NCBI RefSeq assembly: GCF_026571515.1
Contig: NW_026858094.1
Span: forward strand, 496,001 to 559,946
Direction of reading: 5' to 3'
Source of the DNA: Ruditapes philippinarum
Taxonomy: Eukaryota
Length of the DNA: 63,946 bases
Under the pieces are notes generated by a model. It ran no database searches. It was given only the letters and a program-made list of their open reading frames with translations, and was not told where the DNA came from. Numbering within the stretch: the first letter of the stretch is position 1; each line of letters begins with the position of its first letter. A program made the position numbers and the translations under genes. Below, piece after piece: positions 1-63,946 of this stretch.

Positions 1-153
1 TGGCCCAGAACCATTTTAACAAAGTTAGTAGAGGGTTAAAACGGGTATCTCCTGGGCAAGTTTTATTAAAAATGGCCAGATAGTATGGAAATAAAGACCA
101 AAAAAATGTTCACATTTCAATTGACTTTAATTTTTCAAAATCCTGTTCAAATA

Positions 154-3100
154 TTAAGTTTTTAGTTTAAACACTAAGCTGGTAACAGTACTTCCTGTTT
201 GTCCACCAAACTGGAAGGTTCGAAAAGGTATCTGTTTCACAAGTTGGAAATCTGAAATAGAAATTATGCGTAATAAATCATTCAGATTTGCATGGCCATA
301 ATTTTTTGATTCTTATTACTGTGCAATTATCTTCTCTCCCAAACCTTGAACTATACCCCTCAAAATACTTCACTGCTCAATCGCATGTGTTAAGTATACA
401 AAAAGCTTTAAAAAAAATCTGTACTTTTAACAACAGGTAAATACTTTTTTCCTCACTAACTTATAGCAATACATGTTGTAACTATAAAACAATAATTTCT
501 TCAAAGTGATATTATATTGTTAACTGTATAAATGATGAAATTTGCCAAATAGACCCCCATTTCATTTTCTGTTACTAGGCTAAAAATCTATAAAAAAAAA
601 TAGTTTGTACATCACAAGAAATATTTCTTTAAATATTTATAATGTATCCATCAGAATGTGTCAGTAGCAGATACAAATGTAAAAGACAACAATTTGAAAT
701 CTGATGCTAATCGCTTCAGTTACAAAAATGATAATAGTAGACGTGTATAATGTTTTTTCAAAGTAAAATTCTAAGTTCAAAGAGTTCAACTGTCTTAAAT
801 CTAATATTGATACCATTTAAAGAAAGTTAAAAACCAACTGGGAGACACCAATTAAAAGATGTTTCATGATAAATATCTAAGCTCTAGCTCTTTGGGGTTT
901 TAAAAAGAAGATTTTTTAAGTTTTTACTATAGACATATAAAGAAAATCAGACCCCGAGGTGGGGCCAATTTAACCCTGGGGCTTTTATTTGAACAAATTT
1001 GGTAGACACTCACTAGAAGATGATTCATGCTTAATATCTTAGCTCTAGCTCTATGGGCTATTTAAAAGAAGATTTTTAAGTTTTTACTATAGATATATAA
1101 AGAAAATCGGTACCCCCGGGGCGGGATCAATTTTAATCCCAGGGCTTTTATTTGAACAAACTTGGTAGACACTCACCAGAAGATGTTTCATGCTTAATAT
1201 CTAAGCTCCAACTCTTTGGGTTTTTTTAAAAGAAGATTTTTTAAGTTTTTACTGTATACATATAAGGAAAATCAATGACCCCCGGGTCAGGGCTAAATTT
1301 GACCACAGGGCTTTTATTTTAACATACTTGATAGACACTCTCTAGAAGATGTTTCATGCCAAATATTTAAGCCCTAACTCTTTCAGTTTCTTAAAAGATT
1401 TTTTAAGTTTTTACTATACTATACATATAAGGAAAATCAATGACCCCCGGGGTGGGGCCAATTTTGACCCCAGGGCTTTTATTTGAACAAAATTGAAAGA
1501 CACTCACAAGAAGATGTTTCATGCCAAATATCTACCTCTTTGGGTCGTTTAAAAGAAGATATTTTAAGTTTTTACTTTATACATATAAGGAAAAGCAATG
1601 ACCCCCCTGGGGCGGGGCCAAATTTGACCCCAGGGCTTTTATTTGAACAAAATTGATAGACACTCACAAGAAGATGTTTCATGCCAAATATCTACCTCTT
1701 TGGGTTTTTTAAAAGAAGATATTTTAAGTTTTTTTCTTTTGGTTGCCATGGCAATCAGAGTTCTGCATGGAATTAAATTCTTTGAACAATTTTTAAGGGT
1801 GACCACCAAAGGACCATTCCTGTGAAGTTTGGATAAAATTGGCTTAGCGGTTTTTGAGGAGATGTCGTTTAAAGTAAAAGTTTACGGACGCCGGAAAAAG
1901 CTCACCATGTCAATTTGTGACAGGTGAGCTTAAAACATGCTGCACATCAAAGATGCCGCCAAATGATGTGAACAGTCAATCAGCATTGAAAATCGTTCTC
2001 TATTACAGTTGAATATTCGAAGCGCAAATCAGTTTTTTTTCTCCATGTTCTTGGTATGTGCTCGTTGTTTAATAATTAAGTTGCATATTTTTGTGAAAAA
2101 GTAGAACCTAATGCATAAATTCACAAAGTAATGCCATGTCTGAAATTCTGAAATGTTTGTCTGTTGCAACAAAGATTGAAACGGTCGAAGCAAAATAAAT
2201 TGGATAACAAGTAAAATTGAAATGATTGGTATACTAAAAATAAATTCAGGACAATATTTGCCGAGAATATGTCCATTTAAATATTGGTACGAATTGCATA
2301 ATGTTCGAATGATTTTGAGGACGAACTATTTTGCAGTGATCAACTCTTACTGGCCGTAGCGTTAACCTGGCGGTTGAGGAGAGTAACCGCCTCTCTGATA
2401 GTGGGTGTGGTTTAGGCTTTGTATTTTGTAATTTAATGATTCGACAAGTGATATTGATCAAAGTTTTCCTGGTTCCTTCCGCCCTGACAACAAAGACTAA
2501 ATGCTAGCATACGGAGCATCATATTAAATTTGGCGACAATTTAAGGCGGAGCCAAACTTCAACAGAGGCGAAGCAAATGAAGTGAGTGACACTGCCTCAG
2601 TCATTACCTCTCTCAACGGTTAAGTTTTAGAACGATCGACTATAGACTGGCTCATTGGCACGTTATTTATTATGTAGATAAAATTAGATAATGATAAAAA
2701 AAGAATATGAAATTCAAACATGGCACTATCACTTCAGTTAAACGTTTATTCTAATCCCTCTTGAAGCTCTGTGACATGTTGTGCATCAGAAAAGCTTTTT
2801 TTATTAGAAAATTTGAAAACAGTATGATTTTGTTAAAACAAAAAAAAAATACACAAAATCAAGTCTAAAATTTTCCCCATTGCTGTATGGACAAATGCAT
2901 ATATAATGTGTCTAAGAACATTTTTATGGAAAAGGGAGAAAATTCTGGAAATATTGCTTCTATAGTTATAAACTTTGCTCACATGATGTAATTCATGATA
3001 GGGAACATAATTATATTAAAAGTAGATGACTTAAAGATAAATGCACATTACAGTAAAAAAAACATTTTACCCCACCAAAACTTTAATCAGAAATCTGGAT

Positions 3101-6100
3101 GTGGACACCTACGTCAGGATGAGTAAGAAAGCCAAATTTTAAGCCCTTCATATACTCTGCATAGTCAAACTTAAAATGGAATAATAGCATTGAAGATGAT
3201 AAAATCAAACCTGAAATAATACACATTTTGTAAATATGAAATATAAAAGATATTTATTACTAGTACATATAAATACATTATACCTTCTTTGAAGAAATCT
3301 AAGAGTTGATCTTTTGTCCAGTTACAAGATGTTATAGAAAACCAGCTCTCCGGTCTCATGATATCTTTCACTGTTTTCAAGTATTGTTTCCTAGCAACTA
3401 AAGAATCTCCTGGCATTAAGCTTATAGCATCATATGTTCCTTTATCTAGAACAAGTTTATATTGTCTTGTTAAACATGTACATGGGTTTAGCCTCTCCTC
3501 TGTAATTAAATCACCAGCCTGAAATAAAAGTGATGACGCAATTTTAGCCACTATAGTATCTCAAATACATGCTCTGTACGAAAGAAAAAACTAAAATAAA
3601 AATATCTTAAATGAGGTAAAAAAAAATAATAATTGGGTCAATGTCGAGAATTTCATTGAAACATTCATCTCATTAAAGAATGCATTAAGATAAACAATTT
3701 GCTATGAAGTTAAGAAGTAAAAATGTTACCAAGAAAATCATAGCTGTAGTCATGGTTTGTGGTCCTTGAGCTACAATTACTCGGATAGATTCAAATGAAA
3801 ACCTTTATTGGTTTTGGAGATAAAACAGATGCATGCAAAAAAAAAATAATTTTTTGTTAACAAAGGGGAACAATTTAGTAAAATTCAGTGATACAAATGA
3901 TATAGTTATAGGTCTTGGTTAGGGACTTACAATTATGATATATAGTTTTAAATGAATACCTTTAGTGATTGTTAAATCATGCTAAAACCTTATTTTTCTT
4001 TAATAATTACCACAAATTCAATATCCTCAAATCCTTCTGACTTTGCCACAGATTTGGAAAGTGTTATTGCAAGTTCAGAGTAGTCAACTCCAGTCAGGTG
4101 TAGGAACCCCCGCTTTCTCTGAAATATTAATGAATTAATTCTAGTTCAATGCCATCTTAAATATAAGTCAACATTTTAAGAACAAAACTCAACACATTAT
4201 GTTAACAATTTTTTACAAATTTAACTAATTGAAAAATATTTAGTGTTAGATAAATTTTGCAGATTTGAATGTTTCTACAAAATATCATTTTTTCCCCATT
4301 CCCGTAATTCTATCCATTTACTAATATTTTTTGATACATTTAATTTATGTGGGTATTATTAAGTTAATGACCATAAACAAAAATGTTAACTAATGCAAAT
4401 AAGTGGGACATGAGTCACATGACAATAGATCCACTTTTTCTTTGAAAAGAAGCAATAATTTGCTAGTACTTATTTCAAAACAGCTCTCTACTTGAATGTG
4501 TGGTGAAAGAATGGCCATAAGAGTGCATTCACAATGTAAAATATATTAATAAATTTATACAAATCTCTACGATTCTTTGTTTGTAAAACATGTATGCCTC
4601 CTATCGGCAGCCAATTATTCATGTGGCAAGGTTATTGTAACTGACTTTTGACCTAGGCGCCAAAAAATCAATAGGGGTTATCTACTGGTCATGACTAGTC
4701 ACCAGGTCATTTTGACCATAAAGGTTATGTGCAGCATTTTACGAAATAATATATGCATAAATTTTATGAATCATGCAGGCCTCTTAATGACAGCCAATTT
4801 GTTATATTACATTAGACATTGAAATGTGTATACCAAAAGCATTTTTAGTTTAATAAAAAGATATCAACCAAGCCAACTTGAGTTGTTAAACCGTTTTTTC
4901 GTACAAGGTCAATGTGACTTTAACCATTTAATCAAAAGGGGTTACCTACTGGCCAAGACCAATGCACCTGTGAAGTTTTGAAGCTAAAGAGTCCATGAGT
5001 TGTTGAGATATTGATCAGAAACCGTTTTTATTTTTAAGGCCAAGGTGATCTTGACCTCTATTGCCTTGACCCCAAAAATCCATTGAGGTCATATTCTGAC
5101 CAAAAGCAATGCATTTGTGAAGTTGAAGGTCAGGGAATCATGGGTTGTTGAGTTATTGATAGGAAACTGTTTTGACAAAAAATGTCAATGTGACCTTCAC
5201 CTTTGACCACCAAATCAATTGGGGTCATCTACTAGCGAAGACCAATGCAACTACGCAGTTTTTGGGCCAAGGGCCCATGGGTTGTCAAGATGTTGTTAAG
5301 AAAACTGTTTTGACATACTTCATGCCAAGACCAGTTCACCTCAAAGTTGAGGGCCAACAGCCCATGTGTTGTCAAGTTATTGATCGGAAACCGTATTTAG
5401 CTACAAGGTCAATGTGACTTTGACCTTTGACACCAAAATCAAAAGGGGTCATCTACTGGCTGAGACCAATGCACCTATGCAGTTTGAAGGCCAAGGGCCC
5501 ATTTGTTTTTAAGTTATTGATCGGAAACTGTTTTTACCTACAAGGTCAATCTAACCTTTGACCGATTGACTCCCAAAATCAAAAGGTGTCATCTACAGGC
5601 CAAGACCAATGCACCTGTGAAGTTTGAAGGTCAAAGTCTCATGAGTTGTTGAGTTATTAATTGGAAACTATTTTGATATTCAAGGTCAATTTGTCCTTGA
5701 CCTTTGACATAAAGACCCCAAAAACTACAGGAGTCATCTTCTGGTAATGAATAATCCCCATACCAAGTTCCTAGGCCTAAGCGTTCGGAAAACCATTTGG
5801 TTTACGGACCGACAGACAAATGCAAAGCAAAATACCCCCACTTCTTTGAAAAGGGGAGGCATAACTTCTAAAGCTAATGCCATTTACTTCTATCAATTAA
5901 AAATCCATCCTATTGGACTTTTGAGTTTGTCCAGTAAGGAACACAATAAGCTTAATTACCACCATGAAGAGAAGTTGGCACAAACTTAAAGTAAACAAAT
6001 TAGTACAAGTACACTTGATAGGATGTCTTGCAGCATGTGACTAAAGATACTATAACTGACCCTAAACTTAATAATGACAAAAAATAGGTTGGATAATTAA

Positions 6101-8491
6101 GGCAATAGAGACAGTTACAATAACATACAAGTTCTATACACATCATCCCATTCCCTGAACCAAGGTCAATAATGGTATCTTCTTTACATATATCCTCATT
6201 ATCTTCAAACCAATCAACAACTTTTTCCATTGTCTCCTCGCCAAACCTAAAATTAACAAAAGCTCTGATGAAATGTCAATGGTTGCTATGGAAGTCACTG
6301 GTTGCTATGGGAAGCCAATGATTACTGAAGTCACTGGTTCATATATAAAGTCAATGGTATCTAATCACACACCCAACCTATTCTCAAACCTTTCATTCAT
6401 GGGCTGTTTATCTCCAACTAGAAGTGAATATGATGTCATCAACTTATGTGCATGAAAGCTAAGTTTCTGACAGGCATGTCTGCTGCTATCAAATGAAAAC
6501 AGTGCATAAGAAAGGATATTTACATTACATATTTTATTACTTAACGTAAATTTCATACAAATTACTATTACCTTTGTACACCCTTAACTAATTGTGAAAA
6601 TGAATATTGGAAGCAAAATTATCTTAAAGCAGGTACCTGCAATCTGTTGGGTACTTCAATGTCATTTGATATTCATATGACAATCACTTCAATGGCTACA
6701 CTAAACTAAACTTTTCCCCACAATTTGGCCTTGTATTTGAATGAGCACATTGGCATGCTAAATTCAAAATGTTCTTGAAATTGTAATGATGATAACTAAA
6801 ATAGACTACTTTGGCTTTTATTTGCTAGTCGCCCATCATTTGTTTTCAGAAAAATGACAACAAGCTTGATGTGATGTCACGTCATAGTATCACGTCTTTT
6901 TGGTTTTTTCCAGAAAATCTATTTTTAGAGGGAAAAAAAACAAACAGTATATATACTCTGAAAATCTATTTTTACAAGAAAAAACAGTGAATATACTCTG
7001 ATATTGACCTGTTATTTTTTACAAAATGTTACTTCGAAACCAATCAAAGAAACTCATTTCAAAGCCATTTATAGATTATATAATAATATTATATATACCA
7101 AATTTCACCAACATCTCCAATATCTTCAAAGTTTTCTACCTCTTTCTCATACGCAGAATCCCAACTGAAGCATAAAAAATACAAAGTAACATTCAAATTG
7201 CTTAATTATAATTATTAAAAGAGGTTTGTAAATATTTTTTTATAGTACTTCTTCAAAATTATATCATTCAAATAGCTTTTCCCTAAAATTGCATGTTTGC
7301 CAATTTTAACACATTTTTGGTCTTTGTAACTGAGTCCACCTGAGTCCACCTAACTGGCTTTCTTGGGTAACTAACCAGTAATTCCCAATTTCCCCGTAAA
7401 GTGCCCGACTAGTTATCCAACATGATTTCTGAATCAACAGTGACAGGCAAATGACAAGTAAACTCAATGTTTGAGATACACTAGTGCTGCCTGACAGAGA
7501 AATTACGCCTCACTTGAGGATCAAACTAACAACCCCTGAATAACATATCTGATACTGTCATTATGGTGTCAGCCATCCCAAATACAACATAGTATTAAAA
7601 AGAAAGAATATAATTATGTTTTTGTTATTACATTTCCCTGGCTTCTAAAGTTTTCTAGCTGAGAAAGGTATTCTACCAAACATACTCAAATCACACTATG
7701 TGTATAATTAGCAGTGTAGTGAGTGTACCTCATTAGTTTTAGTATTTTGTGTTGTCTACCCCAGAACTTTCTGACATACTGTGTAATCTGTCAATTATTT
7801 GAAGGTACACATGGACAAGAACCTGGGTTCCCGCCAGAATGTACCCTATTTATGGGTACCATGGCCTTGTACAACATAAAGCATTTGTTTTTACATAATA
7901 ATAGCCTGGGTTTCTGTGATATCAAGGTACTAAACATTTATTTATAAAAATCATTCATAAATGAGATTTTTCTTCTGTTTAGTAAGTGATCCTTTTCTAA
8001 AACTGTGTGTCAAAAAATTATCTCAAAAGATCTAATTAAAATGTCATTTCTAAACTATTTACATGCATGTCTGTCATTTAGGCTGATTCAATGGTATTAC
8101 AGAAATCCCTGAAAATGCAAGTATGAATGGTCAAAATCTTCAAATTGAGTTGTGAAAACTCTGAACTGTTAACTTGCTATAATGAACACAAGTCTGCCAA
8201 AGTTGAATAGATCTACTATCAATAGCAAACTGATCCATTATTTAGAATGTAGTATTTCACAAGATCTGTTGATGGTATTCAACTTTGGCAGACTTGATAA
8301 AAGTGATTCTGTTTTTCTTGACATGATTCTTATTGACATTCCGTTAACATTTGTGCACGTGCAAATTATCTGTTGATTAAAATACACGTGTTTTTGTGAT
8401 TGGAATATTATACTATAGATTACTATTCTTTTGTTCCTAGCTCCGATGAATCGAAATCTCTATCAGTGTCAGTTTCCTTTTCAGACGCCAT
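154..8491 (-). CDS. EEF1AKMT2: eEF1A lysine methyltransferase 2 (METTL10/Efm4 family), 6 coding exons, 230 aa
   Basis: Hand-spliced exons 8491-8424, 7164-7099, 6246-6129, 4118-4011, 3518-3284, 251-154. All introns are GT-AG, phases are consistent, total 693 nt. Family motifs: SELGTKEYWDSAYEKEVENF..GDVGEIWFGE, SAM motif IIDLGSGNG, LTGVDYS, LDKGTYDAISL, ITSCNWT, FQFGGQTGSTV. Confidence 0.96.
850..1935. mobile_element. Helentron/HINE-type non-autonomous element with internal ~160-166 bp tandem array (5+ units), inside the last EEF1AKMT2 intron
   Basis: GATG(T/A)TTCATG anchor recurs at 858, 1019, 1182, 1348, 1513, 1673. The element ends with a GGACG motif, the hairpin AGCTCACC..GGTGAGCT (1899-1930) and an A-run. 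Confidence 0.7.
2345..2500 (+). mobile_element. possible degenerate tRNA-derived SINE fragment
   Basis: GC-richer island with A-box-like TGGCCGTAGCGTTAA. No clean B box or TSD. Confidence 0.3.
4600..5865. mobile_element. second HINE-type element with degenerate ~140-bp tandem core, intronic
   Basis: Recurrent GACCAATGCACC..AAGTTTG, CAAGGTCAATGTGAC(C/T)TT and GGGGTCATCTACT blocks. Terminal GACCGACAGACA microsatellite followed by an imperfect hairpin. Confidence 0.6.
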
Positions 8492-8735
8492 TTCAAAAAA
8501 ATTAAGCACTTGATAATAGTTTAAATTAACACTCAAAACATTTAGAAATATTTGTTTACAAATTGTGTGTATTGCGATGGCGCTGGTCTGGTTCAAGTAA
8601 ATCGAGCGTAAATTTAATGATTCATGTTATCAGTTGGAAAACCAGTCACAGTCGTCATTTGATCACATGATCTAGCGCCATTTTGTTCTGAGGGTGGACC
8701 TTTTGGTTGAAACTTTGATCTCTCTTGGAAATATT
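8492..8735. promoter_or_regulatory. putative bidirectional promoter for EEF1AKMT2/Rab7 and non-coding first exon of Rab7
   Basis: Divergent genes with local CpG enrichment. TCACATGA at 8663-8670, YY1-type GCGCCATTTT at 8675-8684, donor GTAAGT at 8736. The Rab7 ATG exon has an acceptor (TTTTGCAG, 11177), so an upstream exon is required. Confidence 0.6.
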
Positions 8736-11203
8736 GTAAGTATAGCGCTAACAGTTTGCGAATCTGTATCTATTTTTGTTTGAAAGAATTGATCCTTACA
8801 TTCTCTATGTTTCCACAATTTTGAAAAATACCATTAATTGATTGTTTTAAAGACATTTTTGTTTTAAAAACGGAAAGGTATAAACGCAAAAACAGTCAGC
8901 TGATGTCATATAAGATTATTTTTTGTCGTTTTTTCCTTTCTTTTTCAAATCTGTGAACTATCTGTGTTTGATATCAGTATGAAATAGGATAAATTGGCGT
9001 GAATGATGTTTTTGTTACACACTGATTTTTTTCAGCTGTCAAAGTAATTAAAATTTCAGTCAGGCTCACATGATGATCGTTATGTTGAGATTGGGTAAAC
9101 AAAGCATGTCCTCCTACACAGGTCTCTACTTAATGTCATATCATAATGACTTACAACACTCTAAACTTCTTAAGTTAATGCAAGGAGGGGATACCATAGT
9201 TGTGTTATAAATTGTATGATTGATCATTTTTTATTACTTTTTACTATTTTGTGATTTATGTATTATGATGTTATGATGTGATTTGTGGCCATGTGATACA
9301 AGTACAGAGGAGATACATTTTGAATCCTGTGTGATGAGATTTTATCCAAGTGTAACTGTAAACAAAATATGCAAAATTAAAGTCACCATGATAGATATCA
9401 ACAATACTTTATGTTTATTTTTTAAGGATATCCTCAAGGTACTTTATACCTAGTCAAAATATATTGACGTGCCAAAGCTTGATTCTGAGATATTTTCGTT
9501 CTGGGGCAGAATCTCGCTTTAACGTCTAAACCAAAAGGAGACCTTTCTGTGGTGAACGTTGATTAGAGGCGAGATATTGCCCAGACACGAAAATAGCACA
9601 ATATCTCGTCGCGGAGTACAATTAGTTGGACTACTTTGTACCGGGAATGTCCAGATATTACAAACAATACTTACATAAAAAAATTCTTTTGTATGAAAGT
9701 GTTTTTCACATTAATTTCATACAAAATATAGCATTTTTGAAGAAAATTCAAAGTTTTATAATAACCCTATTCACATAAATGTGTTTTACATATAAAAACC
9801 AGTAATATTGCGAACAATTGGGACCCATCATGATATTTTGAATGTGTGTGCAAATGCTTATCAAATTATTACCATTTTACTGTGTGATAACTGATAAATA
9901 TTGAATAGAACTTTCGTATCATTAACAGTAATGGACCATTTTCATATGTTTTTAACTTTTTATTGATTGCTTAAAAGTCATTCCTGGTATTAAGTACTTA
10001 AAAACAAAAATGGCTGCCACTCATATGAGGTTATTAACAGAACTATCTTTTTGATGTATAGTTAAAATTTCTTTTGGATGATTGTTATTTTCATCAAATA
10101 ATGGTACCTCCTACAGAAAATAACTATTTTATATAAGATTTTTTTTGTATTATATTATGGTGGGCGTAATAAGGCTTACACTCCCGGTAGATAGTACAAC
10201 CAGGATACTATCAAAAGAAAATTATTTCAACATTTGGAATTTTTCATTGTAACTTGTAAGTATCAAGTTCTTTGACAAGAAGTAAACCTTATTATTATGG
10301 AAGTGTCACAAACTGTACCGAGACTCGAACCTGGGACTCTTGAACTAACAAATCTAGCTTCACTTTTTTAAACAATGACTAAGAACTAGTGAGTACTTTG
10401 ACATGTAAATTGTTTATCACTTTACATTGTAGACAACATGTAACTTTACAATTTTAAGAAATGAGTGTGTTAGGTAGGTAAGGGATCGTATGGCTTATTC
10501 TGATTAACTTTATCTCCTTTATCACTGTTTTCATTTAATAAGCTGTTATTTATTTATTTTTAGGAAGCCTTTAAGTTAATTTTGTTAGCTGATCATAATC
10601 AAGTGTTAGTTACAAAAATGTAGGTTTTTTTTCTTCTTTAGTTACAATATTGTCAAATAAAAAATAGCTCACAGCACTTGCCACTGAGGGCCTCATAGAA
10701 ATATACAGTCCAAGCGAAGCATTGTCGGTAATTAAAGCTCCTTGTCCCGAAAAGCTTCTCCCTAATAATTATTATAAATGGGGAAAATTCACAAAATTTT
10801 TAGAACCTGTAAAAGTCACCAAGGTCCTGTAAAATACCAGATTTCTCAGGACCTAGTGTATTGTAATATCATTTCAAGTTTCACTAGGACTGACTATATT
10901 GACCAATCAGTAAGCCTGCAAAGATTTAATTGACTGAGGTCAATGGTAGAGGTCCGTTCTATGTTTGGGGCTGACTGGGAGGTTACTATAATGCTATAAG
11001 GTCCGAAGTGCTGTGTGCTATTTCATATATTATATCACACTTAATTAGAAGTTCATCGAGTAAGAAATTCATATTTTTTAAGTTACAAAATTTCTAGAAG
11101 CAATATACTGAAAACTGTTAATAGTGCATGTAGATTGTTTAATGACTTGCCTGAAATTTGTCATTGTTCTTTTGCAGATTACAAAGATCTGTGACAAAGA
11201 AGC

Positions 11204-15604
<4,401 letters not shown>

Positions 15605-17681
15605 TAGGAATACCAAGGACTGTGTTATATCTTCTTTTTTTTCAAACCAGTATGCTCTATAAGACTTTATTTTAACAAAAAGTAGTTCAGATGGCACTGG
15701 AAAAATGCCAAATATTTCTTTTAAACATTCACTAAGGATTGAAGTATGAAGCCGTAACTGTTAATTGATAGTGTTGTTGTTGAAATTAAAGTTTGTAGCC
15801 ATCTTAGAATGTACGATATTTGGTTGTTTATAATATTAAGAACTGAATTTGTGCAGAAAATCATTTATTATAAGAATAAAACAGATGTGCTGTCTCGGTA
15901 AAAGGTAAATAGATTTAAGCATTACTTATACATATTTCTTTTAAAGGATTAGACTTATTTACAGACATATAAGAGAGAGCGTTATATTGGAGATATTTTA
16001 TAGCGAAAAACAAGTCGATTTTTTTTTTCTTGACATATTTTGTAATATTCATCTAGAGTCATTGGCAGATTTATCTGTATATTTGTGTGAAGTCCTATAT
16101 GTTTATAGAAATAAAAGTCAAAGATATTTATTGTCCATAATTAACCATTCAAATACTAATATGTGAAATTCATTTTTGTATTCCTTTTTTTTTCCAGAAA
16201 AGTGGTAATGTTGTGTAATTAATTTTTTAACTTTTTTTTTCAAAATTCAAAGAACAGGGTGAGTTTGCTGGAAAAAAGTAATGGATGCTTTATGAAGACC
16301 AATTTGTAGGTCAAGGTCTTAGTTGTCAACAAAAAAGAAAGATTAATTTTTACCCTTTTACTCATTTTATATTGTCCTCAGTAAAGATTGGGGCACTTCA
16401 TATTATGTTTGCATTATGTATAGTGAGAGACAGAGAGAGTATGTGGAAATCAGCATGGTGCAATATGTATATACTTGTAATATCTAAGATTTATTTTTTC
16501 CAGACTATTGCTATTCATACTTGTTTAAGCACCAAACAGCACATTTGAAAAATGTTGTTTTATAATGAAAATGAACTGTATAATTGATAATAGTAAATCT
16601 AGGGCCTTTTACAACACAGGGCAATTTAGTCCTAATTGACATAGCCATTTGTTAAATTGGTAAGCAATTTGTGCTGAACTTAAAATAAATTGATCGTTTA
16701 ATTTGTGAGCATGTATTATGTAATATATTTGTATAGGCTGGCGGCCTGATTATACGATAAACTTTTGAATTTGAGCATATAAATACTGGCATGTAAGAGA
16801 GTTTTACATTCAGTAATTGGCTTGATGAACAGTTTATTCTGTAAATTTTTGAATTTATGAGCATTCTGTAAAGAACTGATGATCAAAGTACAACAATTTT
16901 TACTGCAGTGGACAATTTTATACTGAATCAGTAATAAATTGTATTCAACAGGTTGGTGTTCAATTATTATTTTTTCATGAGTTATTACCGAAAAAAAAAG
17001 GAACAAAGAAACAATTAGTTTAGAGCAAACAGTTTTTTCAACATAAATTATGTACCCTGCTCATGCTCTATGTAAGATGAAATGTATATCTGTGAAGACA
17101 ATACAAAATGACCAAAATCATGCAATACTCGTAGTGTATGACTGTGAATGATAGAATACATGAAAATATTGGTTTTCTTATTTAATAAATATTGTTGTTA
17201 TTGCACGTTTTTTGTATGAATGACATTTTTTTGTGTAGGCTTTTTAATGTATGTAATAAAAATCATGTTTTTCTTTAATATATGATTAGATCATGTTTCT
17301 TTAGAATACAGCTAAATCATGTTTATTGGCTCAGAATGGTACTGATGAATTTTAAGGCTTTGTGGAGTGAAGAAAAAACACACAGGATAATTTACAATTA
17401 AAGTTCAGAAGAAGGCAGAGTCTTAGCTCCAATACTGAAATGTTAAATTGTTGGAATGCTATTATAAATGTAAAGAATCGTATTTTAACATGTCAATACA
17501 TACAAATATTTTCCGTATAGAGTAGAGGCTTGCAATATCATAGTATCGATAATGCTGTAATGCTGAGCATCAAGTTGCTGAAATGTAAGTTGTATCAAAA
17601 CAATTTTTATTCTGTGTATACTTGTTGATAATTTTTGATATTGTAACTTATGAATGGTTATTGAATGAGAAATAACAGATT

Positions 17682-17918
17682 TGAGCCGCATCACGACAAA
17701 ACCAACATAATGGGTTTGCGACCAGCATGGATCCAGACCAGCCTGTGCATTCGCGCAGTCTGATCAGGATCCATGCTGTTCGCTATCAGTTTCTCTACTT
17801 GTAATAGGGTTTGTAAGCGAACAGCATGGATCCTGATCAGACTGCACGGATGCGCAGGCTGGACTGGATCCATGCTGGTTGCAAACACACTTTGTTGGTT
17901 TTGTCATGACGCGGCTCA
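17682..17918. mobile_element. 237-bp palindromic MITE, copy 1 (full length)
   Basis: TGAGCCG..CGGCTCA ends with ~100-bp inverted arms around a short loop. Near-identical copies at 37546, 50899 and 55771. Confidence 0.9.
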
Positions 17919-19099
17919 TTTACACTTTGGTTTAATTTTTTTTTTTCCAAACTAAAAGTTTATTGTTTTAGCTATTTTAGGTTAATATCAGAGTGTATGT
18001 TATTTTGATTTTGAAATGTGACTTGTATAAATTATTTTATTTTCATACACCTATGTTTTGATTTTGATGTTTCTATTTAAGATTTAGGTCTGGATTTTTT
18101 TGGATTGTTTGGTTTTTTTTTTCAGAAATGTTACCCAATACAGATGAACTAATATGTTTTATTAATTGTCTTCTTTAACTTGAGTCAATTATTTTTTGTT
18201 GCTTTAAAAAAATTTGTCTTTTGTTTGGTTGGTTGTTAAGAACTTTTAATGAAAAACAGACCCCTTGAAAACATTAAAATTGTTTTTTGTGTTAAAATTA
18301 TCAAAAAACCAAATAAAGGCAAAAAGAAAGATCAAAAGTGTTGATAAATAAAAGTTTTACATGGATTATAAAAGATAATATGCTTGTTTTGAAAATTTTA
18401 CCCCGTTATTTAATGTGCTGTGAAAAATTTGTACTTTATATCAGACACCCCTTTTCACTTTCTAGAACACACAGATTTGCTCATTAAAACATGCTTCAGT
18501 AAAGTAATAGACTAACAAACCTTCATCATGCTGTGATTGTTTTCTGTTCTTGTAGATTTCTTCACATTTTTATGTTCCAACAATGTACCAGTGACACTTA
18601 ATATAAAGATATTTTAAAAGTATGAAAATGTTTAGAAGAAAGCCTGTGACAAGCTGAAAATTTGATTTATGTACATTTTTTTGTTGAAAATGTTCATCAT
18701 AATTTGATATACATGTAAAAAATGTAAAATAAAGATTATAACTTACTTTCTGGTGTACTAGTTCCCTTATTTGATTATCAACAATTTTGATAGTTAATTA
18801 ATAAAAAAGAAATACACACAGATTCGGAACAAGAGCTGTTACTGTAAAATGACATTCTCTCCGAAATGCAATGTTCGTTTTCATCCATATTGGCGTTACA
18901 CGCTCCAGCAAGAGGCAAATAGGTAAAGCAGCAAGTATAGAAGGAAAACAGTACGGTAAATGATTCCCTCCACGAGATTTCTCTGTTTATAAATGTTGAA
19001 GACGTTGCCACATAGATGAGGATAAATGCTACAAACAAACAATATGTAAGAATCTTCAAAAATTACAAAATCGTAAGCACAAATGAAACGTGTATGATG

Positions 19100-20445
19100 A
19101 CAATCATTTCAGAATAACATCTAAATAATTATGATGGCTCACAGTTTTTCATTTGGCATGTTGGTCCTTTAATAACATTATTTAAGTTATATGTGTCACA
19201 TATTTGAGTGAGGGGTTTACATTTGTCAGGTTTAAGTCATAGTTCAAGTCACCTATTGTTAAAATATGGTCATAGTTTAAGAATAATTTGTCTAAAGAAA
19301 CAGTAATATTTTCAATAAAAACATTATCTTTTGTATTTGGGGGTTTGTAAATAGCTAAAATACCCCATTTTCGTTTTGCCATACAAAGCTCAAAACACAT
19401 TGATTCTAAAGACTCACATTCAAATTCTTTCCTCCTTCTAAAAGGTAGGTTATCTCTTACATATATCAAAATCCCACCACCATGTTTGTTTCTATCTTTT
19501 CTCTCCATCTTATAACCTGGAAAATTATAAATATTATTATTGTACGAGTTATCAAGTTTAGTAGTATTAACATATCAACAAGCTTTTCTGATAAAATATC
19601 ATTTATTTCTGTAAATTTGTTCTTCTCACTATTAATATTTAGATGTGAAATAAGAGGTCTTTTTGAATTCGCTTTTCTGAGGTTTTTGAGTTCATTCAAG
19701 TGATCTACATCTGTGTTTGTTGAGGTATTCATGTCATCTTGGAACGAGTGGTTATTATGTTCTTCATCGGGGTTTTGTTCAGAGACACAAGAAAAAGTTG
19801 AGTTAAAGCTGAGATCTCCTTGCTGGAATATAAGACTGTCATTAATGTTATTCATATTAAAACAGGTAGAAGTTTCATGATTTATAGGTTGTTCAAGGTT
19901 CAATGTAGGTTCGATGTTTGTGTTCTGCTCACTTATATTTGGTTCAGTAAATCCATTTATACAATTTGTATCTTGTTTGTAAGCTGAATGTGTACATTTC
20001 TGGTTTATTGATACATCATTACATGTTTTACATAGCCATGCGTCGTCTAGGTTGCCAAGTAGTATGTACTTTGCTGGTGTCACATTCCCACATTTTATAT
20101 GAATCCAGAATTCACATGATTCACATTGCAAGGCTCGATGGTTTTTAGCCACTGGTTTTGCACAGACACCGCATGGAAATTTTGTAGGTCCTGGGTTGGT
20201 TGCGATATCACCGGCTAGAATTATTAGTAAAAGTCTATGGCATTTTTGTGGTTGTAAAGCTTGAGCCAGACGGCTCCTACGGTCTCTAGTGTGGTAGAAA
20301 ATTGACTCCAGAGGACTGATCTGTATTTCTTTTGCAAAAGTAAATTGGTTCGATTTGCATTTGTGAGGATATCTGTCTTCAGAGAATATATCACGGTTAT
20401 AGGTTGTGTGGTTTACCTGATTACTTGATTGGATTGATTGTTCAT
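19100..20445 (-). mobile_element. degenerate CR1/L2-group LINE 5' part: 2A-like motif, PHD finger, APE endonuclease
   Basis: Minus-strand translation LLLIILAGDIATNPGP-TKFPCGVCAK..LQCESCEFWIHIKC..WLCKTC (PHD). Then HLNINS, RKDRNKHGGGILIYV, IYKPP, GDLN, KGPTC (APE), with frameshifts. Left boundary is approximate. Confidence 0.85.
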
Positions 20446-21474
20446 TCGCTATGAGGCCACCCAGGTCTGGAATAGCCTCCCGAATGAACTAAGAACAGAA
20501 ACTGATTACGGTGAATTTCGGAGGCTTATCCAAACCTGGAGTGGCTTCAAATGCAAATGTTCTATGTGTGCCTAAGTGTTATGTTTTTTGTTGAGTTTTG
20601 AAATGTGAATCAAGTGAATCTGCATGCTTCTTTTGTTTCTTCTTTTGTTTTTTCTGTATTCTTGTCTGCCATAAAGAAATGCTGTATAAGGCCTGTTTTT
20701 CATGTAATTATCATGTAATGCTTTTCATGTGCTTCTTGTGTGTATATTTGTATAGTCATTTGTCAGTGCATGTTAGTGTTTGTATGTGTGGCAGCTGCTG
20801 ATCAGCTTTTCATATATCCCATTAAGGGGACAATAGCTTCTTAAAGTCTATTTTTTACCTTTTTATTTCTACTTTTATTTTATTTTGGTTCTAATTAATT
20901 AATTAATTAACTTAGACCATGAATTTATCTAGGCCAGCTCAGATCAGCAACTGTTACACAAACATTTCAAGTTTTATTATGATACTTGTACATGTTTTAG
21001 TTACACCCATATTTTCATGATTGAGTATATATCACATGCTGCTACTGATATATGCTCAAGCATCATACTGGAAAATTGGGTCAACTATATTAAAATAAAA
21101 TAAAATTGAATCATTTACTTTAATTTATTTTAAAAATTCTAATTCTATTTCTGATTTTAGGGTTGTGTACATAAATAGAATTCTTGTATGATGTAATTTT
21201 ATGTGATGTTTGATTGTAGTGTTATATTTGCTTTTAATCATTTAATGCTTTCTTACCCATATTTATATGTGCTGATAAATCTTAACTGTTTACAGAGTTT
21301 TTCATAAATGTACATTGATCTTCTTAATACTTTTATATATTTTCTTTTATACAGATTGTTTGTTTGAATTGTTAAAGGATAGTCAGTTATGTCGGAAAAT
21401 AGCTTATATAGCTAATGTTTATATGTTTTTATGAAACCGACAATAAATAAAGATTATCTTATCTTATCTTATCT
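20446..21474 (+). mobile_element. LINE 3' end: ORF2 C-terminus, ~0.9-kb 3' UTR, (ATCTT)n tail
   Basis: RYEATQVWNSLPNELRTETDYGEFRRLIQTWSGFKCKCSMCA* is typical of CR1/L2-group C-termini. Ends AATAAATAAAGATT(ATCTT)3ATCT. Confidence 0.75.
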
Positions 21475-23040
21475 AGTAAAGTTTCTTACAAATGGTCAAG
21501 TGGTTGTTGAGTTAAGATTGTATTGGACAGTGCTAATGCAATTACTATATGCCTTCCTTCCGGAGAGGAAGTGGTTAGGGTTGTTAGTTTGGAATCACTT
21601 TCCATGCTAAACATTCTTCTAAATGAATTGGCCACCAAACTTGCTAAATGAAATGCGAGTCCCATAAACAGTAAATAGAGGTACAAAGGTGGACTCTCTT
21701 CATGTAAAGCTAGAAAGCATGAACTTAGCAGTGTCCCTACCATTGTTTATAAATATGGTGATAGAGAAGGTATTTTCACATAAGGATTCAAAGTGATGAT
21801 CAGACTTGTCTGAGACATCGGGATAATTTTTGGGCAAAAAATAACGATTTTCTTGCTTTTACATATATAATGATGTTTATATCAGAAGGATGTTGGTTTG
21901 AAGACAAAACAAAGGAAGTTAAGTCATATGAAAGTAGTCGACAATCTCAGTGCATGTATTTTCTGGGCACAATAATAATTTAATACGTATAGATATTTAG
22001 TGCCTTTGCAATTGTAAAATTTCCGCAATCTGATTAAAATCAGCTCCCAAATAACGCTATAACAGCGAGCTTTTACAATTTTGAAAGCGATACGGTTTCT
22101 TATTTTAACTGCCGGAAAACCAATGCTGAGCAGGTAATTTTCACGACATAACGTTGTTCATATAGCCGACAGGTAAACTGGCAAAATAATCTTGCTCATT
22201 AAAAATTGAGTCTATTATTTCCAGTTAAATTATGTCAAATTACTTCAAACATTTTTTTTCTAACAAAATCAACTTTTTTTACTACCGCGGACAGCGAAAT
22301 TTTGATAATGCGTCTAATGCCTATCTGTAAAAACAGGCTTGATTGCATCGCTAAAAAAAGCTTTCTCGGAAAATCCGAATGATAATGAAGACAAAACATA
22401 TACGGTGGTTATCAGATATACATGTTCTGAAATTTAGTCAGTTTTAGAATTTCCACATTTTAACCGCGAATGACCATGACAACCACCATAAACTACATAA
22501 CATTTATTTCCATTATTTCTTTACCTTTTAATAGTTGAAGTTAAATCGCATCATATGATTCATATCAATTGTGAATATGGAAATGTAAAAATATAACGAT
22601 CACATTTGCATAATATTTCTAATGTGTTTTTGCCTTTTTTTTGATCTATTCAGTTTTGTCACAAGTTAGTTTGTTACGTTTTAATCAAACATTCTATTTG
22701 CTTATTAAATACATGTACATGTACTATCATGCCCTTGCATCAATGTACGCTTAAGTATCATTGATATAAAAAAAAACTTTTTATTTTTTTATTTGACCTT
22801 TTAAAATCTTTCAAATAGCTGTTAAATAAAACAATATATTCACATAGGGTATCTATCAATATTTTTTAACATCTATTTAAAAAAGATGCGCCTATGAGCA
22901 TAAATTACTGCGTTCTTATGGAAGATATCACTCGTTCACCGAGTTCATGGCCTTTACACCAGTCAACTAGAACATACGAGTTATTATCTATCTGTAGATG
23001 TTATAGTGTTATAGTACTATACACAATTTGGCATAGAAAG

Positions 23041-24445
23041 ATGATTTCGGAAACCTTAACACTGGAGAAAGTTATACAGGTAATTGTTTTTTTTTCTTAA
23101 CTCTTGAATTCTTGTATTTTCTGTTGCAAATCTGGAGAAATTCCTATATAAACATCAATTGTCTTATTAACAAGAAAATGTAAGTTGCTGCTTCATCCTC
23201 AACGGAATTTATTTATTTATTATTTATGTGGAAAAATGTATTTTTTGTTTTAACTGTAATTGATCACTTGACAAGTATATGTGTGTTGGTACATGTAATA
23301 TGTATGACAAAAAGTGTACTATTTACGGCACTACATGTCTGTCTGTCTGTCTTAATTAGATCTATATATGCAAGGCTTTCCCAAGAATGACAAGGAATTC
23401 ATTAAAATTATGAGCAAATGTAGATATTACGTTATGAGTCTTTAAGAAAATTAAGGCCGGTAATGTGAAAGTAAACGGAATAAAGAAGGCCTTAATAATG
23501 TATGTGCTAATTATTATTTTATATATTGATCTTTACTTCATTGTCTTTTTGGTGCAGTTTCAGCAGATTTATGTATATCATTTTTCAATTTTCGATATTA
23601 CAAGTAGAATTTCGAATTATATGCGCAAGATTTTTTTATTTAAACAAGTCGAGTCCTGCAAATGCACTTAAATTAGTTTACACTTGTTGATAACGTTGAA
23701 CTCTTACTAAAATATAGAGTACCATTATTTAATCCAAATATAACCCTTACACTGGGATTTATGACTTAAATGTGTACATATATTACAGGCTTTCGACAAG
23801 GTAAAGGCTGAATTCGAATTCGATAAAGGGAGATTAGCTGTTATAACCACAGATAGGTATGAAGCTACGTACAATATCATGGGTTATCATTTTACCCCTG
23901 ACGAACCTCTCAGTAAAGCATTTGGTGTGACATGGGTAAAAGACTTTGAAGATATGGTGAATGGTATACTGAAACAGAACATATCGATTTGCATGATATC
24001 TAGGGACACAGATGAAGTGATGGGGGTACGTGTAATGTCGACCATGAGGAGGACGGACCCGCCTCTTGACTTGTCCTCAATGAAATATGAATCATTACGA
24101 GATCTGTTCGAGTTTTTGCACCAAAAAGACAATGAAGTAAAGTTTTTTGATAGGTACAGTGTTGATGAGTGTGTACATTTTAATACTTTAGGTGTTCATA
24201 AAAACTTCCGTCGGATGGGACTTGGAGGTCGACTGATTGGAGCGGCTGTGGCTTTGAGCAGGGAGTTAGGTTTCAAAGCAATCACTGGTGAAGGAACCTC
24301 TAACTTCTCACAGAGGATATATGAGAAAGAAGGATTTGAAACTCTTGCTATATTACCATATGACACTTACATGTATAAAGGTCAACCAATCATAAACGCA
24401 ACTGGTGAACATAAGATGACAAAAATTTATGGTTTAAAGTTATAA
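23041..24445 (+). CDS. insect-type arylalkylamine (dopamine) N-acetyltransferase-like GNAT, copy 1, 231 aa
   Basis: Exon 23041-23079 (MISETLTLEKVIQ, CAG|GTAATT) plus exon 23789-24445, phase 0. Motifs FTPDEPL, LGVHKNFRRMGLG (acetyl-CoA motif A) and GTSNFSQRIYEKEGF. Confidence 0.88.
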
Positions 24446-24499
24446 AACATGCAATTGATTCAATGCATTAAGATTTGTATACGAGAATAAAACATATTA

Positions 24500-24902
24500 T
24501 AAGAACAAGCACAGACTTTCGGAACGAAGTCTCCTCAGAAACACCAAAACTGTACAGGGATGATCAGCACAATGTATTGTTGTGCATCTCATCAATATTT
24601 TTCGATTTAATGATTTTTCAGAGTTATAGCCCTTTAATGATTTTAATTTTTAAAATTTGTCCGTACTTATATCACTGATACAATTTCAATGAATCTTTAC
24701 ACGATTGATCGATAGCTCAAGTACTCGAGCATATTGCATTGGTTTTCCGGTTGAAGGATTTTTAGCCAAGTTATGGCCCTTGACTAAAAAAACATGTTTT
24801 GTCCTAGCTGTTGATGACTATTTGTGTCTCCTGCTACACAGTAGCTATAACATGCAATTGGCTATCATAAGGCGACTATGTGATCACTGATCGTCCTTGT
24901 TT
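24500..24902. mobile_element. HINE-like interspersed repeat 3' of AANAT (paralogous copies ~35115-35528, ~42065-42482)
   Basis: CACCAAAACT, GAGTTAT(A/G)GCCCTT and TTCAATGAA motifs with a CTTGTT end. Present in all three units, so it predates the triplication. Confidence 0.45.
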
Positions 24903-26068
24903 CTTAACAGCAAGTTATTTACAAAAATGAATTGCAAGAGATATTTAGTTATTGTTTCCAGAGTGATTTCATAATCATATTAATTAACATGAAAACTAGT
25001 CACGAATTTAAATTATTGTTGGGTTTTATTTTATTCAAAAAACGAAAATATATGATTGTATGCTGATTTTTTTAAATTAAATCTATAAATAAAATGATAA
25101 CATATATGTTTATGTGTACTTAAAGAGACAAGTGATTTCAATTTGTCAAATATATAGAGGATATTCATGTTTTTTCCTTAAATACACGATTTATTTTCAT
25201 CGAGTGGTATGGAAATATATAAAAAGTTCATTAGTGACTCATACCACAAGATAAAAATAAATCCTGTATTTATTTAAAGAACTTTAATTTTCTGTTTTGG
25301 CATAACAATTTGAAAGAAATTCTTTAAAATTGTGTGTATGGAATGTAGTCCGGCAAGAGATAAGTGAAAATACGTTTCACTACAGTGAAAAATAAAGTTT
25401 TACAGTGAAAAAAAAAAAAAAAACAAAAAAAAAAAAAAAAAAAAACGGGAAAAATAATACGCATTTTGTTTCACCAATATTTCATTTAAATTTCTAGAAT
25501 ACGTATTTGATATTTTCTGTATAGCAAAGATTAAAAAAAACAAAACAAGAGAGGAGACTCATGAGTTTTATAGCTTTCTACCCAATCCCAAAATGTACTT
25601 TGTAAATATTGTTCATTTGTTAAATGTTTTGTTGAATATGTTGAATAAATATGTTTAAACCAAAACAAAACAACAACAACAAAAATAAAAAAAAACAAAA
25701 AAAAAAAAACAAAAAAAAAACAAAAAAAACAATTACTCGTACATTGATAAAATATTTCAATATGGACAGTCTAAAACTATTTTTGATATAATACGTTTAT
25801 AAATGCGCGTGTTATCCGATCGAAAATTTTAGGTTCTTACTATTTCGTATAAAAACATACCCCAATAACCAGAAATATCATATGTCAGCCATTTCTATGT
25901 TATTGGAATTGTCACATGAAATTCACATTGAGAATCCACCTCAGAAGTTCAAAGGACATTAACCGAGATCTCAAACGCCGTTGTCAGAAATATCAACTGA
26001 TACAGGAACTACAGAATTCACAAAGAGAGCGATTATTTTTACTTATTTAAAAGTAATGACAATATATT

Positions 26069-28253
26069 CAAGATTTTATTCCAAATACATGTGGGTATTA
26101 TACCCATGAGCACACAGCATATATACAAACATACATAAAGAAACATAATATCAAGGTCATTAAACATATATAACATATATTAAACTTATTATATTTACTG
26201 TATATTTGAGTCATAAGTTTGCTTTAATATGAACAGAATAACATATTACAGTAAGGTTTAAATGAAGCACAGGTTTTGCATAATGATATCAATAAAGTAA
26301 CATTACATTTACCTTCCTAGGTACTATAATTTACAAAAATTCAACATTTGTTCTTAATTCAAACATTTTAAAGATAAACATAGATAATTTTCTTATAACA
26401 TTTTCATTTTGAGATGTTAACAATTCAATAAATTTTGGTATATTTGGGTTTTTTTTCAATAATATTTATCTATGAGCTGTTTTCTCAAAACATTGTATTG
26501 TGGACATTCTAATAATACATGAAATTCATCTTCTACAGTCTTGTAGTTTTAAGCAAATATTACATTTTCTTTCATTATAAGGAATTGCTTCAGGTTTATG
26601 CCATCTACCAGTTTCTACTTTTAATCTATACTAAGAAGTCCTGAAACGTGATAAAGATTTCCTAAATTTTTCAATATTAATCATTGACAGATATGACTTA
26701 AAACCAAAATCACAAAATAATACATAACTTCTTGCTCTTGATGAATCTCTTAAAGTTGCATACCAATTTTGTATAAATGTATCTGTTAATCTTTGTTTTA
26801 CTACTGCTAAAAATAAATTTATATCACCAACGCCCTGATTAATCCATACTTCATTGAAACCTAAAGATTGTAACAAAATCATAACAAACTTAGCCCAGGA
26901 CTTTGAATTCGGGTTAAGTTCTAAATCTCTACACATAAGATCATATACAACTTTGACATATTTTGTACTACTTCACTGAACAACTTTTAACCAGTATTTT
27001 ATAACATTAATAGCTTTCATTGTTTTTAAAGATGTCCTTCCAAGTTCACCATAGATAAAATTGTTTTGTGTTTTTCTTTTAAGTCCTAACAACTTCTTAC
27101 AATACTTTAAATGAATATTTTCTAATACATGACTATCAAGTAAACCCCATATTTGTGATCCATAGTTAAGAATTGGTAAAATAAGTTTATCAAATAAATC
27201 CAGTTTATGTTTAACTGACATACAAGGGAATCTTATCAGCTCTTTTTCAAGTTTATACAACGCCTTCAATGCTTGTCCAGAGAGTATTTCAAAAGTCATA
27301 TTAAAAGATCCACCAACAGAAAAATCAATGCCTACATATGTAAACTTTTTAACTATTTCAATTGACTGACCTTTATAATAAATATTCAAATTCTGTCTAA
27401 GTCTACCCCCTTTTTTAAAAATCAAAACCTTTGTCTTTGTACAGTTAACACTTAATTTCCACCTATCACAATATATTTCTAATAATCTTATTCCTTTTTG
27501 TAAGCCCTCCTCTGTTTCAGACATAATCACTATATCATCTGCATATAATAATAAAAATATCTTTAAAATACCTAAGTCAATACCTTCAAAACCATTTAAC
27601 ATAAAATATTCTTCTATATCATTTAAATACATAGAAAATAAAAAACGGCGAAAGGGATTCGCCTTGTCTTACTCCACAGTAACATACAAACTCTTCACTA
27701 ATAGTATTATTGTATTTTACTCTTGATCTAACATTCTCATACATGGACCTAATAATATTTAACATTTTACCTCTCACTCCAAATTGAATTAATTTATACC
27801 AAATAACATCTCTTACCAAATAATCAAAAGCTTTAGTGAAATCTACAAAAACAGCATACAGCTTTTTTATTATTATCTAATAAATGTGTTATAACACCAT
27901 GTAATATAAAAACATTATCAATAGTGCTCATGTTTTTTTCTGAAACCAGCCTGGGATTCTATATACCCATTGTATTTTTCAGCCCATATATTTAAACGTT
28001 CATTTATTACTTTTGTAAAAAGTTTCCCACAGATGCTAAGAAGGGTAATACCCCTATAATTATTAGGGTTATCTATATCCCCTTTTTTATGAATAGGTAC
28101 AATAAAACCTTCTGTACAACTTGATGGAAAGTAACCTATATCAAACATTTTATTAAACAAAGAAACTATAACCTGTAAAAACTTATCAAAATCAGATCCA
28201 AACTTAAAAAACTCATTTAGTAAATAATCAGGCCCAGCTGATTTACCAGCATT
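26069..28253 (-). mobile_element. 5'-truncated, frameshifted RTEX-like LINE (RT plus C-terminal Cys/His knuckle)
   Basis: GKSAGPD, PIHKKGD..NPNNYRGITL, QAGFR, GVRQG, LLYADD, YGELGR, VETGRW..RKCNIC..EDEFH. 3' end AATAAAATCTTG. TSD ATATATT at 26062-26068 and 28254-28260. Empty site in unit 3 near 43585. Clade assignment is by motif recognition only. Confidence 0.9.
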
Positions 28254-30465
28254 ATATATTTCTCTTTACAAATGTTTGATTAAAGCCTGTTTTCGTGAAG
28301 GCACTGGTTACAGTATGCTCAGTATTGGATCGTCCTATTCAAACTGACCATATGTATATACTCCTTTACCCCTCAATTTAATGTTTCACGTGATTTTTTA
28401 TGTTTCCCTACTTGATTTGTTGTTTTCTTTTTAGCTAACTTAGCTTGTAACGGCATATGTAACAAATCATTCACCCCTAAATTTAATGTTCCATGTGATC
28501 TTTTGGTATTTTAGCACTTGGTTGGTTGTTTTCTCCTGCTCAATTTGCTTGTAAAAGCATAATTGGAGAAGTGTTTGCGTAAATAGGACTTATAAGTAGT
28601 TCTTAGTAAAGCTACACATAGGCGTTTTACACATTCAACAAAAAAGATTTATTGCAGTTCCATCATGTAGTGATAGAACATGAGAAAATTTTATAAATGG
28701 ATAATCTTATATCAATTAATTGAAAATTACTTGTAAAGTTTTTAGAATCTGGAATGTCAAGAAGTATCAATTAAGCTGCACGGTAGGAAAATTTTATAGC
28801 TGCATACATATACTACATAAGCTCATATATATTATTAGTATAAGTTACACATGTTGCTGAAGACCAATGTCTTATTTATGTCAGGAAGACTATACTCTAC
28901 CGGATATCCCGTCAGCTTCTTATATAACGGATTCATAATAATGCAAATAGTTACTGATGACAAGTTCATAAGAATACAGAAGCTCGGTAAAAGCGGCTAC
29001 GCTAAACATATGTGCAATAACAAATTATTTCCGATATAAACTAATCATTGCAGTGAAAAGTTTAATTATTCTTTCAAGTAATTACATTTGAATAGAAAAC
29101 TATACCATTAAGAACAAAATGAAATACAAATGTTATGCTCACAAAAAGTTAACCGTTTACGATGTAGAAATGCATTGTTATTTGTGCATCGGTTCTTCAC
29201 GGTAAAAACGGCACTGTAAGACAACAATCATTTGAAAACTTTTGAATATATTCAACATTAAGTAGAGAGTGAGACTTGCATGTTCTAAAGATAAAAGTAG
29301 AAACGGTAATAATTTTTTTTCGGCATCCTTGTCAGAGTGGTTAAGTTCACTGATTTGAACTACTTAATTGTCCCTAACGGAGTGCAAGGTTCTTTATCTG
29401 ATGATCGATGGTTCTATGTAAGTGCTTATCCCTAAATGGAATCATGCATGAAGGGGCACATTTCTCCACCAATAAAGTTGGAAAATAACCATAAGACCTG
29501 AATTTCAACCTCCAGAATAAAAACTACTAGTAATATTTAATAAGTATGACGTAAAGCAAAGGTATATATTATTAGTTATCAAAACCGTCTCATTAAAAAT
29601 TTTACTTACTACTAGTATCTAACTTAAATTTTACTTACTTTTTATATGCATTTAGCTGTAACTGCCTATAAGCAATCTGATAAAAATATCAAATACGCAT
29701 TTTTTCCCCAACTGCTACCTTTTAAGACTAAAACAACGAACGACTGCTGGTGGTTTACATTTATTCTTAACCGACACCTGCCAAACTGCATATTTTGTAT
29801 AATATAATTTGTAAATATCTTTGTGCTATCGCCAATCAATCCTATTAACCACATGATAAGACATAAACAAAAAAAACAAAAAAAAAACAACAACAACAAA
29901 AAAAACCAACAACAAAAACGAAGAGAATTATATAATTGCCACTAAATTTCTAAACTATTTTTTGATCCCAAACTCAGAATCTCTCCATTAGAAAATACTT
30001 CACGTGAAATATCTAAGCTTATAATGCCTTGCACCTTCAAAGATTTTTAAAGATCGCACTTTTTATATTCTATTGTTCAGCTTCTATGACAAGAAAAGAA
30101 CCACTAGCTCCAAGAAGATCCTGCTGTTCGTTAGTTGAAAGAAGCATGAAACTTTTACACTTTTAAACCATGAATACATCTACATTGTTACTTTGAAGGA
30201 AGCATTATTATAACCAGTTTTAGTCATGGACTTAAATGCCCTTACAGCTGTTTTTCTACTAGTTACTGTCCAAATATTAAAAAGGGTATAAAATCACTTT
30301 AACCTTTTTGGTTCGCGCCAAAGTTTCAAATTGGCCAGTATACAGACGACCCAAAGGTGTTGAAGAACAACATTTAAGACATATTGTTGCAGAAAATCCA
30401 ACATAAACACGGAAATCAAAACTTTCATGACCTCATGTACTATCTACTGAGTTAATTAGTGATGA

Positions 30466-33457
30466 ATACTTTACTGGTCTCAACCCTTACCTGGGACACA
30501 GATTTTTGTGACATCATGCTCTGCCTACTGAGCTAAACAGAGATTGAGACTTTACTTGCCTTATGCTCTGCCTACTGCTATCCCTGGATGGAAACTCTAC
30601 TGTACTCATGCTCTGCCTACTACTATCCCGGGATGAAGACTTTACTGGTCTCATGCTCTGCCTACTGCTATCCCGGGATGGACACTTTATTGGTTTCATG
30701 CTCTGCCTACTGGTATCCCGGGATGGAGACTTTACTGGCCTAATGCTCTGCGTACTGCTATCCCGGGATGGAGACTTTACTGCCCCAATGCTCTGCATAC
30801 TGTTTTCCCGAGATGGAGACTTTACCTGGGACACAGATTTTTGTGACATCATGCTCTGCCTACTGAGCTAAACAGAGATTGAGACTTTACTTGCCTTATG
30901 CTCTGCCTACTGCTATCCCTGGATGGAAACTCTACTGTACTCATGCTCTGCCTACTGCTATGCCGGGATGGAGACTTTACTGGTCTCATGCTCTGCATAC
31001 TGCTATCCCAGGATGGAGACTTTACTGGCCTCATGCTCTGCATACTGCTACCCCGGGATGGAGACTTTACTGGCCTCATGCTCTGCATACTGCTATCCTG
31101 GAATGGTAACTTTACTGGTCTCATGCTCTGCCTACTACTCTCCCGGGATGGAGACTTTACTGGTCTCATGCTCTGCCTACTGCTATCTCGGGATGGAGAC
31201 TTAACTTGCCTCATGCTCTGCCTACTGCTATCCCGGGATGGAGACTTTACTGGTCTCATGCTCTGCATACTTCTATCCCGGAATGGAGAATTTACTGGTC
31301 TCATGCTCTGCCTACTACTATCCCGGGATGAAGACTTTACTGGTCTCATGCTCTGCCTACTGCTTTCCCGGGATGGAGACTTTACTGGTCTCATGCTATG
31401 CCTACTGCTATCCCGGGATGGAGACTTTCCTGGTCTCATGCTCTGCCTACTGCTATCCCGGGATGGAAACGTAACTTGCCTCATGCTCTGCCTACTGCTA
31501 TCCCGGGATGGAGACTTTACTGGTCTCATGCTCTGCCAACTGCTATCCCGGGATGGAGACTTTACTGACCTCATGCTTTGCATACTGCTATCCCGGAATG
31601 GAGACTTTACTGTTCTCATGCTCTGCCTACTACTATCCCGGGATGGAGACTATACTCGATTCATTCTCTGCCTACTGCTATCCCGGATGGAGACTTAACT
31701 GGTCTCATGCTCTGCCTACTGCTACCCCGAGATGGAGACTTTACTGGCTTCATGCTCTGCCTACTGCTTTCCCGGGATGGAGACTTTACTGGCCTCATGC
31801 TCTGCCTACTGCTATCCCCGGATGGAAACTTGACTTGCCTCATGCTATGCCTACTGCTATCCTGGGATGGAGACTTTGCAGGTCTCATGCTCTACATACT
31901 GCTATCCCGGGATGGAGACTTTACTGGCTTCATGCTCTGCCTACTGCTATCCCGGGATGAAGACTTTACTGGTCTCATGCACTGCCTACTACTATCCCGG
32001 GATGGAGACTTTACTGGTCTCATGCTCTGCCTACTGCTATCCCTGGATGGAGACTTTACTGGTCTCATTCTCTGATTACTACTATCCCGGGATGGAAAAT
32101 GTACTGGTCTCATGCTCTGCCTACTGCTATCCCGGGAAGGAGACTTTACTGGTCTCTTGCTCTGCCTACTGCTATCCAGGGATGGAGACTTTACTGGCCT
32201 CATGATCTGCATACTGCTATCCCGGAATGGAGACTTTACTTTACTGGTCTCATCATCTGCATACTGCTATCTGGGATGGAGACTTTACTGGCCTCATGAT
32301 CTGCATACTGCTATCCCGGAATGGAAACTTTACTGGTCTCATGCTCTGCCTACTGCTATCCCGGGATGGAGACTTTACTGGTCTCATGCTATGCCTACTG
32401 CTATCCCGGGATGGAGACTTTACTGGTCTCATGCTCTGCCTACTGCTATCCCGGGATGGAGACTTTAGTTGTCTCATGCTCTGCCTACTGCTATCCCGGG
32501 ATGGAAACTGCTTAACTGCCTACTTGCCTCATGCTCTGCCTACTGCTATCCCGGTATGGAGACTTTACTGGTCTCATGCTCTGCCAACTGGTATCCCGGG
32601 ATGGAGACTTTTCTGACCTCATGCTCTGCATACTGCTATCCCGGAATGGAGACTTTACTGGTCTCATGCTCTGCCTACTACTATCCCGGGATGGAGACTA
32701 TACTGGATTCATTCTCTGCCTACTGCTATCCCGGGATGGAGACTTTACAGGTCTCATGCTCTGCATACTGCTATCCCGGGATGGAGACTTTACTAGCTTC
32801 ATGCTCTGCCTACTGCTATCCCGGGATGAAGACTTTACTGGTCTCATGCACTGCCTACTACTATCCCGGGATGGAGACTTTACTGGTCCATGCTCTGCCT
32901 ACTGCTATCCCGGGATGGAGACTTTACTGGTCTCATGCTCTGCCTACTACTATCCCGGGATGGAGACTTTACTGGTCTCATGCTCTGCCTACTGCTATCC
33001 CGGGATGGAGACTTTACTGGTCTCATGCTCTGCCTACTGCTATCCAGGGATGGAGACTTTACTGGCTTCATGCTCTGCCTACTGCTATCCGGAATGGAGA
33101 CTTTACTGGTCTCATGCTCTGCCTACTGCTATCCCGGGATGGAGACTTTACTGGTCGCATGCTCTGCCTACTGCTATCCTGGGATGGAGACTTTACTGGC
33201 CTCATGATCTGCATACTGCTATCCCGGAATGGAGACTTTACTGGTCTCATGTTTTGCCCACTGCTATCCCGGGATGGAGACTTTACTGGTCTCATGCTCT
33301 GCCTACTGCTATCCCGGGATGGAGACTTTACTGGCTTCATGCTCTGCCTACTGCTATCCCGGGATGGAGGCTTTACTTGGCTTATGCTATGCCTACTGCT
33401 ATCCTTTGATGGAGTCTTTACTGGTCTCATGCTCTGCCTACTGCTATCCCGGGGTGG
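30466..33457. repeat. 45-bp minisatellite array 1 (~66 units)
   Basis: Consensus TCATGCTCTGCCTACTGCTATCCCGGGATGGAGACTTTACTGGTC. Occasional 44-bp units. Confidence 0.97.
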
Positions 33458-33768
33458 ATCATTGATATAAAAACTTTTTATTTTCTAATTTGACCTCTTA
33501 AAATCTTTAATAGTGGTTAGATAAAACATTACATTGATTTTTCACATAGAGTATCTATCAATATTTATAACATCTTTTTTGATAAAGATGCGCCTATGAC
33601 CATAAATTACTGTGTTCTTATGGAAGATATCAGTTCACTCGTTCACTAAGTTTGTGGCCTTTACACCAATCAACACATGTTTTCATAGAACATACGAGTT
33701 TTTATCTATTTGTAGATATAAAATTTGGTTTAATAGTGTTAGTCCTATACACAACCTGGCATACTAAG

Positions 33769-35059
33769 ATGATTTCGGAAATTTTAACACTGGAGAAAGT
33801 TATACAGGTAATTGTGTCTTTTTAAAATTTTCTTGAAATGTGATATTTGTGTTATTGTTGCAAATCTGGTGAAGTTCCTATATAACGCATTTTTGAAAAT
33901 CTTTACTGTAAATTACATATATGTTTATGATCAAGAAAATGTAAGCTGATGCATCCTCATGTGGAAAAATGTATTTTTGTTTGAAATGTATTTGATCATA
34001 TAAATTTGGCCGTCTGTCTGTCTTAATAATTTATGGAAGACTTTTCTAAGAATAACAATGAATTATTTCAAATTATGTAATTAACAAATGTAGATATTAT
34101 GTTTTATGTCATTGGGCAATTTTAATTTAAGAGAAATTTAACCTAGAGAAACATATATTTGTAAACGGATTAAAGAAATCCCAAATAAAAAGAATATCGA
34201 CATGTCTTTTGTATTAAGTTTCAATAGCTTCTGTATATCGGTTTTTCGATATACCAAGTAGAATTTGAATTTATATAACGGCAATTTTGCACAATAAGAT
34301 ATTATCAATTCTATTGGTTTATATGTGTTGATAACGCTGAACTCTTACTAAAATGTAGTTCACCAGTATTAAATCCAGATGTAACCCTTACGTATATTAC
34401 AGGCTTTCGACAAGGTGAAGGCTGAATTCGAATTCGATAAAGGAAGATTAGCTGTCATAACCACAGATAGATATGAAGCTACGTACAATATCATGGGTTA
34501 TCATTTTACCCCTGACGAACCTCTCAGTAAAGCATTTGGTGTGACATGGGTAGAAGACTTAGAAGATTTGGTGAATGGTAAACTGAAACAGAACGTATCG
34601 ATTTGCATGGTATCTAGGGACACAGATGAAGTGATTGGGGTACGTGTAATGTCTACCATGAGGAGGACGGACCCGCCTCTTGACTTGTCATCAATGAAAT
34701 ATGAATCATTACGAGATCTGTTCGAGTTTGTGCACCAAAAAGACAATGAAGTACAGTTTTTTGATAGGTACAGTGTTGATGAGGCTGTACATTTTAATAC
34801 TTTAGGTGTTCATAAAAACTTCCGTCGGATGGGACTTGGAGGTCGACTGATTGGAGCAGCTGTTGCTTTAAGCAGGGAGTTAGGTTTCAAAGCAATCACT
34901 GGTGAAGGAACCTCTAACTTCTCACAGAGGATATATGAGAAAGAAGGATTTGAAACTCTTGCTATATTACCATACGACACTTACATGTATAAAGGACAAC
35001 CAATCATAAACGCAACTGGCGAGCATAAGATGACAAAAATATATGGTTTAAGGTTATAA
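33769..35059 (+). CDS. AANAT-like GNAT, copy 2, 231 aa
   Basis: Exons 33769-33807 and 34403-35059. Intact frame and splice sites, same motifs as copy 1. Confidence 0.87.
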
Positions 35060-35887
35060 AACATGCAATTGATTCAAAGCATTAAGATTTGTATACGAGA
35101 ATAAAAAAAATTATAAGAACAAGCACACACTTTCGGAACGAAGTCTCCTCAGAAAGAACTGGTGCAATTTCACCAAAACTTTACAGAAATGATCAGTACA
35201 ATGTCTTGCTGTGCATCTCATCAATATTTTTCGATTTAATGATTTTTCAGAGTTATAGCCCTTTAATGACTTTAATTTTTAAAATTATTTCTTATACCAC
35301 TGATGCAATTTCAATGAAACTTAACACGATTAATCGTTAGCTCAAGTACTCGAGCATATTGCATTGGTTTTCCAGTTGAAGGATTTTAAGTCGAGTTATG
35401 GCCCTTGAATAAAAAATCATGTTTTTTGTCTGTTAATGACAATTTGTGTCTCCTAGCTGCAACACGGTAGCTGCCACGTGCAATTGACTATCATGAGTCG
35501 ACTATGTGATCACTGAGTGCCCTTGTTTCTTACAGCAAGTTATTTACAAAATAATTTGTAAGGAGTATTTAGTTATTTAGTTATTGTAGCCAGTGTGGTT
35601 TCATTATAACATGAAAACAAGTAACGAATTTAAATTATTGTTGGGTTTATTGTAATAAAAAAACGAAATATATGGTTGTATGCTGAAATTTTTAATTAAG
35701 TTTGTAAATAAAATGATAACATATATATTAATGTGTACTAAACGAGACAAGTGATATCAATTTGTCAAATATATAGAGGATATTCATGTTTTCTCTTTAA
35801 ATACAGTATTTATTTTCATCGAGTGGTATGGAATATATCAATACTGCATGAGTGACTCATACCACAAGATGAAAATAAATCTACTTA

Positions 35888-36634
35888 GGCCGTGTCTACA
35901 CCTATTCAAGTTTCTTACATGTCACATTTAGATAAGCTAAATAAATGGCCCTTTCAACATTTTTTCAGGCACAGTTTTTACTGAAATGTCTCATTAAAAA
36001 TAAAAATAGCCCAGAATTTATACCTTTGTCTTTGCAAGACTATCATAATTCTGTAAAATATGTGAAAAAAGCGGGAAAATGATGCAATTAGCTAAAATAG
36101 AATGGAGTAAATGAAATGCGTTCATTCTTTTTTTAAATTGAAAAATGTGACAAAAAATTATTTTGATGCAAATTTTTTATTCGATGAAAGTTATTCACTA
36201 AATGAACAAGATCATTTTAAATCCAATTTGACTCTACTTGAAAAAGAGCTTCTTTTTCATTTTTAGTATTTTTTTTTTTTGCTCTTCTTTGTGTCAGCGT
36301 ATTGATTTGTTCATTTTACCAAGACATTGTAATCAGTTACTGAAATTCAAAGGGCATGTACACTGAATCAACAACAAAAAGTCAGAAAATAATAAAAATC
36401 AAAAGCACTATCAAACCTTCGGGCACATGTTTTGTGTCAAACTGGTGTTATCAGTGTCTTGACAGCCAAAAACTTGTAGAAAAATAGAACATGTTCTAAC
36501 TTTCTTGCAAGGAATTATCTTCTTGGATGTCACATAATTTCTCTTTAAAACTCATTCAAGTAGGGTGTCTACACTATCCAATACAGGAGAATATGATACT
36601 TGCATTCAAGACTTGGATAGGTGTAGACGGACCC
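35888..36634. mobile_element. 747-bp PIF/Harbinger-type (Tourist-like) non-autonomous element
   Basis: Imperfect TIRs GGCCGTGTCTACACCTATTCAAGT / ACTTGGATAGGTGTAGACGGACCC. TTA TSD at 35885-35887 and 36635-36637. Absent at the paralogous site in unit 3 (~42840). Confidence 0.82.
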
Positions 36635-37545
36635 TTATTTAAAGAAAAAACACTTTCATTTTCTGTTTCGGCATAACAATTTATTTCGTATTAAATTTAA
36701 ATGTAGTCCGGCAAGAGATCAGTGAAAATACGTTTCACCACAGTGGAAAATTAGGTTTTGCAGTAAAAGAAACACGGAAAATAGAAATACTCATTTGATT
36801 TCAACAATATTTCATTTATATGTCTATAATACGTATTTGACATTTTCTGTGTAGCAAAGATTAAAAAACAAAACAAGAGAGGACACTCATGAGCTTTATA
36901 GTTTTCTACCCAATCCCAAAATGTACTATGTAAATATTGTTCACTTCTTTTTTTTGTTGAATATGATGAATAAATATGTTTAAAACCAAAACAAACAAAA
37001 AACAAAAACAACAACAACAACAAAAACAACAACAACAAAAAAAAACAACAACAATTATTCGTACATTGATATAATATTTCAATATGGACAGTCTGAAACT
37101 ATTTTTAATATAAAACGTTTATGCGCGTGTAATTCGATCTAAAATTATTTTAGGTTCTTACTATTTTGTATAAAAACATACCCTAATACCTAGATTTATC
37201 ATAATATCAGCCGTTTCTATGTTATTGGTATTGTTATCTGAAATTCACAATGAGAATCCTCTTTAGAAGCATATTGGGCGGGAGAAAACAACAACCCAAG
37301 AGTTAAAATGCCAAAAGATCACATGGAACATTAAATTGAGGGGGTGAATAATTTGTTACATATGCCGTTACAAGCTATTTTAGCAAAAGAAAACAACAAT
37401 ATCAAAAGATCACTTGAAACATTAAATTTAGGGGTAAAGGTGTATATACATATGGTCAGTTTAAATAGGACGATTCCAGTACTGAGCATACTGGAAACAG
37501 TGTCTTCACGCAAACAGGCATTAATCAAACATTGGTAAACAGAAA

Positions 37546-37714
37546 TGAGCCGTGTCATGACAAAACCAACATAATGGGTTTGCGACCAGCATAGATCAAG
37601 ACAAGCCTGCGCATCCGCGCAGTCTGATCAGGATCCATCCTGTTCACTATCAGTTTCTCTACTTGTAATAGACTTGGTAAGCGAACAGCATGGATCCTGA
37701 TCAGACTGCGCGGA
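37546..37714. mobile_element. 237-bp-family MITE, copy 2 (right arm truncated)
   Basis: Matches 17682-17850, then breaks off. Confidence 0.88.
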
Positions 37715-38884
37715 AGAAAAGTTAAAAACAAATAACAAATATAAGTATGACGAAAAGCAAAGGTTCATGTTTAATTAGTTATCGAAACCGTCTCATCAAA
37801 AGTTTTACTTACTACTAGTATCTTACTTTCTAAATTTTACTTACTTTCTAAATGCATTAAGCTGTAACTGCCTATAAGCAGTCAGTCTGATAAAAATATC
37901 AAATACGCATTTTTCCCAACTGCCACCTTTTAAGACTAAAACAACGAACGAGTGCTGGTGGTTTACCGAAACCTGCCAAACTGCATATTTTGTATAATAT
38001 AATTTGTAAATATGTTTGTGCTATCGCCAATCAATGCAATTAAACACAGGATAAGGCATAAACAAAACAAAACAAAAAACGAAGAAAAACCATAATTATG
38101 TAATTGACACTAAATTTCTAAACTATCTTTTATCTCAGACTCAGAATCTCTCCACTAGAAAATACTTCAGTCAAATATCTTAGCTTATAATGCCTTGCAC
38201 CTTAAAAGATTTTTAAAGATCCCACTTTTTAGATTCTATTTTTCAGCTTCTATGACAAGAAAAGACCCACTATGTAGAAACGGAATCATGCATCAGTTAT
38301 AGTAACACTACTCAATATGAATGAGTTTCCGATCACTTTTAAAATGATAAAATTCATCATGGGTGTATTATTTTATTAGTGATCACATAAAGTCGATGTG
38401 TCTACACCGTGATACCGATTTGAACAATTTTTCTGCAAGGAACGTTTCTGTAATTTCATCAAATATTACCTTGTAGTTTCAGAAATGTCATTTAAATGAG
38501 TTGAGGACAATGAACGAACAGCCATTATGATCAAAGACGATCCTGCTCTAAGAAGATCCTGCTGTTCTTTAGTTGAAAGAAGCATGGAACTTATACATTT
38601 TTGAATAATAAATACATCTACATTGTTACTTTGAAGGAAATAAAATTATGACCAGTTTAAGTCATGAACTTAAATGCCCTAACAGCTGTTTTTCTGCAAG
38701 TTACTGTCCAAATTTTAAATAAGGTATAACATCACTTTAACCGTTTTGGTTCGCGCCAAAGTTTCAAAATGACCAGTATAAAGTGTTGAAGAACAACATT
38801 TAAGACATATTGTTGCAAAAAATCCAACAAAAACACGGAAATCAAAACTTTCATGACGTGTACTATGTACTGAGCTAATTAGTG

Positions 38885-39718
38885 ATGAATACTTAACTGG
38901 TCTCAACCCTTACCAAGGAGAAAGATTTTTGGGGCCTAATGCTCTGCCTACTCCTATCCCGGGATGGAAACTTAACTGGTCTCATGCTATGCATACTGCT
39001 ATCCCAGGATGGAGACTTTACTGGTCTCATGCTCTGCCTACTGCTTTCACGGGATGGAAACTTTACTGGTCTCATGCTCTGTCTACTGCTATCCCGGGAT
39101 GGAGACTTTATTGGTCTCATGCTCTGCCTACTGCTATCCCGGGATGGAGACTTTACTGTTCTAATGCTTTGCATACTGCTATTTCGGGGATGGAGACTAC
39201 CCTGGTCTCATGCTCTGTATACTGCTATCCGGGGTGAAGACTTTACTGGTCTTATGCTCTGCCTATTGTGCTAACCAGGGATGAAGACTTTCCTGATATC
39301 ATGCTCTGTCTACTTGGCTAACACTGGATGGAGACTTTACTGGTCTCATGCTCTGCCTACTGCTATCCCGGGATGGAGACTTTACTGGTTTCATGCTCTA
39401 TTGCTATCCCGGGATGGAGACTTTATTGGTCTCATGCTCTGCCTACTGCTATTCCGGAATGGAGACTTTACTGGTATCATGCTCTGCATACTGCTTTCCT
39501 GGGATGAAGACTTTACTGGTCTCACGCTCTGCATACTGCTATCCCGGGATGGAGACTTTACTGGTTTCATGCTCTATTGCTATCCCGGGATGGAGACTTT
39601 ACTGGCTCATGCTCTGCATACTGCTATCCTGGGATGGAGACTTTTCTGGTCTCGCGCTCTGCATTCTGCTATCCCGGGATGGAGACTTAAATGGTCTCAT
39701 GCTCTGCCTATTGTGCTA
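38885..39718. repeat. 45-bp minisatellite array 2 (~18 units)
   Basis: Same consensus as array 1, with a few GTGCTAACCAGGG-type units. Confidence 0.95.
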
Positions 39719-40618
39719 AAAGTGTGAAATTATAGTTTCACAATTTTTACTGTGAAATTATAATATATAATTTTCACGGTTTATTCTTTATGATTGATAA
39801 CAAACAAAAGTCAGATACATTTACAAAAATAAAAAAAAAAACAAAAAAAAACTATGCTTGAGTTTTGAGTCTCATAAACACAAATATGAAGGTGTCAGTT
39901 TTTTACGTGATATAACTTGTATCAAAAGCCTTAACGAGATATTTTTTACTTCTCAAGTGTGTGTATTTTGGCCCATCTTTTGCATGCAGCTTTAAGTTTG
40001 ATGCTTAATCTGACAAAATAATTTAATACAATTTGACCGCGAATGACCGTGACAAGCCGCATCAATTACATAACATTTATTTCCATTATTTCTTTACCTT
40101 TTATTAACTGAAATTGAATGATATCATATCACTTGTGAATATGGAAATGTAAAGATATAACAATCAAATATATGTTACATTTCTATTTGTTGTTGCCTTT
40201 TATATCTATTCAGTTTTGTCACATGTTAGTTTGTTCGTTTTGATAAAACATTGCTTATTAATACATGTAGTTAGGCCTATTATATTTTAATACCTGATGC
40301 CCTTGCATCGATGTAAACATAGGTATCATTGATACCGGTATAAAAACTTTTTATCATTTAATTTGACCTCTTAAAATCTTTAATAGTGGTTAAATAAAAA
40401 ATTACATTGATGATTCACATAGAGTATCTCTCAATATTTTATAACATCTATTTGATAAAGATGCACCCATGAGTATAAATTACTGTGTTCTTATGGAAGA
40501 TATCATATCACTCGTTCGCCAAGTTCATGGCCTTTACACGTACGAGTTTTTATCTATCTGTAGATATAATATTTGGTTTTATAGTGTTACAGTACTGTAC
40601 ACAACATGTCATACTAAG

Positions 40619-42010
40619 ATGATTTCGGAAATTTTAACACTGGAGAAAGTTATTCAGGTAATTGTGTCTTTTTTCAATTTTCTTGAAATGTGATAATTGT
40701 GTCACTGTTGCAAATCTGGTGAAAATCCTATATAACGCATTTTTGTTAAGAAAATATTTCCTGTAAATTGCATTTATGTTTATTATCAAGAAAATGTAAG
40801 CTGATTCATCCTCAACGAAATTTATATATGTGGAAAATGTTTTTTTGTTTAAAATGTAGATCTATTTGATCATTTGACAAGAATATGTGTGTTGGTAATA
40901 TGTATGACAAAAAGATGTACTGTTTACGGCACTGTCTGTCTGACTTAATTATTTATGCAAGGCTTTTCCAAGAATAGCAATGAATTATTTCAAATTATGT
41001 AATTAACAAATGCAGATATTATAATATATGTCATTGGGCAATTTTAAGGAAAATTTAACTTTGAGAAACATTATTATATTTGTAAACGGATTAAAGAAAT
41101 AGCAAAAAAATGATATGTCATGCCTTTGCTCATTATTATTTTATGTATTAAGTTTCAATAGCTTTTAAAAGATCAGTTTTCAATTTTCGATATACCAAGT
41201 AGAATTTGAATTTTTATAGCGGCAATTCTGTACAATAAGTTTTCATCAATTCCATTCATTTATATGTGTTGATAACGTTGAACCCTTACTAAAATATAGC
41301 TCAACAGTATTAAATCCAGATGTAACCCTTATATATAATTACGTGTATTATAGGCTTTCGACAAGGTGAAGGCCGAATTCGAATTCAATAAAGGAAGATT
41401 AGCTGTTATAACAACAGATAGGTATGAAGCTACGTACAATATCATGGGTTATCATTTTACCCCTGACGAACCTCTCAGTAAGGCGTTTGGTGTGACATGG
41501 GTAGAAGACTTTGAAGATTTGGTGTACGGTATACTGAAACAGAACATATCTATTTGCATGATATCTAGGGACACAGATGAAGTGATGGGGGTACGTGTAA
41601 TGTCGACCATGAGGAGGTCAGACCCGCCGCTTGACTTATCGTCAATGAAATATGAATCATTACGAGATCTTTCAAAGTTTTTGCACCAAAAAGACAATGA
41701 AGTAAAATTTTTTGACAGGTACAGTGTTGATGAAGCTGTACATTTTAATACTTTAGGTGTTCATAAAAACTTCCGTCGGATCGGACTTGGAGGTCGACTG
41801 ATTGGAGCGGCTGTGGCTTTAAGCAGGGAGTTAGGTTTCAAAGCAATCACTGGTGAAGGAACCTCTAACTTCTCTCAGAGGATATATGAGAAAGAAGGAT
41901 TTGAAACTCTTGCTATCTTATCATATGACACTTACATGTATAAAGGACAACCCATCATAAACGCAACTGGTGAACACAAGATGACAAAAATTTATGGTTT
42001 AAAGTTATAA
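40619..42010 (+). CDS. AANAT-like GNAT, copy 3, 231 aa
   Basis: Exons 40619-40657 and 41354-42010. Intact frame and splice sites. Confidence 0.87.
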
Positions 42011-43215
42011 AACATGCAATCGATTCAATGCATTAAGACTTGTATATATACGAAAATAAAACATAAGAACAAGCACAAAGTTTCGGAACAAAGTCTCCTC
42101 AGAAACAGTTGGTGCAATTTCACCAAAACTTTACAGTGATGATCAGTACAATGTCTTGTTGTGCATCTCATCAATATTTTTCGATTTAATGTTTTTTCAG
42201 AGTTATGGCCCTTGAATGATTTTAATTTTTAAAATTTGTCCGTATTACTCCTCTTATGCCACTGATGCAATTTCAATGAATCTTTACACGGTTGATCGGT
42301 AGCTCAAGTACTCGAGCATATTGCATTGGTTTTCCGGTTGAAGGATTTTTAGCCGAGTTATGGCATTTGAATAAAAACATGTTTTGTCTGTTAATGACTA
42401 TTTGTGTCTCCTGCTACACAGTAGCTGTCACATGCAATTGGCTATCATGAGGCGACTATGTGATCACTGAGTGCCCTTGTTTCTTAACAGTAGGTTATTT
42501 ACAAAATATTTTGTAAGGGGTATTTAGTTATTGTATCCTGAGTGGTTTCATAATAACATGAAAACAAGTAACGAATTTAAATTATTGTTGAGTTTTGTTG
42601 TAATAAAAAAAAAACGAAAATCTATGGTTGTATGCTGAAATTTTTAAATAAGTTTATAAATAAAATGACTGCATATATATTATTGTGTACTTAAAGAGAC
42701 AAGTGATTTCAATTTGTCAAATATATAGAGGATATTCATGTTTTCTCTTTAAATACAGGATTTATTTTTATCGAGTGGTATGGAAATATATAAATATTTC
42801 ATGAGTGACCAATACCTCAAGATGAAAATAAATCCTTTACTTATTTAAAAAACTTTAATTTTCTGTTTTGGCATAACAATTAATTTCTTTAAAATTGTGT
42901 GTACCAAATGTAGTCCTGCAAGAGATCAGTGAAAATACGTTTCACTACAGTGGAAAATAAAGTTTTACAGTGAAAAAAAAAACGGAAAATAGAAATACGC
43001 ATTTTATTTCACCAAAATTTCATTTATATGTCTATAATACGTATTTGATATTTTCTGCATAGCAAAGATTAAAAAACAAAACAAGAGAGGACACTCATGA
43101 GCTTTATAGCTTTCTACCCAATCCCAAAATGTACTTTGTAAATATTGTTCACTTGTTAAATGTTTTGTTGAATATGTTGAATAAATATGTTTAAACCAAA
43201 ACAAAAGTACAACAT

Positions 43216-43250
<35 letters not shown>

Positions 43251-45339
43251 AACAAACAACAACAACAGCAAATAAACAATTACTCGCACAGTATAAAATA
43301 TTTCAATATGGTCAGTATGAAACTATTTTTGATATAAAACGTTTATGCGCGTGTAATTCGATCTAAAATTTTAGGTCCTTACTATTTCTTATAAAAACAT
43401 ACTCTAATAACCAGATATATCATATACAGTATCAGCCATTTCCATGTTATTGGAATTGTTACCTGAAATTCACATTGAGAATCAACCTTAGAAGTTCAAA
43501 GGACATTAACCGGGATCTCAAACGCCATTGTCAGAAATATCAACTGATACAGGAACTATAGAGAGCGATTATTTACACTCACTAATATATTTCTGTTTAC
43601 AAATGTTTGATTAATGCCTGTTTGCATGAAGGCACTGGTTCCAGTATGTTCAGTATTGGAATCGTCCTATTCAAACTGACCATATGTATATACACCTTTA
43701 CCCCTAATGTTTCACGTGATTTTTTGATATTTCCCTACTTGATTTGTTATTTTCTCTTGCTAAATTAGCTTGTAACGGCATATGTCACAAATCATTCACC
43801 CCCAAATTTACTGTTCCATGTGATCTTTTGGTATTTTAGCACTTGGTTTGTTGTTTTCTCCTGCTCAATTTGCTTGTAAAAGCACAAAGGGAGAAGTGTT
43901 TGCGTAAATAGGACTTATAAGTAGTTCTTAGTAAAGCTACACATAGATGTTTTACACATACAATTCGTAGATTCAACAAAAAAGTTTTATTATGTACAGT
44001 TCCATCATGTAGTGATAGAACATGAGCAAATTTTATAAATGGATTTTCTTCTATTAATTAATTAAAAATTACTTGTAAAGTTTTTAGACTATAGAATATC
44101 AAAAAGTATCAATTAAGCTACACGGTAAGAAAATTGAAAAACAAATAACAAATATAAGTATGACGAAAAGCAAAGGTTCATGTTTAATTAGTTATCGAAA
44201 CCGTCTCATTAAAAATTTTACTTACTGTCTAACTTTCTAAATTTTACTTACTTTTTATATGCATTAAGCTGTAACTGCCTATAAGCAGTCAGTCTGATAA
44301 AAAATATCCAATAAGTATTTTTCCCAACTGCTACCTTTTTATACTTAAAACAACGAACGACTGCTGAAAAAAGAGGTCGTGTGTTTAAATTTATTCTTAA
44401 CTGAAACCTGCCCAACTGCATATTTTGTATAATATAATTTGTTAATATGTTTGTGCTATCGCCAATAAATCCTATTAATCACAGGATAAGGCATAAACAA
44501 AAAAAAAAAAAAAAAACGAAAAAAACAAAAAAAAAAAGCCAAAAAAAAAAAAAAAGACGAAGGGAACCATATAATATTTTGAGGTCTCTTTGACATGATT
44601 GACACTAAATTTCTAATCCCAGACTCAGAATCTGTCCACTAGAAAATACTTCACGTCAAATGTCTAAGCTTAATTCAAAGATTTTTAAAGATCGCACGTT
44701 TTATATTCTATTTTTTTCAGCTTCTATGACAAGAAAAGACCCACTATCACTGCAGTTAAAGTTAAAGTTAAAGTAACACTATTCAATATGAATGAGTTAT
44801 ATACTTCCGATCACTGTTAAAATTATACAATTCATCATGGGTGTATTATTTTATCAGCGATCACATGAAATAGATGTGTCTACACCGTGATACCGATTTT
44901 TCTGTTATTTTATTAAATTTTACCTTGTTGTTTCAGAAATGTTATTTAAATGAACGAACAGCCATTATGATCCAAGAAGATCCTGCTTCAAGAAGATCCT
45001 TCTGTTCGTTAGTTGAAAGAAGTATGGAACTTTTACACTTTTAAATCATAAATACATCTAAAATGTTACTTTGAAGGAAGTGTAATTATAACCAGTTAAA
45101 ATTATTAATTGACTTAAATGCACTTACAACTGTTTTTCTGCCAGTTACTGTCCAAATTTTAAAACAATTGTAACATCACTTTTACCTTTTTGGTTCGCGC
45201 CAAAGTTTCAAAATACAGTATACAGACGACCCCCAAGTGTTGAAGAACAACATTTAAGAAATATTGTTGCAGAAAATCCAACATAACTCTGAAATCAAAA
45301 CTCTCATGACCTCATGTACTATCTTCTGAGCTAATCAGT

Positions 45340-46955
45340 GATGAATACTTTATTTGTCTCAATCAATGATCCTCATGCTGTGCCTACTGAACTAACCTGG
45401 GATGGAGACTTTACTGGCCTCATGCTCTGCATACTGAGATAACATGGGATGGAGACTTTACTGGCCTCATGCTCTGCATACTGAGCTAACCTGGGATGGA
45501 GACTTTACTGGTCCCATGCTGTGCCTACTGAGCTAACCAGGGATGGAGACTTTACTGGCCTCATGCTCTGCCTACTGAGCTAACCAGGGATGGAGACTTT
45601 GCTGGCCTCATGCTGTGCCAATAGAGCAAACCAGGGATGGAGACTTTACTGGCCTCATGCTCTGCATACTGAGCTAACCAGGGATGTAGACTTTACTGGC
45701 CTTATGCTGTGCGTACTGAGCTAACCAGAGATGGAGACTTTACAATCCTCATTTTGTGCCTACTGTGCTAACCAGGGATGGAGACCTTACTGGCCTCATG
45801 CTCTGCCTACTGAGCTACCCAGGGATGAAGACTTCCCTGGCCACATGCTGTGCATACTGAGATAATCAGAGATGGAGACTTTACTGGCCTCATGCTGTGC
45901 CTACTGTGCTCACCAGGGATGAGGACTTTACTGGCCTCATGCCCTGCCTAATGTGCTTACCAGGGATGGAGACTTTACTGGCCTCATGCTCTGCCTACTG
46001 AGCTTACCAGGGAAGGAGACTTAACTGGCTTCATGCTCTGCCTACTGTTCTTACCAGGGATGAAGACTTTACTGGGATCATGCTCTGCCTACTGAGCTAA
46101 CCAGGGATGGAGACTTAACTGGGATCATGCCCTGCCTACTGTTCTTACCAGGGATGGAGTCTTTACTGGCTTCATTTTATGCTTACTGAGCTAACCAGGG
46201 ATTGAGACATTACTGGTCCCATGCTCGGCCTACTGTGCTAACCAGAGATGGAGCCTTTACGGACCTCATGCTCTGCCTACTGTGCTAACCAAGGATGGAG
46301 ACTTTACAGGTCCCATGCTCTGTCTACTGTGCTAACCAAGGATGGAAACTTTACTGGTCACATGCTCTGCCTACTGTGCCATCCAAGGATGGTAACTTTA
46401 CTGGTCACATGCTCTGCCTACTGTGCTAACCAAGGATGGAAACTTTACTGGTCCCATGCTCTGCCTACTAATCAGGGATTGAGACAAATTACTGGCCTCA
46501 TGCTCTGCTTATTGTGCTAACCAGGGATGGAGACTCTACTGGTCTCGTGCTCTGCCTATTGTGCTAACCAGGGATGAAGACTTTACTGGTCCCATGGTCT
46601 GTCTATTGTGCTAACCAGGGATGGAGACTTTACTGGTCTCGTGCTCTGCCTACTTGGCCAACCAGGGACGGAGACTTTACTGGTCTCATGCTTTGCCTAC
46701 ATACTGAGATAACCAGGGATAGAGACTTTATTTATCTCACTTTACCTAATGAGCTAACCTGGTATGGAGACTTAACTGGCTAACCATACCTACTGAAGTT
46801 ACCTGGGATGGAAACTTTACTGGCCTCGCTCCAATACAGAGCCATCCAAGGATAGGGACTTTACTGGCCTCGCTATATATAAATACTGAGCTAAACTGGG
46901 ATTGTGACTTTACTGGCCACGCTCCACCTACTGAGCTAACCAGGAATAGAGATTT
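45340..46955. repeat. 47-bp minisatellite array 3 (~34 units), variant of the 45-bp repeat
   Basis: Consensus TCATGCTCTGCCTACTG(A/T)GCTAACCAGGGATGGAGACTTTACTGGCC, degenerating at the right end. Confidence 0.95.
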
Positions 46956-49681
46956 GCTTTAGCCTACTTTAAACAGCCCTGACAATGTCAGAATTGTAAG
47001 CAAATATAAAATTGAGGTATTACGTGGGGAAAATCTTTAAAAAGCAGTCTCGTCACTGAAAAGTGTGAAATTATAGTTTCGCAATTTTTACTGTGAAATT
47101 ATCATAATTTATATAATTTTCACGGATTATTCTTTATGATTGATAACTCTGACTAGTTTTGCTTAATTCTCTCCCTTTAAATTTAAAATAGTTTCTTTAT
47201 ATTTAAAAACAAAAAGCATCACACATTTGCTATAAACTTGAAATTCTTGACTGCTATCAAGGACAAGTAATTCTGTCAGGCACTTTGTTGAATTATGCCA
47301 CCTTTTCTACTTTCTTTTTATTTCTGAGTAAAAAGGGGCAAGCTGTCTGTGGACAGGTCTTATTATTTTGATAATTTGGTGGCTGGTAGTTTTCACTCCA
47401 GATCACGGCAATAAGCCACATTGAACTTACCAGAGCTCAATGTGGCCACTGCATTGTTCCTGGGCAGGCTGTCATGCATGTTTACCAGTACTGATTGCCT
47501 TCACCTACACAAGGAACTGATAACTTCTGAACATGGCAGAGTAGAAGTACAGTGCGAATGAACATAGAGAGGATTTCATATCAATCACAAGGAAAGTGAC
47601 CTGCACCATCCGAATCAAAATTGGGTCACCCGATTCATAGTCCAACTATTGAGTCCACCATAGCCTTTTGAGCTAACGGACGGCTTTTTTTATCATTTGT
47701 CAAATTAATGCCATTTGTACTCTTTGTTGAATCACTAATTGGTCATCATTCATGTCAACCAATTATTCTGTATTTTTCCTGTAGGAGAGCTGATGGTTCA
47801 TCGAAAAATGGTGTAATGTGTGTGTTGATCTGAAGGGACAGTGATAGCATTAAATAGTAAGACAGTTTCAATCATTTACAAATGTATTAACATTTATTCC
47901 GTGTAGAGGTTGTAACTAAATTATACTTTTTTTCTATTTCCTTGTCAACTGAGTAGAACCACCGACCTTTCATAGATATATTATCTTTAAACTTTGAGTA
48001 CAATGTATATAATTTTGCAAAATATCTAATAGTAAATTATTTATCAGTTAAAATAATTTATTTGAATATATTAGTTGTAAAGAATGTATAATGTACTATT
48101 ACTAGCATTTCTCTTTTTAAAAAATAGTTGTTAAAATGGTGAGTACTAGATGATATTTTACGTCAAGTTATCAAGACAAGACGGTAAGAATTACTGTGTT
48201 TTTAGTCATTTAGCAGTGTGAAAGACAGAGAGGTAAAATATTGAAAAGGTGTAATATTGTATTTATTGTGGCGGGAGGGACATAAATAAATGCCATCATG
48301 AATTATATGTTGCGGTTAGTGTTAAATAAATGAAATGAATAGAACAGGATTTAGTGAATTGCCTGGAAAGAAATGAGAATGAAAACATTGTGAAGTTTTG
48401 AGAATGGAAATAGGACATGAAAAGTTGGTGCTGTGAAAAATGGAAAGCGTTGTTTGAAATAGGAAAGACATGAACTGCAAGAGGTTTTGAAAAATGGAGA
48501 TGTGAACGTGAAAAATAAATGAAAATAAATGGAAAGGGAGAGAATACATGGAAATCGGAATGGAAACAAGTGAATAATAGTCAAGGAAATAGAAAGAACT
48601 AGAGGAGAGTTGAATGAAATGAAATTTGAAAGCGAAAATAGTTCTTCATTTGTGAAAAGAGACTGAATAAAAAAGAAGATAATTGGGTTGAGAAATTGTA
48701 GATGAAAAAAGATAATGAAAGTAATTGGCTTTCTAGACAGATCAACTTTCTGTAGAAAGTTAATTTCAGGTCTCCTGGCATCCATCATCGTTGATTGTTT
48801 GCACCTCCCCATCATAGTTCTGCCATGAAGGGGACGTGCAGATATGACAGATTTTCTACTTTATTCTTATCTAACTTTATCTCGATCTTTACAAAACTTT
48901 CTTTTCTATACAAAGTTTTCCTCACTTATTTTGACCAGACAAGATTATGTAGGTACTGACCATTGGTCATTGACATATACCAGTTGTGACAAACCTCTCC
49001 ATCAAAATATTTGATCTGACTAGCTTTTGTAATGACATTGACCATGGCATTGACCAATTTACAAGACTACCAACTAGCCATGGCTTTCTCTATAGTTATT
49101 GATTGGGGAATCTTTTTGACTAATTTACCTTAACTACTAGGCCCATGCAACCTTAGACCAAAACTTTTTCCGATAATTGGTCAGACAGAGACATTTGGCA
49201 TTTATTGAAGCTCTTTGGCGGCCGTTGAATGGTGGGAGATGTGTACTTGTGACTTAAACCTCAGTGTCTATTCTAGAACTTGTTACTGCGGGATTCACAC
49301 TATTTTTTCAAAGATCGCGCACATTTTGGAAAGGCGTGTGAAATCCTGCATCTGAATTGATCAGTTTTCTCAAAAAGCATACAGGTCTAGACGACTTATT
49401 TTGTTTACATGAACACGGGAAGCCAAAGGGCGGTAATTGTGTACTCTAAATAAACAATCTCCTACACAGTGATCTCCCCTTGTTAGTCTGCCAAGGGATC
49501 ACTGTGAGGCGTTTGCTTAATAAAATCAATATTTTTCTTTGACAACTCGTTTTTCTATAAAGTTGATAATGGCTTTTTTAGAATCTGTTCGCAGCAAAAT
49601 TCTTGTTCAGTAATCCTAACTCTTACCCTAACACATCCCATAACACTAACCCTTACTCATAACGCTATATTGATAATAATG

Positions 49682-50537
49682 TGTAATATGAAACATATTC
49701 TAGTTGAGCCGTCCCTGATTTGTTTTTATGAATATGTAATAGGACCGTATTTTGATAAAATATTTAGTTGTCAAATTTATACCATTCATTTGTCGTCCAT
49801 TTTGGCTTCTTTCCCTATCGTTAATCTGTTTAAGTCCTCTTGATTGGCTCTTTCGGTTTAGATTTACATTTTTATTGGTCCACTTGATTAATATAATTCG
49901 ATTAGTTCAGAACTTGTTATGAGTAATTTTGACCAATCAATCTTATAGTTAAGCATTGTCATGACTACCAAAAGTGTATAAATACCGGGTGAATTTCTAT
50001 ATATCTTGTCTTGGGAGCTGGCCGACAGGTCAGTTCACTTCAAAGCTTTAGAGCTTTGGCACTCTTCAAAACTTAATAGTTTTGACTCTCTTTGAAATCT
50101 ATATGATTTGAGAATTTAGGCTAAACTTATTAATAAGTACTTAGAAATTCTTTTTAAATAAATAACTATTTGTTGGTAGATTCTGCTTAAATATATAGTC
50201 TTATTCATACTTTTGGTAAATAAATTATACGATTGTCGTTTAAATAAGTATATGATTATCTTTTGAATAAATCTCGTAATGTTAAATTTATAAAATCTTG
50301 TGTCTTACTTTCTTAATAAGAGTAAATTAAAGGTAGCGTCCGACACCACCATTCTAGCCACTGGTTGGCAATTAAGAGTTCAGAGAACCTGGGTAAAGTG
50401 CCGTTTAAAGATATATTTGTGATCACGTGTCGTCCGCATAGTAATTAGGCCATTTATATTTTAAGTCTGTCCAGAGCGCCACTGAGTGTTGGGCTCAAAT
50501 CAGCTTGAACCACTGATAATAAACCGGCACTATTACA
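49682..50537 (+). mobile_element. probable solo LTR (856 bp)
   Basis: TGTAATA..TATTACA inverted termini. TATAAATA at 49977 and downstream AATAAA motifs. Flanks AATG/AATA (imperfect 4-bp TSD). It interrupts a CCTAA-rich tract that continues on both sides. Confidence 0.55.
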
Positions 50538-50898
50538 AATAAAAACCTAATCTAGCTACCTTTTTGTTTTTAGAAAATAAAAAGATTAGCTCTGGCTTGA
50601 TATAAACAACATTGAATTCTTTTACACCATTACTCTTTTTACTGGCACCCCTTGTTTTTGAAAAACTTATTTTTTTAAAGGGCGGGAAATTCACCAATTC
50701 TTTTGAATTTCTAGAAAAGACACTGAACCCTACAACTTACTGTGACCAACCCTACATTGTACAGTGACTGACTTAAACCCATTCAACATTTCAGAGCTTC
50801 AAGGTTTTGACAATCTCAACACTTCTCCCAATGCTGCCTAGTTTTAAAACAGCACACTCCCAAATTCATATTGTTTATATGGGGGAATATTTTATTAT

Positions 50899-51109
50899 TA
50901 GTGGGTTTGCGACCAGCATGGATCCAGACCAGCCTGGGCATCCGCGCAGTCTGATCAGGAGCCATGCTGTTTGCTATTAGTTTCTCTACTTATAATAGGA
51001 ATGGTAAGCGAACAGCATGGATCCTGATCAGACTGCGCGGATAAGCAGGCTGGTCTGGATCCATGCTGGTCGCAAACCCACTATGTTGGTTTTGTCGTGA
51101 CGCGGCTCA
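50899..51109. mobile_element. 237-bp-family MITE, copy 3 (left end missing)
   Basis: Matches copies 1 and 4 from TGGGTTTGCGACC to CGGCTCA. Confidence 0.88.
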
Positions 51110-51959
51110 AATGATGATTAACCATTGAGGTCCAATAGCCTAAAATAATAAATTATGAAATTCTTTCCTTAAATCAACTGGTACACTTAAATTTGAAACC
51201 AAGCAATAGATGATATAAAATACAGATTTAAATACACATGGTAATATATTGATAATCGATTTTTTATGCGATTTTTGGCCGATTTGAGTGAAAAGTGTTG
51301 CAACGATTTTCATTTTTTTGGGCTACAATTGATTATTTCGAGGCTAAAATTTGTAGTGTCAAATAAATTTTGTGTAATCTTTTTCATGAACATCTTGGAA
51401 TCCGAATTAATTATGAAACATGATATTCTTAAAAAGGATATTGAAAATATGCATACTCTGAATTAATATTTAAAGCTACATGCCTCCAAATGAGTCAAAA
51501 TAATTCAGGATAATCAAGCTTGAGAAACATGTACTATAATTTTTAGAAAAGTAAAAAGCATCGAGATTCAAGTAATAATTTACAGGTGTGAAATTTAAAA
51601 GACTGATTTTATTATAATTATCACCATTTTTCGTGTGTGTTACTTACATTGCTGCATATTTTGACCTTGTTTTTGTTTCTTTACATGAATTGTAGCTGTT
51701 GGACAGAAATTTGAAAATTCCTTTCTTCGTCTTCTTAACAATATTAAATAATAGTAAAATATCGATCAAGCAGGAGTCTGTATTAGAGCCTTAAAGAAAA
51801 AGTTTATAATTATTTCTTTTTCGTGTATTCTGTTATAAGGAACTTCGGAATTGGACCGCAGATTGCGGCTTACATTTCCTATCCTGTAGCGGATTTTAAA
51901 AATGCTTCTCGCAATTATCTCAGTATCATTTCATATTATTCGAGTGTATGACCTCTATG

Positions 51960-54909
51960 TACGAAAGCCTAATAGTGTCAAATGAAATAAAAAATAAAAA
52001 TACAAAGGCGTTATAACGCGAATAAAGGCGTTATTACGCGAATCAAAAGGCGTAATAACGCGAATAAAGGCGTTATAACGCGAATCAAAAGGCGTAATTA
52101 CGCAAATCAAAAGGCGTAATAACGCAATTAAAGGCGTAGCAACGCGAATAAAGGCGTTATAACGCGAATCAAAAGGCGTAATAACGCGAATCAAAAGGCG
52201 TAATAACGCGAATAAAGGCGTAATAACGCGAATCAAAAGGCGTAATAACGCGAATAAAGGCGTTATAACGCGAAATGAAAGGCGTAATAACGCAAATCAA
52301 AAGGCGTAGTAACGCGAATAAAGGCGTTGTAACGCGAACCAAAAGGCCGTACTAACGCCAATTAAAACAAATTATAATGCCAATTTAATACCATATTTAT
52401 ACTAATCAAATGGCCTGGTAACGTAAGAAAAGCAAGACCAATATTGATCTGAATTTATTCCTCAAGATATAAACTCGTATAGAATAATTTAATATATATT
52501 TACAATACTAACATTCCATTTGCGCAGTAATAATGCAAACTATTTGTCATAAACTAATGAAGACTCTTTAATATTTGCCAATTTAAGGTGTCTGGGTGAC
52601 TTATAGGTCCATTGGACTGGACGTAAAATACAGTTAATCTGAATTCACATGTATCATATATTGCTTTTACACATGTCACAATAGTAAATGAATTTCTTTT
52701 CTTTCTTATCTTATCTTATCTTATCTTATCTTATCCTTATCTTATCTATATTATATGTGCGTCATATGTTCAATTATCTTCGGATATATCCTTTTGATAC
52801 TTATATAACAATCTAGTTTTTCTAATTATGTGAATGCCAATTCTTATTAAAGCTATAGGTAAAATGCTATAGGTAACAAAGATTTGGGAAAACGTAAAGG
52901 TATAAGTTAGTCACATTAAGGGTGATTATTTTATAAGTATGTTTAAAAAGGGAATAGTGTTTCAGTTTAAGTCACAATTATAGGAGACATTCCCTTCTTT
53001 GTCTATGTAGAAAAGTATCTATAGTTGGGTGAAAGTTAACCTTTAATCTGACGAAAGCATTTCCTAATAAAAGATTTAAAAAATCAGACTGTAGCCTTAG
53101 GACGTATCCGTACAGAATTGAAAATAAAACGTACGTCTTGATCGATTTATTTATATCAAATTGTTCTTCCTATCTTACATTACTAGGCCACGGTTTGGAA
53201 TTTATATGGTATTAAATTAGCGTTATAACGCCTTTTGTTTTGCGTTATTATGCCCTTTGGTTCGCGTTATTACGCCTTTTGATTCGCGTTATAACGCCTT
53301 TATTCACGTTATTACGCCTTTTGATTCGCGTTATAACGCCTTTATTCGCGTAATTACGCCTTTTGATTCGCGTTATAACGCCTTTATTCGCGTAATTACG
53401 CCTTTTGATTCGCGTTAAAACGCGAATAAAGGCGTTACTACGCCTTTTGATTCGCGTTATAACGCCTTTATTCGCGTTAGTTCGCCTTTTGATTCGCGTT
53501 AAAACGCGAATAAAGGCGTTACTACGCCTTTTGATTCGCGTTATAACGCCTTTATTCGCGTTATTACGCCTTTTGTTTCGCGTTATAACGCGAATAAAGG
53601 CGTTACTACGCCTTTTGATTCGCGTTGCTACGCCTTTTTTCGCGTTATTACGCCTTTTGATTCGCGTTATAACGCCTTTATTCGCGTTATTACGCCTTTT
53701 GATTCGCGTTATAACGCGAATAAAGGCGTTACTACGCCTTTTGTTTCGCGTTATAACGCCTTTATTCGCGTTATTACGCCTTTTGATTCGCGTTATAACG
53801 CCTTTATTCGCGTTAGTACGCCTTTTGATTAGCGTAATTACGCCTTTGGATTTGCGTTAAAACGCGAAACAATAGGCGTAATTACGCGAATCAAAAAGGC
53901 GTACTAACGCGAATAAAATGCGTTATAACGCGAATCAAAAAGGCGTAATAACGCGAACCAAAAAGGCGTAATAACGCAAAACAAAAGGCGTTATAACGCT
54001 AATTTAATACCATATATAAATTCCAAACAGTGGCCTATTAATGTATGGAAGGAAGAACAATGTTGATTTAAATGAATTGATCTAGATGTACGTTTTATTA
54101 TATGCCCGAAAGAATTTCGGGCATATTATGTTATACCCCCTGGCGTCCGTACGTGCGTCCGTCCGTCTGTATGTCTGTCTGTCCGTCCGTCCGTAAGCAA
54201 TTTGGTTTCGGGAGCATAACTTAAGTTCCATTTGGCCCACAATATTCAAACTTCATAGGAGGATTGTTATTTGAAGGAGGTAATACTTTATAACCTATAA
54301 GTCACCAAGTCATCTTATATTGGCACATATTAAAGAGTCTTTATTAGTTTATGACAAATTGTTTGCATAATTACTGTGCAAATGGAATGAAAGTTATTGT
54401 AAATGTATATTGTATTATTGTATACGAGTTTATATCTTGAGCAATAAATTCAGATCAATATTGGTCTTCCTTTCTCGCGAATTTGATTAGTATAAATATG
54501 GTATTAAATTGGCATTATAATGTGTTTTAATTTGCGTTATTACGCCTTTTAGTTCGCGTTACTACGCCTTTATTCGCATTACTACGCCTTTTGATTTGCG
54601 TTATTACGCCTTTATTCGCGTTATTACGCCTTTTGATTCGCGTTATTACGCCTTTATTCGCGTTATTACGCCTTTTGATTCGCGTTATTACGCCTTTTGA
54701 TTCGCGTTATAACGCCTATATTCGCGTTGCTACGCCTTTAATTGCGTTATTACGCCTTTTGATTTGCGTAATTACGCCTTTTGATTCGCGTTATAACGCC
54801 TTTATTCGCGTTATTACGCCTTTTGATTCGCGTAATAACGCCTTTATTCGCGTTATAACGCCTTTGTATTTTTATTTTTTATTTCATTTGACACTATTAG
54901 GCTTTCGTA
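51960..54909. mobile_element. 2950-bp non-autonomous foldback DNA transposon, IS3EU-like
   Basis: Termini TACGAAAGCCTAATAGTGTCAAATG.. / ..CATTTGACACTATTAGGCTTTCGTA with ~650-bp inverted arms. Exact 6-bp TSD TCTATG (51954-51959, 54910-54915). Arrays of 20/22-bp CpG-rich repeats. Confidence 0.88.
54093..54275. mobile_element. HINE/DINE-like fragment nested in the foldback element
   Basis: Hairpin TATGCCCGAA..TTCGGGCATA (54101-54125), then (GTCC/GTCT)n microsatellite and GCATAACT core start. Confidence 0.7.
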
Positions 54910-55770
54910 TCTATGAATATAATTATCAATGTAACATTTAGACTTGCTACTTAAAGACCCATTATGCCCCAGAAATGCTTTCATTTTTATTTCTGAATTT
55001 TTTTTCATTTTTGGTATTCTTGTATTATAGTTTTTAACAACTTACTCATTGGCCATTTACCTGAACTGTCTCCTTCTGCTGTTGCTTTTTTGTTGTAAAT
55101 TAATCTTTAGTCTTTCTAAAGAAGTAAATATTTATTCATTTCTGAGGCAAAATGTGCCTTTAAAAAGTGGCCTAATTTGATGGTTCTTTTTCTATATGCC
55201 CTTGGTTTGACCTATTTTGTAAACTAGCAGATTATATTATATTGAGATTACTTGTTTAAAGACCACCCACTAGGATGATATGAAAAGATATTCAAATGTA
55301 GGACAAACAAAAAGTTAAGTCTGTACAGGTTAGGAAGTACGCGCTGCAATATGCTGTCCTATATTCCTGAGTTCCTGTAGTATTTTGAAAGTCTAAAAAC
55401 TTAACCATAACTCTGTATCCTATAGATTGCTAGGCCACAAAGGAATGTTTGACAGTTGTTGCTTTACATATATTAGCCAAGATCAAACCATGGTTAGTTC
55501 TTAAGACAATTATTCAAGAGAATTGTTGATCACTTGAAATGGAAGGAAGAGGCTTTGCTGGCCAAGTGAATTTGTGTTTGTATGCAGAACATAGATTATC
55601 TCTTAACATGTATAAATTTTTCTATGATGCCTTTGGTATTTATTCATAAAAACCGTGTCAATTTTTTACACATGAATTTTGTATATCGTTTGGAATTACA
55701 ATTCATTTTAAATGTTAATAATAAAGTCTTCAGTTCATTTCGTTATCGAGATAAAGGATTATATTATATA

Positions 55771-56007
55771 TGAGCCGTGTCACGACAAATCAAACATAAT
55801 GGGTTTGCGACCAGCATGGATCCAGACCAGCCTGCACATCCGCGCAGTCTGATCAGGATCCATGCTGTTCGCTATCAGTTTCTCTACTTGCTATAGGGCT
55901 TGTAAGCGAACAGCATAGATCCTGATCAGACGGCGCGGATGCGCAGGCTGGTCTGGATCCATGCTGGTCGCAAACCCATTATGTTGGTTTTGTCGTGACG
56001 CGGCTCA
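55771..56007. mobile_element. 237-bp palindromic MITE, copy 4 (full length)
   Basis: TGAGCCG..CGGCTCA, flanked by TATA on both sides. Confidence 0.92.
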
Positions 56008-59000
56008 TATATAGATTGAATATTGTGGAATATTGTTGTCCTTGCAATAATTTCATGGGACAAGAACAGATTTTTAAGAAAACAACTTCTGCTAATTTAA
56101 CCATTTACTTTTATTTTCACAAGAATTTTCTGCCTTAAACAAAGATGTTTATTTATTAAGAAGATGTGCACATATGTTTACGGTCATATTTTAGATTCTT
56201 TTGACTACATGCCTTCTCGTGAAGCACATTCAACGTTCAAGGAAAATATACCATATATGATTCAATATTATTTCCGCCTACAAGATCCTTTGTTTTTATG
56301 TGCCTGTTTTTATGATGATAGCAAGATGTCATTAAAGACTTAATAAGAGGCAACTGTCGTAATTCAATTCTTTTTAAAATGAGGTTTCACTTTGTTTCCA
56401 GATTTTTTTACAACAACCAACTGCATAAGGATGCTTTTCAAATGGTTTTTGAAGAACATTTCGGTATAATAGATACGAATCACAAATCTGTAATTTTGTA
56501 CTTAGTGTAATATATGAGATATAATGATTTACAGTCATCCACATACATGTATATGTTAAATAAAAATAAAAGCCTATGATAATAAAATAGAGAGATATAA
56601 AATCCCTAAATAAAGTCCGAAACGGAAAAATTGATAATATTGCAGGCTTGGTTTGATTGAGCCTGTTCCTGGACAGTACTGGAAAGTGCAAGCTACTTTC
56701 CACACCCCCTAACACCGGCTAAAGCAGTATTCAAATTTAAAATGCAATGGTAAAATTTTGAATTTAGAAACATCCGCAGATGTGTTCATACGACGGTGAT
56801 CATGGAACCTTCAATGTGACACGTAAGTGCCATTCCACGAAAAGCGGCGTGTGCGGTCCCGAAGTAAACAAATTGCTTGTGCCCTAAACGAGAAAACAAT
56901 GGGCGGAACTCAACAATGTGGAATTTCGAAAGGGGATCAAACAGGTCTGGAGCGTACCTTAGCTTATTTTGAGTATACGCCAATTACAGTCCCTTGGGCC
57001 AAAGTGTCCTATTTGTATGAAGTCTGACGTGAAAATTGCTTTTACTAAATGATTTAAGAAAAGTTATTTACCATTAGGGAAACGAAATTTAGCCAGATAA
57101 TCCTATTGTGGTTAACATGGTTAACTTGTTCTTCTTCTTCTTTTTTCTTTTTCAATATACCTAGACATGAGATCATCGTCGGAAACCAAGGTACACATTC
57201 CGAAAATACTACATTTAATACATGTATGGGTCACCGAGGATGACATGAGATATAATCAAGGAAAATATTGCTATAAAACGTAAACACCATTAGAAAAACA
57301 AAAGATAGCCATATATCTTTTTTCTAATCAAGATGTTTAAAACAACATTTTTTTTTTCATTTTTTCTTTATTTCAACATACCTAAACATGAGATATAATA
57401 AAGGAACAAGGAAAATATTATTTTTAAAACGATCTGTATGACCGTAAAAAGAACACAACAGATTAAATGTTTAAGTGTAACAACAATCTATAGCATCAAT
57501 ACCACACCTTAAATTTATTGATACGCGATCACTTAGGTCCATAAAAAATCAATAATTTTAGAACTGCATTATGTTAATATAAGAGAATGATTGTTTTTGA
57601 CAATTTTTCCTTAATTTTACTCTTTAATAAAAATTCATATATATTTTAGTTATATTATTAATCAGTTAAAATTAATGCCTTACTTGTCTGGCAGAAATTC
57701 AAGTCAAAACCGTACAAAAAAGAAAAATAACAAAGGATTTTGTATCCCATACAAATATTTACAAATGAACAGGAAAACTACGGTTTATTTAAAGCAAGAG
57801 TGGAAACATATTTAAGTTTTGTTAAAAGTTCAAAATGAGAAAAAAGAAGAAAGAACATTCTCTCATATGGCTTTACTTTGATTTTATTGTAATTTTATCT
57901 CTGTTCTGTATGTATATATAGATGAGACTATTATAAAATAAATAAAAGATGTCATTGTTTGCAGAAATATTCAATTCATTTCTATAGTCAATGAAATATG
58001 TTTAAATAGCTTTGTATAGTGATATATCTTGTAAATCTACTATTTTAAGGGACTTAAATTTGATTAAAAATTTATTTACAATAAAGTTGAGTTCGGTTTG
58101 TGATGATAGTTGTGGGCTATTGTTTGCTGATAAGATCAGATTTGTAGGACCCAAAATATTCTATACAATTTCAAATGAAGATGAAATGAATGTGACAGAC
58201 TTATTCATTGACAAACAACTACAGGATTGAATATGAAAAGGCTGACACGTATTCCTTTGTATTACAAAAGTTCCAGACAAACATAAAATAAGCATTATAA
58301 CATTTTGTTTTTTAAGTTTTAAAAATGATTATCCTTAATAAAATCCGCATAGGGTGGTATAAATTGAATTTTTATGGTATTTCAAACATAACCTACTTAA
58401 AAAATTGATTACTGGTATTAGAAATAAAAAACACAAAAAGGAAACTTCTCGCTAAAATTTCTTCCCATGTTCTTTTCTCTTACATGTATGTGCTTTACTC
58501 GTCTTTGTTTGTATGAACATATATTTGACAAAGGTTACATCGTAAGCAAACCTATGGAACCAATAAGCAGTTACGCAACTATAGATCGATCTGCATCATT
58601 TTTTTCACGTCATTTTTTAAATTTTAATTTCTCGAAACTCTAATTATTAAATACGCCCGTGCGTATTGGCGTATCGACAGATACGCCACTGTCAGAGGTT
58701 ATCAAGCCTGCATATTACAGACAAGCTGTCAAAGGGCCAATTAAAAAAGCAGGACACATATACTTAGGGCGATTATACAGTATTCAAGTAAGGAATATTG
58801 GAACCACCAAACTAGAAAAAGCCAAATTGAAGGAACTAAAATACCACAGACACAACAATGATGTCGCGTTAAACGATCTTTAAGGATCAGAAATACAAGT
58901 ATAACATCCTTATTGTATTAGCAGTTCAAACGTTGCACATTAGCACATAAACATTGTTACACATACCACATACAAAGGCTGCCCTTTGTGTAAAAACATA

Positions 59001-59439
59001 CATCAATGTAATATCAATTTACCATAAGGTAATACAAGTTCTTGAGATCCAACCTATAAACATTCATTACATGATTGATAGAGGATATTGAATTAGTGTC
59101 AGTTTCATACTTTTATTACATTTATTGAACACGCATGCTACAAGAGCCTGCCCTGGCTGATTTTATTCAACTCGTTCATTAAGTAGATTAAAGTTTATTA
59201 CTCGTATTTATTACAAAATTAAATTGGTAAGACGTAAATTGTTAATACGTACTAATAAACTTGAACCAGCTTAGTGTTTTAATTTTTTTTATTAACAGTC
59301 GATTATTAGAAATACTGCAATCCTATTGTACAAAAATTAATTTCAAACACTAAATTCAGTATTGAACCTACACATATGCAACATCCTTTCTGTAAAGTCC
59401 CATTTATAATGCACATTATAAAGATTATGTCAATTATAA

Positions 59440-60675
59440 TTATGCACGATCACAAGAAAACAGTCTTTTACACGAGCTTCTAAATCTTACATCCAATATT
59501 CCATAAATAAGCGGGTTTACGGCACTGTTGATAAAATATGACCTCAGAAAAAAATTATAAACTGTTCTCTGAGTGTTGTCCAATGATTCTAGAAATGTTT
59601 TGTTCAATGAACGGGTCAAAAGCAATGAAATTACTGGTGCAAATGAGACAATAGCTGCTAATGACACCATAAACATGATTTTAGAAGTTTTGTATTTGTT
59701 TGACCTGTTCATAGTGTGACATCGATTATTTTTACTTGCTTTGAACTTTCTTTTTTTCACATCTGTTTCTTTATCTCTCTTTCCCGGGGTGTCATTCAAA
59801 TTTGAATCTTGCTCAGATTCAAGCGTTTCGCCAGTTTGCTCTTCGGTCATTTCATAAGACATTTCAGTTGTTATTTTTATTCGGTTGCGATTGTCTTTGG
59901 TACCAATTCTGTCCTTACTGTCTTCGGTGTCAATTCTGTCCTTACTCTCTTCGGTGGCAATTCTGTCCTTACTGCATTCGGTGCCAATTTTGTCCTTACC
60001 TTTGTGTTTCCATTTCATCTGTCGCCTTATACGTACTGCTATACAGCTGTAGAAACTGAATATGACGACAAAAACTCCAACGAAACAGATGGCAAACGTT
60101 AAATTGTTAATAAAAGGAAATAGTGTTTCTTTCATATCATCTGTAACTGCACATTGAAAAATTGTAACATTATAAACTTTATGTTTTTCTTTTTTTATGT
60201 CATAAATAATTGCAGAAATCCAAGAACAAGCCAGTCCAACACCTACTGATGCCAGGCACATATATTTTGCTGCTTTAAGTGAAACTTGCCAATTCAAAGG
60301 GTAGCAAACTTTTCTGAATCTGTCAAATGCAATACACAGTAGGACGAAGCAAGATGTCATCGTTGTCCATGTATTCATTGAAATCGAAATCTTACATATC
60401 CATTTATTATCGTAAGTGTATCTATAAAACTGCATGACGAAATGTAGCGAAAGACATATACAGCATGTAAACAAATCAACCGAAGATACAAATGTTACAA
60501 AGATGCGGTATGTAGACCTGCTTACATTCTTTGCAAACACATAGCATACCAACGAATTTCCCACAATTCCGATCATACTTATAACAATAAGATAAATCAT
60601 CAGTGGAATCTGTCGTTTTACTTCCTCGTTGTTTAACTCATTCAGAGTAACCGAATCATTTTGAAAGACCATCAT
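59440..60675 (-). CDS. intronless rhodopsin-family (class A) GPCR, peptide-receptor-like orphan, 411 aa
   Basis: Seven hydrophobic segments. GN in TM1, D in TM2, WICK, DRF, ECL2 Cys, NSAVNPLIY, helix 8 RFR, N-terminal NDS sequon. Confidence 0.92.
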   Translation of the reverse strand: MMVFQNDSVTLNELNNEEVKRQIPLMIYLIVISMIGIVGNSLVCYVFAKNVSRSTYRIFVTFVSSVDLFTCCICLSLHFVMQFYRYTYDNKWICKISISMNTWTTMTSCFVLLCIAFDRFRKVCYPLNWQVSLKAAKYMCLASVGVGLACSWISAIIYDIKKEKHKVYNVTIFQCAVTDDMKETLFPFINNLTFAICFVGVFVVIFSFYSCIAVRIRRQMKWKHKGKDKIGTECSKDRIATEESKDRIDTEDSKDRIGTKDNRNRIKITTEMSYEMTEEQTGETLESEQDSNLNDTPGKRDKETDVKKRKFKASKNNRCHTMNRSNKYKTSKIMFMVSLAAIVSFAPVISLLLTRSLNKTFLESLDNTQRTVYNFFLRSYFINSAVNPLIYGILDVRFRSSCKRLFSCDRA

Positions 60676-61269
60676 TGCCTTACACGGTTGTTTCGATGTT
60701 TGGAAGCTCGATGCTTACAACTGCTGCATGTTGCCAACGTTTTTGCTTATCACACAGAATTATCAATGGTTCTTCATCTTACAATTAATTGTTAGTAACT
60801 AAAACGTACTATAATTGTATTTCTCATCCATTAAAAACTCCATTCAATGAGTAAACATTTCTTTTATTGTTTCGATCGTGAGTCTTCAAATAAAAATATA
60901 CAGCTCTTTGTAATATGTGATACATACAGATACCAACGTGCTAAATACGAAACTCGGTCGGTCGTAGAAGGCGGACGGAAAGACGATACATTAATTATTC
61001 ATAGCTCGAAACAGGATGAACAAAATAAAACAATACCTTTTTTTCCTTGTGTATTTTGCTTTGCCAAAAATCCTTCTTTGATACATCTATACCAATACCA
61101 CTATTTGTCATTATATTACGAAATAGTTATCATCAACCATTTTAAATGCTACACAAAACTATACCAGGTGTTAATGACCTTAAACAATTGGTTAATTTTA
61201 TCTAACAACTGTCAATGGCGTTCATATGTATAATATATCAAGGATAAAACATGAAAACTTGTAAATATT

Positions 61270-61430
61270 ATGAGAAAAGTGAAATTTGTTCTAGATCATA
61301 AATATCTTTATATAATTCATACATTGTTTATTCGACCACTTGTTGAATATTCAAATGTAGTATGATGAAACGCATTTCAATATGAATTGATATGTAGACA
61401 AAACACAAAACCAATGTACTAGAATAGTTC
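61270..61430 (+). mobile_element. decayed CR1/L2-type LINE remnant
   Basis: Translates as IRPLVEYSNVV*, resembling the RPxLEY..VW motif downstream of RT. Confidence 0.4.
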
Positions 61431-62760
61431 TCTTTAAAAGTTTTTTTATAGATCAGGCGCTACATTGTTGTCAGAACGAAGGCTGTTTCTTCTGTCTCAC
61501 AAAAATCTAGAATAATGCCAGGTATAAAGGTTTTCTAAATTTCTTTTATATCAGACCGCAGGTGATAAATACGATTTCAATATGCTCCCTTGATCATATG
61601 CGATACATGTCTATTGCTCAAAGCTTGTAATTATATATACCTGAATTGACTTCGTAATGTACGTGGCTTCTGTGTGAAATAATGTAGTGCAAAATAGCCT
61701 CACTTAATCAGTAAAACAATGAATTCAAATGACTTAATAATTTCCACACATTTGTTGTTGTTTTCTACCATTATAAAGTTTAACCTAGCCGCCTAGGAAT
61801 CACTGACTTTGCATTTTGCGTTTTATGCTTACAGTGGGTACCCAATGACGCAATTTTATTTCGATAGTTTTAAAGAAAGCAGTACACTAGGGAAAACTAT
61901 CTTTTTCGTCGTTTTATATGGTTTTGAAGAGCATATTAAAGTATAACATTTGTACTCTATTGACAAAACACAAATATGTTCATTGAGAAATTTTTTGTAG
62001 CAAATGATTTAATTACAGACAAAACATTACAATATTACATCTGCCCTTTAATAACCTCATACATTTTGTTCTCGTACAGGAATTATAGTCTGATTTTATT
62101 GACCTGTCAATTATGAATATACATTATAACACTCATTTAAATATTCTTTCCCACTTCGGTTCTCTTCGTGTAGTTTACGAGAATTAATTAGGAGTACAAA
62201 TGTTTTGAAAAGTTACACCAGCTTAATGTTTTGCTATATAGGTCGTCGTCAAATTCGCAATAGCAAATACGGTTAACTAGTTGCCGAATATATGTGAGGT
62301 ATGTGGTTTGATCCCGACAGTTGGCATTGTTTTAGATCAACTCTTTGTCCAATAGATCATATTTTTTGGTTTTGTATTTGTAGCTTCCACTACCTAGTCT
62401 ATTTAAAGTAACCTTTAAATTTAATGACGACTTTAAGTACCAGTTGACGAGATTTGGGCATACCTTTTGAAAACTGTCCTCTTAACTTAAAGTTATTAAT
62501 AATTGTTGATAAAGCATATAAAGGATGTTGAAATAACATGTGAATTAGGTTCTGTTTATGTAAAGCGTAAATATATATGTTTAAGATCATATGATATTTT
62601 GTATAATTTGTAACGTATAAAAATATAAATGTGAATTAATAAAAATCAAACTAAAACTTTAAATATATTATGCTAATCATGGAGCGATATGGCTGAATTA
62701 CAATTGTAATCACATGATTGTTAGATAAGGCGCGATCTAGTTTGAAGTCAGTCCTACCAG

Positions 62761-63440
62761 CAGCCAATTGTATAAACGATGGTTAAAATATACCGCGGTA
62801 ATTTAATTACCGTGGTATATATCGTGGTTAGGTTACCACACGGTTTTTCGAATTGTATAAACAAATTAACCACGCAGTTACCTAACCACGCAAAACCGAA
62901 AGTTTAACCGTGGTAATATTACCTATGATGCACCGCGACGTGACGTAATTTTCCCGAACAAATGTCAGACGGTAATATTTACAAACAAAATGGCGTCCAC
63001 CACAAAAATAAATAGGGCAAGAATGTTCAATCTCCGTGAAACGGATGTGATAACAGAATTTATGAAAATCAATTTACATACGTTGAAAGCCAGCCATGCA
63101 CAGGGAGGGCCTGGGGCTTCCCAAAAGGTGTCTAAGGTCTGGGATAGGCTTACGGAAGAGGTGAATGCTTGCGGGAACGGCCCCCGAACGAGCAAACAAG
63201 TTAAAGAAAAGTGGAGGAATATGGTTTGTTTTCAAGTTTTCCCTTTATCACATATAAGCAACCGGTTGAGATGTATTTCTTAAACTATTTGTTCTGAAAT
63301 ATTCAAAGGATTTGAAAGCTATCTTGTTGATTAATTTGTTTAAATCATTCAATATGGTGACAATGATATGTAAATTAGCTATACAAATAGGTCTGGAACA
63401 GGCTTGCCACAGACTGAGATTGTTGCGACATCTCAGGTCT
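62761..63440 (+). mobile_element. left end of a Harbinger-type transposon
   Basis: CAG followed by CAGCCAATTGTATAAAC. AATTGTATAAAC repeats at ~62850, with ACCGCGGT/ACCGTGGT subterminal palindromes, followed by a Myb/SANT ORF. No right TIR seen. Confidence 0.6.
62990..63223 (+). CDS. Myb/SANT-like DNA-binding domain exon (Harbinger-associated type); downstream exons not found
   Basis: R..F...E...I..F..N...L..W..L.EEVNA.G..RT.KQVKEKWRNM pattern. AAAATGGCG start context, probable donor GTTTGT at 63224. Confidence 0.7.
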
Positions 63441-63442
63441 TG

Positions 63443-63680
63443 CCGGTGTAACGTTGTAAAGTGACCCCCATAGAATAATGACCCCCCGGTCATTATTTTA
63501 TATAAAATAATGACCCCCCGGTCATTATTTTATATAAAGTATTGACTCCGCGGTCATTATATATGACTGGGGGGTCATTATATTATGACTCCTCACACGT
63601 AGAAAAATGACCCCTCACGTAGAAATGTGACCCCCTATAGAATAAGGACCCCCCAATCCAAACCTTGACCTAACCTATCT
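63443..63680. repeat. unclassified transposon end with TGACCCC/GGTCATT internal direct and inverted repeats
   Basis: CCGGTGTAAC start. Repeated AATGACCCCCCGGTCATTATTTTATATAAA and (C)ACGTAGAAA..TGACCCC. Confidence 0.55.
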
Positions 63681-63839
63681 AAGGTACACTTACACAACAT
63701 AATTATCTTCATCCATAGACATCGGAGGAGTGATGGCACCCGTCCGTGCATGCGTCCATACTGCACGTTTTTTTACTGCAGTTAGATGGAATTGATCCAA
63801 GCTTCAGGGATTACCACTACCGATGCCTATTTGCGTGGA

Positions 63840-63946
63840 AAGAAAAAATGGTTAAAGTCTCCGACCGAGAATCACTTGCCCCTCACCGTTGTGAGTTCGG
63901 CGCCTACCAGGGTCGTGTATGGGTGACAGGCATACAAACTGTGCGC
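63840..63946 (+). mobile_element. degenerate tRNA-derived SINE head (related fragment ~29325-29500)
   Basis: TGGTTAA..AATCACTTGCCCCTCACCG..GAGTTCG arrangement resembling A and B boxes. Confidence 0.4.

What the first reader, a model, noticed from the sequence alone, without database searches (positions are those of the whole stretch)
22457..47147. Three intact insect-type AANAT-like genes in a tandem amplicon
Seen: three 231-aa ORFs with identical exon sizes (39 + 657 nt) and no coding indels, while introns and flanks carry many indels and different insertions. Known: the DEPL Glu and the S/T-S-x-F-S segment match the catalytic elements of Drosophila Dat/AANAT1, which makes N-acetyldopamine for sclerotisation and inactivates amines. 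Inference: a selected local expansion of amine acetyltransferases in a probable mollusc, possibly for catechol tanning of periostracum or byssus, pigmentation, or monoamine and melatonin metabolism.
Basis: partly seen in the sequence, partly recalled or inferred. Interest (0 to 1): 0.7.

Follow-up and report, generated by a model that had tools for sequence, protein, structure and literature searches.

The report
Clam amine acetyltransferase gene triplet
Three intact, side-by-side copies of a Manila clam gene encode proteins with the predicted fold of insect amine acetyltransferases, likely enzymes that acetylate small amines; they are one recent twig of a large, little-described bivalve family rather than a special local expansion.

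Summary
Observation confirmed: three 231-aa genes (39+657 nt exons, GT-AG introns, no coding indel against about 20 expected) lie in three tandem units, with pairwise dN/dS 0.12-0.22. They are RefSeq 'uncharacterized' LOC132752077-79 of Ruditapes philippinarum. Sequence and predicted fold place them with insect AANATs (best PDB match Aedes aaNAT2, Z 27.9; GNATs outside that fold group Z 16 or less). The catalytic and CoA-side residues of Drosophila Dat are kept (Ser182 as Thr), but only 1 of its 3 pocket aromatics aligns, so a dopamine substrate is not shown. The triplet is not exceptional: the genome has 34 matches, 23 of 30 fetched loci are intact with the same intron, several sit in other tandem clusters, and Mactra duplicated its orthologue independently. 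Named bivalve members form their own group apart from insect members. RNA contigs cover the second exon, with copy-1-like and copy-3-like haplotypes; copy 2, which lacks an upstream block, was not seen. Tissue, substrate and copy number in independent DNA are untested, so tanning and pigment roles are unsupported. The wider bivalve family is the more interesting lead.

The parts
23041..23079 (+). copy 1 coding exon 1 (13 codons)
   Evidence: protein equals XP_060598336.1
23789..24445 (+). copy 1 coding exon 2 (GNAT domain of iAANAT type)
   Evidence: RNA contigs cover it
33769..33807 (+). copy 2 coding exon 1
   Evidence: XP_060598338.1
34403..35059 (+). copy 2 coding exon 2
40619..40657 (+). 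copy 3 coding exon 1
   Evidence: XP_060598337.1
41354..42010 (+). copy 3 coding exon 2
22455..33458 (+). amplicon unit 1 (upstream block, gene, downstream DNA, LINE insertion, minisatellite)
   Evidence: self-BLAST
33458..39801 (+). amplicon unit 2; starts about 310 bp before the ATG, directly at the end of the unit-1 minisatellite
40028..47147 (+). amplicon unit 3
22455..22757 (+). upstream block shared by units 1 and 3 (about 40028-40331), absent from unit 2; possible regulatory DNA (inferred)
26016..28253 (-). broken LINE-like insertion found only in unit 1
   Evidence: gap between HSPs; RVT_1 hit E 2.9e-9
30514..33458 (+). 45-bp minisatellite, 65 copies
   Evidence: an exact 35-mer of it occurs 10 times in G000, all in this amplicon
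38939..39707 (+). 45-bp minisatellite, 17 copies
45371..46952 (+). 47-bp variant of the minisatellite, 34 copies
39718..39801 (+). right end of the unit, matches 47059-47147; its first 60 bp are a dispersed repeat
39802..40027 (.). 226-bp filler between units 2 and 3 with no match to the other units or flanks

Best explanation
The stretch holds three intact tandem copies of a Manila clam gene whose protein has the predicted fold and the catalytic residues of insect-type arylalkylamine N-acetyltransferases, and it likely acts as a cytosolic acetyl-CoA-dependent enzyme that inactivates small biogenic amines. Shown: gene structure, purifying selection, family placement, transcription of exon 2. 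Inferred from Drosophila Dat: acetyl-CoA binds first (Asp51-Arg154 salt bridge, Leu147, Lys193), then Glu52, with Thr183 and Ser187, deprotonates the amine, which attacks the thioester. Inferred history: unequal crossing-over made the array after the split from Mercenaria; later exchange of tracts between copies and a deletion or junction at the minisatellite (copy 2) shaped it. It is ordinary birth-and-death turnover in a bivalve family of about 20 or more genes. The amine is most likely a monoamine (dopamine, serotonin, tyramine), but this is not shown.
For: phmmer against PDB: 12 of 14 hits are insect AANAT/AgmNAT chains; family profile: the same 12 at E 3e-35 to 2e-14, viral A654L 7e-13, next 1e-4. 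AlphaFold2 pLDDT 97; Foldseek TM 0.83 to 4fd5; VIA Z 23-28 for insect AANAT entries and A654L, 20.9 for Ebony C-domain, then 16. Residue map to Dat chain 3te4 (numbering offset 15; roles from PMC6070697 and PMC7427786): D46=D51, E47=E52, P48=P53, F43=F48, L146=L147, R153=R154, S182=T183, S186=S187, K192=K193, H220=H221; Thr at that site also in Aedes aaNAT2, aaNAT5b and the Tribolium enzyme. dN/dS 0.22, 0.12, 0.13, Fisher P 1e-4 to 3e-10. Three copies form one clade, SH-aLRT 98-100, orthologous to Mercenaria LOC123529497. Informative sites differ by region, chi-square P 3e-7: intron groups copies 2+3, exons lean to 1+2, flanks are star-like. RNA contigs of 4 of 4 runs cover exon 2, none the intron. 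N-acetylated monoamines are measured in a gastropod brain (PMC6018436).
Against: No activity was measured. Only F43 of Dat's three pocket aromatics aligns (Y64 = M/L69, F114 = L116; low-identity region, register uncertain), and column 69 is the most variable of the 19 copy-variable columns among 20 close relatives. Structural neighbours include polyamine and agmatine acetyltransferases at nearly the same Z. Exon 1 had no RNA cover and no splice joint was listed; splicing rests on contigs starting at 23784, where exon 1 and intron ends share 5 nt. No copy-2-type haplotype was seen among the listed RNA rows (29 rows not shown). The clustering of informative sites vanished after thinning (P 0.25). 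Bivalves have MAO-like genes, so acetylation need not be their main clearance route. Copy number was not tested in independent DNA.
Confidence: 0.7

Rival explanations
1. The enzymes prefer polyamines, agmatine, histamine or other non-aromatic amines (or longer acyl-CoAs), as several insect family members do.
For: 2 of 3 Dat pocket aromatics do not align; agmatine NAT Z 25.9, spermine NAT aaNAT5b Z 24.9, viral polyamine acetyltransferase Z 23.4, against Dat 25.0; the family splits by substrate (PMC6070697).
Against: Best match by sequence and structure is Aedes aaNAT2; F48, W62 and F66 are conserved aromatics in the same region.
Confidence: 0.25
2. One reading: a selected expansion that makes N-acetyldopamine for tanning of periostracum or byssus, or for shell pigment pattern.
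For: Homology to Dat; all three copies conserved.
Against: No tissue data; byssal cross-linking is described as using DOPA-bearing protein (PMC3039461 passage); similar clusters recur across the family; nothing found in print linking such genes to shell colour.
Confidence: 0.12
3. The genes supply serotonin N-acetyltransferase activity for melatonin synthesis in a clam that lacks the vertebrate-type enzyme.
For: A 2026 preprint found no bivalve AANAT or ASMT by orthology, while melatonin work in razor clam is cited.
Against: About 20 paralogues could do this; a mussel gene called Aanat showed no rhythm in the field (its identity with this family was not checked); no rhythm data here.
Confidence: 0.1
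4. The extra copies are redundant: one or two copies do the work, and copy 2, short of upstream DNA, is silent or decaying and looks intact because it is young or refreshed by conversion.
For: Copy 2 lacks the upstream block; 5 of 5 RNA contigs scored are closer to copy 1 or copy 3 than to copy 2; 3 of 30 fetched loci at two or more other places carry stops near the end or frameshifts, showing turnover.
Against: Copy 2's private changes are 9 synonymous and 8 non-synonymous, about a quarter of the neutral ratio; only 4 runs of unknown tissue were laid, and contigs cannot show absence.
Confidence: 0.35
5. The array is partly an assembly artefact: diverged haplotypes joined head to tail.
For: Fragmented 1.41-Gb assembly with haplotig-like pairs 88-96% identical; no second contig carries this gene; one junction lies at a minisatellite; RNA haplotypes are mosaics of the three copies.
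Against: Three copies, 80-85% identical over the loci, lower than those pairs; two different junction structures, one with a 226-bp unique filler; RNA contigs differ from their nearest copy by only 1-4%.
Confidence: 0.1

Closest known systems
Aedes aegypti aaNAT2 (PDB 4fd5/4fd6)
   Same: Best hit by sequence (E 1.6e-16), profile (E 2.8e-35) and structure (TM 0.83, Z 27.9, rmsd 1.7); DEPL motif, acidic residue and Thr before the conserved Ser.
   Different: 26-27% identity; not orthologous one to one; the clam protein has an extra N-terminal helix (8-21) not aligned to 4fd5.
Drosophila Dat / AANAT1 (PDB 3te4, 5gi5, 6k80)
   Same: D46, E47, P48, F43, L146, R153, S186, K192, H220 conserved; Z 24.6-25.0.
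   Different: S182 is Thr; Y64 and F114 align with M/L and L; L180 aligns with Glu; 22% identity.
Insect polyamine/agmatine NATs (Aedes aaNAT5b 5yag, Drosophila AgmNAT 5k9n/7civ) and Chlorella-virus A654L (3qb8)
   Same: Same fold, Z 23-26.
   Different: Lower sequence scores (E 6e-24 to 7e-13 with the profile); substrate match untested.
Bivalve 'arylalkylamine N-acetyltransferase-like' gene models (Mya, Dreissena) and unnamed orthologues (Mercenaria LOC123529497, Mactra ACF0H5_013888-90)
   Same: Same bivalve group; Mercenaria orthologue 74% identical.
   Different: Names are automatic; no functional study found in the searches made.
Vertebrate AANAT/SNAT
   Same: GNAT superfamily; similar reaction by inference.
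   Different: Distinct clade from iAANAT (PMC4394704); the clam protein carries the iAANAT DEPL Glu.

Membership tests
iAANAT (insect-type arylalkylamine N-acyltransferase) | GNAT fold with the iAANAT helical insert; nearest structures are iAANATs | tested here: met
   top 17 VIA rows are insect AANAT/AgmNAT entries, Z 24-28; GNATs outside the group 16 or less
iAANAT (insect-type arylalkylamine N-acyltransferase) | DEPLN motif with catalytic Glu (Dat E47) | tested here: met
   DEPLS, E52 in all three copies; motif per PMC6070697
iAANAT (insect-type arylalkylamine N-acyltransferase) | Ser182/Ser186 of the proposed triad | tested here: met
   T183 and S187; Thr at the first site as in 4fd5, 4fd4, 6v3t
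iAANAT (insect-type arylalkylamine N-acyltransferase) | Asp46-Arg153 salt bridge, His220-Pro48 contact, Lys192 CoA contact | tested here: met
   D51, R154, H221, P53, K193 by alignment; contacts in the model not measured
iAANAT (insect-type arylalkylamine N-acyltransferase) | Groups with iAANATs against vertebrate/non-vertebrate AANAT and GNA outgroups | tested here: inconclusive
   No outgroup sequence was available. Unrooted tree: 15 named bivalve rows on one side of a branch (SH-aLRT 98), 3 named insect rows on the other
iAANAT (insect-type arylalkylamine N-acyltransferase) | Acyl-CoA-dependent N-acylation of an amine | not testable with these tools
   needs an assay
Dat/AANAT1 (dopamine N-acetyltransferase proper) | Aromatic pocket Phe43, Tyr64, Phe114 with Met121 | tested here: not met
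   F48 yes; M/L69, L116, L/V123 by HMMER alignment; register uncertain, nearby W62/F66 may substitute
Dat/AANAT1 (dopamine N-acetyltransferase proper) | Nested among insect AANAT1 orthologues | tested here: not met
   clam copies lie deep inside the bivalve group
Vertebrate AANAT (timezyme) | Sequence/structure closer to SNAT than to iAANAT | tested here: inconclusive
   no SNAT chain was listed for direct comparison; all strong matches are iAANATs

The most novel reading that the evidence does not exclude
Bivalves carry their own, undescribed radiation of insect-type amine N-acyltransferases (about 20 or more genes in this clam, one shared intron, recurrent tandem clusters), in which duplication and conversion reshuffle the alpha-2 lid of the amine pocket; it forms a diversified amine-clearance and detoxification repertoire and holds the missing route to N-acetylserotonin and melatonin in animals without vertebrate-type AANAT.
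Probability: 0.3. Interest if true: 0.6.

Novelty: new member of a known kind. Interest (0 to 1): 0.33.

Why it matters
The triplet itself is ordinary gene-family turnover. Its value is as a pointer: a 2015 survey found no iAANAT in the two molluscs it screened (both gastropods, PMC4394704), a 2026 preprint found no AANAT in bivalves by orthology, and a 2026 review assumes N-acetylation ends dopamine action in bivalves while citing only hamster and insect papers (PMC13081610). This family gives concrete, soluble, easily assayed candidates for amine acetylation in a farmed clam.

Tried and rejected
(1) Positive selection on the pocket lid: codons 60-92 hold 8 non-synonymous and 2 synonymous changes against 12 and 33 elsewhere (P 0.003), but the window was chosen after looking; scan-corrected P 0.11, 0.047, 0.09 for 20, 30, 40 codons, changes are mostly conservative and the region is variable in 20 relatives too. 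Kept as a weak hint; relaxed constraint explains it. (2) Local clustering of informative sites: P 0.0004 raw, 0.25 after thinning. (3) Independent genomic copies in JGI metagenomes: 91 pattern matches, 0 confirmed. (4) No RNA cover on exon 1, the upstream DNA or copy-2-private letters: contigs cannot show absence. (5) No vertebrate SNAT among the rows shown: not an exclusion. (6) Pfam BAR_3_WASP_bdg hit is below its cut-off and the model is a plain GNAT: rejected. NCBIfam gave only a sub-threshold rimI hit. (7) Papers naming six locus or accession ids: 0; other searches gave no study of this bivalve family; the library lacks most subscription journals, and preprint supplements were not seen. 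(8) Earlier findings of this scan: nothing. (9) The careful tree did not finish; the quick tree is used. Seven of 30 loci (L011, L028, L021, L022 broken; L027, L029, L030 partial) were left out of it.
Full report
Observation. Exon 1 is 39 nt (23041-23079, 33769-33807, 40619-40657), exon 2 is 657 nt (23789-24445, 34403-35059, 41354-42010), the introns are GT-AG in phase 0, and each spliced frame gives 231 aa. The proteins are letter for letter RefSeq XP_060598336, 338 and 337, named 'uncharacterized' LOC132752077-79 of Ruditapes philippinarum, on a contig of 559,946 bases, the place where the window ends in G000. Non-coding DNA has 58 gap events in 1967 columns; about 20 would be expected in the coding part and none is seen. 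Pairwise dN/dS is 0.22, 0.12 and 0.13, with dS 0.11-0.22 (Nei-Gojobori).

Amplicon. Self-BLAST gives three units: 22455-33458, 33458-39801 and 40028-47147. Each ends in a 45-47-bp minisatellite (65, 17 and 34 copies). An exact 35-mer of it occurs 10 times in the genome, all here. Unit 1 alone has a 2.2-kb broken LINE. Unit 2 lacks the 300-bp upstream block of units 1 and 3 and begins at the end of the first minisatellite, about 310 bp before its ATG. A 226-bp filler separates units 2 and 3. Relationships change along the unit: in gap-distant columns the intron has p-distances 0.22, 0.23, 0.09 (copy 1 odd), the exons 0.04, 0.05, 0.06 (copy 3 most odd), the flanks are star-like (chi-square P 3e-7). 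This fits exchange of tracts between copies (inference); fine-scale clustering was not significant after thinning (P 0.25).

What the protein is. Pfam gives GNAT only. Of 14 PDB sequences matched, 12 are insect AANAT or agmatine NAT chains. A 42-sequence profile gives those 12 at E 3e-35 to 2e-14, viral A654L at 7e-13, and everything else at 1e-4 or worse. The AlphaFold2 model (pLDDT 97) matches Aedes aaNAT2 at TM 0.83 and Z 27.9, rmsd 1.7 over 206 residues; insect entries and A654L span Z 23-28, Ebony's C-domain 20.9, and other GNATs 16 or less. The ESM Atlas puts it beside arthropod and mollusc AANAT-like clusters. Mapping to Dat (offset 15 read from E47) gives D51, E52, P53, F48, L147, R154, T183, S187, K193, H221 for D46, E47, P48, F43, L146, R153, S182, S186, K192, H220. 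Roles come from PMC6070697 (passages) and PMC7427786 (passages and section 6). Of Dat's pocket aromatics F43, Y64, F114, only the first aligns with an aromatic; the alignment is weak there, and W62 and F66 are conserved nearby. So the chemistry is likely conserved and the amine is open.

The triplet in its family. The genome has 34 matches (a lower bound; 40 candidates scored). Of 30 loci fetched, 23 have a full open second exon, and 23 of those 23 have a phase-0 AG at the same place; 4 loci are broken (two of them one place) and 3 partial. Some are probable haplotig pairs, so about 20 genes. Clusters recur: four matches in 18 kb on C788, four in 45 kb on C5844, three in 26 kb on C6692. In the quick tree the three copies form one clade (SH-aLRT 98), sister to three unnamed proteins, with Mercenaria LOC123529497 next; three Mactra genes with consecutive locus tags form their own clade (99). 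A profile search found 3384 representatives at E 0.001 or better, 108 at 1e-30. I looked up names for 20 of the best 150; 8 had a named member with a species: beetles, a thrips, sawflies, Mytilus, Mya, Mercenaria, a chiton (one more had only a generic name). In a 33-row tree the 15 named bivalve rows and the 3 named insect rows lie on opposite sides of a branch (98); there was no outgroup. The proteins are therefore insect-type by fold and motif, but not orthologues of Dat.

Expression. 20 of 24 listed runs hold part of exon 2. Four RNA runs of three studies were laid on copy 1 at 88% likeness: all four cover exon 2 and none the intron; two have contigs that start at 23784, exactly where a spliced copy-1/2 transcript would stop matching, but exon 1 was not covered and no splice joint was listed. 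Five contigs whose differences were all listed are nearest to copy 1 (three) or copy 3 (two), none to copy 2; run X5 has both a copy-1-like 3' end and one with 17 differences plus the 1-nt deletion diagnostic of copy 3. The haplotypes mix letters of the three copies. Tissue is unknown, and alleles cannot be told from paralogues in contigs. Copy number in independent DNA remains untested.

Mechanism. Most likely (0.7) a cytosolic enzyme (no hydrophobic N-terminus in the sequence) that binds acetyl-CoA first and then acetylates a small amine with Glu52 as base, serving amine inactivation. N-acetylated dopamine, serotonin and tyramine are measured in Lymnaea brain (PMC6018436, passages). Against a special role in tanning: no tissue evidence, and byssal cross-linking is described through DOPA-bearing protein (PMC3039461, passages). 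Polyamine preference, a melatonin role, redundancy of copy 2 and mis-assembly are treated as rivals.

What is known. PMC4394704 (passages and section 7 part 1; supplement not read) found iAANATs in insects, Daphnia, nematodes, Saccoglossus and Ciona, none in Aplysia or Lottia, and lists no bivalve. Preprint 10.64898/2026.08.17.745212 (passages; supplements not seen) found no bivalve AANAT. Preprint 10.64898/2026.02.23.707208 (passages) measured a mussel 'Aanat' and cites Zhu et al. 2022 on razor clam, which I saw only as a citation and which may describe a member of this family. PMC13081610 (passages) assumes N-acetylation in bivalves. PMC9781830 (one table row) lists an unidentified Mercenaria GNAT. 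NCBI already names some Mya and Dreissena members AANAT-like. Nine searches found no study of the family.

Verdict. Real and well conserved, a new member of a known enzyme kind; the triplet is ordinary turnover. Interest 0.33, carried by the undescribed bivalve radiation.

Noticed in passing
window 11658-11960 (+): Exon of a Rab7-like gene (best PDB hits Rab-7a, E 3e-22), about 11 kb upstream of the array; a possible single-copy depth control.
   Followed up: partly
window 59440-60714 (-): Single open frame of 424 codons, rhodopsin-family GPCR (7tm_1 E 2.9e-31), 12 kb downstream; ligand not examined.
   Followed up: partly
window 62870-63283 (+): Myb/SANT-like DNA-binding domain (E 1.6e-10); such domains often belong to Harbinger transposons (recalled).
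   Followed up: no
window 19182-20488 (-): Broken LINE-like element: PHD finger frame followed by an endonuclease-like frame (recalled resemblance).
   Followed up: partly
window 3171-3560 (-): Frame with a methyltransferase-like motif resembling METTL10/EEF1AKMT2 (recalled); no hit in Pfam, NCBIfam or PDB.
   Followed up: partly
window 17674-17922, 37538-37714, 50899-51112, 55765-56013: A 245-bp palindromic MITE-like repeat, arms 103-109 nt with a 31-nt spacer; one partial copy lies in unit 2.
   Followed up: no
window 51999-54865: Inverted blocks of a 21/22/42-bp tandem repeat.
   Followed up: no
window 856-1733 and 4888-5744: Tandem arrays with 160-165-bp and 140-bp units.
   Followed up: no
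G000 C788 413-432 kb, C5844 315-360 kb, C6692 73-100 kb (L010, L013, L015, L016, L018-L022, L024, L025): Other tandem clusters of the same family, more diverged; several members change the DEPL or TSNFS motifs, and L021 and L022 have stops near the 3' end.
   Followed up: partly
P0171 cluster: The chiton Liolophura sinensis has at least four near-identical relatives with close locus numbers, so tandem duplication of this family is not limited to bivalves.
   Followed up: no
window 23890-24026: RNA runs X3, X5 and X18 each split into two or three haplotypes here (alpha-2 region), while X3 and X5 collapse to one contig over the catalytic core.
   Followed up: partly
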